A DNA stretch of 64,000 nucleotides, from contig JBBTUJ010000005.1 of NCBI GenBank assembly GCA_038063815.1, positions 4,875 through 68,874 on the forward strand, read 5' to 3'. Both the position numbers and the translations under genes were made by a program. Each line of letters begins with the position of its first letter. Position 1 is the first letter of the stretch. Below the pieces are notes generated by a model that was given only the letters and a program-made list of their open reading frames with translations, was not told the DNA's origin and did not search any database. This stretch comes from Patescibacteria group bacterium (GTDB lineage: Bacteria; Patescibacteriota; Minisyncoccia; Phycocordibacterales; EsbW-18). Shown here piece by piece: positions 1 through 64,000 of this stretch.

Positions 1-520
1 AGAACTGAACCATTGACGAGATAGGGGGTTATAAAATCAAGAACGTCGCGTGTCGGCTCATACAAATCGCAATCAACATAGACGATTGCCGCTTTGGTAG
101 AACCGATCTTGTGTATCGTCTCATCTCGCTTAGCCCCGACAAGAGTTTCTTCAAAAAAGCCGGGAATAGTTGTCACACCGTTATCTTTTGCACCAACGGC
201 ACGCATCCCCCTCATGAAATCTTCTTCACTGCATGCTCGACCACCCTCGACGAGAATCCCCGTCGTATCATCTTTGCCTGTGGGACGACCAAATCCTTTG
301 AATGAATCAAATGCATAGATATGAAAAGGAGACATACGACGAAGTCGTGCGGCACGAAATATATATTGCGTAACCGCTCCTTGAAAAACACCGAACTCAA
401 AATAGTCCCCTTTGACATGGGTATGTTTCCAAAAATCCAATGCGCGATTGATGATCATGCCTCGCGCCATATTACCTCGGTATTGATACCGAAGGACGAG
501 TTGTTTGAGAAGTCCAATCA
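1..520 (-). CDS. TylF/MycF-like macrocin O-methyltransferase family protein (C-terminal part runs off window start)
   Basis: Minus-strand translation from ATG at 520-518 reads MIGLLKQLVLRYQYRGNMARG...FDSFKGFGRPT...VYVDCDLYEPT, the TylF-type class I SAM methyltransferase signature. The ORF is not in the ORF track because it has no stop inside the window. Confidence 0.55.
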
Positions 521-551
521 TACGGGGGCGATTATAGCACGCACCACAAAA

Positions 552-1577
552 CTACGATCGGGGTCGCTTATGAAGTCCAAGATACTGATACCCACGAACA
601 AGAACGGAACGGCAGTACGCTTGTATGTTTGAGATAAGGTGGAAAACCCGATAGACAAAAGCGTTTTCACTAAAGTCGCCACGCATATACATTGGTATGA
701 CAATACCCATATCGCGGATAGAATTGATTGTTGGGTCAACCGCCGTAACAAGCCTCAACGCGTCTTGAGCGGTATGTAGATAGAGTTGATACATTTCCCA
801 CGAATCCTGTTTCGTGCGACGGCGGTTGAAATCAGAACCCTTGAGTAAGATGTCATGCCAGATACTCTTGTAATGGATAACATGCATTTCGTCAGTAATT
901 GGTTTTGAATTTGTCTCATTGAGAAGCGAGCATGGGAACGCGTGGACTCTAATCGGATGTCCTTTCGTCGAAATTGTGTAATCGGCCTTCGAGGGGTCGT
1001 ACGCAATCATCTCCCAATACGCCATTTGCTCTGGAGCGCCATAGGGGTAGGCACGTGTTGTCGATTGTTCTCGAAGCTCGGGGATGTTGGTGATATGAAT
1101 CGTTCGTTCGTTCAACTCCTCGAGAAACGCGGCAGCGGCTTCTGATGCACGCATGAGGTAGACACCACCATTGAGTGGGTATACTTCACCGGGCTTATGG
1201 GTGAACGCAACGTCGAATGGTATCTCAAAGAAGTGCCTAAGATCTTTTCTGACAAGCATGTCCACATCAAGAAAAACAAAGTTTTCTCCGATATGCTGAC
1301 GAATCGCCTCGGTCCAAAACTTGGGGCGGTTTGCGATACGTTCGATGAAATCGCCCTTGATCGAAGTCCCCGTGTCGACGAACTCGAATTGCGGAAATGC
1401 TTTTTCCAAAAGGCGCGTCCTCGGTGTCACATCATCCCAGAAGATAGTTGCCCGCGCCATCGGATTTGACTTTGAGATTGAGTACAATAAAACCAAAAGC
1501 ATTCCCCCGTACTTCTTCCCATAGACAGATGTCACGAAATGGATTGGTTCCTGTTCATTTTTTTGCATGAAAACCAC
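552..1577 (-). CDS. GT-A fold glycosyltransferase with DXD motif (nucleotide-diphospho-sugar transferase, family uncertain)
   Basis: 341 aa ORF with FVFLDVDMLV (DXD) and a GT8/GT-A-like sequence pattern. Confidence 0.5.
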   Translation of the reverse strand: MVFMQKNEQEPIHFVTSVYGKKYGGMLLVLLYSISKSNPMARATIFWDDVTPRTRLLEKAFPQFEFVDTGTSIKGDFIERIANRPKFWTEAIRQHIGENFVFLDVDMLVRKDLRHFFEIPFDVAFTHKPGEVYPLNGGVYLMRASEAAAAFLEELNERTIHITNIPELREQSTTRAYPYGAPEQMAYWEMIAYDPSKADYTISTKGHPIRVHAFPCSLLNETNSKPITDEMHVIHYKSIWHDILLKGSDFNRRRTKQDSWEMYQLYLHTAQDALRLVTAVDPTINSIRDMGIVIPMYMRGDFSENAFVYRVFHLISNIQAYCRSVLVRGYQYLGLHKRPRS

Positions 1578-1765
1578 TATAGCACGGGATATACAAGCAT
1601 CGTGTACACGCCCGTATTAACAAAAACAAAGAGGTTTGTGGCCACCCGGATCAAAAAGAAAGACCGTAGTACGCCAAAATATGACATGCTATACTCCGCG
1701 CGGACGCCCTTTGGCAGAACTGTCCTAACCAATACCACGAGCCATTTACCCCCAAGGAGACCCCC

Positions 1766-3277
1766 GTGAACAGCGTGTGCCTTATCATTCCACCGTCGGT
1801 GTTCCTCACCGATGAGCGAGTGTTCATGACACTCGGCATCCTCAAGGTCGCCGCGGTGCTTGAGGCCCGCGGTGTTCCAGTTGAGGTCCTCGACCTGTCC
1901 GGCATAAACAACTTCGAAGAGGCCGCCAGAGACCATGCAGCCGCAACAACTGCGACTGTCTTTGGTCTAACGGCAACGACGCCACAACTGCCGGCAACGA
2001 TGGTCATAACCAAAGCCATCCGGTCTGTGCGTAAAGACGCGCGAATCATGCTCGGCGGGCCACACATCACACTGACGAACGCCGCCTACAAACGTGAACA
2101 GACGCACGGAATTCTCGGAGGACGGGCCGTGCCGGCAATGCGACAACTCGTCGAGTCATTCGACGTGCTTGTTGCAGGTGACGGAGAAGATGCCGTCTTC
2201 CTCGCACTGGCAGAAGATGCGCCGCAACTCATCGACGCCGATGATCCTGCGTCACCGCTTTTCCTCACCAATGAGCGCCTCACATCACTTCCGTTCCCCG
2301 CACGTCACCTCGTTGACGTCGGGAGTTACCACTACGCGATCGAGGGCGTTCCAGCCCTTTCCATGATCGCGCAGTTGGGATGTCCATTCGCGTGCGGTTT
2401 CTGTGGCGGAAGGGAATCCGCCATGCTTCGCCGCATTCGAATGCGGACTTCAGAGAACATCGTCGAAGAGATGGTGCACCTCTACACAACGTACGGGTGC
2501 AATGCGTTCATGATGTACGACGATGAACTCAACGTGAACAGAGGGATGCTTGACCTCATGCACCAGATCAGTGAGGCACAGGAGCGCCTCGGTGCGTCCT
2601 GGAAGCTGCGTGGGTTCATCAAGTCCCAACTCTTCACCGACGAGCAGGCATCGGCAATGCACCGAGCCGGATTCCGGTGGATTTTGACCGGGTTCGAGTC
2701 GGGCTCTCCGCGAATCCTGGAGAACATCAACAAGCGGTCAACGCGCGACGAAAACACTCGTTGCGTTGAGATTGCGCGCCGACACAATCTCAAGGTGAAG
2801 GCGCTGATGTCAATCGGACATCCCGGCGAAACGCCGGAAACGGTCGCGGACACAGAGCAATGGCTTGTCGAAGTGGCACCAGACGATTTCGATGTCAGCA
2901 TCATCACGTGTTATCCCGGGACACCCTACTACGATCACGCAGTACGTCATGCGACGCTTCCCGGAGTTTGGACCTACACGTACGAGAAGAATGGTGATCA
3001 ACTTCACCAAATCGAGGTCGACTACGCCACGGTCGCTGACTACTACAAAGGCGACCCCGACGGAGGATACACCGCGTACGTCTTCACTGACGCCCTGTCG
3101 GCAAACGAGCTCGTCGCCGCACGCAATGCCATCGAGCGAAATGTTCGCGCTCGTTTTGGCATCCCGTTCAGTCCGAGCGCTCCCGCGATCAGGTACGAGC
3201 ACTCGATGGGGCAGTTTCCCCCATTCGTTCTGCAGCATCCGCTTCCTGGCGGAACACGGAAGGACAGTTCATCCTGA
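1766..3277 (+). CDS. B12-binding domain radical SAM protein (class B radical SAM, putative C-methyltransferase)
   Basis: 503 aa with an N-terminal Rossmann-like B12-binding region and a CPFACGFC (CX3CX2C) radical SAM cluster motif. GTG start preceded by AAGGAGA 6 nt upstream. The gene is about 60% GC versus roughly 47% in its neighbours. Confidence 0.8.
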   Translation: MNSVCLIIPPSVFLTDERVFMTLGILKVAAVLEARGVPVEVLDLSGINNFEEAARDHAAATTATVFGLTATTPQLPATMVITKAIRSVRKDARIMLGGPHITLTNAAYKREQTHGILGGRAVPAMRQLVESFDVLVAGDGEDAVFLALAEDAPQLIDADDPASPLFLTNERLTSLPFPARHLVDVGSYHYAIEGVPALSMIAQLGCPFACGFCGGRESAMLRRIRMRTSENIVEEMVHLYTTYGCNAFMMYDDELNVNRGMLDLMHQISEAQERLGASWKLRGFIKSQLFTDEQASAMHRAGFRWILTGFESGSPRILENINKRSTRDENTRCVEIARRHNLKVKALMSIGHPGETPETVADTEQWLVEVAPDDFDVSIITCYPGTPYYDHAVRHATLPGVWTYTYEKNGDQLHQIEVDYATVADYYKGDPDGGYTAYVFTDALSANELVAARNAIERNVRARFGIPFSPSAPAIRYEHSMGQFPPFVLQHPLPGGTRKDSSS

Positions 3278-3362
3278 AAACTCGTCGCCACTTCGCGCGA
3301 CGGAGGGCCGCCCAGCGTTGCTGGTCGGCCTTCTCTTTTTATGTACCAAGGACATCATCTTT

Positions 3363-4697
3363 TCAGAGAATGTCGTGTACGCTAAATCCTCCTTGCGCCC
3401 TGATACGCGACACGTAGCCAGTGATTGCGAGAATGAGGAGGAGTGGAGTGATGGGTACCAAAAAACCATTCGCAAGCGATATCGAATCGAAACTTGAGAG
3501 TGTTGCTGTTGAGATGATCGCAACGAAGATGTATACCGTCAGAAGGAATACAAGGAGAGAGAACCCGCGAATCCGTAGCCGGATACATGTCACAAGCGCT
3601 CCAACCAAAACCGCAAGGTGTAGTATGGTGAGCAGAATCTTAACAATAAAAATATTTCGTTCTTTTGGTGAGAAATCTGCAATCCCCTGCTGTCCTCTTA
3701 GAATCTCAACACCACGTTCTTTGTACGAGAATGTCGCGCCACTATCGAGCGTGTGAAGCCCGACAGGAAATGAGAACACCCTCACAAAACCTTCCCGGAA
3801 CATCGGCTCACCGATAGCAAAAAGCGAGCGCGTTGTCTTCCGTATGCTCTCGGGCCTAAGATAGTTCTGCTCACCTTTTGCGATAACAGGCGCAACTGAA
3901 AAATCTTCGTACAGGAATATATTCCTGTATGTCCACGGCAGGATAACGAGAGCGACAGCGGAGCACATGATCGCAACAATCACCACACGTTTTCCTATTC
4001 TCTCCCGCTTTTCTTTTTCACGAACACCATCGACGAGAGCCCACAGGGCGAACACAATAGGCAAGAAAAGGGCGATAACATCAGTAAGCGCGCCGAGACC
4101 GAGAAGGATGCCGCAGACGAGTGCTCGCCAGACACTTTCTTCTTTGAGTGCCCGGATAAAAAAGAAGACCGCGGCCGTAAATACAACGGCATACAAGAGA
4201 GCCGAACTTCCGTGCCGTATCTGAAAGAGGAACGATGGCCACACCGCTGCAAGAAGCGCCACAATCCAAGGGATCCTACCACTTGCCACTTCTTTTGCGA
4301 TCGCATAGATAAGAAGTACGAACACGATGTGGAGCAGTATCTGCGAGATTGCGAGCGCTGTTCCGCTTGACCCGATCGTTAGGTAGATGAACGCGAGGTA
4401 CAAGGGCCAACCCGGAGCGTTCCGACCGAACTCGTGCAGAACAAAATCTCCATCAAGGATATGGTGTGCTGCGGCATCGTAGAGCGGAAAATCTTGATTC
4501 AATCGCAGATCATCTACCCGAGGAACCATGACGCACGTCGCAACAACGCACGCGAGAAGAAGAGCGAGGAGAAGCGCCCGATGATCTCTATACCAATGAT
4601 TCGTACGGTCCATACAAATATGAGCGTGACAGATGTATATGATACACTCGACCGATATATGCAGCCAGACATATCTCGCATCGTCGATGCCCATCAC
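3363..4697 (-). CDS. polytopic membrane glycosyltransferase, GT-C fold (PMT/ArnT-like, GT39/GT83-type), putative
   Basis: 444 aa, multiple hydrophobic helices, N-terminal DDARY motif resembling the loop-1 DE motif of PMT/ArnT enzymes. Start uncertain: the GTG/ATG at 4697 would overlap the divergent gene, and MDRTNHW at 4613 is an alternative. Confidence 0.4.
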   Translation of the reverse strand: MMGIDDARYVWLHISVECIIYICHAHICMDRTNHWYRDHRALLLALLLACVVATCVMVPRVDDLRLNQDFPLYDAAAHHILDGDFVLHEFGRNAPGWPLYLAFIYLTIGSSGTALAISQILLHIVFVLLIYAIAKEVASGRIPWIVALLAAVWPSFLFQIRHGSSALLYAVVFTAAVFFFIRALKEESVWRALVCGILLGLGALTDVIALFLPIVFALWALVDGVREKEKRERIGKRVVIVAIMCSAVALVILPWTYRNIFLYEDFSVAPVIAKGEQNYLRPESIRKTTRSLFAIGEPMFREGFVRVFSFPVGLHTLDSGATFSYKERGVEILRGQQGIADFSPKERNIFIVKILLTILHLAVLVGALVTCIRLRIRGFSLLVFLLTVYIFVAIISTATLSSFDSISLANGFLVPITPLLLILAITGYVSRIRAQGGFSVHDIL

Positions 4698-5246
4698 GGA
4701 TCGTCCTCAGGATTCAGTCGTCACTATCTGACGCTCTATTCGATTATCCTTGGTATAGAAGCGAAGAGTGTGCTTGAGGTTGGTGCCGGATTCTCGACGC
4801 AGACGATACTTGCCGCGCTCAAAGAGACCGGAGGGAAGCTCATGACATTCGATATGCGTGACCTCAAGGGCACCGGCAATCCGGAGAGTCTTCGAACAGA
4901 GTTCGCAAATGCATGGACATACGTGCAGGGAGATACTCGGAATACATTGCACACGATCGAAAAGATGACATTTGACGTGATCCTCCATGACGGATCGCAT
5001 GAGTGGCGTGTCGTTCTGAAAGACCTTCGAAAAATACTCCCGCACATAAAACAGAATGGGCTTCTTCTCGTCCACGACACCGAACACCCGGCATTCCGTC
5101 TCAAATTCGCAACACGGCTCGCGCTCATCGGGTATCGACACGAAATAGTCACGCTCCCCTATGGCTACGGCCTCACGATTGTCCGTATCCTCGGCAACAA
5201 ACGAAACGGCTCAGTGAGAACGACCTGGGAAAAGAACAGAAAATAG
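4581..5246 (+). CDS. class I SAM-dependent methyltransferase (O-methyltransferase-like)
   Basis: VLEVGAGFSTQ motif I and DVILHDGSH. The ORF track starts at 4434, but that extension overlaps the divergent membrane glycosyltransferase gene, so an internal start (4581 or 4620) is more likely. Confidence 0.55.
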   Translation: MISIPMIRTVHTNMSVTDVYDTLDRYMQPDISRIVDAHHGSSSGFSRHYLTLYSIILGIEAKSVLEVGAGFSTQTILAALKETGGKLMTFDMRDLKGTGNPESLRTEFANAWTYVQGDTRNTLHTIEKMTFDVILHDGSHEWRVVLKDLRKILPHIKQNGLLLVHDTEHPAFRLKFATRLALIGYRHEIVTLPYGYGLTIVRILGNKRNGSVRTTWEKNRK

Positions 5247-6089
5247 AAGCGCTGCATACGAGCGAGGTGAAAGCGGCGCGTGCTTCCACACTTCGCACGC
5301 ATACATGCGTGCTTTTGCTTTCATGCCAGCACACGCACACGCGATCGATGTTCCATACACAATCTGTACGTAGCGTGCCTTACATTCTTTTTTGAGAATG
5401 TGACCAAAATCGACAAGAAACGCATCGAGGTGTGGGGCACGATTCGCCGAGCGTGCATAATCGAATTTTTTCCGTCCCTGCGTGAGTGAGCCCGGCGTAT
5501 CAAGAAACACATCCCCCAGCGGTTCCTGAGAATGGAACCACTGACCCTGCGCAGCAAGACGTGCAGCAACGATGAAATCGACATTGCGTGATACATACGG
5601 CGCTTTTAGATACGCATCCTTTCGCGCAAGACGAACCTTCTCGTTATTCCCGAGATATTTGCAGAGAGTTTGTTGAAGTGAGACGTACCCGCTCGTGCGT
5701 ACAGGAAACGGGACCTCCTTGTCCCCGCGCATCATCCGCGCGGGCACTGAAACAACAATGGCATCGGGGTGCGCTTCCACGAGCAAGCGAAGAAAAGCGA
5801 GCGCGTTGGGGTAGAGAGTGTCATCACTGTCCCACACAAGGACGTACTCCCCTTTTGCTTCTTTGATTCCTTGATTGCGCGCAAATGATGCGCCCTTATT
5901 CTCCGGCAATTGAACAGTCCGCAGACGTGAGTCCGTGAATCCGGCAAGGATATCCTTCGTCCCATCCGTCGAACCATCATCAACGACAATGATTTCAAAA
6001 CCCATATCTGTTTGTGAAAGAACGCTCGCAAGACATGCCTGAAGCGTGTGAGATCTATTGTATGTTGCTATGACAATGCTGAGCATCAT
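5211..6089 (-). CDS. glycosyltransferase family 2
   Basis: MLSIVIATYNRSHTLQ...IIVVDDGSTDGT...VWDSDD are typical GT2 motifs. Confidence 0.8.
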   Translation of the reverse strand: MMLSIVIATYNRSHTLQACLASVLSQTDMGFEIIVVDDGSTDGTKDILAGFTDSRLRTVQLPENKGASFARNQGIKEAKGEYVLVWDSDDTLYPNALAFLRLLVEAHPDAIVVSVPARMMRGDKEVPFPVRTSGYVSLQQTLCKYLGNNEKVRLARKDAYLKAPYVSRNVDFIVAARLAAQGQWFHSQEPLGDVFLDTPGSLTQGRKKFDYARSANRAPHLDAFLVDFGHILKKECKARYVQIVYGTSIACACAGMKAKARMYACEVWKHAPLSPRSYAALLFSVLFPGRSH

Positions 6090-7222
6090 ATGTTTTCCGC
6101 AGCTTCTTCTAATACGTTCATGTATTTCTCCGCCACCTTTTCAATACTGAACCCCTTTGCTGTCTTTTGTGCTTCTTGTGCAACGCTATTTCTTTTCTCT
6201 ACAGACAAGTGAGCAACATGCGCGAGCGTGGTAGCAACACTTTCTGGAGTATGTTCAATGAAGAAACCGTTGATCCCCTCGCGTATATACTCGTTAACAC
6301 CGGCAATCCTCGTCGAGAGAACAGGGAGACCGAATGCGATTGCTTCAAGCACAGCATTAGGTCCACCTTCATGCCGCGACGAGAGCACAAAGATGTCCGC
6401 CGCAGCATAAAAAGCATACGCATCGTCACGGTGTCCTAATAACTTTACAAAAGGAAGACCGCCCCGAAGAGAGAGTAGCCGCTCGAGATTCGATCGCTCT
6501 ATCCCATCTCCCAAGATAACCAAAACGTACTCCGGATTTTCTTTGTGGAATGTAAGAAAACCTTCAATGAGAAGCGCCTGATTTTTTTGAGGTTTAAGCC
6601 GACCCACGTTAAGAACTATTTTTTTCTCTTTCGTTAAACCAAGCTCTGCTCGAAGACGCGCCACCACCTCTTCAGACCCCACCCTAAAGTGCTCAATCTC
6701 ATCGACATCAACCCCGTTCAAAATCACAAGAAATTTTGACAAAGGGATACAAGCTTGTTTACTTGCAAATTCTGCAACCACTGCAGATATGGCAATAATT
6801 CGGTATGACATGTAGGAAAGTACATGATCAATCACTTTTTGAAAAAAATTCTTCTCAATATATGTGTTATGTTCCCGAGTGATGCTCGTGTAGCCAAAAA
6901 ATGGCTTTAAAAGGCGGAATATTGTATTCGCCCAAAAGGCACTCGACACCACGACGTGAGGTTTCGCCCTACGTAGAGACGCGAACAATTTCCTCCACAT
7001 GGCAAAGTCCAGATTGGAGGTAAAGGTCAATCGCACTACTTTCACTTCGGGTGGGAGCTGATGATAAAGGGTTTTTTTGTCAGGGTATTCAAAAAAGGTG
7101 AAGAGGGAGACATCGAACATCTCATAGTCATACACCCTCATCTGCTTCAGCAATTGTCGTTCTGTTCCGCCCACAACAAAGCTTGGAAGCGCAAATACGA
7201 CCCGAATCTTTTCTTTTCTCAT
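6086..7222 (-). CDS. glycosyltransferase family 4
   Basis: EGGPNAVLEAIAFGLPVLSTRIAGVNEYI (GT4 E-X7-E region). The N-terminal extension in the ORF track (to 7432) is implausible, and MRKEKIRVVF at 7222 is the likely start. It overlaps the downstream GT2 by 4 nt. Confidence 0.8.
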   Translation of the reverse strand: MRKEKIRVVFALPSFVVGGTERQLLKQMRVYDYEMFDVSLFTFFEYPDKKTLYHQLPPEVKVVRLTFTSNLDFAMWRKLFASLRRAKPHVVVSSAFWANTIFRLLKPFFGYTSITREHNTYIEKNFFQKVIDHVLSYMSYRIIAISAVVAEFASKQACIPLSKFLVILNGVDVDEIEHFRVGSEEVVARLRAELGLTKEKKIVLNVGRLKPQKNQALLIEGFLTFHKENPEYVLVILGDGIERSNLERLLSLRGGLPFVKLLGHRDDAYAFYAAADIFVLSSRHEGGPNAVLEAIAFGLPVLSTRIAGVNEYIREGINGFFIEHTPESVATTLAHVAHLSVEKRNSVAQEAQKTAKGFSIEKVAEKYMNVLEEAAENI

Positions 7223-7274
7223 GAAATTGACTATATCCTTCAGAAATGATGAACACAATGGTACTCTTAGAATA

Positions 7275-8207
7275 ATGTCTACCCACAAGAGAGAGAGTAG
7301 AGAAAACACCGTCTCAGTTGGCCTTATTGGAATCGGCCCGTGGGGAATGAAACTTGCCTCACGATTCGATGCACAGGCAAATCTGCGAGGATTCACTGCG
7401 AAAGGAAATGCGGAGAGAGTCGAGATCTTCAAAAAAGAATTCCCCTCTGTTACCCACTACTCAAGTACCGAGGCTCTTTTAGAGGATACAAGCATCCAAG
7501 CAGTTGTGATCGCGACACCAATCGAAACACACTTCGAGATGGCCCGCTTGGCGCTCAACCACGGAAAACATGTTTTTGTAGAAAAACCCGCCGCACTCGA
7601 CCAGACGAGCGTACGCGAGCTCATCGGACTCGCCCAGAAGCATAACCGGGTACTCTTTACTGGCTACACATTCCTCTATCATCCCGTGTACAAGCACCTG
7701 CGAGAGTTGATAAAAGATACACCCCCGCAACGCATCATCTTCTCATGGCAGAAGCTCGGGAGCTTCCGAGAATCCGGCATCCTCAATCTCATCTGCCACG
7801 ATGTGGCGCTTTTCGCTGATCTCGTGGGCGAGCTTCGGGGAAGCCACATCTTCTTTCGGGCCGATATCATCGGTAAGGACGATATTGCCCAGATAGGGTC
7901 TTCATTCGGAACTGCCGGATCAGCACTCTTCACAATCAACCGTGTGTTCCCCGGAATACCGACGAAATCCGTCGTCGTGATGACCGATTCTGAAACCTAT
8001 GTATGGGAAAATGATGCCTTGTACAAAGCATCCGATGGATCGCTTCATGACATCACGGAGAAGGTCATCGCATCGCAACCGCTCGAGCAAGAATGCTCGC
8101 ACTTCCTCGAACGTGTCGCCGAGGACACATACTGGTCTCGCTCTGACGGAGTTCACGATATGGAAGTTGCTCGTTTCTTTGAGGAAGTCATGCCGCCATC
8201 GGCTTAA
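7275..8207 (+). CDS. Gfo/Idh/MocA family NAD(P)-dependent oxidoreductase
   Basis: VGLIGIGPWG Rossmann motif, EKP motif and the overall pattern. Likely start MSTHKRE at 7275, divergent from the GT4 gene. Confidence 0.75.
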   Translation: MSTHKRESRENTVSVGLIGIGPWGMKLASRFDAQANLRGFTAKGNAERVEIFKKEFPSVTHYSSTEALLEDTSIQAVVIATPIETHFEMARLALNHGKHVFVEKPAALDQTSVRELIGLAQKHNRVLFTGYTFLYHPVYKHLRELIKDTPPQRIIFSWQKLGSFRESGILNLICHDVALFADLVGELRGSHIFFRADIIGKDDIAQIGSSFGTAGSALFTINRVFPGIPTKSVVVMTDSETYVWENDALYKASDGSLHDITEKVIASQPLEQECSHFLERVAEDTYWSRSDGVHDMEVARFFEEVMPPSA

Positions 8208-9316
8208 CCCGTGCTCGAGCCACCATCTCGAACAATCCGAACAATCTCCTCTGCGACGTCAATGCAGGTTCCGATCTTTCCCGAGAAAACCGTAACGATA
8301 CGGTCGTTGATCTTTTGGACGATTGTCGGACGTTCATCAGTATGATCCTTGAATGGAAGAACTGAACGAATGGTGTAAAAAGATCCGATATGTTCAACGT
8401 CTCCAAGGGACGGGATGAACTCACGGATAAGACCGAGGAAGGCTTCTATGTTGCTATGAGACGGCACTGAAATAAGCCCACGGTGCAAAAAATCAGCAAG
8501 ATGCGTCGGGGTGTGCATACCTTTACTGGTCTCACGGTGATGAATTGCATGTTCAACGCTACCGAGCAAATGGAGCCCCGTCGTGCCGTACGGATCAAGG
8601 CAAAAAAACGGACCGTCAATGATAACAAGGCTGATATCTTTAAATTCCTCGGGAAGCCGAACAAGAGGTTTTTCGCAGAGCTCATATTGATATACCTTCT
8701 GATGCTCGGAATTCTCACCGAAGAACTCGTTGAGGTGCCCATATGCAGCAACAATCACCGTGTCGTATGCTTGTGTGGTCTGTTCAGTTGCGGTGGTGTT
8801 GAATATCATTCTCACTCTGCTCGCATCTAAACGCTGTTTGAACTCTCTTTTCAGAGCATGAATATCAATCGCATGTTCCTTAACCTCGATTACAAGAGAT
8901 ATTTTTGACGGATCGAGTAGGACACATTCTGAGACTGTGTATGGAAGCTGGTGTTCGTCGAGAATCCGCAAATACTCTTCGGGACGCACCCGTGATCCTT
9001 CCGTTGGAATCGCATAGAAACGTTTTGCGTCTTTGACTATGGCCGAGGAGAAGGCTTCTTCAAAACGCGGCGTTGATTGGTTACACGATATAATCGTCTC
9101 AGAACTCCGGGGATAGTGATAGCCACGGTGAGATCGCAGTTGATTCGCCCCAGAAGCTCCGAGGAGAATATCCTCTCGAGACTCGTAGACATCGACTGCG
9201 AATCCAGCCGCATCAAGCCAGAGCGCCGCCGTAAGACCAAATATGCCGCCGCCGACGACAGCAATCCTCTTATTTGAGTTGTTTTTAGGAATGGGGCTCA
9301 TAAACAACAATCGCAT
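8204..9316 (-). CDS. FAD-dependent oxidoreductase (DAO-like family)
   Basis: RIAVVGGGIFGLTAALWL dinucleotide-binding motif and GASGANQLRSHRGYHY. Confidence 0.65.
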   Translation of the reverse strand: MRLLFMSPIPKNNSNKRIAVVGGGIFGLTAALWLDAAGFAVDVYESREDILLGASGANQLRSHRGYHYPRSSETIISCNQSTPRFEEAFSSAIVKDAKRFYAIPTEGSRVRPEEYLRILDEHQLPYTVSECVLLDPSKISLVIEVKEHAIDIHALKREFKQRLDASRVRMIFNTTATEQTTQAYDTVIVAAYGHLNEFFGENSEHQKVYQYELCEKPLVRLPEEFKDISLVIIDGPFFCLDPYGTTGLHLLGSVEHAIHHRETSKGMHTPTHLADFLHRGLISVPSHSNIEAFLGLIREFIPSLGDVEHIGSFYTIRSVLPFKDHTDERPTIVQKINDRIVTVFSGKIGTCIDVAEEIVRIVRDGGSSTG

Positions 9317-10091
9317 ACCCCATCGGACACAACGGCGCGAATCGATCTGCTTGCATGCACCACGCGACCACGCGCGGGTACCATGGACGATTGCGGAAGA
9401 TAATTTTTCCCGTTGTCCGCTCGGGGATAGTTATCAAAAAGAAATGTGCGAGAAATGACGCGATGCCTCCCAGAGGATACACGGCATAGTGTGATCCGGC
9501 AAAGAGTCTCTTGATCCGCCGTGGGGTGTACTGCCGGTACCCGTGCCACACATACAAAAAAAGACACCAAAATGACGGCACGACGTGCACCTCGATTCCC
9601 TCTGGAGCCCGGGATGCATGCGCAATACGAACTGCGTTTGCATCATCGGGTATATGCTCAAGAGAGGTATTCGAGATGACGAAATCAAATGTTTGTTCTG
9701 GAGAAAACCTCTCGATTCCCTTTTCTATGAACGTAGTGATAAAAAGAGGCGTGTCAAATCGTGCAAATCGTTCTTCATGAACAACATCTATGCCGGTATA
9801 TTCCCCCGAGTACCCCCTTGATGTAAGAAGTGTTCGAACGTATCCACTTCCACATCCAATATCAAGAATACGAACCACTCGTTTCGGAAAAATCTTTGGC
9901 ACTTCATACAGAAAAAAAGTGTCGATATATATTCGAAAGAAGGAAGATTCTCCCCTCTCTTGAGGTGGGGGATGAAAGCGTTTTTTAGGAACGCGGGCAA
10001 AAAGACCCGTCATACCACGAGCAAGGTTGTGAAAAAGGTAGCGAACCTGTTGAGGACGGGAAAGAGGTATATCACCGGAGATTTCACGCAT
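9285..10091 (-). CDS. class I SAM-dependent methyltransferase
   Basis: RILDIGCGSGYV motif I and the SNTSLEHI region. Confidence 0.7.
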   Translation of the reverse strand: MREISGDIPLSRPQQVRYLFHNLARGMTGLFARVPKKRFHPPPQERGESSFFRIYIDTFFLYEVPKIFPKRVVRILDIGCGSGYVRTLLTSRGYSGEYTGIDVVHEERFARFDTPLFITTFIEKGIERFSPEQTFDFVISNTSLEHIPDDANAVRIAHASRAPEGIEVHVVPSFWCLFLYVWHGYRQYTPRRIKRLFAGSHYAVYPLGGIASFLAHFFLITIPERTTGKIIFRNRPWYPRVVAWCMQADRFAPLCPMGYAIVVYEPHS

Positions 10092-10112
10092 ACAAGATAG
10101 TATAGTTGTTTT

Positions 10113-10835
10113 CTAGGATTGCTTTTTCGGACGGGACAGAAGAACAAAAAACCTTGGCTCAAACACACGACTGTCATAGGGCACGACTTCCGACCCTGTG
10201 GGAGTGTCATAGATACCGAACCGACGACGCATCACGATCTCGCAAAGACGCACTGCACGTCGCACGAAATAATTCGTAAGCCAGCGAGAAACGAGTCGCT
10301 GGCCAAACATTTTCTCAACGATAAGATACGGAGAGAGTTCAGCGATAAGTTCGTCGTATCGATACTCGAGAACATGGAATTGATTGAGTGGGTGGATACT
10401 GAATGGGGATGTCACTTTTTTGTTCGGTGTCGAAATGATGACGAGCCCGTCCGGCGCGAGCCAGCGAGAGAGGTTCGCAAGATATGCGCGCCGCACCTCC
10501 TCTTCGAGATGTTCTATCGTTTCGAATGAGCAGATGATATCAAAGGATGCGTCGGGAAAAAGAGTATCACCCGCAGATGCTTCGATAAATTCGACACCGG
10601 CCTGCGCAAAATGTGTTTGCGCGTAGAGAATGGATTCGTGCGAAACGTCGACACCGGTATACGAAGTAGCCCCTGCGACAATGCACGTCGGGGCTCCGTA
10701 CCCTGTACCACATGCAATATCAAGGACCCGCTTTCCTTTGACAAACGCGGTCGCGAAAGCGTACCGTGCTTGGTGCTCTGCTTCCGTCCGTTCGGATGAT
10801 TCTCCGATAATAACTTGTTCCCCTGTCGCTTTCAT
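10113..10835 (-). CDS. class I SAM-dependent methyltransferase (Methyltransf_11/23-like)
   Basis: VLDIACGTGYG motif I, DIICSFETIEHL and LAPDGLVIIS. Confidence 0.75.
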   Translation of the reverse strand: MKATGEQVIIGESSERTEAEHQARYAFATAFVKGKRVLDIACGTGYGAPTCIVAGATSYTGVDVSHESILYAQTHFAQAGVEFIEASAGDTLFPDASFDIICSFETIEHLEEEVRRAYLANLSRWLAPDGLVIISTPNKKVTSPFSIHPLNQFHVLEYRYDELIAELSPYLIVEKMFGQRLVSRWLTNYFVRRAVRLCEIVMRRRFGIYDTPTGSEVVPYDSRVFEPRFFVLLSRPKKQS

Positions 10836-10842
10836 GTGTCCT

Positions 10843-11880
10843 CTACGATATCACACGCTCGATAACGCGCTTCAGGTCTTCCGCGATCTTCTCGGGAGTC
10901 CCGCGTGACATAAAAAGTTCGTATCCACCACCACCAATCCGCTTTGCAAGACCTGAGTCGTCGCGGAGAGAAAGTACCGCACGCGCAAGGTCATTCGAAT
11001 CTCCTGGAATACAGAGAAGAACGTTCTGCCCATCCTGTGCAATCTCTTCTATCGCCTCAGTACGTGCGGTAACAACAGGCTTCCGACATGCCCACGCCTC
11101 ATACACTTTGTTGGGAATAACGAGATGTATTTTGTGAGTCGTCCCGGCAATACCGATCGATACATCCGCTCGATTGATATATTCACGAAGATCTTCGTAC
11201 AGAACATCATCATGAAAAGATACCTCTGGATATTCCTTCTCATACATCCGCTTTATGCTTGTGCCAACAACTGAGATCTGTATCCCCTGTGCTGAAAGCA
11301 TCTTCCCCGCAGCAAGTACGGTAGGAACACCATGAAGCGGAATGTTCGTTCCGTGAAAGTGGACCGTGAAAGGGTGTGGCGACGAGGAATCATTTGCATC
11401 CGGATAAAAAACCGACGGATCGGATCCGACAAGAATGCGATGACTCCGTTCTGGGTCACACCCGAATTTGTTCACAAAAAAGTCGCGGTGGGCGAATGTG
11501 TCAAAAAGATATGCGTGCGCAAGGTGACATGAGAGAAGATCGAGGAGATAGTAGTATGCCGCGTGCAGACCTACACGTGAGTATTTCTGTCGGTCATCAA
11601 CAAGCGTCATGTGTAAAGAGAAAAACGGATCAAAAATAATCTTCTTTGACGATATAAGTCGCGCTAGTATGAGTGCCTGCTGTCCCGGAAACGCAACGAA
11701 CATGATGTCGTACCTGCCACGAATCTGAGCGTGCTTCCGAATGAGGTCTCTGTATTTTCCTACTCCCTTTTTGTTTGTTCTGCATTCGACAACTGTGTGC
11801 CCGCTTAACTCAAATGCACGCTTGAGGATGCGGTTCCTGGGGTAGGTGGGATCATAAATCCCAAAAAAACATATCTTCAT
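10843..11880 (-). CDS. GT-B fold glycosyltransferase (GT1/GT4-like)
   Basis: 345 aa with a GT-B pattern. It overlaps the upstream GT4 gene by 4 nt. Confidence 0.6.
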   Translation of the reverse strand: MKICFFGIYDPTYPRNRILKRAFELSGHTVVECRTNKKGVGKYRDLIRKHAQIRGRYDIMFVAFPGQQALILARLISSKKIIFDPFFSLHMTLVDDRQKYSRVGLHAAYYYLLDLLSCHLAHAYLFDTFAHRDFFVNKFGCDPERSHRILVGSDPSVFYPDANDSSSPHPFTVHFHGTNIPLHGVPTVLAAGKMLSAQGIQISVVGTSIKRMYEKEYPEVSFHDDVLYEDLREYINRADVSIGIAGTTHKIHLVIPNKVYEAWACRKPVVTARTEAIEEIAQDGQNVLLCIPGDSNDLARAVLSLRDDSGLAKRIGGGGYELFMSRGTPEKIAEDLKRVIERVIS

Positions 11881-12935
11881 ATATGCGCGTCGTTCAAAAT
11901 ACCAACCATCCGCTCTATGAGAGATTGGAGACGATGTTCCGATGCAATCTTTTGGACCAACACACGCAAGGATTGGAACTCTCCATCGCTACGTTGTGCC
12001 ATTTGTAGAAGTGCATTTGCAAGTGTTTGGGCGTCACCTTGAGGAAATGCGACGACACCGGGCCGACCGACGCTCACTGAAAGCGTTCCCTCATTACACG
12101 TCACGACAGGAAGACCTGCCGCCATCGCTTCAAGAGGAGCCTTATCAAGCGCGCCCGTCGTGCTAGCGCTCACAAACACGTGTGCCTTATGAAGATACGG
12201 GAGAATATCCTTTTGGGGGACAGGCCCAACAAATGTTATTTTCTCTGACAAACCGAGTTCTTTCACTCGATCGTGAAGTTTCTTTTCATATGCTACCTGG
12301 TCCGGCGTTCCGGGTCCGCCGATGATAGAAAGAATGATTGAAGTTCCACGCTCCGTAACAATACGGATTGCGTCGATGAGTGTCTCATATCCTTTTACCC
12401 GAGAGATCCTACCGAATGTTACTACGCGGAGAACATCGCGCGGGAGGATTTCGGTAGAAGGAATGAATCGTTCCAGATCGATGCCGTGGCCGACAATGTG
12501 CGTTTTGTTCGATTGAATACGAAAGCTCTCTGTGGTCGATGTAAAAATATCGTGAGCAAGAATGGTGGCGAGGCGAAGTGAGGCGCTGACCGATCCGTGG
12601 GTATACCAAAGACCGATACGTTTCTTGAGTGCGCGCCACACAACACCACCTAAAACCACATAGATTGGGTTCATGTGTACAAAAACCGCGTCATAGTTTT
12701 TTCTTTCCCGCCATATATATGCATAGAACCGACGCAGGTATTTGAAGTGCGAGGGGCCCTTTTCTTTTCCGAGAGAAAGGACATGAACATTCTTTGGAAG
12801 CGCGTGCACGCCTTCATACAAACAGATGACGACTACCGACTCGCACTTTTGTGCAAACTCTTCAATCCATCGGTGAAAAAATCCGAGATTGTCATCTGCG
12901 CTATCAACTTTTTGTGTAAGGATAAGAAGTTTCAT
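11877..12935 (-). CDS. glycosyltransferase family 4
   Basis: RISRVKGYETLIDA...LEAMAAGLPVV, with 4 nt overlaps to both neighbours. Confidence 0.8.
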   Translation of the reverse strand: MKLLILTQKVDSADDNLGFFHRWIEEFAQKCESVVVICLYEGVHALPKNVHVLSLGKEKGPSHFKYLRRFYAYIWRERKNYDAVFVHMNPIYVVLGGVVWRALKKRIGLWYTHGSVSASLRLATILAHDIFTSTTESFRIQSNKTHIVGHGIDLERFIPSTEILPRDVLRVVTFGRISRVKGYETLIDAIRIVTERGTSIILSIIGGPGTPDQVAYEKKLHDRVKELGLSEKITFVGPVPQKDILPYLHKAHVFVSASTTGALDKAPLEAMAAGLPVVTCNEGTLSVSVGRPGVVAFPQGDAQTLANALLQMAQRSDGEFQSLRVLVQKIASEHRLQSLIERMVGILNDAHI

Positions 12936-14071
12936 CTTCGGGAACTGACGAATTCAACCAGCGGACGCTGATAATCAAGAACGGTCTTTCCTCCATACTC
13001 TTTTTGGAACGCCTCTTTGATATTCCGTGAAAACCCTTCAAGAACATCCCTGTGTGAAGAGAGGTGTGTGATTTTTTCTGCATACGCTTCAGATTTTGCT
13101 TCCTGAGAAAGCACGTACCCTGTTTTTTCATCCATAACGAGGCCCTTGATTCCACCAACCTCTGCAGCAATAACAGGCATACCAGCAACAGCCGCTTCCA
13201 TGAATACGCGGGGGAATCCTTCATAGCGGGATGGCAAGAGAAGTACATGATGCGAAGAAAAGAGTCCTACAATATCGTGACGCGACACAACACCGCGCAT
13301 ATCGCACACACCATCAAGACCGCGTCGGTGTACCTGTTGTTCAAACCACGCACGCTCTCTACCCTTGCCGACAATAGTAAACCGCACACCGTTCCCCGTC
13401 GCACGTTTTGTTGTATCAATGATTTCGAGCAGAAGAGGAATATTCTTCTGCAAAACGAACCTTCCCATAAACAAAATCCTGAACGGAGATTCCGAGAGAT
13501 TCCTGGACAACGTCTGCAAAGCATCGAGATCCGTTGGCATCATCGGTTTGAAAAAAACTTTCTTACCATATTCTTCTTTAAGACGCTCCACGGTTTCAGG
13601 ACCATCTGTCTGGATCGCATCCGCCCTCTTGAGAACATGCGGTGCAAGAAGCGTATAGAATCTATGTTTGAGTGATTCCGTTCGAATAAAGACGTTGTGT
13701 ATGTCTGTACCAAAAACACCAGCAACCATGGGTATGTGAAAATGTTTTCCCACCAAGAGTCCTACCAGACCAAAAAGAAATGGGTCTTGTGTGATGATGC
13801 TCCCGGGGCGGATTTTCCTTACAACACGCCCAAGTGTTGTGGATACCCTTAAAAGACCGAGAAGTTTTGATCGGTACGGGACAGGATGCACAAAAACCCG
13901 CGGGAGAACTTCTCGCACTTCACGAAGCGGTGTCGGCGCTGAGAGTATCACGTGCACCGACGCGTAGAGTTCTGTGTACACCTGCATACGACGTGCCGTG
14001 TCACTTGTTGCGTCACCGACAGAGGCGTCGGTCGAGAGCATTACTACGGGTTGTTTTTCTAATGAGGGCAT
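12932..14071 (-). CDS. glycosyltransferase family 4
   Basis: EGFPRVFMEAAVAGMPVIAAEVGGI. The alternative start MLSTDAS at 14041 would avoid overlap with the upstream gene. Confidence 0.8.
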   Translation of the reverse strand: MPSLEKQPVVMLSTDASVGDATSDTARRMQVYTELYASVHVILSAPTPLREVREVLPRVFVHPVPYRSKLLGLLRVSTTLGRVVRKIRPGSIITQDPFLFGLVGLLVGKHFHIPMVAGVFGTDIHNVFIRTESLKHRFYTLLAPHVLKRADAIQTDGPETVERLKEEYGKKVFFKPMMPTDLDALQTLSRNLSESPFRILFMGRFVLQKNIPLLLEIIDTTKRATGNGVRFTIVGKGRERAWFEQQVHRRGLDGVCDMRGVVSRHDIVGLFSSHHVLLLPSRYEGFPRVFMEAAVAGMPVIAAEVGGIKGLVMDEKTGYVLSQEAKSEAYAEKITHLSSHRDVLEGFSRNIKEAFQKEYGGKTVLDYQRPLVEFVSSRR

Positions 14072-15078
14072 AGGGCAAGAAATTCGTGTGCGATATCTTT
14101 GTACGAGTGGATGAATGAAAGTGCGCGGACACGGAGGGCATACTCACGATAGTGGGTTTCGTCAGCAAGCGTCAGAAATGCGTTCGCTATTTCGTCTTCA
14201 TTAAGAGGGTCTACCAAAAATGCCGCGTTCCCAATACGATTTGTTATACCATTTTCACGAGTTAAAATGACTGGTTTTCCAAATGAGAGAGCTTCAAGAA
14301 TAAAGTTCGGTCCTATATCTCCGAGAGACACGAGAACCGCAGCATAACAATTTTTGAGTGCTTCGATAACTTCATCGTGTGGACGATTAAACCGAAGCGT
14401 GAGCGATATGCGCGGGAATTTCTCTTGTGCTTTTTTGAATGCGCGCTCTAATGTGTCCGTATTTTTCCACTTAAGATCTCGGACTATGCATACAAAATTT
14501 TTCTCTGCATCGGGAGATGGTGTTTCTACGACAGACACCGGCTCATAATTGTTCTCAATGACTGAAACCTTTGTTGAATCGACGATATATACAGGAACCC
14601 AGATATCACGCTGATATGTCGTATTAAATACGATTTTGTCCATTTGTTTCAATGCCCATCGCGTCAGTGTAAAAACCATTTTTTCTTTTTGTGTAAAATT
14701 TCGTTCTGCGCTATAAAATTCTGAAAAGAGTATTTTTTCTCCTGTCCGCTCCACATACTGCTCCCATAAAAAATCACCTCCCGTTCGAAGGATGACGTGC
14801 CCACCAAATATCTTTCTAAGAAGCGCCACCGGAAGACCGACGCTAAACGTGTCAAGTGTAATCGTTATATCCGCACGTATGAATCCCAAGATAGATTTTA
14901 AAAAATAGACAGCGTGGCGGATTCCCGTCGGAAGATGGTGCTCAATCGTGTATGTCCGCACAAAAACAGTATGCCCAAGAGATTCAAGGGCTGCTTTAAG
15001 TTGTGATGCGTAATGTCCCGTTCCCCCGGTCTTTGGGGGATAGATTCCTGTCGCAATAAGGATACGCATGCTTTTCAT
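14059..15078 (-). CDS. glycosyltransferase family 4
   Basis: MKSMRILIATGIYPPKTGGTGHY. The ORF track begins at 15135, but MKSM at 15078 is the likely start. Confidence 0.75.
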   Translation of the reverse strand: MKSMRILIATGIYPPKTGGTGHYASQLKAALESLGHTVFVRTYTIEHHLPTGIRHAVYFLKSILGFIRADITITLDTFSVGLPVALLRKIFGGHVILRTGGDFLWEQYVERTGEKILFSEFYSAERNFTQKEKMVFTLTRWALKQMDKIVFNTTYQRDIWVPVYIVDSTKVSVIENNYEPVSVVETPSPDAEKNFVCIVRDLKWKNTDTLERAFKKAQEKFPRISLTLRFNRPHDEVIEALKNCYAAVLVSLGDIGPNFILEALSFGKPVILTRENGITNRIGNAAFLVDPLNEDEIANAFLTLADETHYREYALRVRALSFIHSYKDIAHEFLALCPH

Positions 15079-15178
15079 GGTTGCATAAGTGAGTGAAAAA
15101 GGGAAAGCCGGACGCCAACTGCGCGCCCGGCTCAATTCTCCCCAAAGATCTGCTGACCCGAGCTCACTTAGGCCGTGG

Positions 15179-15667
15179 TTAGGCGATGCACATCCGGAGG
15201 AGAGGTGCGAACTTCTGGTTGCCGCTCAACGCAGCGATCTCACGGGCCTCGTCGAGCGTCATGAGACCAGCATTGACTGCCGCGACAAGAACAACCGCTT
15301 CATCGGCGTCCTCGGGGAGACCCGAGAATGCCATCACGAGGTTCTTAGCCGCACGAATCCCCCCGCCCCACTCGTTGCGTTCCGGATTGCGGCTCTCCGC
15401 GCTTGACCGAAGATTGTCCTGGATGATGCGCAAAACCTTCTCCACACAGTAGTCGACCGAGGGAGAGGTTGGTGGAACGTATCCTAGGCGCATCTTGAAG
15501 GGCATCCAGAGTTCCCCCCTCTTGTCTTTGCACCAGTTGAGAAAGAACCACCCCGCAATCTTCCTTCCCCTCTCGGAATCCTCGGTGAGACCATTCGCAA
15601 TGGCCACATCCAGGATCCGAGGGAGTGATCCGAGGATCTGACCCACGTGATCGAGCGTTGCGCGCAC
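15179..15667 (-). CDS. hypothetical protein (GC-rich islet inside the glycosyltransferase cluster)
   Basis: 162 aa ORF with a GTG start. The region is about 58-60% GC against roughly 45% neighbours. A GC hairpin plus U-tract lies downstream at about 15092-15131. No family recognised. Confidence 0.35.
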   Translation of the reverse strand: MRATLDHVGQILGSLPRILDVAIANGLTEDSERGRKIAGWFFLNWCKDKRGELWMPFKMRLGYVPPTSPSVDYCVEKVLRIIQDNLRSSAESRNPERNEWGGGIRAAKNLVMAFSGLPEDADEAVVLVAAVNAGLMTLDEAREIAALSGNQKFAPLLRMCIA

Positions 15668-15743
15668 CGTTGCACCAAACCTTTCCCCCCGATCAATGTC
15701 GGGGCTTGTCTAGACAAGATAATACGTAATGGGGAAGGTTATG

Positions 15744-16964
15744 TCAAATAACTTTCACAAAAACTTTTTCACGCATATCGCGCGCGACAGTGTCCCATCC
15801 GTATTTTACTCGAACCATCTCGCGCGCATTTTTTACAATCTTCTTGCGGAGTACATCATTCTCCATGAGCCGCACGACGGCACTTGCAATCGATTCGGGG
15901 TTTTTTACTTCACAAAACAATCCCGTCGGCGCTACCTTCCCCAGCGGGCTTTCGGGGTCTATCAAAAAATCGGGAATGCCACCGACGCGCGTTGCGACAA
16001 TTGGAATTCCGGCTGCCATTGCCTCAAGAAAACTCGAACCCATTCCTTCGGAGAGTGCTGGACGGACGAAGATGTCTGATACTTGGAGGTATGCGGGAAC
16101 GAGGTCTGTGTCTACTTGGCCGCAGAACCGCACGCGTTTTTGAAGTCCTTTGGACACGACTTCCTTCCACAATCGCTCCCCAAGAGGACCCGCGCCTAAA
16201 ACTAAAAATTTCACGCGCTCCGGCAATTTTGAAAGTGCTGCAATAACATCTCCAAGTGCATTCTTCTCAACAAGGCGTGATGTTGTCACGAGATATACTT
16301 CGTTCGGTTTCTTATTGAGGGCATAGATAAGTTTGTTTGTTTCTTTTGTATGCTTTGTACTTGCAAATCTTTCAAACTCAACTCCATTCGGAATAACAAC
16401 CGGCTCTCCGGGGTATCCCATGTCTTTTGCAAACTGTGCGAGATATTTTGAAATTGCCTGTACGACCGTTGCTTCAGTAAAAATGCGTTTCAAGAGTCCG
16501 GAAAAAAGACGGATGCGGCGGCGTTTCGTGATGTATTCCGTCGTGTCACCATCTTGGAGTGTCAAAATATACGGAGTCATATCCCGAAAAAATTTCCGCA
16601 ACAAAACCACGGGAAATCCCATATTTGTCATAAGAGACCAGTATGCATTGTAGGGTTTCCCCCGCGAAAGGGAGCACGCCTTCAAAACGGCGAGTGGCAC
16701 ATACAGAACCTTCACGAGATACCACGGGAAGCGGGAAAGATCTTCGAATGTAATCCCTTTTTTTGACGGGCCGATACGGTGAATCGTCACATTCCCAACC
16801 CTCTCAATACGTGGAAGGTTCGCGTCCGCGCGAAGAGCGATGAGGTCAAATTCTATCTCCTCCTTTGAGATCTGGTCCGTGATGAATCGCACGGCCATCT
16901 CCGCCCCACTCTCGTAGGGATGGTACATGAGAGAAAAGATGAGGATGCGCTTGGTTGCCATCAA
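15744..16964 (-). CDS. glycosyltransferase family 4
   Basis: EGMGSSFLEAMAAGIPIVATRVGGIPDFL. Confidence 0.8.
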   Translation of the reverse strand: MMATKRILIFSLMYHPYESGAEMAVRFITDQISKEEIEFDLIALRADANLPRIERVGNVTIHRIGPSKKGITFEDLSRFPWYLVKVLYVPLAVLKACSLSRGKPYNAYWSLMTNMGFPVVLLRKFFRDMTPYILTLQDGDTTEYITKRRRIRLFSGLLKRIFTEATVVQAISKYLAQFAKDMGYPGEPVVIPNGVEFERFASTKHTKETNKLIYALNKKPNEVYLVTTSRLVEKNALGDVIAALSKLPERVKFLVLGAGPLGERLWKEVVSKGLQKRVRFCGQVDTDLVPAYLQVSDIFVRPALSEGMGSSFLEAMAAGIPIVATRVGGIPDFLIDPESPLGKVAPTGLFCEVKNPESIASAVVRLMENDVLRKKIVKNAREMVRVKYGWDTVARDMREKVFVKVI

Positions 16965-16991
16965 GGCATCATACCATGCAGTTGTTTTGCT

Positions 16992-18341
16992 TCATGAAGA
17001 CGCTTCTGTCACCTCAATAATCGTGAACGCGTGTGCTGGCGGAAGGCCTGTACCTGAACCGACATCTTTTCTTGTTCTCTGCGTTGTCAAAAAACCAAGA
17101 AGAGCAAGGGTACTTACAATAAGCGTTCCGGCAAGAATATACGGCAACACGCTTTCTGTATGAGACGCTGTCGGAACAACTTCTTCAACATACCCAAGCA
17201 CCTTATTTTCTACTACGGCGTTTGGTTCGTATGTGGCGGCTTTTTTGCCACCGGGATAGAGAAGTTCTACGCGGTCCTCTTTTTGTGGCAAAAGTTCGGT
17301 TACTTCTTCAGGAAACTTCACTGCACTTCGAGGTGCGATCAGAGTATCATCAGGAAACGTGAATGTGTCTCGTGATTTGCTTCCTTTCTCGTACTCAATG
17401 TGTATCTGCCAGCGTGAAAGGTCGAGTTCCGTTTCCGCGCCGTTCGCGACCTCGATGTATCCGCCGTTTCCCCAATCAATGTCGCTTAAGCGGACTTCTG
17501 CTGGAACCGCCGTCACCATGAGCTTATCCTTCGCCCTTTGATTGTCTCCAGAGACATTGAGAACAACCGTATACGTGCCAGGTTTTCGATACGTGTGCGC
17601 TTCTTCTTTTCCTTTTCCCTTTCCACCATCTCCAAATGACCATGCGTAGTTCGCCGCGGAGATTCGTATGTTTTTATCGCTCACGCCATACCCCTCAAAC
17701 AACGCCTGTGCCCCAACCGTCACAAGACGGTCTTCACCTGCATAGGCAAAAACGACCTGCTTATATCCACCCGTTATTGTTTTCTTGGCAGTTGTGCTCG
17801 AGGAGCTCGAGGAAGAAGTAGATGTTCCCGCAACTTCTCCCCCGGTATCCTCCGTGCTGTTAATCGCCTTTGGTGTCGGAACGCCTGTTATCCACGTCCC
17901 ATCGGCCTGACGTTGAGCTGTGTGTTTTGTTGTGTTGTTTCCGCCGAGATTCTCCCAGTTCGCGCCGCCTGAGGCCGTATCGACGACAACACCATCTTTA
18001 TCGAGAATCTTCAATGTCTCGCCCGTATTTCCCAAATCGCCCGTATATATCTTGTCTGCAGGAATTCCAGAAACACTTTCATCGTCTGTCCGTTCAAGTA
18101 AATAATAGCCACTAGCGGATATCGAACCAGAAAGCGCTATTGACGGACTTCCATCCTCTGCGATAAGTTTCCACCCAGTGAGTGAAACGAGATCTGCGCC
18201 ATCGTTCACGATCTCAATCCATTCATCTGTTGCTGACGTTACAGTTCCCATCCAAGCAACTTCGTTTATAAAAAGGGCTGCAAATGTTTGCGTTGGTGCG
18301 AGCGCCACAAACAAAACAAAAAGAAAAAGCTTCCGTTTCAT
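16992..18341 (-). CDS. secreted/anchored surface protein with two lamin-tail domains flanking a PKD domain
   Basis: N-terminal signal peptide MKRKLFLFVLFVALAPTQTFA. LTD-like LFINEV...WIEIVN and RLSDIDW...YIEVANG segments. PKD-like WSFGDGG...HTYRKPGTYTVVLNVSGDN segment. Poly-Ser/Thr stretch TSTSSSSSSSTT. C-terminal TM helix. Confidence 0.7.
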   Translation of the reverse strand: MKRKLFLFVLFVALAPTQTFAALFINEVAWMGTVTSATDEWIEIVNDGADLVSLTGWKLIAEDGSPSIALSGSISASGYYLLERTDDESVSGIPADKIYTGDLGNTGETLKILDKDGVVVDTASGGANWENLGGNNTTKHTAQRQADGTWITGVPTPKAINSTEDTGGEVAGTSTSSSSSSSTTAKKTITGGYKQVVFAYAGEDRLVTVGAQALFEGYGVSDKNIRISAANYAWSFGDGGKGKGKEEAHTYRKPGTYTVVLNVSGDNQRAKDKLMVTAVPAEVRLSDIDWGNGGYIEVANGAETELDLSRWQIHIEYEKGSKSRDTFTFPDDTLIAPRSAVKFPEEVTELLPQKEDRVELLYPGGKKAATYEPNAVVENKVLGYVEEVVPTASHTESVLPYILAGTLIVSTLALLGFLTTQRTRKDVGSGTGLPPAHAFTIIEVTEASS

Positions 18342-18386
18342 GCGAAAACTCTATCTCATGCAAGATAAAGAGGCGTTAAAGAATAC

Positions 18387-20372
18387 TTACTTCTTTTCCC
18401 GGTCAAACAACTTTTTCAAAACGTGTTCAGGAACTTCAGGAAGTGCTTGTTTCTGTTGAGAAAGATTTGGCGCAGGGGGCACGGGGGCACTCTGGGCAGG
18501 TTTCGGTGAAGGATTCTGGACTGGCGGAGGTGGCGGTGTTTGTTTTACTTCCTGCTTCGGTGGCTGGGATTGTTGTGGTTGTTGTTGTGGTTGGACTTGA
18601 GGAGCTGGTCGTGATGAAGGAGTTTGTTGCACGGGTTCTCGCGGAACAGGGGTTATACCCTCATCCGGGGCAACAGGTTGCTGAAGGACTGCCGCCAACG
18701 CGTCGCGTAAATCTTTCAACCGCTCTTCTGACGGTCCTTTTTCTTTCTTTTGGCGCGCACGCTCTTCTTCTTTAAGGCGCGAAAGAGAAACAGCTTGCCG
18801 AACCCGATCTTCACGATTAGAGAAACCTTTTTGTTTTCCTTCTTCTTGACGGGGTTCTCTTCCCTCCGGAGGTTTTACAGGGCTTCTTTGCTCACTGCGG
18901 GGAATTCCGGACTCCTCTTTTCTCTCCGGTGGCCTGCCGCCACGTTGTTCTCCTCGAAAACTACCTCCACCTCGTTGACCACCACGATCTCCCGAAGAAC
19001 TACCCTCCCGGCGAGGCGGCGGAGCAGAACGCGTCTCAGAGCGTCCGCCGCCTCCTTCTCTTTCCTCTCTACCAAACACCTTTTCGTGCCACGTAATGAT
19101 ATCTTCTTCAACGGGACGTCGTGCTCGGGCAAATTGCTCACGTGAACGAGCGATGGCGACATCGCGGTACGAAACAGCTGGTGACGCGATAGGTCCCAGT
19201 GTTCGCGCGGAAAAAGGAGCAGACGACATACCATCAATCATAAGTTTGAGGTATACCTGCGCAAACCCGAGATTCACGAGATCTTCTGCGGTGAAGAGCG
19301 GTGCGAATTCTTTTTCGAGATACTCGGCGTCCGTCGCACCAACACGGAATGTAATCATCGTTCCGACGTTGCCGAAGACGGCGGCACGCACTTCGTCAGA
19401 CATCTGCTCGATGTACTGATGCGCCATCGTGAGATTCAATTTATATTTTCGCGCCTCCGAGAGGATGTCCGCAAAGGACTCGTTCGCAAATGATTGGAAT
19501 TCATCGACGTAGAGATAAAAGTTCGGCAGTTTATTGAGTTCATCCTCACGCAAGTCGGCGCGTGACATCGCGGCAAGGTAAATCTTTGTGATGAGCATCG
19601 AGCCCAAGAGATTCGCGCTATCTTCACCCACCTGCCCTTTCGAAAGGTTAATGATGAGGATCTTGCGCTGATCCATGATCTCGCGAATGTTAAAAGACGA
19701 TTTCGACTGGCCGACGATATTCCGAATGACAGGATTCGCAGTGAATTGTCCAACTTTGTTCTGGATTGCAGGAGTCGCTTCGGCTGCGAATTTATCGGTA
19801 TATCGTGCAAACTCATCTTCCCAAAATGACTTCACACCAGGGTCAGTCACCGACGCGACCACAGCGGCGCGAAATTCCCTGTCAACGAGCATCCGGTTGA
19901 TTCCCAAAAGCGTTGCGCCTGGGTACTCGAGAAGCGCCAGAATCGTATTGTTCAAAATATATTCCATGCGGGCTGACCACGCATCAACCCAGATTTTCTT
20001 AAATGCAGACATGAGACCCGCCGCAACAAGGTGACGTTTGTCCGGACCAATATCTTCCATCACGTTGAATGAAACCGGATTTGCAAGATCAAACGGTGCA
20101 AAATACACGACATCATTGATACGATGCTCGGGAATGTAGTCAAGAAGAAGGTCAGCGGTCTTGCCGTGCGGATCAATGAAGGCGAATCCTTCGCCGTTCT
20201 GGATATCCTGCACCGCCATGTTCTCAAGCAGAGTTGACTTACCGGTTCCGGTCTTTCCGATGACGTAGACGTGACGCGTCCGGTCCTTGGCTTTAATGCC
20301 AAATTTGACGAGTTTATTCCGGTGGTCGGTCTCGCCGATATATGTGATTCTGTTTGGATCAAAAGAACTCAT
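18387..20372 (-). CDS. soluble VirD4/TraD/TrwB-like (type IV coupling protein-like) P-loop ATPase with RGG/PQ-rich C-terminal tail
   Basis: Walker A VIGKTGTGKSTLL, FIDPHGK, Walker B YLYVDEFQ and ARKYKLNLTMAHQYIEQ. No N-terminal TM helices. About 250 aa low-complexity tail. Paralog of 46202-48943. Confidence 0.6.
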   Translation of the reverse strand: MSSFDPNRITYIGETDHRNKLVKFGIKAKDRTRHVYVIGKTGTGKSTLLENMAVQDIQNGEGFAFIDPHGKTADLLLDYIPEHRINDVVYFAPFDLANPVSFNVMEDIGPDKRHLVAAGLMSAFKKIWVDAWSARMEYILNNTILALLEYPGATLLGINRMLVDREFRAAVVASVTDPGVKSFWEDEFARYTDKFAAEATPAIQNKVGQFTANPVIRNIVGQSKSSFNIREIMDQRKILIINLSKGQVGEDSANLLGSMLITKIYLAAMSRADLREDELNKLPNFYLYVDEFQSFANESFADILSEARKYKLNLTMAHQYIEQMSDEVRAAVFGNVGTMITFRVGATDAEYLEKEFAPLFTAEDLVNLGFAQVYLKLMIDGMSSAPFSARTLGPIASPAVSYRDVAIARSREQFARARRPVEEDIITWHEKVFGREEREGGGGRSETRSAPPPRREGSSSGDRGGQRGGGSFRGEQRGGRPPERKEESGIPRSEQRSPVKPPEGREPRQEEGKQKGFSNREDRVRQAVSLSRLKEEERARQKKEKGPSEERLKDLRDALAAVLQQPVAPDEGITPVPREPVQQTPSSRPAPQVQPQQQPQQSQPPKQEVKQTPPPPPVQNPSPKPAQSAPVPPAPNLSQQKQALPEVPEHVLKKLFDREKK

Positions 20373-20420
20373 GCAAAAAGAGATGTACCTTGTGAATGCT
20401 TTCTACAGTATAAAACAGCG

Positions 20421-20461
20421 GAGCAAAAACGAAAGGCCGCCGTTCTCGCGAACGGCGACCA
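20421..20461 (-). terminator. rho-independent terminator after the 94 aa ORF
   Basis: Minus RNA reads GGUCGCCGUUC-GCGAG-GAACGGCGGCC followed by UUUCGUUUUUG. Confidence 0.5.
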
Positions 20462-20484
20462 CCGAGAGAAACGCGAACGACCGT

Positions 20485-20769
20485 TCAGTCGTCCGCACGG
20501 GATGTAACCGTCGCGCTAGGATTCCACACCCTGACGCTCGTCCATCCTCCCTCTTGGACAACGACAGCGGCCGACCATCCGGCCGTCCGGACGAACCCGG
20601 TGATCTCGTAGACCTGACCGACCGTTAGGTACGGACCGAGTTCGACTCGGGCAAATCCGTTGGTCTGAAGCTGGACGCTGATCGCGCCCAGCACCCGCGA
20701 CTTCGCCTCTTCATTCCAGGGAAACCACTTGCCTCCCTGGGTCTTCTCAACTTGTCCTAAGGTGACCAT
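20485..20769 (-). CDS. hypothetical small protein (GC-rich cassette)
   Basis: 94 aa, about 60% GC. SD GGGAGGAA lies 8 nt upstream of the ATG. An intrinsic terminator hairpin plus U-tract sits at 20421-20461. Confidence 0.45.
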   Translation of the reverse strand: MVTLGQVEKTQGGKWFPWNEEAKSRVLGAISVQLQTNGFARVELGPYLTVGQVYEITGFVRTAGWSAAVVVQEGGWTSVRVWNPSATVTSRADD

Positions 20770-20848
20770 CGTTTCTGTTCCTCCCGTAGGTTTGTACTGC
20801 TCGCTGAAAGGGATGGTACTCTTCGAGAAACACTCTGTCTAGAAAATA

Positions 20849-22096
20849 TTATTCATTCAAAAGCGCCCCTCTTGTATAGGTATTCCCCGCATCCCACAGA
20901 GCCCAACTCGTGAGCCCAACATCGTATGTCGCCTGTATCTCCGCACGGACCATCTCCGGCGTGTATGTCGCTCCGAGATCGAAGTCCTGAATCCATGGGC
21001 GAAGTTGTGATTCTTTGATATCCCCGTGTCCTTTCTCTGCCTGCGCTTTCAAAAAGATAATGTCAGTCGTCGTCGCGGGAGACACAACGCTTGCCGCAAC
21101 AACACGCGCGCGCCGCGCGGCCTCCCTCATTGAATATTCGATAACCTCGTACGGATGCGCTGCCGGATCCGCAATACCGATAAAACCATCATTGTAGTGC
21201 GAGGGATACACCATCGGCATCACGTAATGGAAATACGGGAGCGCGCGTTCAAGCACTTGCCCGATACCAAGATCGTCCGTGTTCGTTGTTGTATACCCGA
21301 AGAGGTCAACGGAGAGTTTGGGCGCCGTATCGAATCCACGGGTTGGTTTCGAGAGGTGGTCATACAGGTATGCAAAGAAATCCTCGAGCCGCTCTTCTTT
21401 GTTTTTTCCTTCGCTCCACGTGAACGCGATATCTTTCATCGGACCATCTGATGGGTAGCGGACGTAGTCAAAGTTGAGCTCATCAAATCCGAGCACATAC
21501 GATTCTTCAGAAAGTTCGATGATATAGTCCCAGAACGGTTCCGCACCGACGTCGATGAACGAGAGTCCTTTATTATCTTTCCACGTGCTCCCGTCACTTG
21601 CTTTTTTCACCGCGAGTTCGGGGTGAAGTTTGCTGTAATGAGGGTCCTGAAACACGGTGATACGTCCGATGACGTAAATATTTTTTTCATGGAGCGTTTT
21701 GATGAACTCTTTCATGTCATAGGCGCCGCACGTATCTGAAACAGCATTTGCAAGAATTTCGTTGTCAGTTGTAAATGCAATCCTTCCCGAGAAATCCTTG
21801 ATATCAATAATGACAGCGTTGAGTTCCGTCTCATCAATAAGTTTGACGAGTTTTTCACGGAACGACGGCGTTCCGACAACACACTGCGTCATATAAATCG
21901 CCTTCAAGGGTTCGGGTGTCTCAAGATGGATGACATCGGGCTTCGGTGGTGGTGTTTTGAGTGTCTCGCCTCGGCCCACCAAATCACCATTCATGTACGT
22001 TGACGAAAAGAGTCGTGGTGCGGCAAAAAGAAGTACCCCGACGAGAATAAGGAGGACTATAAAAACAATGCGTCGCGGGGACAAAACTTTTTGCAT
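20849..22096 (-). CDS. membrane-anchored putative glycoside-hydrolase-like TIM-barrel protein (GHL10/DUF4015-like)
   Basis: N-terminal TM MQKVLSPRRIVFIVLLILVGVLLF. The start is taken at 22096 rather than the track's 22213, which would run through a large palindrome. The domain assignment is pattern-level only. Confidence 0.45.
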   Translation of the reverse strand: MQKVLSPRRIVFIVLLILVGVLLFAAPRLFSSTYMNGDLVGRGETLKTPPPKPDVIHLETPEPLKAIYMTQCVVGTPSFREKLVKLIDETELNAVIIDIKDFSGRIAFTTDNEILANAVSDTCGAYDMKEFIKTLHEKNIYVIGRITVFQDPHYSKLHPELAVKKASDGSTWKDNKGLSFIDVGAEPFWDYIIELSEESYVLGFDELNFDYVRYPSDGPMKDIAFTWSEGKNKEERLEDFFAYLYDHLSKPTRGFDTAPKLSVDLFGYTTTNTDDLGIGQVLERALPYFHYVMPMVYPSHYNDGFIGIADPAAHPYEVIEYSMREAARRARVVAASVVSPATTTDIIFLKAQAEKGHGDIKESQLRPWIQDFDLGATYTPEMVRAEIQATYDVGLTSWALWDAGNTYTRGALLNE

Positions 22097-22110
22097 AGAT
22101 GTATGGGCAA

Positions 22111-22157
22111 GTATACCCCAGCTGCTCACTTTTTTAAAAAATAGTGCTGGGGTATAC
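22111..22157. promoter_or_regulatory. 47 bp near-perfect palindrome in divergent intergenic region (operator-like)
   Basis: GTATACCCCAGCTGCTCACTTTTTT|AAAAAATAGTGCTGGGGTATAC, with 12 bp perfect outer arms. Confidence 0.4.
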
Positions 22158-22177
22158 CCCGCCGGACAAGGTTTTGA

Positions 22178-22525
22178 ATGAACGTTTTGGTGCAAGAACA
22201 CACTCTGATACACTCACTTCCAGACAGCACACTATGGGAAGGGGGCGTGGTGGAAAGAAATCCAAAAAAGCGAGTGCTCGATGCGGAGCAAGAAAGAGCG
22301 GCGATTCCGCCCCTGTGCGATTTCATCGACCACTACCTCGACCTCATGAACGAGAGGGAGTTGGTTGAATTTCTTGGCCGTTTCTATGGGAACGAAGCGG
22401 TGGAAGAAGAGATCGCGGCAATGGAGGTTGGGGACAAGGTCTACAAAGAGTACGTGCCGCATCTGAGGCGCGGTCCTCGGCCGCAAAACGGACACGACAC
22501 CGGGCTGAAAGTGAAAGGAGAGTAG
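22178..22525 (+). CDS. hypothetical small protein (GC-rich islet)
   Basis: 115 aa acidic ORF, about 58% GC. GGAAGGGGG lies upstream of the in-frame GTG codons. A second 66 aa ORF (22526-22726) follows, preceded by AAAGGAGAG. Both are weakly supported. Confidence 0.25.
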   Translation: MNVLVQEHTLIHSLPDSTLWEGGVVERNPKKRVLDAEQERAAIPPLCDFIDHYLDLMNERELVEFLGRFYGNEAVEEEIAAMEVGDKVYKEYVPHLRRGPRPQNGHDTGLKVKGE

Positions 22526-22784
22526 GTGCGGACAGAAATAGAAGTGAAGGTCACTCTCCGCTCGGTCGTAACCGAGCAGATGCGCCTGCGACACGGACTC
22601 GACAGGTCCACGTCTTCAGATGCATTGCGGGAAGCGTGGCGACTCGCCACGCTTCCGCCGGAGCAGTGGCCGGATGCGCTCCCATTTCCAACAACAAACC
22701 GTCACCAGCCGAACCCCAACCCGTAGCGAAAAACTCCCACAAAGGGATTACGACCTACCTGTGTCCATTCCAGGAGGTCGTTTT

Positions 22785-23471
22785 CTATTGATGTGCAACG
22801 ATAATCACAAATTCCCCGCGCTGTTTATCTTTTTGTGTTTCAAAATATTCCTGTACTTCTTTTGCGCTTCCCCGTACCACCTCTTCAAAGATTTTTGTGA
22901 GTTCGCGCGCAATGACAACCATACGTTCATCCGGCAATACTCCAACAAGAGAGGCAAGTGTTTTCAAAATGCGGTGTGGTGATTCGTAGAATACGACCGC
23001 GCGTTCTGTTTCTGCGATTTCTTTAAAAAGTGTTTGACGTCCCTTTTTGTGTGGTAAAAATCCGAGAAAAACAAATTCGTGTGTGGAGACCCCGGCAATC
23101 GAGAGCGCGGCAGCAAGAGCGGACGGTCCGGGAATCGCCTCAATTAAAACATCGGGAAGTTTTTCGCGTACGTGTCCAATAACAAGTGAGCCCGGATCAG
23201 ATATTCCCGGTGTTCCTGCATCCGTCACCAAAGCAACCTTCTTCCCTTCTGAAAGCGCTCCGATGATCGAACCCAATTTCACTCGCTCGGTTCGCGCATT
23301 GAGAGGTGTCATCCGCGTTGTTATCTCATAGCGATCAAGGAGCCGCCCCGTCACGCGCATGTCCTCACAGAAAATAACATCCGCCTCCTTGAGAATGCGG
23401 AGTGCCCGAAGCGTTACGTCTTCGAGATTTCCAATAGGTGTCGCAACGACAGATAATTTCGCTTCCTGCAT
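22785..23471 (-). CDS. rsmI: 16S rRNA (cytidine1402-2'-O)-methyltransferase
   Basis: KLSVVATPIGNLEDVTLRAL...EDMRVTGRLL...VALVTDAGTPGISDPG is the RsmI/tetrapyrrole-methylase-fold signature. Confidence 0.85.
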   Translation of the reverse strand: MQEAKLSVVATPIGNLEDVTLRALRILKEADVIFCEDMRVTGRLLDRYEITTRMTPLNARTERVKLGSIIGALSEGKKVALVTDAGTPGISDPGSLVIGHVREKLPDVLIEAIPGPSALAAALSIAGVSTHEFVFLGFLPHKKGRQTLFKEIAETERAVVFYESPHRILKTLASLVGVLPDERMVVIARELTKIFEEVVRGSAKEVQEYFETQKDKQRGEFVIIVAHQ

Positions 23472-23580
23472 GAGAGTAGTGTACGAGTGTGTTCGTTAAA
23501 AACAAGTATGCCCGTCAAACCGAAACGCTTTACTCGAACCATAAAGAAGCGTAGAGTGACCGCGGAAAGGGGGTGCTTCC

Positions 23581-24084
23581 ATGACGGAGCACGTAAAGGT
23601 CAACGGGGCCAATGTCGTCATCGAAGGCCCCGACGAGACGTTCTTGCTTGAATTGGGTTCATACGGTCGTTGGATGCTTCCCGGCGGAGGCGTCGAACGG
23701 GCTGAGTTACCTGTACACGCGGGGATGGACGAGACCCTCGAGGAAACAGGACTCATCGTCGCCCAGGAAGACCTGCAACTGATTGCGCTCCTCGTGCAAA
23801 AAGTCGTCCGAGGTGGGCAAACCATACCAATTTCCGGCATCGTCGCTCTTTACCGTTGCGATAAGTACGATGGGAAACTCCCCACCGAACCCAATGACGA
23901 GGTGGTGGAGTGGAAGTTCGTAACCTTCGAGAGAGCGCTCGAGTTGTACCAGCAAGGAAAGCTGCTTCGAGGATACATGCGGATGTTAGTCATCTATGAC
24001 AACATTCGTCGAGGTCTTCTGAAGCCGGTCTACGAAGCTATCCTCGCCGACCAGGTACCCGTCCGCCCACAACTGTTCATCTGA
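23581..24084 (+). CDS. NUDIX hydrolase
   Basis: Nudix box GGGVERAELPVHAGMDETLEETG. SD GGAAAGGGGG. About 57% GC. Intrinsic terminator at 24111-24150. Confidence 0.8.
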   Translation: MTEHVKVNGANVVIEGPDETFLLELGSYGRWMLPGGGVERAELPVHAGMDETLEETGLIVAQEDLQLIALLVQKVVRGGQTIPISGIVALYRCDKYDGKLPTEPNDEVVEWKFVTFERALELYQQGKLLRGYMRMLVIYDNIRRGLLKPVYEAILADQVPVRPQLFI

Positions 24085-24110
24085 CATCGGTCCGCCGGCC
24101 GACACAACAG

Positions 24111-24150
24111 CGCGCATCCCTCGAGGAAGGGTGCGCGTCTTTCGTTTTTA
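24111..24150 (+). terminator. rho-independent terminator after the NUDIX gene
   Basis: CGCGCATCCCT-cgaggaa-GGGTGCGCG followed by TCTTTCGTTTTTA. Confidence 0.5.
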
Positions 24151-24168
24151 CGATACTGTATACAAACT

Positions 24169-24849
24169 ATGCACGCTGTTATTCTCGCCGCAGGAAAAGG
24201 AACACGACTTGCTTCACTCACGGATGAAACCCCGAAGTCACTTATCTCAATACTTGGAAAACCGGTGCTTGAGAGGATTTTTGAGTCACTTCCTGCAACA
24301 ATCACCGAGATAATTGTCGTCACAAAATATAAAGAAGAACAAATACACGCGTACTGTAAAAATCATCCTCGTGCATCAGACATTGTGTGCATCTCGCAAG
24401 GCGAAATGTCAGGAACGCTCGGTGCCTTGGTCAGTGCCGCCACGCTTGTTTCATCTCCATTCCTTGTGATAAACGGGGACGATATACACTCACAAAAAGA
24501 TCTCTCGCGTCTCCTCGAACATCCACGCGCTTTTGGTGTCACACATCGAAAAAGTCACGGCTATCACGCAATTGAAAAAAACACGGATGGTTATCTTGAA
24601 AACATGCGCCCCCAAACCACTACCGAAGAAACGGCAGGCGTATTCATTGCAACAGGAGCATACATTCTTGACGTCGACTTTTTTGCACTTCCCCCAAAAC
24701 AACTCAAGAATGGTGAGTATGGCATTCCTCACACACTTCTTGGTTCAAAAGAAACATATCCTGTTCGTATTATTGATATGCCTGATTGGATGCCCGTGAA
24801 CACGCCCGAAGATTTGAAAGACGCGGAACGAACAATCACTTCTCAGTAA
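24169..24849 (+). CDS. sugar-phosphate nucleotidyltransferase (NTP_transferase family)
   Basis: MHAVILAAGKGTRL...LVINGDD. Confidence 0.75.
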   Translation: MHAVILAAGKGTRLASLTDETPKSLISILGKPVLERIFESLPATITEIIVVTKYKEEQIHAYCKNHPRASDIVCISQGEMSGTLGALVSAATLVSSPFLVINGDDIHSQKDLSRLLEHPRAFGVTHRKSHGYHAIEKNTDGYLENMRPQTTTEETAGVFIATGAYILDVDFFALPPKQLKNGEYGIPHTLLGSKETYPVRIIDMPDWMPVNTPEDLKDAERTITSQ

Positions 24850-25975
24850 CTCGTTTTAGGTGTGCTGGTATATGTACAAGGATTTCGTACGGAATTGTTC
24901 CGGACGCAACTGCTATCTTTGAGGCGCTATTCCCCGCCTTTGGATCGGCACTTATGACTTCCGCAGAATCTCCCTCTTTCACGTTGGGAATATCCGTCAC
25001 ATCAACCGTCGTCATGTTCATCGAAACGCGGCCGACAATTGGGCACTCGCGATCATTAACGCGTATAACACCCTTGTTTGAGAGTTGACGGCTGATTCCT
25101 TCAAAGTATCCGGCGGGGATTGTTGCTACCTTTGTTTCGCGAGTTGCGGTCCACGTGTTGTTATACCCGACCGATTCTCCGGCAGAAATTGTCCGGAGGG
25201 CAGTAATAGATGTACGAAGAGAAAGCGCGGGCTTGAGATCCTGCACTTCATTTGCAGGATCAATACCGTAAAGTCCCATACCGAGACGAAGGAGATTTGC
25301 ATCGATTTCCTGAATGTATTTAGTTGCCGCCGTCAGAGCGAGATGGTACCAGCGTGTGTCAGGAATCTTTTCTTTCCATATTTTGACGATTCCATTCCAT
25401 GTCTCGATTTGCTTTCGAGTGAATGTTGGATCAGTACCGTCGGCGTCGGAAAGGTGCGAACAAACGCCCTCAATACGGATTTGTGGATTTGCTGTCAAAA
25501 GATGTATTGTTTCAGAAATCTCATCGGGCATAATTCCCTGCCGATGCATTCCTGTATCGATTTTTATATGAAGCGGCGGCGTTTTTTTCTTTTGCTGTGT
25601 AAGTTCTTTAAGTTGTGAAAGTGTTGCAACGGCAAACGCAACATCTTTAAAAGAATTCTCAAGGATCGTTTTTGTCAGCGTGTGTCCGAGCACCAGAAGA
25701 GGCATTGTGATGCCCTCCGTTCTCAAAACACGCGCTTCGAAGTATGAATCAATAGCGAAAAAAGGGATGTCCTTGTTGTCCTGAAGAATCCGAGCCACAG
25801 TGAGAAGCCCGTGCCCGTAGGCGTTTGATTTGAGAACGGGCGCGACCCTCCACGACCCAGCTTTCTTTTTGAAAAGAGAGAGGTTGTGGAGAATATTGCT
25901 TCGCGAGACACAAACAGTAATGAGCGTCTGCGGCGTCGACTTTCTATCGCGAAGTTTTTGAAAAAACGATTTCAT
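24836..25975 (-). CDS. alr: alanine racemase
   Basis: PLP-site APVLKSNAYGHG, 379 aa with an Alr-like pattern throughout. Confidence 0.85.
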   Translation of the reverse strand: MKSFFQKLRDRKSTPQTLITVCVSRSNILHNLSLFKKKAGSWRVAPVLKSNAYGHGLLTVARILQDNKDIPFFAIDSYFEARVLRTEGITMPLLVLGHTLTKTILENSFKDVAFAVATLSQLKELTQQKKKTPPLHIKIDTGMHRQGIMPDEISETIHLLTANPQIRIEGVCSHLSDADGTDPTFTRKQIETWNGIVKIWKEKIPDTRWYHLALTAATKYIQEIDANLLRLGMGLYGIDPANEVQDLKPALSLRTSITALRTISAGESVGYNNTWTATRETKVATIPAGYFEGISRQLSNKGVIRVNDRECPIVGRVSMNMTTVDVTDIPNVKEGDSAEVISADPKAGNSASKIAVASGTIPYEILVHIPAHLKRVTEK

Positions 25976-25983
25976 GCTGTTGT

Positions 25984-26046
25984 GGGCGCGGAGGGACTCG
26001 GACCCTCAAGGATTGCTCCATACGCTCCTGAAGCTAGCGCGCCCAG
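25984..26046 (-). other. tRNA-like fragment (acceptor stem + T-arm only, no D-arm and no proper anticodon arm)
   Basis: Minus RNA reads GGGCGCG...GAGGG-TCCGAGT-CCCTC-CGCGCCC-A. A 7 bp acceptor and 5 bp T-stem pair perfectly, but only 30 nt lie between them and the T-loop has C at position 54. Confidence 0.3.
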
Positions 26047-26058
26047 CACTAAACTCTG

Positions 26059-26142
26059 TGCCGCGGGGGAGACTCGAACTCCCATTCCCTTACGAGAACT
26101 ACGACCTGAACGTAGCGCGTCTACCAATTTCGCCACCGCGGC
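26059..26142 (-). tRNA. tRNA-Leu (anticodon CAG), type II with long variable arm
   Basis: GCCGCGG-TG-GCG-AAATTGGTAGA-CGC-G-CTACG-TTCAGGT-CGTAG-(long var)-GGGAG-TTCGAGT-CTCCC-CGCGGC-A. CCA is not encoded. Confidence 0.85.
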
Positions 26143-26175
26143 AGTTTAGTGCTGGGTAAATCTACCAATTTTTAT

Positions 26176-26234
26176 CCCGTCACTAACGTTGGCATTCTAC
26201 GCGTGCTTTCGCACAATGCCAATGTTAGTGCGGG
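26176..26234. repeat. GC-rich palindromic hairpin element, homologous to the stem of the 16S V2 insertion
   Basis: CCCGTCACTAACGTTGGCATT...AATGCCAATGTTAGTGCGGG is a 20 bp stem with one bulge and one G.U pair. Compare 28512-28533 and 28625-28646. Confidence 0.6.
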
Positions 26235-26269
26235 ACCGCCACGCGCCCAAAACTGACCGAGATATAACT

Positions 26270-26345
26270 GGTGCGCGTGGTAGGACTCGAACCTACGGCC
26301 TCGTCATTATCAGTGACGTGCTCTAACCAGCTGAGCTACACGCGC
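26270..26345 (-). tRNA. tRNA-Ile (anticodon GAT), CCA encoded
   Basis: GCGCGTG-TA-GCTC-AGCTGGTTA-GAGC-A-CGTCA-CTGATAA-TGACG-AGGCC-GTAGG-TTCGAGT-CCTAC-CACGCGC-ACCA. Confidence 0.9.
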
Positions 26346-26398
26346 AAGTGAGGATGACACATGATGTCTTTCGTGCGAGAGCGGAGTCATCGAGGTAA

Positions 26399-26432
26399 GA
26401 GCAAAAAGGAAAGCTCGCTTTCATTTTTGCTC
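26399..26432. terminator. A/T-flanked palindromic hairpin (bidirectional terminator-like) between the small ORF and tRNA-Ile
   Basis: GAGCAAAAAGGAAAGCTCGCTTTCATTTTTGCTC, with 9 bp outer arms plus an inner GAAAG/CTTTC stem. Confidence 0.4.
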
Positions 26433-26593
26433 GACACCGAGATGATGTGAGCTCGAGCCCTCTACACCATGTGGTCCGAATGCCGCGCTTGTATGTATTC
26501 ATACACGCGAAAACGTATATATGCATACCCACGCAAGCAAGAGGCACTATACCAAAAAACCTATGTGTACTCAATGAAATGTGAAACCGCCAC

Positions 26594-26818
26594 CTACAAC
26601 TGGTGTAGGCGGCGGTGCTGCTCGTTCCCCCAGCGCAGAATCGCGCTGAGGAGAACGACGGCCAGGATGTAGATGAGCGCCGTGGCGCACATCACGAGCG
26701 CCTGACCAGCGCTCATCGTCGGCGTCGCCCCATGGAGCGGCGCCGACAAGTTTCCCAGAGCGTGGATGAACACCGACACTCCGGGGACTGAAAATCTGAT
26801 GACAAAACTGCTGATCAT
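26594..26818 (-). CDS. small hydrophobic protein (75 aa) with its own promoter, SD and terminators
   Basis: MISSFVIRFSVPGVSVFIHALGNLSAPLHGATPTMSAGQALVMCATALIYILAVVLLSAILRWGNEQHRRLHQL. Preceded by TTGACT-N16-TATAAT, then AGGAGGTG 6 nt before the ATG. About 62% GC. The ORF track's 115 aa version extends upstream through the promoter. Confidence 0.5.
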   Translation of the reverse strand: MISSFVIRFSVPGVSVFIHALGNLSAPLHGATPTMSAGQALVMCATALIYILAVVLLSAILRWGNEQHRRLHQL

Positions 26819-26837
26819 TGGCCACCTCCTGAGAAGC

Positions 26838-26865
26838 ATTATACCAGCACGTTTGTAAAAGTCAA
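26838..26865 (-). promoter_or_regulatory. sigma70-like promoter TTGACT-N16-TATAAT driving the small ORF
   Basis: Minus-strand sense reads TTGACTTTTACAAACGTGCTGGTATAATGC, followed by SD AGGAGGTG (26823-26830) and the ATG at 26818. Confidence 0.55.
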
Positions 26866-26881
26866 TACCCTGTGGGTAAGC

Positions 26882-26910
26882 AAAAACGGCCTTAGTTAGG
26901 GCCGTTTTTG
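26882..26910. terminator. bidirectional intrinsic terminator (A5-ACGGCC-loop-GGCCGT-T5)
   Basis: AAAAACGGCCTTAGTTAGGGCCGTTTTTG. It lies between the 16S 3' flank and the small-ORF promoter. Confidence 0.55.
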
Positions 26911-27257
26911 CGCTTTGCCATCCTCGCGGATGACCATACATGTGTCTTTTCTTTTGTTCCGTTCATACCGGTCTTTCCCGGCTTGTCCGATTGCTTTAAG
27001 GATATTCAATCATAATCCATCACGTACTCAATTGAGGTACATGATATCGACCGCCTTGATCAAGTATTCAAAAACTGAACACTCGACGATTTGTCATTGG
27101 ACAAAATCCACGAGCAGCTTCCGCTACCCGTGCCTTGTTACGCCTTAACCCTAGTCACCGAACTTGCCTTAGAACATGAGAACCATGTGCTTCGGGCATT
27201 CCCGGCTCCTTTGACTTGGCGGGCGGTGAGTACAAGGCTCGAGAACGTATTCACCGT

Positions 27258-27289
<32 letters not shown>

Positions 27290-27452
27290 ACTTCATGAGG
27301 TCGAGTTGCAGACCTCAATCCGAACTGAGGATGGCTTTCTAAGGATTGGCTCGGGATTACTCCGTCGCGACCTGTTGTACCACCCATTGTATCACGTGTG
27401 TAGCCCGAGGCATCAGAGGGACATGCTGACTTGGCGTCATCCCCGCCTTCCT

Positions 27453-27594
27453 CCCAGCACGAAGCGTACGATGTACGCTTCAAGTTAAAAGTTTGTAAAG
27501 TTATAAAGTTTATAAAGTATTTTTTGTATTCACTTTACGAACTTGATGAACTTTTTACTTTCTACTTGAAGCGCTTCACGCGCTTTGTGCTGGG
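27453..27594. repeat. 16S V7 (h40-loop) insertion containing a copy of the AT-rich dispersed repeat, flanked by GC palindromes
   Basis: CCCAGCAC...GTGCTGGG closes the stem. Inside lie GAAGCGTACGATGTACGCTTC and GAAGCGCTTC hairpins plus the AAGTTATAAAGTTTATAAAGT...GATGAACTTTTTACTTT repeat. Confidence 0.6.
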
Positions 27595-28511
27595 CGGTCT
27601 CGTCTGACACTTATAACAGACGATAGGGGTTGCGTTCGTTACCCCACTTAAGGGAACAGCTCAAGCCACGAACTGACGACAGCCATGCATCACCTGTCCA
27701 GCCGCCCGAAGGCTCGTAAAGTTTCCTCTACGATTCGTCTGGATGTCTAGCCTCGGTGAGGTTCTTCGTTTAGCATCGAATTAAACCACATGATCCACCG
27801 CTTGTGCGAGCCCCCGTCTATTCCTTTGAGTTTTAACCTTGCGGTCGTACTACCCAGGCGGATCACTTAACGCGTTAGCTTCGCCTCTCAGAGGGTCGAT
27901 ACTCCGAAAAGCTAGTGATCATCGTTTAGGGCCAGGACTACTGGGGTATCTAATCCCATTCGCTCCCCTGGCTTTCGTGTTTCAGCGTCAGATATATGCT
28001 AGTGTACTGCCTTCGCTTTTGGCGTTCCCCACGATATCAACGGATTTCACCCCTACACCGTGAGTTCCGTACACCCCTCATACTCTCGTAGTTGTACCGT
28101 TTCCCATGCGGATTTCTGGTTAGGCCAGAAGATTTGACACAGGACTAATACAACCGCCTACACACCCTTTACGCCCAATAATTCCGGATAACGCTCGGGG
28201 CTCTCGTATTACCGCTGCTGCTGGCACGAGATTAGCAGCCCCTTATTCATCGGGTACCGTCAAAATTTCTTCCCCGATAAAAGATCTTTACGTCCCGAAG
28301 GACTTCATCAATCACGCGGCGTCGCTCCGTCACACTTTCGTGCATTGCGGAAGGTTCTTGACTGCAGCCACCCGTAGGTGTCTGGACAGTGTCTCAGTTC
28401 CAGTGGTGGGGGTCAGGCTCTCACCTCCCCTACGCGTCATAGCCTTGGTAAGCCATTACCTTACCAACTAGCTGATACGAGGCAGGCCGTTCTAGAAGCG
28501 ATAAATCTTTA

Positions 28512-28646
28512 CCCGCACACTAACTTTGGCATTGTCTTCAGTACGCCGAGATCATTGTCACATTATCTGTGATAACTATTCGGGAATAACGATAATAAAC
28601 CTTCCACACAACTGCCTTCGGCGTAATGCCAAAGTTAGTGTGCGGG
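28512..28646. repeat. 16S V2 insertion forming a 22 bp perfect stem (CCCGCACACTAACTTTGGCATT / AATGCCAAAGTTAGTGTGCGGG), with a partial third copy at 28664-28690
   Basis: A perfect 22 bp inverted repeat encloses 91 nt, with an inner ACGCCGA/TCGGCGT extension. It is absent from E. coli-type V2. Confidence 0.65.
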
Positions 28647-29042
28647 TTTACTCCGATTTGAAGACCATTACAAAGTTAGTGAGCGGGACCATCAGGTATT
28701 AGCCCATCTTTCGATGAGTTATTCCTGACTTCTAGGTACGTTCCCACCCGTTACTACCCCGTTTGCCGGTTGCCCTTGCGGGCCCCCTTGACTTGCATGC
28801 CTTAACCACGCCGCCAGCGTTCATCCTGAGCTAGGATCAAACTCTACATAAGAATCACAAATTGCTTTGTGATTTTTCTGAACGGAACAAAAGAAACAAC
28901 ACATGTATATCGTTCTTTGTTCTTTTTTTCCAGCACGTAGCTCATGCGTGCCGGACTTAGATACTTTACTTGTTTAGGAATAGACGAGTACTCCCAACAC
29001 TTATTCGAGTGCTGGAAAATCTTGTACTCTCTACTTATTTTA

Positions 29043-29343
29043 TCCAGCACTTAACTTTGCTCTGTCATGGTGAGAAACAATGGTGTATCTCTACCTTATA
29101 CAGAATAAAAGCGGCGCACTCTACTTTGGTGCAACAACTAATTTGCGACAAAGAATTTTTGACCACAATGCAGGTCGTTCTCTTGCCACACAGGGCTCAG
29201 AGTGGCAACTCGTATATTACGAGGCGTTTCGCGCAGAGAAAGATGCTCGTGACCGTGAACATCAAATAAAGTTTCACGGTCAAGCGAAACGACGACTTAA
29301 ACAACGGCTCAAAAATTCTTTAGAGCAAAGTTAAGTGCTGGAT
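29043..29343 (+). mobile_element. putative mini mobile cassette: GIY-YIG gene bounded by perfect 21 bp terminal inverted repeats
   Basis: Left inverted repeat ATCCAGCACTTAACTTTGCTC at 29043-29063. Right inverted repeat GAGCAAAGTTAAGTGCTGGAT at 29323-29343, which contains the gene's stop codon. Confidence 0.4.
29080..29334 (+). CDS. GIY-YIG nuclease family protein (UPF0213/YhbQ-like)
   Basis: VYLYLIQNKSGALYFGATTNLRQRIFDHN...WQLVYYEAF...REHQIK is the GIY-YIG signature. Confidence 0.75.
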   Translation: MVYLYLIQNKSGALYFGATTNLRQRIFDHNAGRSLATQGSEWQLVYYEAFRAEKDARDREHQIKFHGQAKRRLKQRLKNSLEQS

Positions 29344-29493
29344 GAATTGTCAAAGTCCATCAAAAACCCCACCTCAGCCAGTCACGGCCGAAATGGGGTG
29401 ACTAGTTGAATGGACCTCCATTATATTCATAGAAAGGATTGTGTCAAGTTTCAGTGAATCCCTTGCAAACGCCTTTATCTCGCCCTTTTCACT

Positions 29494-31776
29494 ATGCGCT
29501 ACAATACCCCCATGCAGCTCAACGACCCGCTTATAAAAATACTTCGCCTTACCGAGGCACAGAAGAAGGCGCTCAAAAAACTGCATCTCACGAGTGTGTC
29601 AGATGTGCTCTATCACTTCCCCGCTCGATACGTCTCATCAACGGGCGATGGTGTTATTCAAACAACTGCTCCGGGTGACATGGCTTCTGTTGTGGGAGTT
29701 ATTTCAAAAACAAAAGCACGCAAGGCATGGAAAAGCCGTATTCCTATGACCGAAGCAACACTCAAAGATGCGTCAGGAAGCTTGCATCTTTTGTGGCTCC
29801 ACCAGCCATACATCTCAAAAATGTTTCCCGAAGGATCAGCCGTTGTTGTCACAGGAAAAATAAAAGAGAAGGACGGTAAGCGCTCGATGATTAATCCAGA
29901 AATTACACGCGTAAAAACAGGGGGGTTTGGAGGTCCGACCTCCAGGAATTTGGAGGTCGGACCTCCAAATAGAAATAATCTTTTTAATACAACCCCGAAC
30001 TCGGATATACCACTTCTTCCTGTGTACCCCGAGAGTCGCGGTGTCACGTCACGATGGTTCTTCTACACCATTCAAAAGATACTTGCAGACGATGTTGTGA
30101 ACACCGCACACGATCCAATTCCAAAAGACATCTTAAAAAAATATAATCTTCCGGCGCTCGGTACGGCGCTTGTGTGGATGCATGCCCCAAAAAACGAGAC
30201 CGACGCACGTGCCGCACGCAAACGGTTTGCGTTTCAAGAAATCTTTTTTATTCAACTCAAAAAGCAACAAGAGCGACACTTCACCGACTCGCTCCCCACA
30301 TGGGATATCCGACCGTCGCAAGAAAGCATCAACGAGTTTCTTGCAAAGTTTCCCTTTACACCGACAAGTGCCCAATCAAAAGCGCTCACCGATATCTTTA
30401 ATGATTTTGCCGGTACTCGCGCAATGTCACGACTTCTTGAGGGTGATGTTGGTTCGGGTAAAACATTCGTTGCCGCTGCTACCAGTTTCGCTGTGGTTAC
30501 GACGCGTCCGCCAAAGATGGTATCGACAGGTCCTGCGCTTCCCAAAAAATCCGACTTACAAAAACAAGCTGGTCGTGTCGAGGGTAAGCAAGATTTCGGC
30601 AACCTTCAGGTGGCGCTCATGGCCCCTACTGAAATATTGGCAACGCAGCATTTTGAATCGTTTATCGAGCTCTATCGCGGATTGCCGATCAATGTGGCAC
30701 TCATCACTTCATCGGGATGCAAAAAGTTCCCGTCCAAAGTCAATCCCAATTCATGGACCGACATCTCACGCGCACAACTTTTGAAATGGGTGGCAAATGG
30801 TGAGATACCTATCCTCATTGGCACACACGCACTCATTCAAAAAACGGTGGAGTTTAAACATCTGGCGTATGTGATCATTGATGAACAGCACAGGTTTGGA
30901 ACAAAACAGCGCATGACCTTGGCGCGCAAAGACGAAAAGATTCCTCACTTGCTTTCGATGACTGCAACACCGATCCCTCGCACACTCGCGCTCACTATAT
31001 ATGGCGACCTCGATCTCACCCTGCTCGATGTGATGCCTCCCGGGCGCAAACCGATTGTTACAAAAATCGCCACACCACGCGAGCGAAAGGCGGTGTATGA
31101 ACACATCCGTACCGAAGTACAGAGTGGCAGACAAGCGTACATTATTTGCCCACGTATTGACGCGCCCGATGAAAACGACGAAATGGCACTTCAGGCAAAA
31201 TCGGTTGAGGAAGAAACTAAGCACCTTTCGCGCGACGTGTTCCCGGAATTCCGTATTGCATCGCTCCATGGCAAGATGCTTTCGAGCAAAAAAGAAAGCG
31301 TGATGGCCGACTTTGTGTCGGGGGCAATCAACATTCTCGTAGCAACGTCTGTGGTTGAGGTGGGTGTCAATGTTCCCAATGCAACTATCATTATTATCGA
31401 GGGTGCCGAGCGCTTTGGCCTTTCGCAACTTCACCAAATCCGCGGGCGCGTCTTGCGAAGCACGCACCAAGCGCACTGCTATCTCTTTACTGAATCGAAA
31501 TCGCAATCAACGCTCGACCGTCTCAAAGTGCTTGCCGAGGCCGCCAACGGGTTCGAGCTCGCCGAGCACGACCTCGCACTCCGCGGCGCGGGTGGTCTTG
31601 TCGGCCACAAACAGTGGGGTGTTTCCGATGTCGGCATGGAAGCGCTTCAAAATATCAAAATGGTTGAAGCAGCGCGAAACGAGGCGAAGGCGCTCGTTTC
31701 GCGCGACCCGGAACTCTCAGGATTTCCTCTTTTACAATCCGCCCTCACCGAGCGTGGCGAGGTGCATTTTGAGTAA
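29494..31776 (+). CDS. recG: ATP-dependent DNA helicase RecG
   Basis: Walker A LLEGDVGSGKT, DEQH box VIIDEQHRFG, MTATPIPRTL and QLHQIRGRVLR. 760 aa. Confidence 0.9.
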   Translation: MRYNTPMQLNDPLIKILRLTEAQKKALKKLHLTSVSDVLYHFPARYVSSTGDGVIQTTAPGDMASVVGVISKTKARKAWKSRIPMTEATLKDASGSLHLLWLHQPYISKMFPEGSAVVVTGKIKEKDGKRSMINPEITRVKTGGFGGPTSRNLEVGPPNRNNLFNTTPNSDIPLLPVYPESRGVTSRWFFYTIQKILADDVVNTAHDPIPKDILKKYNLPALGTALVWMHAPKNETDARAARKRFAFQEIFFIQLKKQQERHFTDSLPTWDIRPSQESINEFLAKFPFTPTSAQSKALTDIFNDFAGTRAMSRLLEGDVGSGKTFVAAATSFAVVTTRPPKMVSTGPALPKKSDLQKQAGRVEGKQDFGNLQVALMAPTEILATQHFESFIELYRGLPINVALITSSGCKKFPSKVNPNSWTDISRAQLLKWVANGEIPILIGTHALIQKTVEFKHLAYVIIDEQHRFGTKQRMTLARKDEKIPHLLSMTATPIPRTLALTIYGDLDLTLLDVMPPGRKPIVTKIATPRERKAVYEHIRTEVQSGRQAYIICPRIDAPDENDEMALQAKSVEEETKHLSRDVFPEFRIASLHGKMLSSKKESVMADFVSGAINILVATSVVEVGVNVPNATIIIIEGAERFGLSQLHQIRGRVLRSTHQAHCYLFTESKSQSTLDRLKVLAEAANGFELAEHDLALRGAGGLVGHKQWGVSDVGMEALQNIKMVEAARNEAKALVSRDPELSGFPLLQSALTERGEVHFE
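29926..29970. repeat. 45 bp structured palindrome in-frame inside recG
   Basis: TTTGGAGGTCCGACCTCC-aggaattt-GGAGGTCGGACCTCCAAA. Two 18 bp arms, each itself a near-palindrome, encode GGFGGPTSRNLEVGPPN. Confidence 0.6.
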
Positions 31777-31778
31777 AA

Positions 31779-32123
31779 CTAGTTGATTGTTTCCGACGGC
31801 GTTTTCGATGACGGAAGAGTTGGTACCCCTTCTGTCTCTTCTCGATGCTTTCTTTCCAACTCATCTAATTTGCTTTGTTTTTCTTGCTCCTCCTGCCATT
31901 TTGCAGCAGCTTCTGGAGTATCAAAAACGAGTTGCTTTATAGAAACCCCTTTTCCAAATAATACTTCTTTTTTTGTTCCTACAAGACTTCCTGTTTCTCT
32001 ATTAAAGCTATGTGTAGTTTTTATTTTATCTCCGTTTTCTTCTCCCTCTGTTATCACTTCCATAGTTTTCCCTTCCTTTGCATCCTTTGACGGCACGTAT
32101 GCCTTGGGTCCTTCCATTCCCAT
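31779..32123 (-). CDS. hypothetical small acidic protein
   Basis: 114 aa ORF convergent with recG. No family recognised. Confidence 0.35.
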   Translation of the reverse strand: MGMEGPKAYVPSKDAKEGKTMEVITEGEENGDKIKTTHSFNRETGSLVGTKKEVLFGKGVSIKQLVFDTPEAAAKWQEEQEKQSKLDELERKHREETEGVPTLPSSKTPSETIN

Positions 32124-32224
32124 AGTATTGGTAGATCAATTTTAATACCCCCATGCTATCCCCCCCCCGAAAATAAGACAAGCTAGCTGAAAAGGAAGAC
32201 TTTGAGAGTGAGGCGACCACCTCT

Positions 32225-34003
32225 CTACTCCTCCTCCTTCAAGAACCCTCCCGCCTGAATAGACCACAGCTTTTTGTAGAGCTCGTCTTTGGCGAGAAGT
32301 TCGTTGTGCGTTCCCATCGCGCGAATGTTGCCGTCTTCGATGACAATGATACGGTCCATCTTGATGATTGTTGAGAGTCGGTGCGCAATGACAATGACTG
32401 TCTTTCCTTCCATGAGTGTGCGAAGCGCGTCTTGAATAAGATGCTCCGATTCGGAGTCCAAACTCGATGTGGCTTCGTCGAGCACGAGGATCGGCGCGTC
32501 CTTGAGGATCGCGCGAGCGATGGCGACACGTTGGCGCTCACCGCCCGAGAGCTTGATGCCACGCTCGCCGACCATGGTGTCGTAGCCATCGGGAAGCGCT
32601 GCAATGAATTCGTGACAGCGTGCTTTCTTCGCCGCCTCGATTACCTCCTCGTCGGTCGCATCAAGTCGTCCGTAGCGGATGTTGTCTTTGAGCGAGCGAT
32701 GGAAGAGGATCGGCTCTTGCGGCACCAACGCGATCGCGTTACGCAGACTATCCTGCGTGACTTTCGAAATATCCTGCCCATCAATGAAGATCGTGCCCTC
32801 GGTCACGTCATGGAACCGGAAGAGAAGCTTCGTGACGGTCGTCTTCCCTGCTCCTGAAGGACCAATGAACGCGACCTTCTCACCCGGGTTGATAGAAAGC
32901 GAGAAACCATCGAGCACTTTGCGCGTTTCGTTAAAATTGAATGAGACGTCAGTAAACTCGATCTTACCTTTCGTCACCCTGAGCATTCCTGCCCCCGGAA
33001 CATCCTGCACACCGAAGGGCTTGTCGAGTATCTCGACCATCTCTTTTGCATCGGCGAATGCCTGATACAGAGCTTTAAGTACCCATCCAAAACCCCAAAG
33101 GGAGTTCGCGAGCGTGAGAATGTACGCTTGAAACAAGACGAAATCACCGAGAGTGAGAAGGCCTTTTTGATACAGCTGATATGAACCGAACATTACCACG
33201 ACCTCAATCACGAGCGTCAGAAATCCTTGTACGGCCCGCATAGCCTCGTTGATATTCCAGGTGAACAGACGGATTCTGCGGAGAGATTCGATGGCTTGGC
33301 CAAAGAGACTCTTCTCGTGGTGGACTGCCGAAAACAACTTGATTGTCGTGTTGTTGGTAAACGCATCAGAAGCGGTTGCTCCGACTTTTGTATCAGCTGC
33401 TGCACGCTCTTCCTCATATTTCTGTTTCCATTGGATCACCAGATAATTAAGATAAATCAAAATCCCGCACCAGATGAGCAACGCAAAGCCGATCTCTTTT
33501 GAGCGCGAGAAAATGACCACAAGCATGGTAGTCGTCGTCACAAGAAGCGGTATGAGTGAATATGCGAATTGATCAAATATCGTTTCGTACGCCGCAGCGA
33601 ACCTGCTGACCTTGCGGGTCAGTGATCCGACAAATGAGTTCGTGAAGAATTCGTATGAATGTTGGAGGATGTTCGCAAAAGCAGCATTGGACAGATCGGC
33701 CTCAACCCGTGCCTGGATCCAGTTGGAGATGAGGGTGATCGGACGCCATAAAGCCCACCCCACACCTTTAAGAACGAGTCCCAAAACAAGCGCGGTGAAA
33801 GCGGTGCGAGCAACAACTTCCCCAGCCAATGCGTCAAAAAAGTCCTTGTAGTAGAGCGGCGCGAGCGCGCTCACGACGCTTGTACCGATAAGACAGACAA
33901 AAATGACGAAAAGGCGCCACGGGTACTTTTTGGACTCATCGAAAAAGACCTTGAAGATGCGGCTCGTTTTTACCGTTGATTTCTTTCTTTCAGTTGCATT
34001 CAT
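32225..34003 (-). CDS. ABC transporter permease/ATP-binding protein (MsbA-like exporter)
   Basis: N-terminal 6-TM domain, then Walker A GPSGAGKTT, signature LSGGERQRVAIARAIL and Walker B LVLDEATSSLD. Confidence 0.85.
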   Translation of the reverse strand: MNATERKKSTVKTSRIFKVFFDESKKYPWRLFVIFVCLIGTSVVSALAPLYYKDFFDALAGEVVARTAFTALVLGLVLKGVGWALWRPITLISNWIQARVEADLSNAAFANILQHSYEFFTNSFVGSLTRKVSRFAAAYETIFDQFAYSLIPLLVTTTTMLVVIFSRSKEIGFALLIWCGILIYLNYLVIQWKQKYEEERAAADTKVGATASDAFTNNTTIKLFSAVHHEKSLFGQAIESLRRIRLFTWNINEAMRAVQGFLTLVIEVVVMFGSYQLYQKGLLTLGDFVLFQAYILTLANSLWGFGWVLKALYQAFADAKEMVEILDKPFGVQDVPGAGMLRVTKGKIEFTDVSFNFNETRKVLDGFSLSINPGEKVAFIGPSGAGKTTVTKLLFRFHDVTEGTIFIDGQDISKVTQDSLRNAIALVPQEPILFHRSLKDNIRYGRLDATDEEVIEAAKKARCHEFIAALPDGYDTMVGERGIKLSGGERQRVAIARAILKDAPILVLDEATSSLDSESEHLIQDALRTLMEGKTVIVIAHRLSTIIKMDRIIVIEDGNIRAMGTHNELLAKDELYKKLWSIQAGGFLKEEE

Positions 34004-34127
34004 CCCGCAAGAATATCACAATGGCTTAACCCGTGACATTCCGTCCCTTTTACATACTTGACAAACGTCAACAGGATTTGCTATCATCTACTCATCACCA
34101 CGAAAAAGCTCCTGCGAGGTTCCGTCC

Positions 34128-34646
34128 TCACGGGGCCTTTTTCTTTATATGGGTGTATTCGATTTTGTTTTTTGCTTCTTCAAGAAAAACAAGGTATTTC
34201 TCATTCTCGTCATTTATTTTTTTCAAAAGGGCTGAATACTTCCTTTGGTCGGGCACAAGAACCGCTTCAAGTTTTTTATTTCCTTTCAGATATTCTGCTA
34301 AACAATAGAAATCACCGTCGCCTGAAACAATCACGGCTTTTTCATAATTCGGATACTCAATCATTGCATGGAGAACAAGCTCGGCGTCACAATTACCCTT
34401 GGTTGAACCATCTCTATAGACAAGGGTTGGCTTGAAAATCACAATATACCCATTTTCTTGAAGTTCTTTGTACATCTGCTGCTTTCCTTCAACGTATCCC
34501 ACAAAGAGATACGCTTTTGTCACTTTATACTTTTCTCTTAAGTATTTTCTAAATTTTGCAAAATCGAGCTTCCATCCCTGATTTTTAATGCCTAGATACA
34601 CGTTTTGGCTGTCTATAAAAGCACAGTTGAATGACTTATTATCCAT
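34128..34646 (-). CDS. NYN domain (LabA-like PIN-fold) protein
   Basis: GNCDAELVLHAM...AVIVSGDGDF is the NYN/LabA signature. Confidence 0.7.
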   Translation of the reverse strand: MDNKSFNCAFIDSQNVYLGIKNQGWKLDFAKFRKYLREKYKVTKAYLFVGYVEGKQQMYKELQENGYIVIFKPTLVYRDGSTKGNCDAELVLHAMIEYPNYEKAVIVSGDGDFYCLAEYLKGNKKLEAVLVPDQRKYSALLKKINDENEKYLVFLEEAKNKIEYTHIKKKAP

Positions 34647-34742
34647 ACTTGTAATTGTATCAAACCGCTATTCTTTATCTGTATCCACTTTATTTTTTTA
34701 TTAGGAGCGATGTACAAATGGGGCTAAAGCGTGTAAAAGATA

Positions 34743-34814
34743 TATACGGCGGCCCGTAGCTCAATGGTAGAGCGGTCGACTTATATTCGATTGGTTGCAG
34801 GTTCGAGTCCTGCC
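34743..34814 (+). tRNA. tRNA with anticodon TAT (tRNA-Ile(UAU)-like)
   Basis: CGGCCCG-TA-GCTC-AATGGTA-GAGC-G-GTCGA-CTTATAT-TCGAT-TGGTT-GCAGG-TTCGAGT-CCTGC-CGGGCCG-A. CCA is not encoded. Confidence 0.65.
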
Positions 34815-34822
34815 GGGCCGAC

Positions 34823-35983
34823 ATGAAAAACAAATATATCCCATATACATTGCTCGGCGTCGGTATCCTTATACTCGCCATTGTTTTTGTATGGGGCAGA
34901 ACAGACGATTCAACGTATCTCAAAGCGGCGCGCGCCGGGGGTGACTACCTCGTGCGGCAGATGCATGAAGACGGCTCATTCGTATATGAGTATGACCCTA
35001 TCTCGAACAAGGAAGATGATTCATATAACCTCCTCCGACACGCCGGCACGACATATTCTCTTCTTGAACTCTATGAAGTAACACGGGACACAAAATATCT
35101 CACTGCAGCCGAAAGGGCGCTCACGTATCTTCGCGAATCAGCTATTCCCTGCCCTGTGTATAAAGATGCGCTCTGTATCCTTGAAGAAAACGAGATAAAA
35201 CTCGGCGGAAACGGACTCGCAATCCTTGCGCTTGCAAAATATATGGAAGTCACCTCTTCACGAGATGATTTGGAACTCGCGGAAGGTCTTGCGCGATTTG
35301 CTCAAGCGATCCAAGCAAAAAACGGAAAGTTTCTTTTCTACAAAATGGACAAGGACGGTGTACCCGATTCAGAATTTGTCTCCGAGTACTACCCCGGAGA
35401 AGCGATGTTTGGACTTGCGCGTCTCTCAGGGCTCTCCGACAACAAAGAGTGGCTCAATGTCGCACACAAAGGAGCGGAGTGGATTATCTTGGTACGTGAT
35501 GCAAAAGTTCCAACAGACGACCTGCCCCATGATCACTGGCTGCTCTATGCCTTAAACGAACTCTACGCGGACACGCCAAACCAAATCTATGCTGATCACA
35601 CAAAACGGCTCGTGGAAGCAATTGTCTCCTTACAACACCGCGACAAAGTAGGCGAAGAGGCCGTATGGAACGGCGGCTATTACAACCCTCCCCGCTCAAC
35701 CCCAACCGCAACGCGAAGCGAAGGATTAGGGGCCGCGTATTATCTTTTAAACCGCGCAGGTGACCCTATCTACGCAGGAGTCGCAAAAAACGCAATGGAG
35801 AAGGGAGTCGAGTTTCAACTCCGTACCCAGATGACATCCCAAAAAATTCATGCGTTAAACGCAAGCGGACGCGCTCTCGGTGGATTCCACGAAACGCTTG
35901 ATGACTACACAATCCGTATCGACTACGTCCAGCACAATATCTCTGCGCTCCTCGCGCTTGAAGAGATCGTGAATATTGAATAG
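34823..35983 (+). CDS. membrane-anchored hypothetical protein, alpha/alpha-toroid-like (six-hairpin glycosidase / prenyltransferase-repeat-like)
   Basis: N-terminal TM helix, then repeated aromatic/Gly-rich helical hairpin pattern. The family is not securely recognised. Confidence 0.45.
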   Translation: MKNKYIPYTLLGVGILILAIVFVWGRTDDSTYLKAARAGGDYLVRQMHEDGSFVYEYDPISNKEDDSYNLLRHAGTTYSLLELYEVTRDTKYLTAAERALTYLRESAIPCPVYKDALCILEENEIKLGGNGLAILALAKYMEVTSSRDDLELAEGLARFAQAIQAKNGKFLFYKMDKDGVPDSEFVSEYYPGEAMFGLARLSGLSDNKEWLNVAHKGAEWIILVRDAKVPTDDLPHDHWLLYALNELYADTPNQIYADHTKRLVEAIVSLQHRDKVGEEAVWNGGYYNPPRSTPTATRSEGLGAAYYLLNRAGDPIYAGVAKNAMEKGVEFQLRTQMTSQKIHALNASGRALGGFHETLDDYTIRIDYVQHNISALLALEEIVNIE

Positions 35984-35986
35984 TCC

Positions 35987-37264
35987 TTATTCGACAAATG
36001 TAATTGCGGCTCCTCCCTTTCCTGCGCGGCCGGTGCGGCCGATGCGGTGCACATAATCATCGTGTGTCTGCGGAATGGTGTAATTGATGACGTGTGAGAT
36101 GTCTTTGATATCAAGACCACGCGCAGCAACATCCGTCGCAACGAGAATCTTCACCTTTCCGTCGCGGAAAAGCGTCAAAGAGTGTGTGCGTTCACGCTGA
36201 CGTTTGTCACCGTGAATCGATTCGGCGGTAAACCCTTTGCGTACCAATTCTTTTGCAAGCCGTTCAACATCACGCTTCGTTTCGCTGAAGATGAGAACTT
36301 TTTCGAGTTCCTTGCGCCCTAAAAGCCGTTCGAGCTCTTCAAATTTCTTTGTGTGGTCAGAGACACGAACGATGTCCTGTTTAATATTTACTGTTCGGTG
36401 TGGCGCCGCGATCTCAACAGCGATCGGGTCAGTAAGAAAGCTCTTTGTAAGTTCGCGAATCTTCGGTGGCATCGTTGCGGAGAAAAAGAGCGTCTGACGC
36501 TTCGGCGGAACGGCAGCCATGATTCTTTTGATGTCATCAACGAATCCCATGTCGAGCATCTGATCCACTTCGTCAAGCACGACGTATGAGAATGCGGAGA
36601 GCGGAAGTGAACCGCGCTCGGTCAAGTCCTTGATACGTCCGACAGTTCCGATAACAAATGCCGGTGCGCGGCGAAGGTCAGCGAGCTGTCGTCCAATCGG
36701 CATACCACCAACACATACCGCGGCATACATGTGACGTCCCGCGGAGAATTTCTTGAATTCGCTTTCGATTTGCATCGCAAGTTCGCGAGTCGGAGCAAGA
36801 ATAAGAGCATGTTCACGCGGTTCTTTGGTGATCTTTTCAATAAGTGGAATCAGAAACGCTGCGGTTTTTCCTGTTCCCGTGTTCGCTTTACCAATAAGAT
36901 CACGGCCGTCAAGAATATACGGAATCGCTTCAAACTGTATTGGCATCGCATTCTCGTATCCTTCTTTTGCGAGAAGATCGAGCATGGGACGCGAAAGGTC
37001 GAGTTGTGAGAATGGCCGTGCTGTCTCTTTTGTTTCTGTGTGGATTGTCTCAAGGGGCGTGTGGATAAAGCGGGAGATATCGATGTGTTCTCCTCGTTGT
37101 CGGCGTGCGCCCCCTCGGGGTGCGCCAAAGCGGCGTCCTCCGTGGGAAGGGTGTGCTGTGTGTCTCTGGGGCCGTCCACCACGGAAGGTGGAAGCGCCTC
37201 GAGAGCGAGAACCGGCTCTGGGGCCGGTATGAGTGCGTGTGTACATAAATCTCTGTCCGGTCAA
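35987..37264 (-). CDS. DEAD-box ATP-dependent RNA helicase with Arg/Gly-rich N-terminal extension
   Basis: Q-motif, GKANTGTGKT, PTRELA, DEVD, SAT and HRIGRTGRAG. The first roughly 85 aa are RG-rich. Confidence 0.85.
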   Translation of the reverse strand: MTGQRFMYTRTHTGPRAGSRSRGASTFRGGRPQRHTAHPSHGGRRFGAPRGGARRQRGEHIDISRFIHTPLETIHTETKETARPFSQLDLSRPMLDLLAKEGYENAMPIQFEAIPYILDGRDLIGKANTGTGKTAAFLIPLIEKITKEPREHALILAPTRELAMQIESEFKKFSAGRHMYAAVCVGGMPIGRQLADLRRAPAFVIGTVGRIKDLTERGSLPLSAFSYVVLDEVDQMLDMGFVDDIKRIMAAVPPKRQTLFFSATMPPKIRELTKSFLTDPIAVEIAAPHRTVNIKQDIVRVSDHTKKFEELERLLGRKELEKVLIFSETKRDVERLAKELVRKGFTAESIHGDKRQRERTHSLTLFRDGKVKILVATDVAARGLDIKDISHVINYTIPQTHDDYVHRIGRTGRAGKGGAAITFVE

Positions 37265-37347
37265 AAGGACCGGTACCGATACGTAATAATCTCAATTGCT
37301 GTATAGAACATTGAGAGATCCGTATCTATCAGAAATCTATAGAACAA

Positions 37348-37388
37348 TTAGTATTTGAATACTAACATACTCCTGCCCAAAAAGCAAG
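37348..37388 (-). promoter_or_regulatory. promoter TTGCTT-N17-TAGTAT with an overlapping 18 bp palindrome (TTAGTATTTGAATACTAA), upstream of the DEAD-box helicase
   Basis: The palindrome at 37348-37365 overlaps the -10. Direct repeats CTATAGAACA lie at 37336 and 37305. Confidence 0.35.
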
Positions 37389-37398
37389 TTTTAGAAAA

Positions 37399-37635
37399 CT
37401 ATACGGTTTCTTCGCCCCACTTTAAACGCGGGCTCTTTTGAGTAGTCGCAGAGGGGCGTGCGTTTGGTTTTGCTGGTTCAAATCCTGGCGGTACCGCCTT
37501 ATGCTCAACGCGCTCATTTGTTCCAAACCCTCTTTGCTCAAGTCGTCTGACTTCTTCCATTGCGAGCCGCTTAATTTCTTCTCCTTTTTCGTCACGAGGA
37601 AGTTGTCCGCCAAACACTTCTGAAAAGAATCCCAT
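37399..37635 (-). CDS. hypothetical small protein
   Basis: 78 aa ORF immediately downstream of ftsH. The sequence is protein-like but no family is recognised. Confidence 0.3.
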   Translation of the reverse strand: MGFFSEVFGGQLPRDEKGEEIKRLAMEEVRRLEQRGFGTNERVEHKAVPPGFEPAKPNARPSATTQKSPRLKWGEETV

Positions 37636-37661
37636 GGTTTTTGTTGTATATGATTAAAACA

Positions 37662-39578
37662 CTACACTTTTTTCGCATCTCTTTTCACAATAATACCATG
37701 CGCGCGGAGGATGGCGGCAAATTCTGTTTCTTCTATCGTTTCTTTTTCAAGAAGGACTGTGACGATAACATCAAGAACGGGACGGTGTTTCTTCAAAACC
37801 TCCTCGGCTCGTTCTCGCGCTTTTGAAACAAGCTCTGACACCTCATCGTCTATGAGTGCGGCACTTTTTTCTGAATATTCTTTTCCTTCTCCAAGAAATA
37901 CACCGTGCGGCAAGTGATCATTATCCCCTGTCAGCGCCCACGGTCCGACTTTCTCCGACATTCCGTAGCGCGCGACCATGTCGCGCGCAAGAGCCGCGGC
38001 GACTTGGAGATCATTTGATGGTCCTGTCGTGATGTCTTTGAATATAAGCATCTCCGCCGCGTATCCACCGAGCGTCATCGCAAGGCGATCAAGAAATGCT
38101 TTTCGTGAAAAGAGACGGCGCTCCTCAAGAGGAAGTGCGAGTGTGTACCCGCCAGCATGCCCGCGAGCGATTATGGAAACCTTGTGCACCGGATCGGCGT
38201 GTGTCAGAACAGACGCAACAAGTGCATGCCCCGCTTCGTGATATGCGGTTATCTTCTTTTCTTCATCAGTCAAAATGTGACTCTTCCGCTCCGGTCCGAG
38301 AAGTACTTTTTCAATCGAGCGGACGAGATCGAATTGTGAGACCTGCGTGCGATTTTCTCGTGCCGCAAGGATTGCTGCCTCGTTCATGAGCGACTGGAGA
38401 TCAGCACCCGAGAACCCCGGTGTGCGTTCTGCAATCGTCTTCAAAACAACATCTTCTGCCAAGGGCTTTCCTCGTCCGTGGATTTTCAAAATTTCTTCAC
38501 GACCTGCACGGTCAGGAAGGTCTATGCGAACACGTCTGTCGAATCGTCCCGGACGAAGGAGTGCGGGGTCAAGAACGTCGGGGCGGTTCGTCGCTGCCAT
38601 GACAATCACAGCTTCGTTCTGCTCGAACCCATCCATTTCAACCAATATCTGATTAAGTGTCTGCTCGCGCTCATCGTTTCCACCACCAACACCTGTACCG
38701 CGCACGCGCCCAACAGCGTCAATTTCGTCAATGAAGATAATCGCAGGCGCGGCGCGCTTCACGGTCTGAAACAAATCGCGCACGCGTGACGCTCCGACGC
38801 CGACAAACATCTCGACAAATTCAGAACCGGAGATTGAGAAGAACGGCACGCCTGCTTCTCCCGCAACGGCACGCGCAAGCAATGTCTTCCCCGTTCCTGG
38901 CGCACCCATGAGAAGAACGCCTTTCGGAATCTGTGCGCCCATCTGGATAAATTTTTTCGGATTTTTGAGGAAATCAACAATTTCGAGGAGTTCCTCTTTC
39001 GCTTCCTTCACTCCCGCAACGTCAGCAAATGTCACCTTTTTCTTATCTTTGGGATCAAAGAATCGCGCCTTTGACTGTCCAAACGAGAATGCCTGCATAC
39101 CCGCGCCTTTCACCTGTCGTGTGAGAAGCCAGACGAAAACACCGATGAAGAGAAGTGGAAGAAGCAGTGGTGCCAAGTTCAAAACCCAGAACCAAAACCC
39201 GGATGCGCCCTGAACCGTGATTGCAACACCAGAAAGTGCTTCTGGAGAAACGCCGTATGATGAAAATGTTTCGACAAGAGAAACGCCTGTTTCTTTGTGA
39301 GATGTCTGCGTTGTTCCGTCCTTCTTTGTGATGGTAAGCGTATCGCCTTCAACAACAATCGCGGAGATGGTTCCTGTTGCAACCTCTGCTGCAAGGTCAG
39401 AGATCGCAATCATGTTCTCTGTATCCTCACGATTCGCAAAAAAACTGTAGACAGACGAGAGGAGGAGAAAAATGAGTATCGCAAAAAGCCCGTTCGTAAA
39501 AAGAGACCGTCTTTGTGGCGGTTGTTCTTTTTTCTTCCCGCGTGGAACGGGTGGTTTTTTACCCTGTGCGGATGGCAT
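37662..39578 (-). CDS. ftsH: ATP-dependent zinc metalloprotease FtsH
   Basis: AAA motif [26 protein letters not shown], and zinc site HEAGHAL. Confidence 0.9.
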
Positions 39579-39686
39579 ATAGTTCGCTTCGCGAAAAAAT
39601 CCAATATCCAGTTATCAAATTCCAAACATTGGGATTTCGATCGTTGGGTAGTGTTTGGATTTTGGAGTTTGGAACTTGGTTATTTT

Positions 39687-40034
39687 TTACTTGCTGACTT
39701 CTTTGACGAGACGGTCAAAAACAGCCGGGTGTTCTTCTGCCAAGAGGGCAATCATTTTGCGGTTAAGCAGGATTCCCTTCTTTTTCATCATTCCCATGAA
39801 CTTGCTGTACGAGAGATCGTGCTTCTTGAGCCCCGCTGTCATGCGAACCGTCCAGAGGTGGCGGAAATCGTTCTTCTTATCCTTGCGGTGTGCAAATGCG
39901 TGCGAGCCCGCCTTTACGAGTGCCTCACGTGCCTCGCGCTCTTTTGAACCGCGCTTGTTGCGGAAACCTTTTGTCTGCCGGAGAACATTCCGGCGGCGCT
40001 TCATTGATGTTGTTCCTCGTTTTACTCTCGTCAT
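39687..40034 (-). CDS. rplT: 50S ribosomal protein L20
   Basis: MTRVKRGTTSMKRRRNVLRQTKGFRNKRG... Confidence 0.9.
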   Translation of the reverse strand: MTRVKRGTTSMKRRRNVLRQTKGFRNKRGSKEREAREALVKAGSHAFAHRKDKKNDFRHLWTVRMTAGLKKHDLSYSKFMGMMKKKGILLNRKMIALLAEEHPAVFDRLVKEVSK

Positions 40035-40115
40035 AGGAGTTGGCGGTTAGAAATTAGGTGTTAGTGATTAGTATTGGTTTGGTCTCGTTGTCGGTTGTTG
40101 GTCGTAGGTTGTCGG

Positions 40116-40301
40116 TTACTTCCCTGGAAGGAAACGTGCTCGATTTTTCTTCGTCATCGTGTAAATCTGATTTCGTTTGCGTGCAAGTTGTGTTCCACGC
40201 GATTCTTTCGCGTTATAGTGGTTACCCCCCGGTTTTCGTGAGAGGATTTTACCGTTTTTCGTTACTCGCAATCGTTTTGTGTATGATTTATTCGTTTTCA
40301 T
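40116..40301 (-). CDS. rpmI: 50S ribosomal protein L35
   Basis: MKTNKSYTKRLRVTKNGKILSRKPGGNHY... Confidence 0.85.
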   Translation of the reverse strand: MKTNKSYTKRLRVTKNGKILSRKPGGNHYNAKESRGTQLARKRNQIYTMTKKNRARFLPGK

Positions 40302-40393
40302 AGGAATAGGAGTTGGGGATTGGCCGTGAGATGTTGGTGATTGGTTTTAGTTTTGCTTGGTTTTGTTGTTGGTCGTAGGTTGTTGGTCGTTGG

Positions 40394-40927
40394 TCATTTT
40401 CCCTTTTCTATAACAAGCGCCATTCCCTTCGCACTTTTTGTCGGTGGCTCAGCAACTTTGTAATCAACAGTGAGAAGTTTTAAAAATCTCTGCATGCGCT
40501 CTTCAAGAAACTTCTTGTCGAGATACTTTGCGCGTCCTTGAAGAAAAAGTTCGAATTTGACCCGATGTCCTTCGGAAAGCCACTCGGATGCTTGTTTCGC
40601 TTTGATACCCAAGCTGTGTTCGCTCGTACCGATACGCATCTGCAAACTCTTTGTCTCCGTTGAATGCGATTTTACTTTCTGCTCGCGTTGCTTCTTCTTT
40701 TCAGCGTAGAGATACTTCCCGTACTCCATTATCTTCGCGACGGGCGGACGGGCGGTGGGTGAGATCTCAATCAAATCGAGCCCCACATCCTTCGCGGCAG
40801 TGAGGGCCGCTTCCCGAGAGAGAACACCCAGATTCTCTCCTTCCGCACCAATAACCCGCAATTCGGGAGCGGTGATGCGTTCATTTATCCGAACGCGTAC
40901 GGTGGTTTCTTTGCTGTATTTACCCAA
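40394..40927 (-). CDS. infC: translation initiation factor IF-3
   Basis: VRINERITAPELRVIGAEGENLGVLSREAALTAAKDVGLDLIEISPTARPPVAKIMEYGKY... Confidence 0.85.
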   Translation of the reverse strand: MGKYSKETTVRVRINERITAPELRVIGAEGENLGVLSREAALTAAKDVGLDLIEISPTARPPVAKIMEYGKYLYAEKKKQREQKVKSHSTETKSLQMRIGTSEHSLGIKAKQASEWLSEGHRVKFELFLQGRAKYLDKKFLEERMQRFLKLLTVDYKVAEPPTKSAKGMALVIEKGK

Positions 40928-41002
40928 AGTGACAAAAAATTAGCCGGGTACGAAAACGAGTGTAGCAAATAAAGGGTAAAAAGACAACACGGAAACTCTC
41001 AA

Positions 41003-41035
41003 AAGCAAAACCCGCCTTGGGGGCAGGTTTTGCTT
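41003..41035 (-). terminator. terminator-like hairpin (AAGCAAAACC / GGTTTTGCTT, 13 nt loop) downstream of the zinc-ribbon ORF and tmRNA
   Basis: 10 bp perfect stem, followed on the minus RNA by UUGAGAGUUU. Confidence 0.35.
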
Positions 41036-41060
41036 AATACAGACTTGGGAAGTTCCTCAA

Positions 41061-41282
41061 TTAATATCTAATAGAAACTGTTCCAGATACTGAAGAAACC
41101 GTCGAAGAAACTGTATCTGTCAATTCAAAACTTCTCATTTCAGTATGCAAGTGAGGGTGACTATTGTGTTCTGCACAATCTTCACACAATTCAGAGGGTA
41201 CAAAATTTGCACCATAAACAACTGTAAGGAGACCTGTAGCGAATATCGCACTACATTTTCTACAAACTGATTCTGGGTTCAT
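41061..41282 (-). CDS. hypothetical zinc-ribbon small protein (two CxxC pairs)
   Basis: 73 aa with CRKC...CEDC. It lies directly downstream of the tmRNA. Confidence 0.3.
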   Translation of the reverse strand: MNPESVCRKCSAIFATGLLTVVYGANFVPSELCEDCAEHNSHPHLHTEMRSFELTDTVSSTVSSVSGTVSIRY

Positions 41283-41328
41283 AATCTGCTAAAAGCTAGA
41301 CCTAATAAACTTGGCGGGGTTTTTGTTG

Positions 41329-41706
41329 TGGAGATGGGCGGAATCGAACCGCCGTGCAAAAAGGAAATGAAAGCGCATCTACGATACGTAGGACGTTTTG
41401 GTGTTTAAGCGAGTGAACTCAAAAGCGAGCAAAATATTCATACGCCGATCTTCGGTTGATGTAAGACATCCGTCGAAGCGTCCGGATATCCGAAGTCCCA
41501 TAAGGTTACACCCGAGCATGCGTATGAGACATGGGCATGCCGGATGCCGTTAGGCTACTTTGTACGCAAACTGAAAGTCTGCGGCAGTGTAGAACGGACT
41601 AACAACAGAAGTGTTGCCAGTTGTGTGTTCCGAGATTTTAAAGAAGGTCTCGGGCTTCTGTATCGCGCACAGCCACTTATTCTCTTTGTCGAGGCCAGTC
41701 ATCCCC
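41329..41706 (-). ncRNA. ssrA: tmRNA (SsrA)
   Basis: 5' GGGGATGACTGGCCTCGAC (compare GGGGCTGATTCTGGATTCGAC in E. coli). 3' GGCGGTTCGATTCCGCCCATCTCCA, a tRNA-like T-arm and acceptor. A candidate tag ORF reads ...GCAGACTTTCAGTTTGCGTACAAAGTAGCCTAA (ADFQFAYKVA*). smpB is adjacent. Confidence 0.8.
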
Positions 41707-41720
41707 CCTAAAACAGCAAC

Positions 41721-41801
41721 AGTTTATCAAGTCATAATGTTCATCAAGTTTGTAAAGTAAATTCAAATACTTTATAACTTTACGAACCTTATGAACTTTT
41801 G
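41721..41801. repeat. AT-rich dispersed palindromic repeat copy, upstream of the tmRNA 5' end
   Basis: AGTTTATCAAGTCATAATGTTCATCAAGTTTGTAAAGTAAAT...ACTTTATAACTTTACGAACCTTATGAACTTTTG. Confidence 0.6.
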
Positions 41802-41830
41802 TTTGCTACCTTAGGGCAAACGACTGGTCC

Positions 41831-42277
41831 TTATTCTCTTTTCAATGAACGCTCGATGTCGCGGTCGCTCTCTCGCTTCTTGAGGTCCTCGCGCTTATCG
41901 TACTTTTTCTTTCCGCGCATGATTCCCAAAGAAACCTTCACGAACCGTCCTTTATTATACACCGATAATGGCACAATTGTCAATCCCTTCTGCCCTTCCG
42001 TTTCGGCGATATGGAGCATCTCTTTTTTGTTGAGGAGGAGTTTCCGCGCGCGATCCGGTTCGTAGTCAATTGGGGTGTTTTTCGGCTGATACGGCGCGAT
42101 TGACATCCCAACGAGAAATACCTCGCCGCCACGTGCTACCGCATGCGCGCCCTCGAGTGACCCTTTGCCGGTCCGGAGCGCCTTCACCTCATATCCCGCA
42201 AGAACGATACCCGCCTCAAGCGTTTCAAGGATGGTATAGTCGCGTCGTGCTTTTCTGTTTTCGATGTATGAGGCCAT
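41831..42277 (-). CDS. smpB: SsrA-binding protein SmpB
   Basis: RKARRDYTILETLEAGIVLAGYEVKALR...GKGLTIVPLSVYNKGRFVKVSLG. Confidence 0.9.
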   Translation of the reverse strand: MASYIENRKARRDYTILETLEAGIVLAGYEVKALRTGKGSLEGAHAVARGGEVFLVGMSIAPYQPKNTPIDYEPDRARKLLLNKKEMLHIAETEGQKGLTIVPLSVYNKGRFVKVSLGIMRGKKKYDKREDLKKRESDRDIERSLKRE

Positions 42278-42305
42278 GGGCCAATCATACCACTCGATAT
42301 ATTCT

Positions 42306-42938
42306 TTATCCTCGTACGTCCGCTGCTGGCAAGTCGCTTTCGTCTAAGCGATAGCTGTACGTCATTTTGTTCTCAAGTTTGTCTTTTTTCGCGAGTTCGA
42401 TAACGCGCGCAACAAGATTCTTCGGGTTGGTATCAAAAATTACTTTATTGTGCGAGCGGTTGCTTCGGTCAAGAATCGTGCGAATCGTTTCGTCCATAAC
42501 CCACTCGCCCTCAAGAACACCGATTGGCTTGTTGTCTTCAAATGCGATTGTAAATTCATGAATAGTACCAATGCGTCCACATCCGAAGATGACCGCGTCT
42601 CCCGAGCGCGTCAAAATCAAATCGCGTCCTGAGTATCCGAATCCGGTATAGACAATCAGGTCCATGTAATCAACCGGGAGACGATACGCTTCGATGTGTT
42701 CGCGTTCAGATGCCGCTGGAGAGATACCGATCGATTGTCCACCCGCCTCAACAGCACCGATTGCCGCCCACAGAGGAAATCCTGTTGTCGCACCCGTCAC
42801 GATTGTGGCACCTTGTCGTGCGATTTCACGCCCCGTTTCTTTCGCGACCTCAAATGCGCGCGGACCACACTTCGATGTTTCGGCAGCGCCTGAAACACAG
42901 ATCTTTATCTGGCGATGTTTATGCGGATCGTATGTCAT
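42306..42938 (-). CDS. Rossmann-fold SLOG/LOG-like (TIGR00725-type) protein
   Basis: ICVSGAAETS...GATIVTGATTGFPLWAAIGAVEAGGQSIGISPA pattern. Confidence 0.45.
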   Translation of the reverse strand: MTYDPHKHRQIKICVSGAAETSKCGPRAFEVAKETGREIARQGATIVTGATTGFPLWAAIGAVEAGGQSIGISPAASEREHIEAYRLPVDYMDLIVYTGFGYSGRDLILTRSGDAVIFGCGRIGTIHEFTIAFEDNKPIGVLEGEWVMDETIRTILDRSNRSHNKVIFDTNPKNLVARVIELAKKDKLENKMTYSYRLDESDLPAADVRG

Positions 42939-42963
42939 TTACAGCAAGTATGACGCGATTACG

Positions 42964-43038
42964 CAAGTTTATCAAGTTGAAAGTTATAACGTTACAAGTA
43001 ACTTGATGAACTTTATAACACGGCGAACCTGATGAACT
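42964..43038. repeat. AT-rich dispersed palindromic repeat copy between the LOG-like and MBL-fold genes
   Basis: CAAGTTTATCAAGTTGAAAGTTATAACGTTACAAGTAACTTGATGAACTTTATAACACGGCGAACCTGATGAACT. Confidence 0.6.
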
Positions 43039-44401
43039 ATTCGAGGTCGAACGTCTGCCCGAGTTCGGGATATACGGCATCTACTCCGAGATAATCACGC
43101 AAACGTTGCACAAAAAATTGTGACGCGCGCGGCTCTCCCATTGTGACAAATACCTTTTTGAGCGTGTGGCCTGTCGCCGTAACGAACGCCAAGAGCCCGT
43201 CAACATCGCGATGTCCAGAGAATCCGTGTATCTTTTCTATCTGTGCTCGAACTTGAATTTTTTCTCTTCCAATCGTGACGCTCTTTGCCCCATCCTCCAG
43301 CTGTCGTCCCAAGGACCCCGGTGACTGGTACCCGACAATCAGAAGCGCATTTTTCGGATCACTCAAATAGTGTTTCTCATGACTCACCACCCGTCCTCCG
43401 TGAGACATTCCTGATCCCGCGATGATGATCTTCGGCCCGGGAACCTTTGCAAGCACGTCCGACTTTTCTTTTTCCGAGATAAGGGTCAATTCTGGGAACG
43501 AGAACAGTTTTTCTCCCCGTGCGATTGTTTCTTGTGCTGTCTTATTGAAAATGTCAGATGAGTGTTCATAGATGTGCGTTGCTTTGATCGCCAAGGGCGA
43601 GTCGAGATATACAGGTATCCGCGGGATACGTCCCGCCTTGAGAAGCGCGTGGAGTTCATACAGCACAAGCTGTGAACGTTCAACAGAAAATGCCGGAATG
43701 AGAAGCGTTCCTTTACGCGCCGCGACTTCATTGATAACACTCTCGAGACGCGCGGTCCGATCTTCTCCCGTTTCGTGCCGCCTATCACCATAGACGCTCT
43801 CAATAACGAGGTATGACGCGCTATCGACGATGTCCGTATCGCGAAGAAGGAGTGATGGCGAATTCCCCAAATCACCACTGAAAACGATTGTCCCTGCGGT
43901 GGGATGCGTCGCGAGAACAAGGGCCGACCCAAGGACGTGTCCTGCGTCTTTGAGCGTTATCGAGAAATCACCTATTGAGAACGGCTCATAGTACGGCACC
44001 CCTTTCCAGAGAGGGAACGCCGCTGCAACGTCGGCCGGCTCGTATGGTGGCGTGGTTCCGCATGCAGCCGCCTCGCCAGCGAGAAGATGTGCGGCGTCAA
44101 CGAGAAGAATCTCTGCGAGTTCTTTTGTCTGAGGCGTCGAATAGATCACTCCCTTGAAACCATCCCTCACGAGCTTTGGAATACGGCCGATGTGGTCGAT
44201 ATGTGTGTGCGTGACAATAAGCGCGTCGATATCTTTAGGTTCGTACGGAAAATCCTCGTAGTTTTTCTCATCACACACACGTCTTCCCTGGAAAAGTCCG
44301 CAGTCAACGAGAATCTTCTTCCCGCCGCCCTCCAAAAGAAAGTTTGCGCCCGTCACCGAGCCAACGCCGCCGTAAAATGTAAGTTTGGGAGAAGTGCTCA
44401 T
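43037..44401 (-). CDS. MBL-fold metallo-hydrolase with beta-CASP domain (RNase J / CPSF-like ribonuclease)
   Basis: HTHIDHIG motif and the overall beta-lactamase plus beta-CASP pattern. Likely start MSTSPKLTFYGG at 44401. Confidence 0.7.
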   Translation of the reverse strand: MSTSPKLTFYGGVGSVTGANFLLEGGGKKILVDCGLFQGRRVCDEKNYEDFPYEPKDIDALIVTHTHIDHIGRIPKLVRDGFKGVIYSTPQTKELAEILLVDAAHLLAGEAAACGTTPPYEPADVAAAFPLWKGVPYYEPFSIGDFSITLKDAGHVLGSALVLATHPTAGTIVFSGDLGNSPSLLLRDTDIVDSASYLVIESVYGDRRHETGEDRTARLESVINEVAARKGTLLIPAFSVERSQLVLYELHALLKAGRIPRIPVYLDSPLAIKATHIYEHSSDIFNKTAQETIARGEKLFSFPELTLISEKEKSDVLAKVPGPKIIIAGSGMSHGGRVVSHEKHYLSDPKNALLIVGYQSPGSLGRQLEDGAKSVTIGREKIQVRAQIEKIHGFSGHRDVDGLLAFVTATGHTLKKVFVTMGEPRASQFFVQRLRDYLGVDAVYPELGQTFDLE

Positions 44402-44820
44402 ACAAGAGGTGAAGTTTTTCTGTGTGTAAAGATACCTCTCATCAGATACGCCGCGCACCATGCCCCTGTCATGTCCATTGCCAGATCAACCACTGTATCT
44501 GCGACAATATTTTTCTGCCCCGCAAACATCCCTGTTGCATACTCGAATATCTCCCACCCGATACCGGTTATCAATACCGCAAGTACAATTTGAAAAAAGT
44601 ATGGAAACTTTCCAAAAAATGTCTCGAACCGAAAATATCCCCACGCGGCACATCCGCCAAGCGCAAAACCACTAAGAAAATGCAACGGGGCGAAACACCA
44701 GGGACAGGTCAGGTCTAAAGAATACTTGAGCATTACTTCCTGCACTATAAAAACAAGCCCGACAACAAGAAAAAGGGCAAGGAGCGTGGTTCCAAATCGC
44801 ATCGGCATGATGGTAGACAT
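44398..44820 (-). CDS. VanZ-like family membrane protein
   Basis: Four TM helices with a VanZ-like pattern. The start is uncertain and was taken at MSTIMPMRFG. Confidence 0.45.
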   Translation of the reverse strand: MSTIMPMRFGTTLLALFLVVGLVFIVQEVMLKYSLDLTCPWCFAPLHFLSGFALGGCAAWGYFRFETFFGKFPYFFQIVLAVLITGIGWEIFEYATGMFAGQKNIVADTVVDLAMDMTGAWCAAYLMRGIFTHRKTSPLV

Positions 44821-44830
44821 TTTATCAGAA

Positions 44831-44858
44831 ACAAAAAATCCCCGCTTGAGCGGAGATT
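44831..44858 (-). terminator. rho-independent terminator (AUCUCCGC-UCAA-GCGGGGAU followed by U6)
   Basis: Minus RNA reads AUCUCCGCUCAAGCGGGGAUUUUUUG. Confidence 0.5.
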
Positions 44859-45117
44859 CTTTGTTGGGGGTTATTTCAGACGTGACCCTAGCGTAAACTA
44901 GGTGGGTGTCCTCAGTACGTGAGCCGAAGCGCACGGTTTAAAACAATTCGGACTCCCTTAAAAATTTATTTGATCTAGATTATATCCAAAATAACCCCTA
45001 CGAACATGGTACGCCTCTCCGTGAAAAGGACGCAAGGGGGATATCGCGACGGAATACGGATTTGACTCTCTGTAAAAGAGATTTTGCTACCAAAAAAACT
45101 CTCCCGCCAAAGTATTC

Positions 45118-46173
45118 TTAAATACCAAGCGCTTTTGGAAGTTGCTTCAGGAGTGTCACAACCGCGGGTGGTGCCAGTAAGCTGTGCACCTCATCTCCTT
45201 CATCGTCAAGAATGGTCCAAGGGGACTCTTTGGTGACCGCCTTCAATCCGTCCCATTCGTATGTGTACATAGGAGTAATCTCGTAGTCGTCAAAATATTT
45301 TTTCACGTCTCCGACAGGGACCGCGTTGCGTACCAACACCTTCGGAATACCGTGAAGCGAGAGAAGCTTGTCGATAAGTTCTCCATCACGCACCAAACGA
45401 TCTTTAATGGGTGCAATTCCTTCCGCATCTCCTTCTTTTGGACCCATACGCACCCCATGATCGTCACAGAGAAGGTGAAATGTCTCTGTTACTGCATCAC
45501 GTTCGACATTCTTCGTCGGAAAGAGCTTCGTATTACGCGGCGTTTGGCAGACAGGACAGATAACGCGGAACTTCATGCGCTCATCGATGACTGCTGTCGG
45601 CACGTCAATCGCAATAAAGATGTCTGGGTCTTGTCGGTAGTCCACGAGGTCTCTGAAAAAGAGCGCGTATGAGATTTGATCGAGATCGCGCGGAAAACCA
45701 TCGAGAAAAAGTGTCTTCTTTGGCAGTGCGCTGATTTTTTGTTTCACCAACGCGAGGATGAATTCTGTCGGAAGAAGTTTTGTTTGGCTTTTGCCAATAA
45801 GTGCATCAACCGCATCTTCTAGAGAAATGTATCCGCGATAGAGAGATCGAAGTGATTCTGTAAACGCTTCTTTATCTTTTGTTGCCGCTTCGTGCGCAGC
45901 ACGTACGGTATCCCCAACAGAGATGTGTTCGATGAGATCGTTTCCGAAGATCTCGGCCATCATTTTTGTGTACGTTCCCTTCCCCGCACTCTTTTTTGCA
46001 AGAAGGTATGCAATGAATGTGTTGTCTTTGAAAAAGTCCTTGAGCGCACGGATTTCCGCGCCCGCTTTCGCTTCAAAATATTCTTTACGACCTTCCGGCG
46101 TTGAAAGATCAAACACTTTGGTCACGCCTTCTACCCTTGTTCCCTGCATGGGAAATTCTTTTGTATATTTCAT
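45118..46173 (-). CDS. adenylate kinase-family (NMP kinase) paralog with N- and C-terminal extensions
   Basis: P-loop LLAKKSAGKGTYT, LDGFPR motif and a LID with CPVC...CDDHG. It is about 100 aa longer than the canonical adk at 52993-53631. Start taken at MKYTKEF. Confidence 0.55.
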   Translation of the reverse strand: MKYTKEFPMQGTRVEGVTKVFDLSTPEGRKEYFEAKAGAEIRALKDFFKDNTFIAYLLAKKSAGKGTYTKMMAEIFGNDLIEHISVGDTVRAAHEAATKDKEAFTESLRSLYRGYISLEDAVDALIGKSQTKLLPTEFILALVKQKISALPKKTLFLDGFPRDLDQISYALFFRDLVDYRQDPDIFIAIDVPTAVIDERMKFRVICPVCQTPRNTKLFPTKNVERDAVTETFHLLCDDHGVRMGPKEGDAEGIAPIKDRLVRDGELIDKLLSLHGIPKVLVRNAVPVGDVKKYFDDYEITPMYTYEWDGLKAVTKESPWTILDDEGDEVHSLLAPPAVVTLLKQLPKALGI

Positions 46174-46201
46174 AGAAAAAACACTATAGCACACCTTCCG
46201 T

Positions 46202-48943
46202 TTAGAGATGGTATTTTTCCCCAATTTCTCGCTCCACCTCAGCCCGAGGACGTCCATGGCGCTCAAATGATTCCCGGGCGAGTATTTCCGCGCGAGCACG
46301 ATCGAACTTCGGCGGTGATACCGTCTCAACATTAAAGGGACGTTCCGGGCGACCGTTTGAAAGAAGGCGCAAAAAGGCATTCCTGTTGTCGACGTTCATG
46401 AGATCAGATGCCGTGAACACCGGTGTGAATTGTTTCTCAAGGTACTCCGCGTCATCACTTCCGACACGGAACGCTGCAATTGAGCCCACGTTCCCAAAGA
46501 CCGCATCACGTATTTTTTCATCAAGTTGTTTGATGAACTGGTGAGCGACCGTCAGAGACAGGCGGTATTTCCGTGCCTCAGAGAGAATCGTTGCGATTGA
46601 ATCCGTCGTGACATTCTGAAACTCGTCGATGTAGAGGAAGAAGTCAGGCCGTTCTCCAGCTTCCGCATCAACACGCGAGAGTGATGCCATCAAAATCTTC
46701 CCGACAATGATGAGACCCAAAAGATTCGCATTGATGTCACCCAAGCGGCCCTTCGAGAGATTCACCAGAAGAATCTTCCGTTCGTCCATGATACGACGGA
46801 AGTCGAATGCGGACGTTTTTTGAACAACGATCGGACGCATGATGTCATTCGCGAGGAAGACATCGAATTTCGATGTTATGTAGGGCACAATGTTCGCGAG
46901 AGATGCTTCTCCTCCCGCTTTTTCCGCGACATCACGCCAGAATTGGACAATAATCGGGTTCTTGCAGCGAGAGAGCTTGAGCTCGCGATATGTTTTGTCA
47001 GACATCACACGCGACACGTCAAACAATGTGTTTCCTGTTTCTGGGTCCTCGATGACAAGCATCGTCGCATTCCGGAAATACTGCTCAAACATTGGGCCCA
47101 TCGATTCGGGAACTTTTCCGTAGAGTTTTTGGAAGATAGAAAAGAGCTCGTTCACCACGAACGTCTTCTGCTCCGGATGTGCTGGGTCATACTCGAGCAT
47201 ATTGAGCCCCATCGGACGGTCAACCTGCGAAGGGTCAAAATAAATGACATCATTTCGCCTCTCATCCGGCACGGCCGAGAGGATATCAAAAACGTCGTTC
47301 CCGTGCGGATCAATCATGCAAACCCCGTCGCCATTCGCGATATCTTGGACAATCATGTTCTTGAGTAACGTCGTCTTTCCTGTTCCCGTCTGACCAATCA
47401 CGTACAAGTGCCGCATGCGATCCTCCGGCGTAAAGAATATCTGTGTCTCTGCATTCCTGTATCGATTGATACCAAGCAAAACCCCCTCATGCGGAAGATC
47501 CACAGGGGCGGGCGCGCTTCCGGCCTTTGAACGCTTAAGCTCTCGGGACGATTCGACTCCCGTTGCAGGAAAGTGAAATACCGTTGCAAGTTCCCTGATG
47601 TTGAGAGGGAGTACGAGATCACTCTTGAAGTATCGATAGGTGAAGTCGCGAATGAACTCCTTAAGACCTCGCGAGGAGACACGTACAAATTTGAATTTAT
47701 TTCCCTTTCCCTCTTCAAACTGATTAAATGTTGCCTCCAGATCAGAAAGGATTACTTCACTTCGTGATTCACCACCCGAGGAAGCAAGGAGGCGGATATT
47801 CGTTTCAAGAACGGGGTGTGAAATTTTTTGTTTAATCGATTCAAGTGCAACGTCGTCAATGACTTTCTGCTCTTTTTCTTTTTCTTTCTCGTCCTTCTTT
47901 TTCGACACAAAAAACTCTTTGAACCCTTTGGCGATGTCTTTCACGACCGACTCGTCCGCAAGCGCCTTTTTGAGTTTCTCGCCTTTTTGGAGACGTGTGA
48001 TGACGCGTTTGTATTTCTCCGTATATGAATCGCCTGCGGGTTTGACGACGATTTGAAGCGCCGCCCCTTCTCCTACCCGTGAGAGTTTTGCAAAAGCGGA
48101 GAGTGTGATATTCAAAGGATCATAATCGAGTGTCTCAAATGTCTTCAGGGGAAAAGCGGCGGGGCGAAGAAGCGTTGCGAAGGAAGCCGCAACAGAACCG
48201 TCAGGAACAAAGACGTTGTAGTCGTTCTTTGTTTCAACAAGACGTGCCTGAGGAAAAATCGAGAGAAGTTGTTTTTCAAAGAGTTCTCGTTTTTCGACCG
48301 GTACCGCACAAAAAAGCGTTGCGTGCTCGTGACTCGCTTCTACGGCAAGTTCAAGCGTAAAGTATGCAGACCTCGAGGCCTGTGCCGCAACAGAAGAGAG
48401 TCCGGCGTAGAGTTGTTCCATTGACGAGAGAAGTTCTTTAAGCGGCCTTCGGTCTTCTTTCTCGCGCGCTCCAATAGGAAGAGAGACCTCGAAAAGCGTC
48501 ATGTGAAGCGCTTTCCACATCTCGGACTTTTGCGAAACACCATCTGCCGCGTAGCCCTCTTTCAGATATTCAGCAAGAAATCGGTGAAAATCGTCCGCAA
48601 GGTGTGGGTTGTCGAGTTTTGAGAGAACAGAGAGCGCGTTCCTGACACCTCTCTCGCGCATAATCGAGAGAAGTTCGCTTATCTGTTCATCGTGTTCCTC
48701 GGGCTGAAGATCAAGTACAATCGCGTCAATTTCGGGTTTAAGCATCGCATGACCTTTTTCAAGGACATGTTCCGGGTGGTGTTTTGTATATGCTGCAACA
48801 AGATTCTCGGCTGCCGCTTCGGGCCCGCTCGCTTCCGCAGATGTCATTCCTTTCTCAAGTTCCCGTAGACGCTCTCGCAAAAAAGTTGCCTCCTCGTCAG
48901 GTGTTTTGAATTTTGCTTCAGGCGTAACGCTGAATCGTTCCAT
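46202..48943 (-). CDS. VirD4/TraD/TrwB-like P-loop ATPase with about 480 aa unique N-terminal domain (paralog of 18387-20372)
   Basis: Walker A YVIGQTGTGKTTLL, MIDPHGN, Walker B FLYIDEFQ and ARKYRLSLTVAHQFIKQ. No TM segments. Confidence 0.6.
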   Translation of the reverse strand: MERFSVTPEAKFKTPDEEATFLRERLRELEKGMTSAEASGPEAAAENLVAAYTKHHPEHVLEKGHAMLKPEIDAIVLDLQPEEHDEQISELLSIMRERGVRNALSVLSKLDNPHLADDFHRFLAEYLKEGYAADGVSQKSEMWKALHMTLFEVSLPIGAREKEDRRPLKELLSSMEQLYAGLSSVAAQASRSAYFTLELAVEASHEHATLFCAVPVEKRELFEKQLLSIFPQARLVETKNDYNVFVPDGSVAASFATLLRPAAFPLKTFETLDYDPLNITLSAFAKLSRVGEGAALQIVVKPAGDSYTEKYKRVITRLQKGEKLKKALADESVVKDIAKGFKEFFVSKKKDEKEKEKEQKVIDDVALESIKQKISHPVLETNIRLLASSGGESRSEVILSDLEATFNQFEEGKGNKFKFVRVSSRGLKEFIRDFTYRYFKSDLVLPLNIRELATVFHFPATGVESSRELKRSKAGSAPAPVDLPHEGVLLGINRYRNAETQIFFTPEDRMRHLYVIGQTGTGKTTLLKNMIVQDIANGDGVCMIDPHGNDVFDILSAVPDERRNDVIYFDPSQVDRPMGLNMLEYDPAHPEQKTFVVNELFSIFQKLYGKVPESMGPMFEQYFRNATMLVIEDPETGNTLFDVSRVMSDKTYRELKLSRCKNPIIVQFWRDVAEKAGGEASLANIVPYITSKFDVFLANDIMRPIVVQKTSAFDFRRIMDERKILLVNLSKGRLGDINANLLGLIIVGKILMASLSRVDAEAGERPDFFLYIDEFQNVTTDSIATILSEARKYRLSLTVAHQFIKQLDEKIRDAVFGNVGSIAAFRVGSDDAEYLEKQFTPVFTASDLMNVDNRNAFLRLLSNGRPERPFNVETVSPPKFDRARAEILARESFERHGRPRAEVEREIGEKYHL

Positions 48944-49007
48944 GTGCCCTTATTCTATCATTCCTTCGAATGATAGCTGCCTCTTTTTTAAATGAAGCGC
49001 GTGAGAC

Positions 49008-49226
49008 CTACTCTTCTGCGAGCGCCTTTTTGAACGCGAGGAGGTCCTTTTGGGCTTCCAACTTGTTCTCCATTCCTTCCGCAAAAGCGGCCATTACTAT
49101 TTTTTTCTGCATATCCTCAGGAAAAGAGGAGAAGTGTTCTCGTAGAAACATCTTCGCTTTTTCTTCGTCTCCTTCGCGGAGGATCTTTCTAAAATCCTCA
49201 AATAACTTTGTTGTATCAGGGTTCAT
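49008..49226 (-). CDS. hypothetical small helical protein
   Basis: 72 aa ORF between the 990 aa protein and the ATPase, with a tight spacing of 19 nt. Confidence 0.35.
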   Translation of the reverse strand: MNPDTTKLFEDFRKILREGDEEKAKMFLREHFSSFPEDMQKKIVMAAFAEGMENKLEAQKDLLAFKKALAEE

Positions 49227-49245
49227 GATTGTTGGAGAAATTATC

Positions 49246-52218
49246 CTACTTTAAGTTTTTTGGACCAAAAAAGTCTTTGCACAAGAGGCCGATGATAGAA
49301 GCCCAGAATCCTCCTGTTTGAGGAAAATTGTGCTTTTTCTTGTAGTCCGCCTCAAACGCAGACCGTGCCGTATTTCGTTGCTTACCAGCAGGCATTTTGT
49401 CCCATTTGACTGATTTTTTGTATGTCTCCCATTCCTCCTGAACACCCTCTTCGTCGGGAACAGCGTCGGAGAGCTCCGCGAGAGATACTCTTTTTACTTT
49501 CTCACCGCCAACAACCTTCTCTTTATAGAGCGCTGTCGTGAGCGCTTCGCGCATACGTGGGTCATCAGAGACAAGCGTCGCGATGAATGATCCATTCTCT
49601 TGCATGATACGCGCTCGCTCAGTTCGCAGTCCTTCAAACGTGTCGGCGTGTGCGGATGTCGCTTCCGCCGCACTACGTCTTCCAAAAAGCGTTACGGTTT
49701 TTTTAAACCATCCCATTTCCGAAGAAAATGCTGTACGAAGGGCTTTCTCTCGCTCAGCAGGATCGGTATTGCCCATTGCTTCTACAACGGCGGCAGGTGA
49801 CGAGAGGCCATATTTCGCACACATTTTTTGTATGGACTCATTTACGGGCGCAGCACTTTCCTCAATCTGGACAAGCTCATCATGCCTGCTCGCAAGCTCC
49901 TGAAACTCGTCCGGAGATGCAATCGCCTTATCAATGACTCCTGCTCGTATAATCTTTCGAAGCGCGGGGAGGCCAACAACAGATCGCAAATCTTCAAGCT
50001 CTTCGGAGTATAGTGCGAGTTCAGTAATCTCATCGTCGCTCAGTGCTTCGTTCAGTTTTTCTCCGCTTTCTTTTCGCTGAAGATACTCCTCTCGGTGTTG
50101 TGCGAGCTGTGTCATGTCATCTGGTTCGAGAGTGCGTGAAAGCATCCTTTCACCAAGTGCCGCCACCTCAGGATCTCCAAATGAGTCGAGCATCTGACCA
50201 AATTGTTCCGCCTCTTTTGCAAGGATATCGGCAAGGGTCGGCCTTGCGTCAACCTCTTCACGACGTGCGCTTCCTGCATCTTTCTGTTCTGCATACATTC
50301 TAAATGGATTTTCTGGACTCATGGGGTGTGTATTTTTAATAGTATATGAATTCGTATCTAGTGTACCTCGATGCCTAGGCGTGTCAATTCTGCCGGCAGC
50401 ACTAAGAGGTGTGCCCACCGATGGATTTCGTTTCCGTGTTGTTCGTTCTGTTTTTTTGGGCACTTCCGGTGGTTCTTCTGGAACAGTTTCGCTCGTCATC
50501 ACAACTGGTGGCGTGGTTGGTGCTGTTTCTGTCGAAACGATAGGCGGAGGAACCTCTCGTGTTGGCAGAACCGAATTATTTTCAGGTAACCCTGTGGTTG
50601 GTTGGTGTGGAGGTGTTTCCGATAAAGGGGTGACTTTTTTTGCTTCACCTCTTTGTGGCGCCTGTGATGGTGTTTTTGTTGATTCCGTATCAATAACGGG
50701 TACCTCCACAATGACAGTCCTTGATTTCTTTTCTCCCTTGAAAGAAATCTCGAGATTCCCGTTTTTAATTGTCACGTCATCAATTTGTTCTGGGTATTTT
50801 CCTTGAAGATGCTGTCGGATTTTTGGAATTAAAGATGGAAGGGCTGACTCAAGGGCCGGCTTAATAACAGCTCTTTTAAGAAAAGATGCGTCAATATCAT
50901 AACCCGCTACCGACAGCCCACGCCCACCACCCTGAATCCTCGCGGAAAGACCGAATGCGCCCGCAAGATTGTGTCGTAGCTTTGCCGTCAGGTCTATCGT
51001 ATTACTGTGTCCATTCACCAAAAGGGTGTCCACCGTGGCAAGTCCGCTTAGTAATGACTTAATTTCTAATTGTATCTCACTCGGCGTGAGTACAGCGTTT
51101 TCCCTTTTTACCATTTCCTCAACGACCCTCTCGACTTTTTGCGTCAGTGGCGTGGTTGGTGCTGTTTCTTTTTTACGAACCCGCGGTTGTTTTTGTGGAG
51201 CTTCCAGACCAATGACGGGCTTCGGGGTCTCAGTGCTTGGCGGTTGAACATTTTTGTTCTGAAATCGTTTAGCCCGCGACTCAACAGTCGCCGCGTCAGT
51301 AACCAATGACTCCATCCCAGAACGAACCCGTATGCTTTGCGCATCAAGAGATTCCTTACCTCCCGATTGCACCATAGCAACAGGCGAGACGGGCATCATT
51401 TCAACAATCCTTCGTAACTTTGCGGCGGACTCTCTTCTTTGCTCCACGGTGCTTTGGTCATCTGCAAAAACACGTGCAAGTTCTGGAATACTCCGTATGT
51501 ACCCGCGTATTTCAGCTCGTGCCTTTTTGGTACGCGTTGTATCCATCTCAAGTTTTTCGAGCATGTTGAGAGCATACCTCTCCGCAACAGATGGGTCAGC
51601 GATAATCGCATCGGTCTCGTATTTAAAATGGTGGGCAAGGTCTATTAACCTCTGCTTCTCCCTCCTTTCGGCGTTATCACGAACAGGGTGTTTCTGCGAA
51701 GAATTCGCCTTCTTGCTTTCTCCTCGTGTTTCTTGTTCAGATTTTTCTTTTTTACGAGGTTTTTCTGCAGGCCTTTCGGGAAGTGTGGGTGGTGGAAGTG
51801 CCACATCTTCCCTTCCGCCCGGTCTTCGGCGCTGGCTTTCTCTTCGTTCACTATCACGCGTACTCCTCTTGCGCGATGTTCTTTGACGATCAATCGACGC
51901 AGGCGCATCGCTTCCATACACTTCAAGTTCACTTTCGACGAGGGGTTCAGTGGGTTTTTCTTGCCTACTCTTTTCAACATGACGCACTGCCTCCAAGAGT
52001 GCTTCGGTAAACGTTGTCTGTTCGGACGTGAGCGTTGGCTGTTCTACCTCGACCGCTTGGGCAGCATCGATCGCATCTCTGAGATCTTGTTGTTGTTCGA
52101 GCGAAAGCGGCTTCACGTCAGCGTCAACTCCTTCCAAAGGTGTTTCTGCGCGATGCTCACTATCGTCCCCTCCCGGAACGTTTGGTGGTGGAAATTGATT
52201 AACATCTTCAGGACTCAT
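49246..52218 (-). CDS. large hypothetical protein (990 aa), largely charged/low-complexity with Pro/Thr-rich linkers
   Basis: A long uninterrupted ORF that starts 8 nt after the map stop. No TM helices and no recognisable domain. Confidence 0.55.
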   Translation of the reverse strand: MSPEDVNQFPPPNVPGGDDSEHRAETPLEGVDADVKPLSLEQQQDLRDAIDAAQAVEVEQPTLTSEQTTFTEALLEAVRHVEKSRQEKPTEPLVESELEVYGSDAPASIDRQRTSRKRSTRDSERRESQRRRPGGREDVALPPPTLPERPAEKPRKKEKSEQETRGESKKANSSQKHPVRDNAERREKQRLIDLAHHFKYETDAIIADPSVAERYALNMLEKLEMDTTRTKKARAEIRGYIRSIPELARVFADDQSTVEQRRESAAKLRRIVEMMPVSPVAMVQSGGKESLDAQSIRVRSGMESLVTDAATVESRAKRFQNKNVQPPSTETPKPVIGLEAPQKQPRVRKKETAPTTPLTQKVERVVEEMVKRENAVLTPSEIQLEIKSLLSGLATVDTLLVNGHSNTIDLTAKLRHNLAGAFGLSARIQGGGRGLSVAGYDIDASFLKRAVIKPALESALPSLIPKIRQHLQGKYPEQIDDVTIKNGNLEISFKGEKKSRTVIVEVPVIDTESTKTPSQAPQRGEAKKVTPLSETPPHQPTTGLPENNSVLPTREVPPPIVSTETAPTTPPVVMTSETVPEEPPEVPKKTERTTRKRNPSVGTPLSAAGRIDTPRHRGTLDTNSYTIKNTHPMSPENPFRMYAEQKDAGSARREEVDARPTLADILAKEAEQFGQMLDSFGDPEVAALGERMLSRTLEPDDMTQLAQHREEYLQRKESGEKLNEALSDDEITELALYSEELEDLRSVVGLPALRKIIRAGVIDKAIASPDEFQELASRHDELVQIEESAAPVNESIQKMCAKYGLSSPAAVVEAMGNTDPAEREKALRTAFSSEMGWFKKTVTLFGRRSAAEATSAHADTFEGLRTERARIMQENGSFIATLVSDDPRMREALTTALYKEKVVGGEKVKRVSLAELSDAVPDEEGVQEEWETYKKSVKWDKMPAGKQRNTARSAFEADYKKKHNFPQTGGFWASIIGLLCKDFFGPKNLK

Positions 52219-52226
52219 ACAAAAAA

Positions 52227-53027
52227 TTATACACCCTCTGTCAAAATCTCGGGGGCACCGCTCGTGATAAGAATCGTGTGCTCGAACTGGGCTGTGCGAG
52301 AGCCGTCTTTCGTACGATACGTGTATCCGTCGTCCGCAAGAACTATTTCTGTTCCGCCTTCGGAAACAGTTGGTTCGATTGTAATGACCATTCCAGGAAT
52401 GAGTTCAGCTCCTGTTCCCTTTCTCCCGAAGTGAAAAATATGCGGTGCCTCGTGTACGCTATGTCCAACACCATGTCCTCCCAAATCAGGCACAACGGAG
52501 AATTCCGTACCCTTGAGGGATGATTCAATCGCTTCCCCGATATCTCCGAGGTGTGCACCGCCACGCGCCGCGGCAATACCTGCATCACGCGCTTTTTCCG
52601 CCTCTGCAATAAGCCGAGTCCCCCGTTCATCAAGAGCGCCAACGGAAATGGTCACGCACATGTCTGTTATAAGACCCTTGTGTGTCAAACCGGTATCAAG
52701 CGAAACAATATCTCCTTCCTTGATGACCTCGGTATGTTCTTCGGGAACCCCGTGAACCGCTTCGTCGTTTACTGACACGCAGAGAGTTGCGGGATACGGA
52801 TGTTTTGCGCCCGCCGGTTTGTAATTCAAAAATGCTGGGACGTCGCCACCTTCGGTGATAAGACGATGCGCGAGAACATCTAATTCACGCGGATGAACTC
52901 CGGGCGCGACTGCATCCTCGATTTTTCGCACAACAGCCGCCAAACGTCGCCCCCCTTCACGGAGAATCTCAATCTCTTCTGGTGTTTTTATCTTACTCAT
53001 GGAGAGTCGAAGGAAACAATTCTTCAA
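52227..53027 (-). CDS. map: type I methionyl aminopeptidase
   Basis: HGVGHSVHEAPHIFHFG...GMVITIEP, the metal-ligand pattern. Confidence 0.9.
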   Translation of the reverse strand: MKNCFLRLSMSKIKTPEEIEILREGGRRLAAVVRKIEDAVAPGVHPRELDVLAHRLITEGGDVPAFLNYKPAGAKHPYPATLCVSVNDEAVHGVPEEHTEVIKEGDIVSLDTGLTHKGLITDMCVTISVGALDERGTRLIAEAEKARDAGIAAARGGAHLGDIGEAIESSLKGTEFSVVPDLGGHGVGHSVHEAPHIFHFGRKGTGAELIPGMVITIEPTVSEGGTEIVLADDGYTYRTKDGSRTAQFEHTILITSGAPEILTEGV

Positions 53028-53631
53028 ATTTCTTCATGATTTCTTCGTGGATCTTCTCGATCGAACCTTCACCATTAATCTGTACGAGATGTCCCTTGTC
53101 GTTGAAAAACTCAAGTGACTTCTCCGTATGTTTTTTGTATTCTTCCATCCGTTCCAAAAGCGTCTCGTCCGTATCATCTGTCCTATTCTCCTTGCCCGCT
53201 CTCTTTTCGATACGATCTTTCATCTCTCCATCGCTTACCTCCAGTGAAAACACCTTATACGGACGCTCAATCCACTCAAGAACGCCGTGGAATAATTCGG
53301 CTTCTTTTAACTGGCGCACAGCACCATCGATGATGAGACCTTGCGACAGAGGGTGAGAGAATATCTCGTCGAGCCACAAATGCATGATGAGCCATGCCGG
53401 AAGCAGGTGGCCGTGATCCATTATCTTCAAAATCTTTTCGCCGACGTGTTTATTCTCCGCAGCAAAAGACCGAAGTCCGCCGCTTGTTTTAAAAAGAGAA
53501 AAACCCGTTTTTTTAGAAAACATCTCTGCCTGAGTTCCCTTTCCTGACCCGGGTTTCCCCAAAAAGACGATTATAGGTGCGTTCATAACAAAGAGTATAC
53601 CCGAGCACGCTTTAAAAAGCATGAGATGCAA
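52993..53631 (-). CDS. adk: adenylate kinase
   Basis: IVFLGKPGSGKGTQAEMF and the LID region. Confidence 0.9.
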   Translation of the reverse strand: MHLMLFKACSGILFVMNAPIIVFLGKPGSGKGTQAEMFSKKTGFSLFKTSGGLRSFAAENKHVGEKILKIMDHGHLLPAWLIMHLWLDEIFSHPLSQGLIIDGAVRQLKEAELFHGVLEWIERPYKVFSLEVSDGEMKDRIEKRAGKENRTDDTDETLLERMEEYKKHTEKSLEFFNDKGHLVQINGEGSIEKIHEEIMKKFEELFPSTLHE

Positions 53632-53685
53632 GGCGCGAGTGAGGACCGGAACGAGTAACGCAGCAGATCGGCTTTTTAAGGCGCG

Positions 53686-54957
53686 CTAATACTCGCGAAG
53701 AGAGAGTTGTGCATCCACTTTCTTGATGAGATCAATCACAACCGAGACAACGATGAGGAGTCCCGTACCACCAATCGCAAGGGACGTGATACCGGTCACC
53801 GACTGCATGATGAGAGGAAGGACGGCAATGATACCGAGGAAGAGGGCACCGAACATCGTAAGACGGGTCAGGATTGAAGCGATATATGCGGATGTTGATT
53901 GCCCCGGACGAACACCTGGAATGAAGGCACCGCCGCGCTGAAGGTTCTTTGAGATCGCATCCGGGTCAAACGTGACCGCGGTGTAGAAGTATGTGAAAAG
54001 AAAGACGAGAGCAAAATATGCGATCCCGTATACCCACCCATTCGTCACCAATGACAAGAGAAATACAGATGCCTTCTGTGCGATGGGGTTGCTTGCCGCC
54101 GCAAGAAAATTACCGATCATCTGCGGGAAGAGAAGGATCGAGAGCGCGAAAATGATTGGCATCACGCCCGCCTGGTTCAAACGAAGCGGAAGGTATGTCG
54201 AAACGCCACCGTACACCTTGTTGCCGCGGATTTGTCGTGCATACGTGATCGGAATTGGACGCTCGGATTCGGTAATGATGACAACACCCAAGACAACAAG
54301 AAGCGAGATGACGAGAAAAATAATATAGAGAGGGATCTGCTCAGGTGTGAATGTGAATTTGAGCTGTTGAAGTGTCGACGGCAAGCCAGCAACGATACCT
54401 GCAAAGATGATGACTGAAACGCCGTTCCCGAATCCGAATTCCGAAATAAGTTCTCCGATCCATGTCAAAAGGAATGACCCCGCGACGATAACCGTAATGT
54501 TTGTGATGAGATCAAATGAGGAGAGTTCAGGAATGATGCCGTTTTTCTGGAAGAGAACGATGAATCCAAATGCCTGAAGCGCTGCCAAAGGAAGCGTCAA
54601 AAGACGTGAGTACTGCGAGATCTTTTTGCGTCCCGCCTCTCCTTCTTCGTGGTACATCGCCTTCAGTTTCGGCGAAAGAATCGTCAAAAGTTGCATGATG
54701 ATCGATGCGGTGATGTACGGTCCAACACCGAGCATGATGATCGAGAGTCCCGAGAGTCCACCTCCAGAAAAGAGGTTAAGCAACCCGAAGAATTGGTTCG
54801 AGCCAAAGAATTGGTCAAGTGCAAGCGTGTTAATGCCAGGAACAGGAATCGCGGAGAGAACACGCATGATGAAAAGTGCTCCGAGAATAAAAAGAACACG
54901 CCGACGCAATTGCGGATCCGCGAAGAGCATCTTTAGTTTTTGTGTGAACTCGTTCAT
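53686..54957 (-). CDS. secY: preprotein translocase subunit SecY
   Basis: 423 aa, 10 TM helices, with a SecY pattern throughout. Confidence 0.9.
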   Translation of the reverse strand: MNEFTQKLKMLFADPQLRRRVLFILGALFIMRVLSAIPVPGINTLALDQFFGSNQFFGLLNLFSGGGLSGLSIIMLGVGPYITASIIMQLLTILSPKLKAMYHEEGEAGRKKISQYSRLLTLPLAALQAFGFIVLFQKNGIIPELSSFDLITNITVIVAGSFLLTWIGELISEFGFGNGVSVIIFAGIVAGLPSTLQQLKFTFTPEQIPLYIIFLVISLLVVLGVVIITESERPIPITYARQIRGNKVYGGVSTYLPLRLNQAGVMPIIFALSILLFPQMIGNFLAAASNPIAQKASVFLLSLVTNGWVYGIAYFALVFLFTYFYTAVTFDPDAISKNLQRGGAFIPGVRPGQSTSAYIASILTRLTMFGALFLGIIAVLPLIMQSVTGITSLAIGGTGLLIVVSVVIDLIKKVDAQLSLREY

Positions 54958-54961
54958 AGGT

Positions 54962-55390
54962 TTACTCTACCACTTTCTTCACGCTTGCAGACATCGTCAC
55001 GTTCTCAAACGAGAGTTTCTTCGAAAGCGTTCCCCCTCCCAATATCTTGACCTGGGGCGGGATACCCCGTCGCATCTTGATGATGCCCTTTTCTGCGAGT
55101 GTTTTTGGAGAAACGGTCTCTCCTGCGGCAAATGCCTTTTCGATTGCGCCTATTGAAACAACGACTGGGCGAATAGTGCCATCATTGATGCTGTCTGCAC
55201 GATGCTTACCATATCCACGGCGTTTCGGGAGCTTCTTGATGATGTCACGCGATTCCGGTCGCATGCGGTGTCCCGCGCGCGCTTTTTGTCCCTTGTGACC
55301 TTTGCCGGATGTTTTACCACGCTTTCCTCCGCGTCCGACACGCTTTTTGAATGTGCGAGGTGTTGTTGGTTTTAATGTGTGAAGTTGCAT
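54962..55390 (-). CDS. rplO: 50S ribosomal protein L15
   Basis: RVGRGGKRGKTSGKGHKGQKARAG... Confidence 0.9.
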   Translation of the reverse strand: MQLHTLKPTTPRTFKKRVGRGGKRGKTSGKGHKGQKARAGHRMRPESRDIIKKLPKRRGYGKHRADSINDGTIRPVVVSIGAIEKAFAAGETVSPKTLAEKGIIKMRRGIPPQVKILGGGTLSKKLSFENVTMSASVKKVVE

Positions 55391-55408
55391 ATGGAAAGTT
55401 ACAATTCG

Positions 55409-56065
55409 TTATACGCTATTTTTTGTTCGAGAAACACGTCGAGAGTGTTGCAAAAGTTGCTGGAGTGCCTTCAGAGCCGCTTGTGCGTTGTTGAGTTTAT
55501 TCTTCGACGGTGAAAGGATTTTTGCACCAATGTCACGCAACCCTCCCAACTCAAGAACGTCACGCACTGCTCCTCCTGCAACAATACCTCGTCCTGGTGC
55601 TGGGTAAATAAGAACCGAACCACTTGAGTATTTCGCACGAACTTCGTGTGGAATCGAGTTTGTCTTCGTAAGAGGAATCTGGATCTTGTGTTTGACCGCG
55701 TTTCGGTATGCTTTATCAACCGCAAGGGCCGTGTCGCCCGCCTTGCCTGTACCAACACCAACCACTCCACGGCGGTTTCCCGCGACGAGAGTGACACTGA
55801 AACTGAAGCGGCGTCCTCCGGCAACAACACGCGTCACACGGCGGATACCAAGGATACGCTGATCAAATTCCGCTTTGACGCGCTCCGGTCGGCCGCGTCC
55901 ACGAGAACGGCGCGGGTTTTTTGAAAATTCTTTTCCTCCGCGTCCGCCCCCATCGCGTGAGTGGTCTCCACCGACCGCAGTCGTTGGTCTTGCTTCTTGC
56001 GGCGCTGAAACAGGAGCAGGTGTTGGTGCTGGAGTTACAGGGTCTGTGTGTGGTGTGTCATTCAT
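55409..56065 (-). CDS. rpsE: 30S ribosomal protein S5 with low-complexity N-terminal extension
   Basis: RVTRVVAGGRRFSFSVTLVAGNRRGVVGVGTGKAGD... The start is taken at MNDTPH (56065), which avoids overlap with L18. Confidence 0.85.
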   Translation of the reverse strand: MNDTPHTDPVTPAPTPAPVSAPQEARPTTAVGGDHSRDGGGRGGKEFSKNPRRSRGRGRPERVKAEFDQRILGIRRVTRVVAGGRRFSFSVTLVAGNRRGVVGVGTGKAGDTALAVDKAYRNAVKHKIQIPLTKTNSIPHEVRAKYSSGSVLIYPAPGRGIVAGGAVRDVLELGGLRDIGAKILSPSKNKLNNAQAALKALQQLLQHSRRVSRTKNSV

Positions 56066-56069
56066 ATAA

Positions 56070-56417
56070 TTAAAATACAAGTCCTTCTGCACGAGCTGAA
56101 TCAGCAAGACGTTTCACAAGTCCTCCGTATGAAAATCCTCCACGATCGAACACGACCGTTGTGATCTTCTTCTCTTTTCCCGCAAGAGCAATCGCTTTCC
56201 CAACCTTCTCCGCCTTCTCGGTCATCTTTCCTTTCATGCCTTTTGATGATGCCGCGGCAACAGTGATACCTTTCGTATCGTCGATCATCTGTGCGTACAC
56301 CTCTTTGTTGGAACGAAATACCGAGAGACGTGGACGCGCTTCGGTGCCCGAAATCTTCGCGCGGATGCGTGCTTGTCGTCGTACTCTCTTTTCTTTTTTT
56401 GTTTGAACGATCGTCAT
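56070..56417 (-). CDS. rplR: 50S ribosomal protein L18
   Basis: RRQARIRAKISGTEARPRLSVFRSNKEVYAQMIDD... Confidence 0.9.
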   Translation of the reverse strand: MTIVQTKKEKRVRRQARIRAKISGTEARPRLSVFRSNKEVYAQMIDDTKGITVAAASSKGMKGKMTEKAEKVGKAIALAGKEKKITTVVFDRGGFSYGGLVKRLADSARAEGLVF

Positions 56418-56425
56418 ATGGTTCG

Positions 56426-56959
56426 TTATGCTGCGCGCTTACCTTCCTTGCGACGAATAACTTCGGTATCGTAGCGGATTCCTTTTCCCTTGTATGGTTC
56501 CGGTGGCTTCTGATCGCGGATACGTGCTGCAAATTGTCCGACGAGTTCCTTATCAATTCCGGAAAGTGTAATCGTGCCTTTTTCAACGGTGAGTGTGATG
56601 CCGGCGGGAATCTCCATAACGACAGGGTGTGAAAATCCGAGTTGCATCGTGAGTTTATTCGCCGACGCTTCTGCGCGGAATCCAACTCCTTCAACGATGA
56701 GTTTCTTTTGGTACGCCGCGTTTACACCCTTCACCATGTTCGCGATGTGCGAGCCATATGTTCCCCACAACGGCGAGAGGTCGGTTTCCTCGTGTGCGGG
56801 TTTCAAAGTGACTTCACCGTTCTCAACAGCGATCAAGATGTCCGACTTGAAGCTTCGTGAGAGTTCTCCGAGAGGTCCTTTAACAGTTACCAACGGACCG
56901 TTAACGGTGACGGTTGTTTTCTCAGGTATCTTGATGTTTTGTTTTCCAATACGGGACAT
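56426..56959 (-). CDS. rplF: 50S ribosomal protein L6
   Basis: MSRIGKQNIKIPEKTTVTVNGPLVTVKGPLGEL... Start taken at M28 of the track ORF. Confidence 0.85.
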   Translation of the reverse strand: MSRIGKQNIKIPEKTTVTVNGPLVTVKGPLGELSRSFKSDILIAVENGEVTLKPAHEETDLSPLWGTYGSHIANMVKGVNAAYQKKLIVEGVGFRAEASANKLTMQLGFSHPVVMEIPAGITLTVEKGTITLSGIDKELVGQFAARIRDQKPPEPYKGKGIRYDTEVIRRKEGKRAA

Positions 56960-56987
56960 AGAATTACTTGTGGTGAGCGTTATCGGT

Positions 56988-57383
56988 CTACCAGATTTCG
57001 AAAAGGGCTTCGCCACCGACTTTTTCTTTTCGTGCAGCATCTCCCGTCAAAACACCTTTTGGTGTCGAGAGAATGACGCGTCCGTATCCGCGACGAACAG
57101 GAACGATATCTTTTACTGCGTAGTACACGCGCCGTGACGGTTTTGAAACGCGCTTTACGTCATGAACACGTGACCCCATGTCATCCGTTGCAACAGTAAC
57201 TTCGAGAGAGGGGCGCCCTCCTTTCTTTCCCTTTTTTGAAACATCAGAAAGAAATCCTTCTTTTTGTAAAACCTCCGCGATCGACTGTTTAATCTGAGAG
57301 TACGGAGTACGCACGACACCCTTACCTCCCTGTGCGGCATTCTTGATAGCAGTTATGAAATTTGCGATTGGATCGGTTACCAT
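56988..57383 (-). CDS. rpsH: 30S ribosomal protein S8
   Basis: [39 protein letters not shown]... Confidence 0.9.
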
Positions 57384-57646
57384 GATGCTTTTTTAACGCC
57401 AGGAATCATTCCTTTGTTTGCGAGCTCTCGAAAACAGATACGGCAGAGACCGAAGTCCCGCATGAATCCACGAGAGCGACCGCATTTAAAACAACGGTTT
57501 TTTGAACGCACCGGCGATGCGTTCTTCTTGAGCGCTTGAAGTCCCTCATGGTCATGTGCAACCTTGAGCGCCGTGCGCTTTTCGCGGTTCTTTGCTATGA
57601 GCGTGTGCCGTTTTCGGTCTCGCGCTTTGAGGGCTGTGCGTGCCAT
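57377..57646 (-). CDS. rpsN: 30S ribosomal protein S14 (type Z, zinc-binding)
   Basis: 89 aa with [25 protein letters not shown]. Confidence 0.9.
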
Positions 57647-57812
57647 GAATAGTTGGTTGTAGGTCGTTGGTTGTCTGTTTTGCGACGACAGTCACAATAA
57701 AACACCTGCCTTTCTTGATACCCATGGATCACGCTGAGCGGGACCGGCTGGTATCTAAAGGCGGATAAGTCCCCCGCAAAGCGGGGCAAGCTCTCGAAAC
57801 GAAAGCCCAGCT

Positions 57813-57841
57813 ATCCTAGCAAAAAACGACCCCTCTGTCAA
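57813..57841 (-). promoter_or_regulatory. promoter-like TTGACA-N17-TAGGAT inside the rplE-rpsN spacer
   Basis: Minus-strand sense reads TTGACAGAGGGGTCGTTTTTTGCTAGGAT, directly after the L5 terminator. Confidence 0.4.
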
Positions 57842-57844
57842 AAA

Positions 57845-57880
57845 CGAAAGTCCGCTCCCTTGCGGAGCGGACTTTCACGT
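57845..57880 (-). terminator. rho-independent terminator immediately after rplE
   Basis: Minus RNA reads AAAGUCCGCUCC-GCAA-GGGAGCGGACUUU, a 12 bp perfect stem, followed by CGUUUUUG. Confidence 0.6.
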
Positions 57881-57882
57881 TC

Positions 57883-58467
57883 TTATGACTCTTTGTTTTT
57901 CTTTCCTTTCTTTTTCTTCGGTTCGGATTCCTTTTTGAAAGGGATGCCCATGTATTCAAGATATTTTTCTGCCTGTTCGCGATTCTTTGCCGTTGTGACG
58001 ATTGTCACTGCCAAACTGAATACGTCTTTCAGTTCCTCGTCTGCCGTTTCGGGGAAAATGCTGTGCTCCTTGATACCAATTGTGATATTTCCCATCGGAT
58101 CGATCGATTCACGCGCAATGCCACGAAAGTCGCGGCTTCGAGGAAGCGCGATATTGATCAGGCGATCGAGAAAATCGTGCATACGCACACCACGGAGGGT
58201 CACTTGGTATCCGATTACTGTTCCCTCACGAAGCTTGAACGATGCGATCGATTTCTTTGCCGCGCGCGGTGCGGGTTTCTGTCCCGTGATCTTCGCAAGT
58301 CGGTCCTCGATAACTTCGATCTTTTTCTTGTCCTTCACCGATCCAACACCGACAGACACGACCACTTTTGTGACATGTGGAAGTGCCATTGTGTTCTTGA
58401 CGGAAAGTGCTTCAGCGATCGTGCTGAATGCTTTTTTCTGTTTTTCTTTTATTGAAAGGGTGCTCAT
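57883..58467 (-). CDS. rplE: 50S ribosomal protein L5
   Basis: An L5 pattern throughout, with a KK-rich C-terminal tail. Confidence 0.9.
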   Translation of the reverse strand: MSTLSIKEKQKKAFSTIAEALSVKNTMALPHVTKVVVSVGVGSVKDKKKIEVIEDRLAKITGQKPAPRAAKKSIASFKLREGTVIGYQVTLRGVRMHDFLDRLINIALPRSRDFRGIARESIDPMGNITIGIKEHSIFPETADEELKDVFSLAVTIVTTAKNREQAEKYLEYMGIPFKKESEPKKKKGKKNKES

Positions 58468-58492
58468 ACCAGTTCGTTAGTTCATTAGTTGC

Positions 58493-58711
58493 TTAGTTTG
58501 TTTTCTTTACATTTGAAACGTGAATCGGCATCGACTTATCTAAGATCTGCCCCTTCTTTGTTCCCTTTCGCGCTTTCTGATGACGCTTCACAACGTTTAC
58601 ACCCTCGATCAAAACCATGTCTCTCTTGGGAAATGCTTGGAGAATCGTGCCTGTCGCACCTTTATCCTTCCCCGCAATAACTGTTATTTTGTCTCCTTTT
58701 TTGACGTGCAT
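58493..58711 (-). CDS. rplX: 50S ribosomal protein L24
   Basis: [27 protein letters not shown]... Start taken at MHVKKGD. Confidence 0.85.
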
Positions 58712-58815
58712 GTTTTTAAGTTCCAAGTTCCAAAATCCAAATTCCAATCTAGGGTATCATTGTTTGGAGTTTAGTTAGTGTTTGGTATTTGGTAGTTGGA
58801 TTTTGGATTTTATTC

Positions 58816-59187
58816 TTATACAACTTCAGGCGCAAGAGAAATGATCTTCTGATATCCACGCTCACCGAGTTCGCGTGGGATGGGACCGAAGATACGGTTT
58901 GCCTTTGGTTCGGGCTTTACTTTATCAACGAGAACAACCGCGTTCTCATCAAAACGAACGTATGATCCATCCTTGCGACGGAATGCTTTCGTTTGACGAA
59001 CCACAACAGCGTGGACGACCTCCTTTTTCTTGACCGCTTTGCGGGGTTGTGCGAGCTGAATCGAGATCACCACCTTGTCCCCGATTGAAGCGTAGCGTTT
59101 ACGTGATCCGCCCAATACCTTGAACACACGACCCAATGTCGCACCTGAGTTGTCAGCAATATTCACGATGGAACGAGGTTGGATCAT
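58816..59187 (-). CDS. rplN: 50S ribosomal protein L14
   Basis: MIQPRSIVNIADNSGATLGRVFKVLGG... Confidence 0.9.
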   Translation of the reverse strand: MIQPRSIVNIADNSGATLGRVFKVLGGSRKRYASIGDKVVISIQLAQPRKAVKKKEVVHAVVVRQTKAFRRKDGSYVRFDENAVVLVDKVKPEPKANRIFGPIPRELGERGYQKIISLAPEVV

Positions 59188-59189
59188 AA

Positions 59190-59438
59190 CTATGCAACTA
59201 CTTTAAAGTGCTTATCTTTTGAGATCGGGCGCGTTTCGACGATTGTTACCTTGTCTCCGACTGCAAGCGTGTTCCCAGGATTGTGCGCCTTGTATCGCTT
59301 TCGTGTCTGCATGTACTTTCCGTACTTCGGGTGCTTCACGTACCGCTCAACAATGACAACAACCGTGTCTTTCATCTTGTTTGATACGACGACACCTGAG
59401 AGCGTTTTTGTTTTTTTAACTGTGTTTTCCATATGCAT
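59190..59438 (-). CDS. rpsQ: 30S ribosomal protein S17
   Basis: TLSGVVVSNKMKDTVVVIVERYVKHPKYGKY... Confidence 0.9.
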   Translation of the reverse strand: MHMENTVKKTKTLSGVVVSNKMKDTVVVIVERYVKHPKYGKYMQTRKRYKAHNPGNTLAVGDKVTIVETRPISKDKHFKVVA

Positions 59439-59632
59439 TATGCGTTCCGTCGCGCCGACATGGCTGTTAATGCACGGGCGATATCCTTGCGGTTCTCACG
59501 TACTTTCTTCACATCTCTTCCCTTACTCCCTGCAACAACGAATCGTTCACGGCGAATCGCCTCTCGTGTCTCATCAACGAGAGAGAAGAGTTCTTTGTCA
59601 TTTTTCTTTTGTATATCGGTCATGGATGCCAT
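59438..59632 (-). CDS. rpmC: 50S ribosomal protein L29
   Basis: 64 aa, ...ELFSLVDETREAIRRERF... Confidence 0.8.
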   Translation of the reverse strand: MASMTDIQKKNDKELFSLVDETREAIRRERFVVAGSKGRDVKKVRENRKDIARALTAMSARRNA

Positions 59633-59650
59633 GTGGAGTGGAAAGTTGCA

Positions 59651-59737
59651 GGTTATAAGGTTTATAAAGTAAATGCAAGGTTTTTTTCTTTATGAACTTT
59701 ATAACTTGATAAACTTTATGAACTTTTATTTTAGTGT
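59651..59737. repeat. AT-rich dispersed palindromic repeat (one of 6 copies), rpmC-rplP spacer
   Basis: GGTTATAAGGTTTATAAAGT...TTTATGAACTTTATAACTTGATAAACTTTATGAACTTTT. The other copies are at 27481-27566, 41721-41801, 42964-43038, 61281-61386 and 63716-63808. Confidence 0.65.
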
Positions 59738-60153
59738 GTGCGCGAAACAATCTTTGTAATGACGGGCATCTTTGCTCCACCCTTGCGCAACACCTCTCGC
59801 GCAAGCACCTCGTCAACTCCGTCAACTTCAAAAAGCATTCGTCCTGCTTGAATCGGTGCCACAAAACCAACAGGTGCCCCTTTTCCTTTACCCATGCCGA
59901 CTTCCGATCCTTTTGCCGTCACCGGTCGGTCAGGAAAAATCCGCGTCCAGATTGTTCCGTTCTTTCCAAGTGCGCGACGCATCACACGGCGAGATGCTTC
60001 AATCTGGTTACTGGTGATGCGACCAGGGGCCATCGCTTTCAAACCATACGCACCGAAAGAGAGTTTGACGCCACGCCCAGCAAGACCAACACGCAAAGGA
60101 TTGCGCCGTCCTGTCTGCCACTTTCTGTATTTTACTTTTTTAGGAAACAACAT
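59731..60153 (-). CDS. rplP: 50S ribosomal protein L16
   Basis: MLFPKKVKYRKWQTGRRNPLRVGLAGRG... Confidence 0.9.
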   Translation of the reverse strand: MLFPKKVKYRKWQTGRRNPLRVGLAGRGVKLSFGAYGLKAMAPGRITSNQIEASRRVMRRALGKNGTIWTRIFPDRPVTAKGSEVGMGKGKGAPVGFVAPIQAGRMLFEVDGVDEVLAREVLRKGGAKMPVITKIVSRTH

Positions 60154-60176
60154 ATACGTTCAAAGTATGAAAAAAT

Positions 60177-60863
60177 CTATCGTTTTGCGGCTGCCGCTTT
60201 TTCTGCTTCTTGTGCAAAGATCTCTCCGCGGTAGATCCATACACGGATACCGATTTGTCCCTGCGGAATGTGCGCCTCATCATGCGCGTAATCAATGTCT
60301 GCGCGGAATGTCTGAAGCGGAATACGACCTCGTTTGATCTGTTCCCTGCGTGCCATGTCAGCACCGCCCAATCGTCCTGCAAGGTGGATACGCACTCCTT
60401 CAACATCCCTGTTTGCCATCACTTTCTCTGCTGTTTGTTTGAGGACGCGGCGGAATGGGAGACGTTTCTCGATACCTTCACGAACCATGAGCGCAACAAT
60501 CGCCGCATTTGATTCAGGGGACTTGATTTCTTCAACATCAAATTTGACCGTTTCTGCACCAGCAAGTTTATTGTCGAGAATGAATGCTTCAAGCAACTTC
60601 CGGATACGTGAGATACCCTCTCCGCTCTTTCCGATGATAAGACCGGGGCGTGATGTTTTGACGAGAATCTTCAATTGGTTTCCGTGTCGTTCCATCTCGA
60701 TGCCACCAACGTGCATCTCGCGCATGAGTTTGTGGAGAAAGCCGCGCACGAGAACGTCCGTTTTGAGGAATGCCTGATAGTCACCATTACGCGCGAACCA
60801 ACGCGACTGCCAATCGCGCAAAATTCCGAGGCGGTGTGCAAATGGATGAACGTGGTGTGTCAT
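60177..60863 (-). CDS. rpsC: 30S ribosomal protein S3
   Basis: KH domain LIIGKSGEGISRIRKLL plus an S3 C-terminal pattern. Confidence 0.9.
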   Translation of the reverse strand: MTHHVHPFAHRLGILRDWQSRWFARNGDYQAFLKTDVLVRGFLHKLMREMHVGGIEMERHGNQLKILVKTSRPGLIIGKSGEGISRIRKLLEAFILDNKLAGAETVKFDVEEIKSPESNAAIVALMVREGIEKRLPFRRVLKQTAEKVMANRDVEGVRIHLAGRLGGADMARREQIKRGRIPLQTFRADIDYAHDEAHIPQGQIGIRVWIYRGEIFAQEAEKAAAAKR

Positions 60864-60890
60864 AAATAATAGAAGTGAGAGGGTTTGAAG

Positions 60891-61277
60891 TTAGGCGTTA
60901 GCGGCTGGTTTGGTCTTGGATTTTTTTGGTTTTTGAATTTTGGATTTTGGATTTTCTTGTGCGAGAACAAGGATGATATTGCTTGCGTGCTTGTCAATCC
61001 GTGTTGCCCGTCCTTGTGCTCGAGGAATCGAGCGACGCATCGTGAGACCCTTATCAACCCGGATTTCTTTGATGATGAGCGACTCAACACCGATACCATC
61101 TTTGCTTTTTGCATTTGCGATTGCTGACTCCACCAATTTTTTGAGCGCGCCCGTTGCACGCTTCGGTGTTGTATCCAAAAGAAGAAGCGCTCGGGTAACC
61201 GACTTTCCTTTGATGAGATCGGCGACAAGACGCACCTTTCTCGGCGATTGTCTGTAGTTTTTAAGGTACGCGCGCAT
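60891..61277 (-). CDS. rplV: 50S ribosomal protein L22 with Lys/Pro-rich C-terminal tail
   Basis: MRAYLKNYRQSPRKVRLVADLIKGKSVTRALLLL... The tail is encoded by a CA-rich AAATCCAAAATCCAAA repeat. Confidence 0.9.
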   Translation of the reverse strand: MRAYLKNYRQSPRKVRLVADLIKGKSVTRALLLLDTTPKRATGALKKLVESAIANAKSKDGIGVESLIIKEIRVDKGLTMRRSIPRAQGRATRIDKHASNIILVLAQENPKSKIQKPKKSKTKPAANA

Positions 61278-61280
61278 GGT

Positions 61281-61386
61281 AGTTATAAAGTTCGAAAGTT
61301 ATAAAGTTCATCAAGTTCGTATAGGAATTTGAGATTGAAGAGATTTTGACTTTATAACTTTATAAACCTGATAAACTTTTTACTTT
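61281..61386. repeat. AT-rich dispersed palindromic repeat copy, rpsS-rplV spacer
   Basis: AGTTATAAAGTTCGAAAGTTATAAAGTTCATCAAGTT...GACTTTATAACTTTATAAACCTGATAAACTTTTTACTTTTT. Confidence 0.65.
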
Positions 61387-61736
61387 TTGGCTGCCGGTGC
61401 TGCTGCAGTATCCGCTGCGGCCTTCGCCCCCTTCGCTGCTGCGATCTCTGCGTCCTTCTTCGCTTGGTCGAGTGCCTTTTGCATCTGTCCTCCGTGTCGG
61501 CGGAATGTCTTTGTTGGTGAAAATTCACCAAGACGGTGTCCAACCATTTCTTCGGTTACAAACACATCGAGAAAACTCTTCCCGTTGTGTACACCAAATG
61601 TATATCCGACCATTTCAGGCGCAATGATACTCGCGCGAGCCCATGTTTTGATGGTCGCACCACCGGCTTTTCCGGCAGCAACCTTCTTCATGAGTTTCGC
61701 GTTCAAATATGGTCCTTTCTTGAGGGATCGGGTCAT
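61380..61736 (-). CDS. rpsS: 30S ribosomal protein S19 with Ala/Lys-rich C-terminal tail
   Basis: [19 protein letters not shown]...[18 protein letters not shown]. The start is taken at M17 of the track ORF. The stop codon lies inside an AT-rich repeat copy. Confidence 0.85.
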
Positions 61737-61895
61737 GGATGTTGAACAAAAAGAGCCCCAGTGGCTCGCAAAGTATCGTAGCAAAAAATAAGGAAATGTA
61801 AACCCCTACCACAACATCCTGACTAAACACTCGGTGTCCGGTCAAACTGACCGGACACCGAGTGTTGCACGTACCGATGTAATGTCTGTAAAACC

Positions 61896-61924
61896 TTGTG
61901 GAGGTGTGCAAAACGAGGTATAGT
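61896..61924 (+). promoter_or_regulatory. plus-strand promoter-like TTGTGG-N17-TATAGT inside the rplB-rpsS spacer
   Basis: TTGTGGAGGTGTGCAAAACGAGGTATAGT. It would drive the antisense 66 aa minigene. Confidence 0.4.
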
Positions 61925-62006
61925 TTTTGTTGGGCACAGTTCTTTGTTTTTTGTAGTTTGGAATCACCTTTTCCGCATGGAGCGGAAGGGTTCGCAGGAG
62001 AAGCAC

Positions 62007-62207
62007 ATGAAGGATGCGGAGCGGAACGAAACCGACCAGCCATGCCTTTGCGAAAAGAGTCACGCCGTCATGCAGCGGCATGGCAAACCGACCGAGGTTC
62101 GAATTCTGAGCCTCAGCCACCGCAGAGGAACTGCCTGCGTCCGACCGCTCAAGGGAGCGTCGGGGACACTGGTCGTCTCAATCGCTGCCCTCGTCGCTCT
62201 CACGTAA
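62007..62207 (+). CDS. hypothetical small protein (66 aa) encoded antisense within the rplB-rpsS spacer
   Basis: MKDAERNETDQPCLCEKSHAVMQRHGKPTEVRILSLSHRRGTACVRPLKGASGTLVVSIAALVALT. SD AGGAGA lies 5 nt upstream. About 60% GC. A promoter sits upstream and an intrinsic terminator at 62241-62270 downstream. Confidence 0.4.
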   Translation: MKDAERNETDQPCLCEKSHAVMQRHGKPTEVRILSLSHRRGTACVRPLKGASGTLVVSIAALVALT

Positions 62208-62240
62208 CACCCCCCCTCGCACTACCCCCCACCCCCCGAA

Positions 62241-62270
62241 GGCGCCGCAAGTAGTACGCGGCGCCTTTTC
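62241..62270 (+). terminator. plus-strand intrinsic terminator (GGCGCCGC-loop-GCGGCGCC-TTTTCTC)
   Basis: 8 bp GC stem, 9 nt loop and a T-tract, 34 nt after the stop of the 66 aa ORF. Confidence 0.5.
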
Positions 62271-62275
62271 TCATT

Positions 62276-62309
62276 CACAAAACCACCCCCGCCTTTCGGC
62301 GGGGGTGGT
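62276..62309 (-). terminator. minus-strand intrinsic terminator directly after rplB
   Basis: Minus RNA reads ACCACCCCCGCC-GAAA-GGCGGGGGUGGU followed by UUUUGUG, 16 nt after the L2 stop. Confidence 0.55.
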
Positions 62310-62325
62310 CTCTTTCAATTTATTT

Positions 62326-63180
62326 TTACTGGTTCCGTTTCTTTCCAACACGTCGCCTCTCTGAAATGAGGTGGTCTGAGTATTTGTTGTGGCGGCGCGT
62401 CTTGTGTCCCTTTCCTGTGTTCTTTCCGTGTCGTGTTCGTGCGCGTCGGTGTCCACGTCCTTGTCGTCCTTCACCACCACCGTGTGGGTGATCAACTGGG
62501 TTCATCGCAGTACCACGCACCTTCGGACGGATTCCCATCCAACGTGAGCGTCCCGCTTTTCCAAGAACCTGCAAACGAAATTCAGGATTTGAGACCTCAC
62601 CAATTGATGCCCATGCGCCTTCAGGAACTCTTCGGATTTCTGTTGACGGCATTTTGAGAAGTGTGTACCCCCCGTCGTGCGCAACGACTTCCGCATAGTT
62701 TCCTGCCGAGCGGCTCAATTTTGCACCGCCATTTGATTTGAGTTCGATGTTGTAGACGAATGTACCAACAACAATCTTTGCGAGGGGCAATCGGTTGCCC
62801 GGAGTTACGGGAGCACTCTCGGATGTAAGAACTGTTGCGCCAACTTTGAGCGATTGCGGAGCGAGAATGTAGCGGCGCTCGCCATCTTTATACAAAAGAA
62901 GTGCAATGAATCCCGTGCGGTTCGGATCATATTCGATCGCTTCAACGCGCGCAGGAATATCTTTTTTGTTATACATGAAATCAACATCACGGAATCGGCG
63001 CTTGTGCCCTCCACCTGTTGAGCGCGTCGTCAAACGTCCGCGTGAGTTACGACCGACCGCAGGAGAAAATCCTTTGGTGAGTGCCTTGTGCGGCTTTCCA
63101 GACGTCGAGGTCAAAACACCGCGATACGTCACGGTAGACATTCCTCTTCGGCCTGCTGATGTTGGTTTGTGGTGCTTCAT
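62326..63180 (-). CDS. rplB: 50S ribosomal protein L2
   Basis: 284 aa, ...GGGHKRRFRDVDF...HPHGGGEGR... Confidence 0.9.
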   Translation of the reverse strand: MKHHKPTSAGRRGMSTVTYRGVLTSTSGKPHKALTKGFSPAVGRNSRGRLTTRSTGGGHKRRFRDVDFMYNKKDIPARVEAIEYDPNRTGFIALLLYKDGERRYILAPQSLKVGATVLTSESAPVTPGNRLPLAKIVVGTFVYNIELKSNGGAKLSRSAGNYAEVVAHDGGYTLLKMPSTEIRRVPEGAWASIGEVSNPEFRLQVLGKAGRSRWMGIRPKVRGTAMNPVDHPHGGGEGRQGRGHRRARTRHGKNTGKGHKTRRHNKYSDHLISERRRVGKKRNQ

Positions 63181-63243
63181 GACAGTTTGTAAGTTTTTTA
63201 GTTTATTGGTTTTGAACTAAAGCGTAGCGTAACTAATAAACTA

Positions 63244-63708
63244 TTAAACTAATTCTATGGTTTCTCCTTTTTTCAACTGCACGTATGCTTTCTTGCCGCC
63301 CTGTTGTACTCCGGCGATACCACGACGATTCACCCGACGTTTTGCAGGAATCGTCACGACACGAATCGAAACGGGTGTGACATTGTAGACATCCTTAATC
63401 GCATTCGCAATCTGACGTTTTCCCGCAGCCGGCAATACATCAAATGTATACACGTTGTTTCCCGTGTGCATCGTGGCTTTCTCGGTGATACGCGGACGAC
63501 GAAGGATATTCGCGTTTGTTTTTCCTGTTCCGTGTCCTGCGGAAATCGTTTTTGCCTGTGCATTCTCCCCATCACCTGGTGTACGTGCAACATCAGCGGA
63601 TTTTGCATCGTGCGCTGCCTCGCGGTTTTCATCTTGTTTCGCACGACGAACAAACATCGATGTTTTCGCTTTTGCACTGTCTTTTGATTCTTTTCGTTTA
63701 AAAAGCAT
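63244..63708 (-). CDS. rplW: 50S ribosomal protein L23 with about 65 aa charged N-terminal extension
   Basis: The C-terminal roughly 95 aa reads ILRRPRITEKATM...VVTIPAKRRVNRRGIAGVQQGGKKAYVQL. It is unclear whether the N-terminal extension is real. Confidence 0.75.
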   Translation of the reverse strand: MLFKRKESKDSAKAKTSMFVRRAKQDENREAAHDAKSADVARTPGDGENAQAKTISAGHGTGKTNANILRRPRITEKATMHTGNNVYTFDVLPAAGKRQIANAIKDVYNVTPVSIRVVTIPAKRRVNRRGIAGVQQGGKKAYVQLKKGETIELV

Positions 63709-63715
63709 ATCAGTG

Positions 63716-63808
63716 AGTTATAAAGTTGAAGGTTATAAGGTTTATCAAGTTAGAAATAGATTGCGTATGAACTTTATGAACTTGACGGACCTGATGAACT
63801 TTTTACTT
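63716..63808. repeat. AT-rich dispersed palindromic repeat copy, rplD-rplW spacer
   Basis: GAGTTATAAAGTTGAAGGTTATAAGGTTTATCAAGTT...ATGAACTTTATGAACTTGACGGACCTGATGAACTTTTTACTTTTT. Confidence 0.65.
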
Positions 63809-64000
63809 TTTCTTCAAGTGTCTTTACTGCCTCTTCTGGATTTTCGATTATGAGGTAGGTACTTGCGAGCACGTCAACAACGTTCACGTTTCGAACCTCT
63901 TCAACAGAGATGCTTCCGATGTTCTGGAAACTCTTCTTTGCGGCAACATTGTTGCCTGAGAGAAGGATGAGCGCTGCGTTCGTGTTCTTTGTTGTGAGTT
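63774..64000 (-). CDS. rplD: 50S ribosomal protein L4 (C-terminal part; gene continues beyond the window end)
   Basis: Minus frame reads ...AALILLSGNNVAAKKSFQNIGSISVEEVRNVNVVDVLASTYLIIENPEEAVKTLEEK... The stop lies inside an AT-rich repeat copy. Confidence 0.55.
   Translation of the reverse strand, partial: LTTKNTNAALILLSGNNVAAKKSFQNIGSISVEEVRNVNVVDVLASTYLIIENPEEAVKTLEEKVKSSSGPSSS

Follow-up and report, generated by a model that had tools for sequence, protein, structure and literature searches.

The O-oligosaccharyltransferases WsaB and WsfB of Gram-positive S-layer glycosylation (slg) clusters carry a Wzy_C domain, a C-terminal TPR is found in WsfB and in PglL, and S-layer genes can adjoin their own glycosylation clusters (PMC2943079). 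In streptococci, PgtC2 and PgfM1 are GT-C enzymes that glycosylate disordered, Ser/Thr-rich regions outside the cytoplasm (PMC11092751). Homologs of the type IV coupling protein (T4CP) in Patescibacteria are mostly orphans that lie away from virB4 and have no known role (PMC12102498).

The locus described here comes from a Patescibacteria (CPR) chromosome of Hainich groundwater, of which we analyzed a stretch of 64,000 nucleotides (the window). The cluster is real and spans about 23 kb, and its genes are predicted to make a methylated sugar chain for the surface of this ultra-small groundwater bacterium. The best reading is a pathway resembling the slg clusters (wsa of Geobacillus stearothermophilus, wsf of Paenibacillus alvei; Bacillaceae/Paenibacillus), which likewise occur in monoderm bacteria. 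The locus shares with them a tight glycosyltransferase array whose stop and start codons overlap, a membrane transporter for a lipid-linked glycan, a candidate Wzy_C-domain oligosaccharyltransferase with a TPR fusion as in WsfB, and, as there (PMC2943079), a gene for a potential secreted target that can adjoin the cluster. Sugar O-methyltransferase activity and an extra branching sugar added by a lipid-phosphate-sugar route are further likenesses, predicted here from the genes. Unlike the slg clusters, the island lacks rml or other nucleotide-sugar genes and a WsaP-type initiating transferase, and no initiating phosphoglycosyl transferase of the WecA/WbaP type was found in the window or on the overlapping contig L086. 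Transport would be by Wzx rather than by the Wzm/Wzt ABC transporter, the neighbor of the island is a small three-domain LTD-PKD-LTD protein instead of a known S-layer protein, and the island has far more methyltransferases as well as a B12-radical-SAM enzyme.

Gene content and extent of the island

The original prediction of a methyltransferase-rich glycan biosynthesis island made up of 17 tightly packed ORFs in positions 1-18341 is supported by the gene families: all of the ORFs exist at or near the predicted positions, with the expected domains detected by Pfam. Overlaps of 4 nt occur at 6086-6089, 8204-8207 (a convergent gene pair), 11877-11880 and 12932-12935. The array was described as minus-strand, which holds for most of its genes but not for three on the plus strand (1826-3277, 4620-5246 and 7275-8207). 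Window positions 1-11568 have a 100% identical counterpart on contig L086, whose gene calls indicate that several of the long-ORF starts were upstream extensions; the corrected coordinates, used below, are those of the GT-C, radical SAM, Methyltransf_24, GT4a and Gfo/Idh/MocA genes. Position 1 of the window falls inside the island, which runs for about 4.5 kb further on L086, through the TylF gene, a 267-aa Methyltransf_24-like gene, the flippase gene wzx (on the other strand) and the gene of a 734-aa Wzy_C-TPR protein.

The predicted glycosyltransferases are encoded on the minus strand. GT4e (15744-16961; Pfam, 109.7 bits), the first and most conserved of the array, has 4,478 homologs at E<=1e-30 and about 50% identity across CPR classes. 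GT4b, GT4c and GT4d (11877-15078; Pfam) are members of a four-GT4 core kept across Paceibacteria, with syntenic orthologs of 24-56% identity in about 16 genomes. Further along the array are a GT-B enzyme (10843-11880; Glyco_trans_1_4, 58 bits), GT4a (6086-7222; Glycos_transf_1, 115.6 bits), a GT2 of the EpsD/WcaA/TuaG type (5211-6086; Glycos_transf_2, 119 bits), a GT-C membrane glycosyltransferase of the PMT_2 family (3363-4613; 416 aa), and a 338-aa GT-A-like protein with a DVD motif (552-1568; first-listed ORF 552-1577). The latter has a weak Nucleotid_trans/GT8 match of 19 bits, below the cutoff, and is 47% identical to the product of a 334-aa gene at the equivalent position of the close relative L002.

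Interspersed with these are the putative sugar-modifying enzymes. The TylF-family O-methyltransferase (1-521, minus strand; 39.8 bits) is cut by the edge and is 225 aa long on L086 (11048-11725). Two class I SAM methyltransferases (9285-10091 and 10113-10835, minus strand; Methyltransf_23/11/25) have L002 orthologs at 52% and 66% identity, and another belongs to Methyltransf_24 (4620-5246, plus strand; 69 bits). A Gfo/Idh/MocA sugar oxidoreductase (7275-8207, plus strand; GFO_IDH_MocA, 72.5 bits), with a weak NCBIfam likeness to UDP-GlcNAc 3-dehydrogenase, and a DAO-family FAD-dependent oxidoreductase (8204-9301, minus strand; 48 bits) are both missing in L002. The B12-binding radical SAM enzyme (1826-3277, plus strand; B12-binding 49.9 bits, Radical_SAM 78.4 bits) has a CxxxCxxC motif, CPFACGFC, and no NCBIfam equivalog; it is probably a C-methyltransferase or a sugar-modifying enzyme. 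L002 carries an FkbM methyltransferase in its place. A lineage-specific 162-aa ORF (15179-15667, minus strand) is inserted between GT4e and GT4d, where no relative compared has a counterpart; it has no Pfam or NCBIfam match and has its own promoter-like and terminator-like sites.

A conserved frame around a variable middle

Comparison of more than 170 related loci gave a divided answer to whether the island is conserved or variable: the outer frame is conserved and the middle varies. The frame runs in the order RsmI, DUF4015, orphan VirD4-like ATPase, LTD protein, four GT4 enzymes, variable middle, Wzx, Wzy_C-TPR, and the housekeeping genes MurB/SecA. In the window, the ATPase (18387-20372, minus strand; Pfam) is VirD4/TrwB-like with a low-complexity tail, and the DUF4015 gene (20849-22096, minus strand; 287.8 bits), a frame member by synteny, encodes a glycoside-hydrolase-like membrane-anchored protein. 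The variable middle holds the GT-C enzyme, the methyltransferases, the B12-radical-SAM enzyme and the oxidoreductases. The same layout is found in L002, L102, L171, a complete Campbellbacteria genome that also has TylF and three other methyltransferases, and L172, which has a minimal frame of VirD4, LTD, four to five GT4, Wzx, Wzy_C-TPR, MurB and SecA with gaps of 1-12 nt. Wzx is the divergent neighbor of Wzy_C-TPR in about 19 of 80 loci.

As originally proposed, the LTD-PKD-LTD gene is a recurrent neighbor of the glycosyltransferases, operon-like beside the first four GT4 genes across Paceibacteria. It is not constant at the locus: in at least one genome, L176, the LTD gene is absent while the glycosyltransferase genes persist, with RsmI-DUF4015-VirD4 followed directly by GT4e and eight more GT4 genes.

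The GT-C enzyme

An AlphaFold model of the 3363-4613 product (pLDDT 62, pTM 0.66) has a GT-C fold, as predicted. The confident Foldseek matches are all GT-C enzymes (STT3/PglB/AglB, ArnT, PMT, Emb or ALG), and they include no ligase and no transporter, so the product does not model as an O-antigen ligase or a transporter. The PMT_2 match of the first-listed ORF (3363-4697) scores 40.9 bits against a cutoff of 26.1, and 43,825 cluster representatives fall in the family at E<=1e-3. Like the GT39 enzymes of eukaryotes and actinobacteria and ArnT (GT83), with which it has the fold and the PMT_2 relationship in common, the protein has an N-terminal transmembrane helix that leads into an acidic outside loop. 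It differs from these in its length of just 416 aa and in lacking PF02366, MIR and PMT_4TMC domains, any match to an NCBIfam model (ArnT included), and a polyprenol-phosphate-mannose synthase partner in the locus. By the sequence tests applied, it is a PMT_2-family enzyme and neither a GT39 protein mannosyltransferase nor ArnT, and the classic GT39/GT83 arrangement for protein O-mannosylation originally proposed is not supported.

The adjacent GT2 was considered as a polyprenyl-phosphate-sugar synthase and rejected; its best NCBIfam matches are EpsD (88 bits), PgfS (36) and ArnC (29), all far below cutoff, and no such synthase lies beside the GT-C gene.

Proposed pathway and alternatives

We lean slightly toward the view that the region represents an expanded middle part, variable between lineages, of a surface-glycan locus set in a conserved chromosomal frame of Paceibacteria-type CPR and encoding a Wzx/ligase-type lipid-linked glycan pathway. 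From the observed gene content, folds, families, locus extent and conserved frame, we infer the following biochemical steps and acceptors. Eight cytoplasmic glycosyltransferases (five GT4, one further GT-B, one GT2 and the DXD GT-A-like enzyme) would assemble a hetero-oligosaccharide on a polyprenyl-phosphate carrier, the four GT4 enzymes encoded beside the LTD gene building a conserved core and the others a strain-specific outer part. Up to five SAM methyltransferases, the B12-radical-SAM enzyme and the two oxidoreductases would modify the sugars, and the GT-C enzyme may add a further sugar from a polyprenyl-phosphate-sugar donor. The Wzy_C-TPR enzyme, encoded outside the window, would then move the finished glycan en bloc onto an envelope acceptor, candidates being Ser/Thr-rich disordered segments of secreted proteins, including the LTD-PKD-LTD linker.

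Full-length relatives of the Wzy_C-TPR protein (PF04932, 68.6 bits) number at least 441, with identities of 35-51%. The protein is conserved while the adjoining glycosyltransferases vary, a pattern expected of a ligase and not of a serotype-specific polymerase; the two are nevertheless not separable here, because Pfam Wzy_C occurs in true polymerases too. It resembles the PglL/PilO O-oligosaccharyltransferases and WaaL ligases in being a multi-span membrane protein with a Wzy_C domain and in adjoining secreted candidate substrates in some lineages, and PglL and WsfB in carrying a TPR. It differs from that group in that the PglL_A motif (PF15864) was not detected and that solved WaaL and PglL structures give no sequence match. 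A strict WaaL role is excluded since the organism has no LPS. If any protein glycosylation route exists here, the Wzy_C-TPR enzyme is a more plausible one than that of the original prediction, in which the GT-C enzyme is a PMT/ArnT-like protein O-glycosyltransferase that directly decorates the LTD Ser/Thr linker, with a polyprenyl-phosphate sugar as donor, and the remaining enzymes lengthen and methylate the glycan. The streptococcal PgtC2 and PgfM1 are a precedent (PMC11092751): the GtrB+PgtC2 and PgfS/PgfM1/PgfE/PgfM2 systems likewise combine outside-facing GT-C catalytic residues with secreted or membrane proteins bearing Ser/Thr-rich disordered linkers. The fold, the PMT_2 match and the conservation of Asp41 in the first outside loop fit such a role, and among the products of real ORFs in the window only the LTD protein reaches 8 or more Ser/Thr within a stretch of 12 residues, in a disordered, extracytoplasmic tract. 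Unlike the island, however, the streptococcal systems rely on an undecaprenyl-phosphate-sugar synthase of the GtrB/PgfS type and attach single sugars, whereas the island appears to encode a multi-sugar lipid-linked pathway. Direct decoration is further weakened by the missing PF02366, MIR, PMT_4TMC and ArnT matches and by a GT2 partner that is not GtrB/PgfS/ArnC-like. A glycan on a secreted protein would also be out of reach of extension by cytoplasmic GT4 enzymes. The GT-C gene belongs to the variable part and is 12 kb away from the LTD gene; it is common to one close relative only (L002, 55% identity), and the pair occurs only in the source lineage and L002. Ser/Thr-rich LTD linkers are found without adjoining glycosyltransferases, for example in L039 and L054. 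We regard direct decoration as improbable.

Less remote, if still unlikely, is a locus of the usual Wzx/Wzy-dependent kind for a polysaccharide of the cell wall or capsule, in which Wzy_C-TPR is the repeat-unit polymerase, GT-C adds side-chain sugars and no protein carries the product, with the LTD protein a syntenic neighbor or at most a polymer binder. Glycosyltransferases, methyltransferases and Wzx are typical contents of such loci, GT4e is named "glycosyltransferase involved in cell wall biosynthesis" in the sources, and relatives have sugar-nucleotide, deacetylase and FemAB-like genes inserted between LTD and GT4e. The LTD-free array of L176, the adjacency of MurB to Wzy_C-TPR and the DUF4015 hydrolase-like gene in the frame point the same way. 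Against it, the locus lacks a Wzz, PCP or CpsCD co-polymerase, an LCP ligase and an export component, Wzy_C-TPR keeps its identity across lineages of differing glycosyltransferase content, unlike Wzy polymerases, and the 12-30 nt that separate LTD from GT4e in several genomes suggest cotranscription. A doubtful proposal of similar weight covers the LTD gene alone and is compatible with either glycan model: the LTD protein is a partner of the VirD4-like ATPase in, for instance, surface attachment or the translocation of DNA or protein, and its adjacency to glycosyltransferases is inherited gene order without shared function. Of 35 loci with enough upstream flank, 20 have VirD4 upstream of LTD, and among 25 loci with both flanks VirD4 is present in 14 and GT4 in 13, the two associations being equally frequent; in L172 just 1 nt separates VirD4 from LTD, and orphan T4CP homologs are the rule in Patescibacteria (PMC12102498). 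However, VirD4 occurs without LTD in L176 and L146, the ATPase has no transmembrane segment by hydropathy, and no other T4SS component is adjacent.

The LTD-PKD-LTD protein

Under the favored Wzx/ligase-type pathway, the LTD protein is one candidate for the acceptor and not the obligatory target. L176 keeps the VirD4-GT4 array without it, and linker Ser/Thr content tracks glycosyltransferase adjacency only weakly (0.41 in adjacent versus 0.33 in nonadjacent orthologs, p ~0.04-0.06). The glycan was originally proposed to decorate this protein. Pfam (LTD 64 bits, PKD_4 56 bits) and an AlphaFold model (pLDDT 82) bear out a secreted LTD-PKD-LTD protein with a Ser/Thr run and a C-terminal anchor (16992-18341, minus strand), although the C-terminal LTD scored alone reaches 29 bits, below the cutoff. 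The model has a signal helix (residues 2-14), three beta-sandwich domains (22-160, 195-280 and 283-372), a disordered Ser/Thr linker (169-190) and a transmembrane helix (400-426). In the family alignment, the anchor is missing from the closest relatives. The linker peptide is GEVAGTSTSSSSSSSTTAK, with a Ser/Thr run of 12 residues, and the Ser run of the gene contains a 9-bp tandem duplication at 17796-17813.

A conserved gene frame encloses a variable glycan locus

The island at 1-18341 is, as judged from predicted gene content and comparative gene order, the expanded and variable middle of a glycan locus that lies between conserved flanks, an arrangement like that of O-antigen, capsule and protein-glycosylation loci. 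A tblastn search with the window proteins against 80 of the 582 loci containing an LTD gene revealed a recurrent gene order of RsmI, DUF4015 (20849-22096), a VirD4-like ATPase (18387-20372), the LTD gene (16992-18341), and then four GT4 glycosyltransferases, GT4e (15744-16961), GT4d, GT4c and GT4b. Among the 25 loci in which both flanks are present, the VirD4-like ATPase and the GT4 block occur together in 11, the ATPase only in three, the GT4 block only in two, and neither in nine. The distal genes of the island, encoding methyltransferases, the GT2, the GT-C enzyme and TylF, are common to a single close relative among the 80 loci. This relative, L002, is collinear with the window, possesses an FkbM methyltransferase gene at the position of the radical SAM gene, and lacks both oxidoreductases and the 162-aa ORF. 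The original prediction had left open whether the island is conserved or variable among related genomes; both descriptions apply, in that the frame and the GT4 core are conserved and the distal GT-C and methyltransferase part is variable, being shared with L002 alone.

The same frame is found in compact form elsewhere. Locus L102 represents a compact whole island consisting of LTD, GT4e, GT4d, GT4c, GT4b, an FkbM methyltransferase, the flippase Wzx, and a Wzy_C protein with a TPR domain (Wzy_C-TPR). Six GT4e-centred contexts (L171-L176) were also sampled. The minimal frame is that of L172, where VirD4, LTD, GT4e, GT4d, a fused GT4c/b, a further GT4, Wzx, Wzy_C-TPR, MurB and SecA are separated by intergenic gaps of 1-12 nt. 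In the complete Campbellbacteria genome L171, the L172-type frame is accompanied by TylF, a GT47 and three further methyltransferases. L175 encodes a shorter, LTD-only protein, and L173 and L174 are paralogous contexts. In L176, RsmI-DUF4015-VirD4 is followed directly by GT4e and eight more GT4 genes, nine consecutively (10001-19564), with no LTD gene; this run is an extreme expansion of the same VirD4-GT4 locus.

The conservation of the four-GT4 core points to an inner glycan that is likewise conserved, and the lineage-specific glycosyltransferases, methyltransferases, radical SAM enzyme and GT-C point to an outer part that is strain-specific and methylated. The VirD4/TrwB-like ATPase, encoded on the minus strand, is an orphan without a membrane segment. 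It combines a 430-aa core, which reaches 86% identity across CPR classes (window, L006-L085, L171, L172 and L176), with a low-complexity tail of 230 aa, and it is the most conserved neighbor of the LTD gene and GT4 array. A gene of the CofD family (2-phospho-L-lactate transferase-like) recurs next to GT4e-like genes in other CPR glycan clusters (L005, L174 and L175), and L174 additionally possesses PIG-L deacetylase and ATP-grasp genes.

Wzx and a putative ligase lie beyond the window edge

The window edge truncates the island. On L086, an identical contig that runs past the left edge, TylF is followed by four more genes: a 267-aa Methyltransf_24-like gene; a Wzx flippase on the opposite strand (L086 12504-13751; Pfam Polysacc_synt, 44.8 bits); the 734-aa Wzy_C-TPR protein (Wzy_C, 68.6 bits at 207-359; C-terminal TPR at approximately 530-725); and a secreted protein, rich in Ser, Thr and Gly and at least 1137 aa long, that matches no Pfam family (L086 16638-19169; L087 7366-10776). 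From the LTD start codon to the Wzy_C-TPR stop codon the locus spans approximately 22.9 kb. The flippase of a Wzx/Wzy-type lipid-linked glycan pathway is present, outside the window, on L086. No Glycos_transf_4 or Bac_transf domain, indicative of an initiating phosphoglycosyl transferase (WecA/WbaP), was detected among the window ORFs scanned or the L086 gene calls, and this enzyme may be encoded elsewhere in the genome. No Wzz/CpsCD co-polymerase was found in the window, L086, L002, L171 or L172.

At least 441 full-length relatives with 35-51% identity to the Wzy_C-TPR protein were detected in metagenome contigs. Wzx is the divergent upstream neighbor in approximately 19 of 80 loci, and downstream there is usually MurB, SecA or Fmt. 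In this putative ligase a Wzy_C membrane domain is fused to a C-terminal TPR, which is the architecture of WsfB. The nearest described systems are the Gram-positive S-layer glycosylation (slg) clusters, whose O-oligosaccharyltransferases WsaB and WsfB contain Wzy_C; a C-terminal TPR is carried by WsfB and PglL, and an S-layer gene may adjoin its glycosylation cluster (PMC2943079). PglL possesses the PglL_A motif (PF15864; PMC3643930), whereas the motif, which was defined on proteobacterial enzymes, was not detected in the Wzy_C-TPR protein at E<=0.01; PilO likewise lacks PglL motifs (PMC3643930). Comparison with PDB sequences gave TPR matches only and none for the membrane part, and in the hydropathy topology residues 379-414 are ambiguous. 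A repeat-unit polymerase would be the alternative function for a Wzy_C protein. Because the Wzy_C-TPR protein remains conserved amid changing glycosyltransferases and no Wzz, CpsCD or LCP gene is found with it, we tentatively favor a ligase or oligosaccharyltransferase with relaxed glycan specificity.

The secreted protein of at least 1137 aa that directly follows Wzy_C-TPR contains 22% Ser/Thr and 12% Gly, with repeated GIGTTTP-like motifs, and the equivalent position in L002 is occupied by a 1478-aa Peptidase_S74 protein. We considered and rejected the giant secreted protein as a conserved target, since MurB, SecA or Fmt is found there in most lineages.

Gene content of the island

All 17 predicted ORFs are present, and Pfam agrees with the predicted domain content. 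The genes encode TylF, which the window edge truncates; a protein with a DVD motif, whose similarity to Nucleotid_trans/GT8 stays below threshold; a radical SAM enzyme (1826-3277); the GT-C enzyme (3363-4613; PMT_2, 41 bits, cutoff 26); a Methyltransf_24 protein (4620-5246); a single GT2; GT4a (6086-7222); a GFO_IDH_MocA protein (7275-8207); a DAO oxidoreductase; two Methyltransf_11/23/25 enzymes; in all five GT4 enzymes and one further GT-B enzyme; and a 162-aa ORF of no family (15179-15667, minus strand). Coordinates from 1826 to 8207 are those of gene calls on L086, by which some of the originally assigned starts proved to be upstream extensions of ORFs that themselves exist. Four-nucleotide overlaps, as first described, occur at 6086-6089, 11877-11880 and 12932-12935, with a convergent pair at 8204-8207. 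The radical SAM enzyme has an N-terminal B12-binding domain and a CxxxCxxC core (CPFACGFC), both domains above the Pfam cutoffs, which places it in class B (cobalamin-dependent). Neither this enzyme nor any other island protein obtained an equivalog-level match in NCBIfam.

The 162-aa ORF lies between GT4e and GT4d in this genome only. It is flanked by a strong promoter-like site (15747-15719, 11/12 matches) and a hairpin with a T-run (15133-15105), and because these bracket it, the ORF appears to have been inserted recently and to form a transcription unit of its own. A promoter and terminator scan between VirD4, LTD and GT4e gave nothing decisive, the 162-aa ORF alone being bracketed.

The GT-C enzyme is not a recognizable protein O-mannosyltransferase

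The 3363-4613 product was initially proposed to be a PMT/ArnT-like enzyme that O-mannosylates the LTD protein. A word-index search found five relatives only. When a profile was run against 1.8 billion representatives, 43,825 matched at E<=1e-3 and 989 at E<=1e-30, mostly compact proteins of 400-490 aa. Among 60 family members, Pfam detected PMT_2 in 59 and the true PMT domain PF02366 in 13. The window enzyme exhibits PMT_2 (PF13231, 41 bits) and a weak GT87 match, with PF02366 absent, no MIR or PMT_4TMC match in Pfam, and no NCBIfam family, ArnT models included, at E<=0.01. Membership of GT39/GT83 is accordingly not upheld. The single sequence did not match any PDB chain, and the 60-sequence profile produced only a weak AglB match.

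In an AlphaFold model for which the underlying alignment was shallow (pLDDT 62, pTM 0.66), Foldseek matches at a probability of ~1.0 were confined to STT3/PglB/AglB, ArnT, Pmt1/2/4, Emb, AftA and ALG3/9; ArnT (5f15) itself aligned with E=0.066 and TMq 0.40. Since the confident matches are GT-C enzymes alone, with no ligase or transporter among them, the predicted GT-C fold stands. Asp41, almost invariant in the 60-sequence alignment, lies in the first loop, beyond transmembrane helix 1 and the positively charged N-terminus, so that the protein combines the multispan fold and the acidic residue in the first extracytoplasmic loop that are typical of the GT-C superfamily.

A GT-C enzyme paired with a donor synthase defines O-mannosylation and streptococcal systems (PMC11092751). 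The single GT2 of the island best matches the EpsD/WcaA/TuaG type, over its first 100 residues, and scores 29-36 bits with the ArnC and PgfS models against cutoffs of >=500. Because it is not of the GtrB/ArnC/PgfS type, the pair is missing from the locus, and no Ppm1/DPM1-type polyprenol-phosphate-mannose synthase is encoded there, although such a partner could lie elsewhere in the genome. Direct O-mannosylation of the LTD protein by the GT-C enzyme is very improbable.

The LTD-PKD-LTD protein as a candidate glycan acceptor

Behind its signal peptide the 16992-18341 protein contains the predicted LTD (PF00932, 64.3 bits) and PKD_4 (PF18911, 55.9 bits) domains. By itself the second LTD domain reaches only 29 bits, short of the 34.3-bit cutoff, but it is modeled as a beta-sandwich. 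The AlphaFold model (36 homologs in the alignment, pLDDT 82) has a signal helix and three beta-sandwich domains. The linker at 169-190, which includes TSTSSSSSSSTT, is disordered, as is a second stretch, and residues 400-426 form a transmembrane helix. Foldseek matches to the model are generic tandem Ig-like proteins only, and for that reason we make no S-layer claim. The Ser/Thr linker peptide is GEVAGTSTSSSSSSSTTAK, and among the real ORFs of the window this Ser/Thr-dense tract is confined to the LTD protein. An exact 9-bp tandem duplication (TCCTCGAGC twice) is present within the Ser run at 17796-17813, and the length of the Ser run varies between close relatives. The family is widespread in Paceibacteria-type CPR, with 232 word-index matches and 582 confirmed loci in species-representative genomes. 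In a full-text literature search, "lamin tail domain" and "Patescibacteria" did not occur together in any paper, and a broader search found an LTD protein mentioned only incidentally, as a CRISPR-locus neighbor.

A role for the LTD protein as the glycosylation target is suggested by its recurrent adjacency to glycosyltransferases across genomes, by the operon-like LTD-GT4e spacing (27-30 nt here, 12 nt in L172), and by the Ser/Thr linker, predicted to be exposed and disordered. Against this role, approximately half of the LTD orthologs have no adjacent glycosyltransferases, many linkers are acidic instead of Ser/Thr-rich, the LTD proteins of the closest relatives have no membrane anchor, and the LTD gene is linked equally often to the orphan VirD4-like ATPase, the role of which in Patescibacteria is not known (PMC12102498). 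Persistence of the glycosyltransferase genes without the surface protein, which would speak against the original prediction, is what L176 displays, with its GT4 array and no LTD gene. Linker Ser/Thr content is weakly higher in glycosyltransferase-adjacent orthologs (0.41 vs 0.33; in Mann-Whitney tests, p=0.06 when the fraction is compared and p=0.036 when the densest 12-residue window is), a trend too weak to be used as support. On balance, we regard the LTD protein as a rather unlikely target.

A broader reading is that the VirD4-like ATPase, LTD-PKD-LTD, the four GT4 enzymes, Wzx and Wzy_C-TPR form one CPR-specific unit that would make and display a glycosylated surface protein or layer, its glycan having a conserved core and a strain-variable methylated outer part, with LTD-PKD-LTD as the dedicated glycoprotein or scaffold. 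Taken as a whole this is speculative and, in our estimation, unlikely; if true, the Patescibacteria would have their first defined system for an envelope glycoprotein. A surface-glycan gene cluster is of a known, ordinary kind, here a new example in a poorly studied phylum; of greater interest is what emerged alongside it, a conserved frame that brings together the VirD4-like ATPase, LTD, the GT4 core, Wzx and Wzy_C-TPR. Patescibacteria lead an attached life on other microbes, with host recognition believed to depend on their surface structures; to our knowledge, almost nothing is known of their envelope glycans and glycoproteins. The frame with its hypervariable middle provides a concrete locus for strain typing, for metaproteomic glycopeptide searches, and for heterologous tests of a candidate monoderm O-oligosaccharyltransferase. 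With all functions predicted from sequence, the locus lends itself to testing and bears on the CPR envelope and host attachment.

Source and genomic setting

The window comes from the chromosome of a Patescibacteria (CPR) bacterium and carries a 16S rRNA gene, tRNAs, tmRNA, a ribosomal-protein operon, SecY, FtsH and RecG. L086, from the 0.1-µm fraction of Hainich groundwater well H41, is 100% identical to window positions 1-11568. The exact LTD protein is recorded as [quoted passage not shown] and is also present in the NCBI MAG GCA_964355065.1. A contig of that MAG (L001, CAYHBV010000014.1) ends at window position 15868, inside GT4e, at the island edge, and fragments from other samples (L090) are 99.3% identical; the break and these fragments are consistent with strain-level variation in the island. 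Composition gave no obvious signal of horizontal transfer (GC 0.47-0.545 vs ~0.49 for the window).

The 16S rRNA gene (27096-28852, minus strand) is 1757 nt long vs a 1533-position model, which implies approximately 220 nt of insertion. It is followed solely by tRNA-Ile(GAT) and tRNA-Leu(CAG) (26058-26345, minus strand), and the rRNA genes look unlinked since the window has no 23S gene. A tRNA-Ile with anticodon TAT is encoded at 34750-34822 on the plus strand, an uncommon bacterial way of reading AUA. A second, larger TraG/VirD4-like protein of 913 aa (46202-48943, minus strand) adjoins an ORF of 990 aa with no Pfam family (49246-52218, minus strand), and the two may be part of a Patescibacteria T4SS-like machinery.

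Follow-up and report, generated by a model that had tools for sequence, protein, structure and literature searches.

The six GC-rich loci considered here (A to F) lie within a 64,000-nucleotide stretch of DNA, hereafter the window, from a groundwater Patescibacteria MAG that is Paceibacteria-like (CPR). We favor the explanation, to which we give roughly an even chance, that they are unrelated, small, stand-alone accessory transcription units, part of the flexible genome of a Paceibacteria lineage, and occupy permissive slots. In each unit, a small ORF with a short leader would stand between a promoter-like box and an intrinsic terminator. The proposed slots are embedded in conserved gene arrays (GT4|GT4, DUF4015|VirD4-like, RsmI|DUF4015, 16S|tRNA-Ile and rplB|rpsS), and in relatives each would be either empty or filled with other unrelated small genes.

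All six ORF loci reported in the initial annotation are present at the positions given there, and each is a GC-rich island (54-61% GC) relative to the window as a whole, whose measured value of 49.2% replaces the figure of roughly 47% given previously. The GC contents of the individual ORFs are 0.589 (A), 0.607 (B), 0.537 (C1), 0.612 (C2), 0.554 (D), 0.613 (E) and 0.607 (F), and their GC3 values range from 0.63 to 0.81 versus about 0.38-0.53 in adjacent genes. The remaining intergenic DNA of at least 100 bp has a GC content of 0.27-0.52, mostly below 0.48, and thus spacers in this genome are not GC-enriched in general. There are, however, 18 separate 200-nt peaks with GC of at least 0.585 in the window, and about half of these fall inside ordinary genes, among them the VirD4-like gene, the ABC transporter gene and genes for ribosomal proteins, which means that the original list of loci was partly selected. 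Even so, it is very improbable that the set reflects only compositional noise combined with selection by eye. Both GC and GC3 are outlying over whole ORFs with edges that coincide with the ORF borders, the surrounding spacers are AT-rich, and the association between GC3 and SD-like leaders described below is significant and is replicated in independent genomes.

In most of the loci, the ORF is accompanied by a promoter-like box, an SD-like tract of canonical type and an intrinsic terminator, although not every signal noted initially was recovered. SD cores of at least five nucleotides precede B, C2, E, F and the rSAM gene, whereas only G-rich purine tracts are seen ahead of A, C1 and D. Intrinsic terminators are located 3' of A, B, D, E and F. 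Strong promoter-like boxes are evident at A and E, but the plus-strand promoter assigned to F fails a 9/12 criterion.

These leaders are peculiar because of the host in which they reside. Infernal alignment to RF00177 reveals that the 3' tail of the 16S rRNA (27096-27109, minus strand) reads GGAUUUUGUCCAAU where the canonical sequence would be GGAUCACCUCCUUU, and CCUCC is likewise missing from the 16S rRNAs of nine relatives checked. The window and these relatives share the CCUCC-less tail, along with core genes that have no SD, with a Parcubacteria subgroup for which anti-SD loss is already known (Tsurumaki et al. 2022, RNA 28:1041, PMC9297842). This loss accounts for the SD-poor character of the genome that had been noticed previously, and core-gene leaders pair with the canonical anti-SD more weakly than shuffled leaders do. 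Nevertheless, SD-like leaders are present in 5 of 10 GC3-outlier genes in the window versus 4 of 66 others (p=0.0013), and the same enrichment is found in relatives (10/49 versus 57/698, p=0.008), where these fractions are to be read against an internal background of 9% in every class. For the GC-rich set, leader pairing with the canonical anti-SD reaches -10.9 kcal/mol versus -7.4 kcal/mol for shuffles, a difference that is not significant alone (n=8, p=0.195), and pairing of the same leaders with the real 16S tail of the host is no better than that of shuffles. An SD-bearing, GC3-rich minority of genes is not mentioned in those parts of PMC9297842 on which we draw, which report the rRNA feature only, and full-text literature searches yielded no other paper on such a minority in anti-SD-less genomes.

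Locus A (15105-15747, minus strand) encodes a 162-aa ORF (15179-15667; GC1/2/3 of.62/.44/.71). Its neighbors on either side are GT4 glycosyltransferase genes, which stand next to each other in 21 of 23 relatives; in the relative L069, the same slot holds three other ORFs. The unit includes a promoter-like TTGACA-17-TATTAT (15719-15747, score 11/12), the G-rich tract GGGGGGAAAGG (15680-15690) and an intrinsic terminator (15105-15133). Prodigal's alternative start at 15493 yields a product of 104 aa, and no homologue was found among 5.8 billion proteins.

Locus B (20435-20841, minus strand) resides between a DUF4015 gene and a VirD4/TrwB-like ATPase gene, and consists of a weak promoter-like box (20813-20841), the SD sequence GGGAGGAA (20778-20785), a 94-aa ORF (20485-20769) and a terminator (20435-20460). 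An allele with 76% identity (P0012, locus L071) is present in the same gene context in the same aquifer. The two alleles differ with a dN/dS of 0.22 and a dS of 0.72, and thus B is a real, coding gene under purifying selection, yet their flanks are about 99% identical. Despite this dS, both alleles still have a GC content of 61-64% and a tract rich in G (GGGAGGAA and AGGGGGAA). No homologue beyond this allele was found among 1.84 billion representatives, and in relatives the gap between the DUF4015 and VirD4 genes ranges from 30 to 1254 bp with unrelated ORFs inside.

Locus C (22111-22726, plus strand) expands an RsmI-DUF4015 junction that measures about 70-220 bp in most relatives. It begins with the 47-bp palindrome that had been reported beside it (22111-22157, 12-nt arms), followed by two PGAP-called ORFs, C1 (115 aa, 22178-22525) and C2 (66 aa, 22526-22726, with AAGGAG upstream). 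An antisense 120-aa ORF at this site (22232-22594) was rejected as a shadow ORF that shares codon position 2. Locus D (23529-24149, plus strand) is a NUDIX hydrolase gene (167 aa, 23581-24084; Pfam NUDIX, E 1.3e-10) with a promoter-like TTTACT-17-TAGAGT (23529-23557), the purine tract GGAAAGGGGG (23564-23573) and a terminator (24110-24149). Orthologues of D occupy the same RsmI|NUDIX|NTP_transferase arrangement in L069 (63% identity) and L070 (56%), and a third homologue (55% identical) is carried by a contig of 718 bp (L072). Across the four genomes, the NUDIX homologues have all kept a purine-rich SD-like tract 7-14 nt upstream, a terminator and a GC3 of 0.65-0.80, compared to 0.45 for the neighboring genes in L069; among the copies in L069, L070 and L072, GC3 is 0.67-0.80. 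D is an old resident that has been vertically inherited.

Strains that differ by 1-2.6% in the core genes on either side have identical copies of C1 and D; for example, strain contig L002 has no SNPs in C1 and D (852 bp) versus 27 in the DUF4015 and RsmI genes beside them (1592 bp). If our favored explanation is correct, units would turn over by recombination with end points at the unit edges, as these identical copies and the diverged B alleles within nearly identical flanks both suggest, and dedicated insertion machinery would not be involved.

How do these findings bear on the proposal that the loci are a family of repeatedly acquired foreign genes, or an uncharacterized class of insertion cassettes? 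In syntenic regions compared across up to 54 related genomes, loci A, B, C, E and F are missing, which favors acquisition, but the syntenic orthologues of D (56-63% identical) carry the same signals and GC3 excess. For B, recent acquisition is doubtful, since the one homologue found is a strongly diverged allele that occupies this locus in the same aquifer. B and D, at least, have been resident for a long time under purifying selection and are not fresh imports. Relatives are distant (RsmI identity of at most 66% among GTDB species), and the timing of gains and losses is thus resolved only coarsely. A GC-rich partner organism as the donor is not upheld, as homologue searches with A and B gave no donor and genomes of relatives in the clade already range over 32-63% GC. 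The earlier interpretation is thus upheld in part: the foreign-looking leaders, the absence from relatives and the placement of A, C and F in junctions that are otherwise tight agree with it, but a cassette class and a GC-rich partner as donor are not supported.

The family label also has to be dropped, because the loci share no similarity in either DNA or protein. A new class of mobile cassettes with a common integration mechanism could account for the shared arrangement of promoter, SD, small ORF and terminator at operon junctions, and for the reuse of slots in relatives. This possibility is already largely refuted, however, and we consider it highly unlikely. No terminal inverted or direct repeats or attC-type sites were found at A to F, and no integrase, transposase or recombinase is encoded among the window ORFs scanned. 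Moreover, D is vertically inherited, inserts in the slots of relatives are not GC-rich, and the terminators are ordinary host features that are also found 3' of rplB and of rplE. Integron gene cassettes are likewise small single-ORF units followed by an inverted repeat, but loci A to F have their own promoters, their 3' hairpins are GC stems with T-runs (terminators) rather than attC, and there are no R''/R' core sites, intI or array.

The final two loci are found at rRNA and ribosomal protein genes. Locus E (26573-26911, minus strand) fills the 16S-tRNA-Ile spacer, which in relatives measures 367-3651 nt with varied content. Downstream of a post-16S terminator (26880-26911) are a TTGACT-16-TGgTATAAT promoter (26838-26865, 11/12 with TG), a perfect 8-nt SD at ideal spacing (AGGAGGTG, 26823-26830), a hydrophobic 74-aa ORF (26594-26818) and a terminator (26573-26617). 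Locus F (61775-62309, plus strand) is within a 589-bp rplB-rpsS junction that includes an rpsS promoter-like box (61775-61802, minus strand), a perfect 19-bp hairpin (61826-61866), AGGAG (61996-62000), a 66-aa ORF (62007-62207; GC1/2/3 of.64/.49/.69), a terminator hairpin (62239-62275) and the terminator 3' of rplB (62282-62309). Among more than 60 distant bacteria, most have only 0-30 bp at this junction, and its expansion is limited to the closest relatives, where in 6 of 10 it is 150-2261 bp long and contains unrelated ORFs. A search of 80 rplB-bearing loci gave no match to the F ORF. Thus A, C and F sit in junctions that are tight in most relatives, and B and E in spacers that hold unrelated ORFs elsewhere, which makes these sites look like recurrent permissive slots.

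Some of these 'genes' may be RNA or spacer, given that E and C2 are exceptionally hairpin-rich and that F is uncalled by PGAP and Prodigal, as judged from its absence from the protein collection. Specifically, E, C2 and F could be GC-rich hairpin clusters or sRNAs involved in the processing or termination of rRNA/tRNA or ribosomal protein transcripts, with ORFs that are by-products of stop-poor GC-rich DNA. E is a run of near-perfect palindromes whose region folds with a z of -7.45, and its ORF alone scores about equally on both strands (-4.8 sense, -5.5 antisense). C2 has z values of -3.9 (plus strand) and -3.5 (minus strand), a perfect 13-bp hairpin (22630-22656) and a patch (22664-22691) of clustered non-synonymous polymorphism that includes a 3-nt indel. 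By our own calculation, a 74-codon ORF has a chance of roughly 10% per frame at 61% GC. We nonetheless regard a non-coding nature as rather unlikely, because E shows strong three-base periodicity (GC1/2/3 of.59/.44/.81) and its perfect SD stands behind a strong promoter, folding of F is ordinary (z -1.45), and none of the three loci matches an Rfam family. Furthermore, the relative L041 repeats the architecture of E, although the membrane ORF that it carries there (81 aa) is unrelated. The product of E resembles a small membrane protein, and that of F perhaps does too. E (F less clearly) resembles type I toxin-antitoxin and small-membrane-protein genes in being an intergenic, stand-alone hydrophobic ORF with a strong promoter, SD and terminator, but at 74 aa it is longer than typical toxins, it has no antisense or overlapping sRNA promoter and no repeats, and it has no homologue in the syntenic regions of relatives.

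Among known systems, strain- or lineage-specific genomic islets (flexible ORFans at recombination hot spots between core genes) match loci A to F in atypical composition, absence from relatives, differing content of the same slots between genomes, conflict between allele and flank genealogies, and a lack of mobility genes. Unlike islets, these loci measure a mere 0.3-0.7 kb with one ORF each, their SD motifs are canonical although the host has no anti-SD, and their GC content is above that of the host, whereas acquired DNA is usually the more AT-rich. We infer that the units ultimately derive from, or circulate in, a GC-richer, SD-using gene pool, because the leaders are complementary to the canonical anti-SD, which the host lineage lost long ago, and core genes avoid such pairing. 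A foreign signature is expected to ameliorate over long residence, but B (two alleles) and D (four homologues) kept their high GC3 and SD-like tracts over long divergence, and consequently selection or recombination-linked GC bias fits at least as well as foreign origin. GC-biased gene conversion, which reportedly acts in recombining bacterial genes, would raise GC3 at loci that recombine often and may fit units decoupled from their flanks, but it leaves the SD-like leaders unexplained.

Selection would instead imply a native, maintained class in which a purine-rich leader and high GC3 are functional, either for mRNA stability or for initiation without the 16S tail, in a monocistronic minority of genes in anti-SD-less Paceibacteria. 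The signals retained by the NUDIX homologues and both B alleles, and the recurrence across relatives of SD-like leaders in GC3 outliers, are consistent with this possibility. Weighing against it, the leaders do not pair preferentially with the real 16S tail, ribosomal protein genes, which presumably are highly expressed, have ordinary GC3 and no tract, and for A, C, E and F there are no orthologues that could reveal conservation. In addition, we know of no mechanism for recognizing GGAGG without an anti-SD. Although we therefore judge a native class to be improbable, it deserves more weight than a non-coding origin for E, C2 and F, and if it is true, the shared signature of these loci would mark a regulatory or translational class of genes rather than foreign origin.

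The six GC-rich loci followed up here are locus A (15179-15667, minus strand; GC content 0.589), locus B (20485-20769, minus strand; 0.607), locus C, composed of the plus-strand open reading frames (ORFs) C1 (22178-22525; 0.537) and C2 (22526-22726; 0.612), the NUDIX gene of locus D (23581-24084, plus strand; 0.554), locus E in the spacer between the genes for 16S rRNA and tRNA-Ile (26594-26818, minus strand; 0.613), and locus F at the rplB-rpsS junction (62007-62207, plus strand; 0.607). As the initial annotation had proposed, these loci are compositional outliers. Their GC3 values are 0.63-0.81 versus approximately 0.38-0.53 for neighboring genes, and their GC content of 0.54-0.61, versus 0.49 overall, is that expected of horizontally acquired genomic islets. 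The window as a whole is 49.2% GC, rather than the 47% previously given for the host. Enrichment is not a general property of spacers, as the remaining intergenic stretches of at least 100 bp have GC contents of 0.27-0.52, mostly below 0.48. The islands are therefore genuine, but their list is partly a selected one, since a 200-nt scan yields 18 peaks of at least 0.585, about half of which fall within ordinary genes. Further small ORFs without a Pfam match lie at 7679-7939 and 4707-5141 (both minus strand), with raised GC3 (0.63 and 0.59, respectively) and upstream G-rich purine tracts, and at 45184-45672 (plus strand), with a GC3 of 0.61 and no such tract.

These loci had been interpreted as a family, or an uncharacterized class, of insertion cassettes, and our searches of the window do not bear this out. 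When each locus is compared with the window by sensitive blastn, no common sequence is recovered, and all-against-all blastp of the products together with GC-rich ORFans of relatives gives no match. The loci have internal hairpins but no terminal repeats. Candidate integron attC sites, modeled as R''-N40-130-R' with core sequences RYYYAAC (R'') and GTTRRRY (R'), occur twice in 64 kb versus 4-11 times expected by chance, and never inside a locus. Likewise, no integrase or transposase is present among the ORFs scanned with Pfam or in precomputed annotations. An integron gene cassette carries attC at its 3′ end, whereas the 3′ hairpins here are GC stems followed by T-runs; it is also a promoterless ORF in an array beside intI, whereas A and E have promoter-like boxes matching at 11 of 12 positions and the loci are scattered. 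Transposable elements, including MITEs and IS elements, are recognized by terminal inverted repeats, a target-site duplication, several copies or a transposase; these loci have only internal hairpins, resemble neither one another nor any other part of the window, and come with no transposase. The window searches rule out attC sites, terminal repeats and a common DNA family, and we conclude that the loci do not form a family of cassettes that brings its own means of insertion.

Two genes for VirD4/TrwB-like coupling-protein ATPases lie within the 64-kb window (18387-20372 and 46202-48943), the second of which is followed by a 990-aa ORF without a Pfam match (49246-52218). Elsewhere, a tRNA-Ile gene with anticodon UAU (34750-34822) is directly abutted by a 386-aa ORF (34823-35983) that has only weak glycoside-hydrolase-like Pfam matches.

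The window derives from a 102.7-kb contig of a Patescibacteria group bacterium metagenome-assembled genome (locus tags AAB460_) from Hainich groundwater wells. Identical sequence is found in several independent assemblies (ENA, Logan, NCBI), and so the loci are not assembly chimeras. An RsmI-centered scan of GTDB species genomes yielded 54 related loci, the nearest being 66% identical, and relatives at 48-66% RsmI identity are nearly all labeled Paceibacterota, Parcubacteria, Taylorbacteria, Nomurabacteria or other candidate phyla; the relatives compared are either distant genomes or near-identical strains. Within a single syntenic clade (L005-L058), locus GC ranges from 32% to 63%.

Gene order is retained in these relatives (16S - tRNA-Ile ... 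RsmI - DUF4015 - VirD4/TrwB-like ATPase - (LTD/PKD protein) - GT4 - GT4), and the syntenic positions are empty of A, B, C, E and F. Loci A, B, C and E have no tblastn match across the relatives' syntenic loci, and D is matched, by syntenic orthologues, solely in closer relatives. The two GT4 genes that flank A are 609 bp apart in the window and adjacent in 21 of 23 relatives; at L069 the same slot holds three other, unrelated ORFs. The RsmI-DUF4015 junction that contains C is expanded in the window, being usually 70-220 bp in relatives. The DUF4015-VirD4 gap that holds B spans 30-1254 bp in relatives and contains small zinc-ribbon or membrane ORFs; these share no similarity with B, so that we rejected the possibility that B is their diverged orthologue. 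The rplB-rpsS junction that accommodates F measures 0-30 bp in the majority of the distant bacteria compared (more than 60), and 150-2261 bp in six of the ten closest relatives, where it carries unrelated, often antisense ORFs.

The 16S-tRNA-Ile spacer is long throughout the clade (367-3651 nt). At L041 (approximately positions 330-740) it has the same layout as in the window, namely a post-16S terminator, a promoter (a perfect TTGACA-17-TATAAT), an 81-aa membrane ORF and a terminator, with unrelated sequence. An ORF-like element of roughly 50 aa, conserved and rich in Arg (HRGTTRE...RRHRNKxRIWRRAVxRL; 43-65% identity by tblastn), lies antisense to the rRNA in the spacers of eight other relatives (L008, L010, L012, L015, L020, L025, L042 and L049). 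It matches no Pfam family, does not occur in the window, and may be either protein or RNA in nature. Inserts in the relatives' slots are generally not GC-rich. Judged from this comparison of gene orders, the junctions holding A, B, C, E and F appear to be reusable permissive slots.

Locus D has the clearest history. Its product matches the Pfam NUDIX family (PF00293; 41.8 bits versus a cut-off of 21.1, E = 1.3e-10), and the databases yield only three homologues, 55-63% identical to it. Two of the three reside on longer contigs, and both show the same RsmI|NUDIX|NTP_transferase arrangement in CPR-like synteny. All four NUDIX sequences retain a purine-rich SD-like tract 7-14 nt upstream, an intrinsic terminator and a GC3 of 0.65-0.80, and a promoter-like box is recognizable in three of them; at L069, the genes neighboring NUDIX have a GC3 of just 0.45. 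Since its syntenic orthologues carry the same signals, D is an old resident and not an insertion.

Full HMMER searching of 1.84 billion protein representatives recovered a single true homologue of B, P0012 (93 aa, 76% identity), from another Hainich well and in the same DUF4015|B|VirD4 context; a match to an oyster ankyrin-repeat protein was dismissed as a repeat artefact. The two alleles differ with a dN/dS of 0.22, a dS of 0.72 and one in-frame codon indel, and their terminator and downstream flank are approximately 99% identical. The low dN/dS, and the presence of diverged alleles within nearly identical flanks, indicate that B is a real gene under purifying selection whose history is decoupled from that of its surroundings. 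A similar discordance between unit and flank is seen in strain contig L002, where C1 and D have no SNPs in 852 bp and the flanking DUF4015 and RsmI genes have 27 SNPs in 1592 bp. Between strain contigs, A, C1, D and E are too nearly identical for informative dN/dS values.

The remaining loci vary in how gene-like they are. Locus A has a coding-type GC profile across codon positions (.62/.44/.71) and is predicted by both gene callers; a search of 5.8 billion proteins gave no homologue for it. Searches of the products against Pfam, PHROGs, NCBIfam, PADLOC and PDB sequences identified only the NUDIX domain of D. No match was found for A or B by tblastn against phages, or for A, B, C1 or E in IMG/VR scans. 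AlphaFold2 models of A and B have mean pLDDT values of 48 and 43, which are too low to serve as the basis for a fold search. C1 looks like a protein. An antisense 120-aa ORF (22232-22594) was discarded as the real gene of locus C, being a frame -1 shadow whose composition is junk-like and which gene callers leave uncalled. At approximately 22233-22250, in the 5′ part of C1, cluster representative P0004 (96 aa) begins MGRGVVE, as would fit a G5 run differing in length by one base and thereby shifting the C1 N-terminus; either a sequencing error or a homopolymer of variable length could be behind it. In the 3′ part of C2 (22664-22691), two haplotypes that differ by seven clustered substitutions and a 3-nt deletion are found in the otherwise identical contigs L002 and L059.

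Some of these loci may have a non-coding hairpin or RNA role. Both E (fold z -7.45; the ORF alone -4.8 and -5.5 on its two strands) and C2 (z -3.9) are exceptionally hairpin-rich, as this explanation would predict. Against it, E exhibits striking codon periodicity (.59/.44/.81) and an ideal SD. The same role may apply to F, which has ordinary folding (z -1.45) and weak periodicity, and is called by no annotator. With Rfam, only 16S, tRNAs and tmRNA pass in the window, and the best matches within the loci are far below threshold. Considered as a type I toxin-antitoxin system, E offers a 74-aa ORF with a predicted transmembrane stretch, and a promoter scan detected no antisense promoter.

The expression signals ascribed to these loci are partly confirmed. 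SD cores of at least 5 nt precede B, C2, E, F and the window's B12-radical-SAM gene, whereas A, C1 and D have just G-rich purine tracts. The sigma-70-like boxes of A and E are good matches, whereas the promoter proposed for F matches at fewer than 9 of 12 positions. Intrinsic terminators do follow A, B, D, E and F, but they are not special to these loci; strong ones also follow rplB and rplE. The latter lies in the 236-bp rplE-rpsN spacer (57647-57882; terminator at 57840-57876), indicating that the spc operon is split as well. In a noisy scan of the window used only as background (12 shuffles per scanned segment, sd 1.66), no fold z-score is more negative than that of this spacer (-9.2, plus strand).

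The 16S rRNA gene of the window (27096-28852, minus strand), the sole rRNA operon visible there, ends in GGAUUUUGUCCAAU (27096-27109) where the bacterial consensus is GGAUCACCUCCUUU. The CCUCC of the anti-SD is also missing in the nine relatives whose 16S 3′ end was covered (L008, L010, L012, L017, L020, L025, L041, L042 and L049), which mostly have GGAACAUAUCCAAU. Anti-SD loss in a Parcubacteria subgroup is already described by Tsurumaki et al. (2022; PMC9297842). This absence accounts for the SD-poor character of the genome noted in the initial annotation, which is confirmed by core-gene leaders that pair with the canonical anti-SD worse than shuffled sequences do (+1.26 kcal/mol, p=1e-6). 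Core leaders avoid pairing with the host tail as well. A co-evolved SD:anti-SD pair was considered and rejected, as pairing between the CA-rich leaders and the U-rich 16S tail is poorer than that of shuffles in both the window and the relatives.

The same 16S gene has insertions of approximately 170 and 136 nt relative to relatives (at about 28515-28683 and 27456-27591), both in regions with strongly negative fold z-scores in the window scan; they may be introns or expansion segments. At the tip of helix 44 (27173-27189), strain contig L064 has wholly different sequence, suggestive of a compensated hairpin swap. The gene is flanked by a 30-bp inverted repeat (93%; 26936-26965 and 28879-28908), the expected pre-16S processing stem, and further upstream, at 29420-29447, there is a perfect TTGACA-16-TATAAT promoter.

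In this anti-SD-less setting, SD-like leaders are associated with high GC3. Using an automatic ORF set, in which GC3 outliers exceed the locus median by more than 0.12 and an upstream G-containing purine tract is scored, such leaders precede 5 of 10 outliers and 4 of 66 other genes in the window (p=0.0013). The corresponding counts in relatives are 10/49 and 57/698 (p=0.008), or 8/29 and 42/556 (p=0.0017) for ORFs of at least 100 aa. Within genes, the motif occurs at a frequency of 9% in each class, and therefore composition is not the cause of the leader enrichment. Eight GC-rich leaders give -10.9 kcal/mol with the canonical anti-SD, versus -7.4 for shuffles, a difference that is not significant alone (n=8, p=0.195), and the same eight do not pair with the host's own 16S tail.

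By their high GC3 and SD tracts of canonical type, the loci would belong to a gene pool other than the core genome. A GC-rich partner organism had been suggested as the donor; however, protein databases yield no donor, with no homologue for A, solely the allele for B and, for D, three homologues of which two have CPR-like synteny, and the signature persists in the long-resident B and D, for which simple recent import is an inadequate explanation. A native class of genes may instead keep its SD-like tracts and high GC3 by selection, or recombination-linked GC bias may raise the GC3 of the loci. A more specific proposal, based on the four NUDIX homologues and both B alleles, strikes us as improbable: that in anti-SD-less Paceibacteria a stand-alone, GC3-rich minority of genes keeps canonical SD leaders under selection. 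If this were true, then either SD-recognizing initiation independent of the 16S tail exists, or the units are built for expression in a host or partner cell whose ribosomes use SD, for instance once the adjacent VirD4-like machinery has transferred them.

Taken together, these observations best support the interpretation that the six loci comprise small accessory genes with no relationship to one another, each standing alone and drawn from the flexible gene pool of this lineage; they would occupy a few permissive junctions, with recombination at the edges of each unit driving their turnover. They constitute a well-documented example of flexible ORFan islets rather than a novel kind of mobile element. 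How CPR bacteria, a group of reduced and uncultured episymbionts, gain genes or express new ones is, to our knowledge, little understood. In this lineage, accessory small genes would be gained and replaced at a small number of permissive junctions, including an rRNA spacer and the S10 ribosomal protein operon, and would differ from core genes in both composition and translation signals. If their SD-like leaders function without an anti-SD, they have a direct bearing on translation initiation in these organisms; if the leaders are relics, they would provide a simple marker of foreign or flexible genes in anti-SD-less genomes.

Follow-up and report, generated by a model that had tools for sequence, protein, structure and literature searches.

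An anchorless relative of type IV coupling proteins with a conserved tail-end peptide at a chromosomal locus of Patescibacteria

Introduction

The closest described relatives of the ATPase analyzed here are type IV coupling proteins (T4CPs), such as TrwB of R388, VirD4, Cag-beta, TraD of the F plasmid and DotL of Legionella. The C-terminal extensions of F TraD and DotL bind TraM or IcmSW/DotN/LvgA adaptors. For TraJ, the coupling protein of the Gram-positive system pIP501, anchoring to the membrane by the small protein TraI has been proposed and an interaction with the peptidoglycan hydrolase TraG is known.

Much of bacterial diversity falls within the Patescibacteria, host-dependent organisms that have kept very few genes. 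Orphan T4CPs of this group have been described as 'possibly exapted' (Quinonero-Coronel et al. 2025, PMC12102498). This survey counted 5,713 such homologues in 2,918 of 3,035 genomes. Despite the small gene sets, 96% of the surveyed genomes keep about two T4CP-like ATPases unlinked to their type IV secretion system (T4SS). VirB4 was found in 2,417 of the 3,035 genomes (80%) and only 148 of the 5,713 T4CP genes (2.6%) lay near virB4, while relaxases were almost absent. The survey also states that in genuine conjugative systems the T4CP gene is often unlinked to virB4 (PMC12102498). In a Saccharibacterium, which belongs to another lineage than the bacterium studied here, the T4CP gene was non-essential where the T4SS was essential. 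The T4SS cluster of S. epibionticum comprises no recognisable coupling protein. The cargo and the docking site of such motors bear on the question raised in 2025, whether a coupling protein has come to serve another function by co-option, and could also shed light on the acquisition or handling of DNA, or on protein secretion, in Patescibacteria. Here, a locus encoding a member of these ATPases is described.

Results

The window, i.e. the whole stretch of 64,000 nt that was analyzed, originates from a Patescibacteria group bacterium (GCA_038063815.1) and covers positions 4,875-68,874 of contig JBBTUJ010000005.1, forward strand. On its minus strand, to which all coordinates given below refer unless stated otherwise, the ORF list contains between 16992 and 22096 four co-directional ORFs, encoding a DUF4015 protein, a product of 94 aa, an ATPase (ATPase1) and an LTD-PKD protein. 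This arrangement had been proposed in a first-pass annotation made from the sequence, and the same four genes are present in the independent gene call of the public record for this sequence. The membrane-anchored TIM-barrel protein and the surface protein which the annotation placed upstream and downstream of the ATPase were likewise recovered. The former (20849-22096; 415 aa in the gene call, with a maximal ORF extending to 22213) is a putative glycoside hydrolase matching PF13200 (Pfam, E 1.2e-85) and has a single hydrophobic anchor at its N-terminus; 4s1a, the solved structure nearest to it, is uncharacterised. The latter (16992-18341, 449 aa) is separated from ATPase1 by 45 bp and contains two LTD stretches and a PKD domain (Pfam), a signal-like N-terminus and a C-terminal transmembrane (TM) segment, as judged from hydrophobicity. 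Further downstream, a cluster for glycan biosynthesis (3363-16964) encodes six GT4 and one GT2 glycosyltransferases, two methyltransferases, oxidoreductases and a PMT_2-like protein (Pfam), including a GFO-type oxidoreductase on the plus strand (7221-8207). The syntenic upstream neighbor is an rsmI-type methyltransferase gene (22785-23471, PF00590).

The 94-aa ORF (20485-20769) is included in the gene call and has a GGAGG ribosome-binding site. The annotation had described a GC-rich small ORF as part of the locus. Its composition was confirmed (GC 0.61 and GC3 0.70, versus 0.49-0.51 in the neighbors), its membership was not: tblastn of 80 related loci gave no match, and among 5.8 billion clusters only the protein itself and one 76%-identical protein were detected. 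The ORF is, judged by these searches, a lineage-specific orphan outside the conserved locus. Between it and ATPase1, a terminator-like hairpin was identified (20435-20460; 11 bp, 8 of them G-C, followed by a T-run). Because an orphan and then a strong terminator-like hairpin intervene, the DUF4015 gene and ATPase1 are probably separate transcription units at this locus.

ATPase1 (18387-20372) is a P-loop ATPase of the T4CP family comprising 661 aa without a TM segment, an assignment based on the ORF, Pfam, homologous clusters and hydrophobicity. Three Pfam profiles exceeded their cut-offs, PF10412 (35.9 bits, cut-off 20.5; residues 26-346), PF02534 (30.3 bits, cut-off 20.1) and, closely, PF12696, 'TraM recognition site of TraD and TraG' (22.6 bits, cut-off 22). 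The NCBIfam matches were TraD and VirD4-like models, whose equivalog or subfamily cut-offs were not reached (e.g. SXT_TraD, 50.9 vs 366). In sequence searches of the PDB, TrwB was the top hit with the single sequence as well as with a profile and the only clearly significant one; DotL was the sole further T4SS-related match, with much weaker E-values. Thus, the T4CP-like placement of the annotation was borne out, and so was its statement that all core motifs of T4CPs are present. The Walker A motif GKTGTGKS (20235-20258), the motif FIDPHG (20163-20180), the Walker B motif YLYVDEFQ (19494-19517) and the motif EARKYKLNLTMAHQ (19416-19457) are intact in the translation and invariant in 50 homologues, the invariant residues being G39, K40, T41, G42, G44, K45 and S46 of Walker A and D290, E291, F292 and Q293 of Walker B. 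The alignment of these sequences, 58-83% identical, has about 170 invariant columns, and conservation amounts to 0.70-0.96 per block of 20 residues between residues 21 and 400, which places the core on a par with a housekeeping enzyme in conservation.

The core (residues 1-430, 19083-20372) is composed of the nucleotide-binding domain and a predicted all-alpha insertion, as indicated by an AF2 model, Foldseek and conservation. In the model (pLDDT >85 over residues 50-290, moderate confidence only over 300-390), the insertion typical of T4CPs is formed by helices within residues 113-234, lying between the strands 88-91 and 238-242 on the way from Walker A to Walker B. Two other hallmarks of T4CPs, a profile score above the curated cut-off and intact Walker A and B motifs, are present, and the N-terminal TM domain is absent. 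All 19-residue windows of ATPase1 were below TM-like hydrophobicity with a Kyte-Doolittle maximum of 1.13, and the orthologues begin within a few residues of the equivalent position. With Walker A starting as early as residue 39 even in the maximal ORF, there is no room for an N-terminal anchor, in agreement with the annotation. Taken together, these sequence features characterize ATPase1 as an apparently intact, anchorless relative of type IV coupling proteins and as a strongly constrained enzyme.

Other identities were considered and rejected. The annotation had called for a comparison with TrwB, VirD4, FtsK and HerA and had named a profile placement in the FtsK or HerA family together with a canonical partner operon as the result that would speak against it. 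None of these profiles passed and no such operon was found, while the T4CP profiles passed. The fold search grouped Cag-beta, TrwB and DotL with HerA (all about 1e-9; TM-score at most 0.61, normalised to TrwB), and with HerA 4d2i at 1e-9 it does not separate T4CPs from HerA. An assignment to HerA was dismissed because DUF87 scored 22.9, below its cut-off of 23.2, and covered residues 19-71 only, and because a HAS-barrel is missing, a beta-hairpin alone preceding Walker A; genes for the partners NurA, Sir2 and DUF4297 were absent from the profiled neighbors. For FtsK/SpoIIIE, no FtsK_SpoIIIE Pfam match was obtained at E<=0.01, gamma domain and TM segments are lacking, and FtsK chains did not appear among the top 50 Foldseek matches. 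ATPase1 is not a VirB4 protein either, as it has no VirB4 N-terminal domain and reached 19 bits with TIGR00929 (cut-off 643). In PADLOC, ATPase1 gave weak matches to HerA and DndH and matched the mad8 profile (E 2.6e-16), but a MADS Mad8 identity was discarded in view of the neighbors, which are DUF4015, LTD-PKD, glycosyltransferase and rsmI genes and not the eight-gene mad operon. Further mad models were not matched by the four proteins scanned with PADLOC; the neighbors were scanned with Pfam and NCBIfam.

The C-terminal tail (residues 431-661, 18390-19082) is predicted to be disordered, with pLDDT values <50 over most of its length (AF2) and a composition of 16% P, 12% R, 12% E, 11% Q and 9% G. 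It contains three RGG and one RG, clustered at 463-479 and followed by a Pro/Gln-rich tract. The annotation had reported a tail of about 250 residues with RGG repeats and a Pro/Gln-rich tract; this low-complexity order was confirmed, whereas the length is 231 residues and the RGG repeats are not conserved. The tails of the full-length homologues inspected vary between 116 and 255 aa (median 197) and in sequence, and the orthologues' contents of G (1-13%) and R (3-14%) indicate that RGG richness is a lineage-specific trait. Two modules stand out from this variable background and are new here. One is a helix pair (residues 515-563, 18684-18830; predicted helices 515-528, 530-544 and 549-563) with the consensus ..A-V-S-L-x-x-L-K .. 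K-G-P-S/T-x-E-x-L-x-x-L-R-x-A-L-A-x-V-L, which can be aligned in nearly all of the 50 homologues. The other is the peptide EVPEHVLKKLF (18405-18437; consensus E-V/I-P-E-x-V-L-K-K-L-F), for which a helix is predicted (649-659) and which ends five residues short of the stop codon. Of 120 database homologues, 89 have this motif or a close variant, as do, on visual inspection, nearly all of the 76 genome orthologues; a six-frame translation of the window contains it only once. In other clades of the family the tails end differently, in [PD]G[QE]x[IV]x[FL]. Conserved modules within an unconserved tail, together with clade-specific end motifs, are what would be expected if the docking peptides were specific to each lineage. 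The invariant acidic flanks (E-x-P-E) and the nearly neutral charge of the peptide would favor docking to a protein over insertion into the membrane.

As the annotation had stated, a paralog exists 26 kb away. ATPase2 (46202-48943, 913 aa) is 41% identical to ATPase1 over 427 residues (BLASTP, E 5e-104) and consists of a DUF8128 domain and a T4CP-like nucleotide-binding domain, without a tail. The DUF8128 domain (residues 1-478, 47510-48943; PF26449 on ATPase2 homologues) has the fold of the VirB4 N-terminal domain. Nevertheless, ATPase2 was rejected as a VirB4 protein, since its ATPase domain is matched by T4CP profiles (Pfam, NCBIfam) and TIGR00929 gave only 16 bits versus a cut-off of 643. 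A weak match (E 0.0077) linked ATPase2 to an FtsK/SpoIIIE-like phage family of PHROGs. ATPase1 matched PHROG 5156 with E 5e-54 at profile positions 388-806, and the same ATPase domain is present in Bacillus phage G, SPO1-like phages and SP-10. Representatives with an N-terminal extension are 46-57% identical to ATPase1. Full membership in the DUF8128-ATPase family was rejected for ATPase1, which shares the ATPase domain but has no DUF8128 domain; by sequence it is best described as a putative tail-bearing branch of this family devoid of the N-terminal domain. Two paralogs could mask one another, which limits the weight of the non-essentiality observed in the Saccharibacterium.

For synteny, the 80 best-matching loci were compared, mostly from Paceibacteria, with DUF4015 proteins 39-71% identical to that of the window; only cluster representatives served to sample how widely the exact architecture occurs in the phylum. 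Most of these genomes share the gene order rsmI, DUF4015, ATPase, GT4. DUF4015 was located upstream of the ATPase gene at 53 of the 80 loci and rsmI on the same strand at 47, a non-conserved variable slot lies between DUF4015 and the ATPase gene, and GT4 genes follow the latter in most related loci. An LTD gene directly downstream on the same strand was found at 16 of 74 loci possessing a downstream gene (clustering) or at 18 of 80 (tblastn). The downstream neighbors vary in family and orientation between lineages, and other loci contain Mur ligases, PilB-PilC-pilins, an O-antigen-ligase-like protein or SecA. Within the window, the GC content is uniform and the surroundings are housekeeping genes. 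Models for VirB4, VirB6, relaxase and integrase had no match among 28 ORFs (Pfam; the larger ORFs, covering most of the window), and none of these was among the genes called in the right flank of 10 kb. ATPase1 is presumed to be independent of a T4SS.

The family is large. At least 8,000 homologous clusters at 90% identity were detected, all named ones from Patescibacteria and entered at NCBI as, for example, 'type IV secretion system DNA-binding domain-containing protein'. It is vertically inherited, occurs in nearly all Patescibacteria and is unlinked to type IV secretion genes. Considering these clusters, their names and the counts in PMC12102498, the annotation's presentation of a first and essentially uncharacterised ATPase does not stand as a discovery. 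Its interpretation as a whole was partly supported.

Discussion

The most likely role of ATPase1, to which we give about even chances, is that of a ring translocase tethered by its tail, which conjugation would have supplied by co-option. As a cytoplasmic P-loop ATPase, the protein belongs to the VirD4/TrwB branch of the FtsK-HerA superfamily, and its core may, by analogy with TrwB, VirD4, HerA and FtsK, work as an ATP-driven ring translocase. Its last 231 residues would serve as a flexible, fast-evolving tether carrying the helix pair and the terminal peptide, and this tail, replacing the N-terminal anchor, may dock the ring onto a partner protein. In known coupling proteins, C-terminal extensions bind adaptors, which is comparable to the proposed docking. 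The cargo moved at or near the envelope would be DNA or, less probably, unfolded protein, and the conjugative coupling function would have turned into a chromosomal, housekeeping-type role, probably by co-option. Ring assembly, substrate, docking partner and independence from a T4SS are the inferred parts of this picture; family placement, architecture, intact catalytic motifs, conservation, tail modules and chromosomal synteny are observed.

It is possible, though rather unlikely, that ATPase1 is instead the genuine coupling protein of a chromosomal MPF-FATA-like (Gram-positive-type) T4SS encoded elsewhere in the genome, recruited to the channel via its tail or by a small membrane protein and delivering the substrates of that system. 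Its homology to T4CPs, adaptor-binding C-terminal extensions as a known T4CP feature and the PF12696 score would fit this explanation, as would pIP501, where TraJ is proposed to be held at the membrane by the separate protein TraI and interacts with TraG. Missing linkage still allows a classical coupling role, since genuine conjugative systems, too, often have their T4CP gene apart from virB4, and four fifths of the surveyed genomes possess VirB4-type systems (PMC12102498). However, more genomes contain T4CP homologues than VirB4 (2,918 versus 2,417), with about two per genome and 2.6% near virB4; further, the T4CP gene is dispensable where the T4SS is essential, and relaxases are nearly absent. 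Moreover, homologues occur in large Bacillus phages (phage G, SPO1-like phages, SP-10), in which, to our knowledge, a T4SS is not expected. Such homologues would suggest that the family has an activity independent of a T4SS.

The functional link to the cell surface suggested by the annotation appears improbable in a form in which ATPase1 energises a module with DUF4015, LTD-PKD and the downstream glycosyltransferases that exports or assembles a surface glycan or glycoprotein. This proposal draws on the frequent upstream position of DUF4015 (53 of 80), on GT4 or LTD genes directly downstream on the same strand at most loci, on envelope genes neighboring the ATPase at other loci, on the short gap of 45 bp to the LTD-PKD gene and on the interaction of TraJ with a cell-wall hydrolase. 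Yet rsmI, a 16S rRNA methyltransferase gene whose function is unrelated and has no part in the envelope, keeps its place about as often (47 of 80) as DUF4015 does, and because of this the arrangement looks like an inherited gene order rather than an operon and is no proof of a functional link. In addition, the hairpin and the variable slot separate DUF4015 from the ATPase gene, LTD occurs in only about one fifth of the loci examined (16-18), and the downstream neighbors switch family and orientation between lineages. We know of no ATPase of the FtsK-HerA class that drives glycan export. It is very improbable that ATPase1 is left over from, or carried as cargo by, a mobile element, a prophage or an anti-phage defence system (HerA-like or MADS Mad8-like). 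The mad8 match, the weak HerA and DndH matches, PHROG 5156 with its phage homologues and the deviant GC3 of the 94-aa ORF could be taken as hints in this direction, but models for integrase, relaxase, nuclease, Sir2 and a methyltransferase partner were unmatched among the profiled neighbors, the GC content is uniform, the gene keeps its place in the chromosome in the 80 genomes, and near-universal occurrence with very high conservation is typical of core genes.

Besides the tail-tethered translocase preferred here, it is conceivable, if doubtful, that ATPase1 and ATPase2 together constitute a T4SS-independent two-ATPase translocation motor, a core housekeeping machine of Patescibacteria that large Bacillus phages would have borrowed as well. 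If so, one possible role would be the uptake or handling of DNA in organisms unable to make nucleotides, and the tail peptide might be an address label for a specific site of the envelope or of division. A defined candidate docking peptide, the helix pair, the VirB4-like domain of ATPase2 and the phage homologues are the handles gained here.

Compared with TrwB, VirD4 and Cag-beta, ATPase1 has in common the all-alpha insertion predicted from its model and the aligned motifs Walker A, DPxG, Walker B (DE) and R-K...Q. By contrast, it lacks the N-terminal TM domain and T4SS or relaxase neighbors, has a long disordered tail and is only about 16% identical. With F-plasmid TraD and Legionella DotL it shares a motor followed by a flexible C-terminal extension with putative docking segments, in line with the PF12696 match and the DotL fold match, but these proteins are membrane-anchored parts of T4SSs and their tails are unrelated to that of ATPase1 in sequence and motif. 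TraJ of pIP501 offers a parallel for attachment to the membrane through another protein and interacts with a cell-wall hydrolase; it is encoded in a conjugative tra operon with a relaxase, whereas ATPase1 is a chromosomal orphan. The similarity to HerA and FtsK/SpoIIIE is that of the superfamily fold, with HerA 4d2i level with TrwB in Foldseek. VirB4/TrwK resembles ATPase2 in the fold of the DUF8128 domain and in the order of N-terminal domain and ATPase, but the ATPase domain of ATPase2 is T4CP-like, VirB3, VirB6 and VirB8 neighbors are missing, and ATPase1 has no DUF8128 domain. The phage proteins of PHROG 5156 (phage G gp156, SPO1-like phages, SP-10) have the DUF8128-plus-ATPase layout of ATPase2, and ATPase1 matches their C-terminal half, though at only 21-23% identity. 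The closest counterparts are the orphan T4CPs of Patescibacteria, detected by T4CP profiles and almost never near virB4 (PMC12102498), among which ATPase1 belongs. To the counts given there, the present analysis adds an architecture without anchor, the modules of the tail, the VirB4-like N-terminal domain of ATPase2, the homologues in phages and the conservation of the chromosomal positions.

Results

The region 16992-22213 comprises four co-directional ORFs, all located on the minus strand; ORF analysis and Pfam matches thus confirmed the four-gene locus described by the first-pass annotation. A DUF4015 TIM-barrel protein (Pfam E 1.2e-85) is encoded by the maximal ORF 20849-22213, while the public record of the same sequence has its start at 22096, which gives a protein of 415 aa. 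It is followed by an ORF of 94 aa (20485-20769), by the gene of a 661-aa P-loop ATPase with matches to Pfam models of type IV coupling proteins (T4CPs; ATPase1, 18387-20372), and by a gene for a 449-aa surface protein in which Pfam detected two LTD stretches and a PKD domain (16992-18341). A glycan-biosynthesis cluster is situated at 3363-16964. The window belongs to a Patescibacteria (CPR) chromosome and harbors 16S rRNA, tmRNA, ribosomal-protein operons, secY, ftsH and recG. Its GC content is even throughout, and the gene calls of the 10-kb right flank revealed ribosomal-protein operons only. The 16S rRNA gene (27096-28852, minus strand) has a length of 1,757 bp compared to a model of 1,533 positions, corresponding to an insertion of approximately 220 bp; insertions are common in CPR rRNA genes. 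A tRNA-Ile with the anticodon TAT (UAU), which is uncommon in bacteria where AUA is usually decoded by a lysidine-modified CAT tRNA, is encoded at 34750-34822 on the plus strand.

The ATPase motifs recognized on the first pass were found at the expected positions of the translation and are invariant among 50 homologues. ATPase1 contains an intact, strongly constrained T4CP-family domain. The Pfam models PF10412 (TrwB_AAD_bind; 35.9 bits, cut-off 20.5), PF02534 (30.3 bits, cut-off 20.1) and PF12696 ('TraM recognition site of TraD and TraG'; 22.6, cut-off 22) matched this protein, and DUF87/HerA scored slightly under its cut-off. The NCBIfam matches were TraD and VirD4-like models, all well under the equivalog cut-offs. 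In sequence searches of the PDB, whether performed with the single sequence or a profile of 50 sequences, TrwB was the top and sole clearly significant match; DotL came second with much weaker E-values, beside a few unrelated marginal matches. Judged by sequence profiles, ATPase1 is best placed on the T4CP branch. The AlphaFold2 model has a pLDDT above 85 at residues 50-290, is weaker at 300-390, and predicts that an all-alpha domain (helices 113-234) is inserted between Walker A and B. Since Foldseek ranked Cag-beta, HerA, TrwB and DotL together (approximately 1e-9), with the highest target-normalised TM-score for TrwB (0.61), the predicted structure points to membership of the FtsK-HerA superfamily. 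An assignment to the FtsK or HerA family, named by the first-pass annotation as the competing placement, was rejected because no such profile scored above its cut-off and the partner genes are absent; the likeness to the HerA fold is one of superfamily level.

However, ATPase1 lacks the membrane domain that defines T4CPs. The absence of a membrane anchor noted on the first pass was borne out, as Walker A starts at residue 39 even in the maximal ORF and no 19-residue window of the protein reaches TM-like hydrophobicity. The start positions of orthologues differ from this one by a few residues at most. T4SS channel or relaxase models were not matched by any of the 28 window ORFs run against Pfam (the larger ORFs in most of the window), nor were such genes present among the gene calls of the 10-kb right flank.

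The tail of ATPase1 (residues 431-661) is rich in Pro, Arg, Glu, Gln and Gly, and its translation contains three RGG and one RG. According to the AlphaFold2 prediction, it is disordered apart from helical parts (515-563 and 649-659). In the full-length homologues inspected, the tail is 116-255 aa long (median 197) and variable in composition. Its content of Gly (1%-13%) and Arg (3%-14%) varies to such an extent that the RGG character, although present in ATPase1 as initially described, is not conserved. RGG-type extensions are not special to ATPase1 in this genome either, since ribosomal protein S5 (55409-56107, minus strand) possesses a Pro/Gly/Arg-rich, low-complexity N-terminal extension (..GGDHSRDGGGRGGKEFSKNPRRSRGRGRPER..). 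Conserved parts of the tail are a helix pair (...SLxxLK... K-G-P-S/T-x-E-x-L-x-x-L-R-x-A-L-A-x-V-L) and a peptide at the extreme C-terminus, which reads EVPEHVLKKLF in the window (18405-18437) and K-E-[IV]-[PS]-E-[DE]-x-L-[KR]-x-[IVM]-L-x-[VI]-[DE] in more distant orthologues. In more distant clades of the family, the tail ends with [PD]G[QE]x[IV]x[FL] (P0274, P0277, P0286, P0289, P0301, P0322, P0340). A variable linker combined with a conserved terminal peptide has the appearance of a docking-motif signature, and the different tail-end motifs of the clades suggest lineage-specific docking partners. The partner of the peptide is probably a protein rather than the membrane, because the acidic E-x-P-E is invariant and the net charge approximately neutral. 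For the same reason, a membrane-targeting amphipathic helix, for which the C-terminus of MinD (...GFLKRLFGG) served as comparison, is less likely. The C-terminal peptide of FtsZ (D-I-P-x-F-L-R) resembles that of ATPase1, but its register is off by one residue. Neither the window nor any of the fetched loci contained an FtsZ or FtsA gene with which the peptide could be compared.

Synteny was analyzed in 80 related genome loci by tblastn and de novo clustering. By tblastn, DUF4015 (53 loci) and rsmI (47 loci) were found upstream of the ATPase gene and GT4 glycosyltransferases downstream (36-47 loci), while an LTD protein gene followed directly in 18 loci (16 by de novo clustering). Nearly all of these neighbours lie on the ATPase strand. 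Clustering also revealed alternative neighbours, including a small TM protein, Mur ligases, PilB-PilC-pilins (in a few loci), opposite-strand GT2/GT11/methyltransferase clusters, and an O-antigen-ligase-like protein with MurB and SecA. In L043, L049, L054 and L063, the ATPase1 orthologue has type IV pilin genes directly upstream; these are preceded by pilB- and pilC-like genes in the first three of these loci, and a PilB-like ORF also exists within L063.

In the window, ATPase1 is separated from the LTD-PKD gene by only 45 bp, and a strong terminator-like hairpin (20460-20435) lies between the 94-aa ORF and ATPase1. The 94-aa ORF (GC3 0.70) is equipped with a GGAGG ribosome-binding site. It has no relative in the 80 related loci, and the entire protein collection contains just one further homologue. 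Thus, this GC-rich ORF, previously listed as a component of the locus, is not conserved and was rejected as a member of a conserved system; it is a lineage-specific orphan within a variable slot. Between DUF4015 and the ATPase gene (20373-20848 in the window; L002-L080), this slot measures approximately 0-800 bp and contains unrelated small ORFs on either strand, which differ by genome. Searches of the 476-bp gap by blastn and tblastx against related loci and by Rfam gave no match that would indicate a conserved RNA or DNA element. Between rsmI and DUF4015, the opposite strand carries an ORF of 115 aa (22178-22525, plus strand), which is a gene in the public record and has neither a family match nor a counterpart in the 80 related loci. 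The place of this ORF is taken in many related genomes by a small TM protein encoded on the same strand as the ATPase.

The paralog ATPase2 (913 aa; 46202-48943, minus strand) is 41% identical to ATPase1 across the ATPase domain, lacks the tail and possesses an N-terminal domain of 478 residues, which was assigned to DUF8128 (PF26449) on the basis of precomputed annotations of its homologues. As DUF8128 showed no sequence-level likeness to any solved structure, only fold comparison was informative. We infer a fold match to the N-terminal domain of VirB4, since the query was devoid of the P-loop domain and no other P-loop ATPase was among the matches. The ATPase domain of ATPase2 matched T4CP rather than VirB4 profiles. 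Among the representatives nearest to ATPase1, 79 have a tail and no N-terminal domain, 26 an N-terminal extension and a tail, and 20 the extension only. Identity to ATPase1 reaches 57% among the representatives with the extension and thus exceeds that of ATPase2. It therefore seems that ATPase1 represents a DUF8128-ATPase family branch from which the N-terminal domain was lost. Public records list several ATPase2 homologues as 'split' or 'partial'; their pieces are collinear with the intact protein of 913 aa and thus probably reflect frameshifts in the assemblies, not true gene fission.

The ATPase2 gene is preceded by the spc operon, secY, adk and map, and followed by RNase J and smpB, an order that recurs in another genome. 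Between map and ATPase2, there is a gene for a 990-aa low-complexity protein (49246-52218, minus strand) without TM segment and without Pfam, NCBIfam or PADLOC match; it is missing at the equivalent position of locus L083. The gene at 45118-46380 (minus strand) codes for an adenylate-kinase-like protein that has a long extension at the N-terminus. Its true start is probably further downstream because the maximal ORF overlaps the 3' end of ATPase2 by 179 bp. A canonical adk is also present at 52993-53631.

Both ATPases are matched by PHROG 5156 (function unknown), with E-values of 5e-54 (ATPase1) and 2e-80 (ATPase2). By tblastn, homologues of the DUF8128-ATPase protein were detected in Bacillus phage G (gp156; JN638751.1, 90946-93111), SPO1-like phages, SP-10 and D6E; OQ921336.1 and AB605730.1 are also among the phage records. 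To our knowledge, a T4SS is not to be expected in the large Bacillus phages (G, SPO1-like, SP-10) and D6E.

ATPase1 homologues form at least 8,000 clusters. Among the matches listed, all named ones originate from Patescibacteria, identities range from 53 to 90% across the aligned segments, and NCBI has named many of them 'type IV secretion system DNA-binding domain-containing protein'. When 1.84 billion cluster representatives were searched exhaustively, 6,164 matched at E<=1e-30.

Discussion

The locus can hardly be regarded as a 'first', as the class of ATPase1 is already annotated by NCBI and has been counted in the literature. Quinonero-Coronel et al. (2025; PMC12102498) counted 5,713 VirD4-type T4CP homologues, distributed over 2,918 of the 3,035 Patescibacteria genomes and located close to virB4 in only 148 cases, and found VirB4 itself in 2,417 genomes and almost no relaxases; in S. 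epibionticum, the T4CP homologue is dispensable and the T4SS essential. Wang et al. (2023) described the T4SS cluster of this organism without a recognisable coupling protein. The locus is one instance of this class. As a single locus it is ordinary for a CPR genome. In its architecture, it is a new form of the coupling-protein type. The findings on its tail peptide, on the VirB4-like domain of ATPase2 and on phage relatives make the functionally unexplained family accessible to experiment.

The original interpretation of the locus is supported in part. The tail of ATPase1 is a tether with conserved, putative docking modules, the family is inherited chromosomally and vertically, and no local T4SS was found among the window ORFs profiled and the gene calls of the right flank. 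The region is envelope-flavoured, but since the synteny of rsmI, which encodes an rRNA methyltransferase, is about as high as that of DUF4015 (47 and 53 of 80 loci), the simplest reading would be an inherited gene order. A dedicated link of ATPase1 to the DUF4015, LTD and glycosyltransferase genes is weakly supported. A mobile-element or defence origin is unlikely. A classical coupling role, to which the T4CP profile matches and the frequent occurrence of VirB4 in Patescibacteria correspond, is a serious rival. A co-opted, T4SS-independent role is somewhat more likely, because the family is more widely spread than VirB4, the gene is dispensable where the T4SS is essential, Bacillus phages with no expected T4SS have homologues, and the sister paralog has its own VirB4-like domain.

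Mechanistically, the core would work as an ATP-driven ring, as in its relatives, and the tail may position this ring on a partner protein. This tail has parallels in F TraD and DotL, whose C-terminal extensions dock partners; that of F TraD binds TraM and that of DotL binds adaptors. Tethering by the tail would also parallel the protein-mediated anchoring proposed for TraJ of pIP501.
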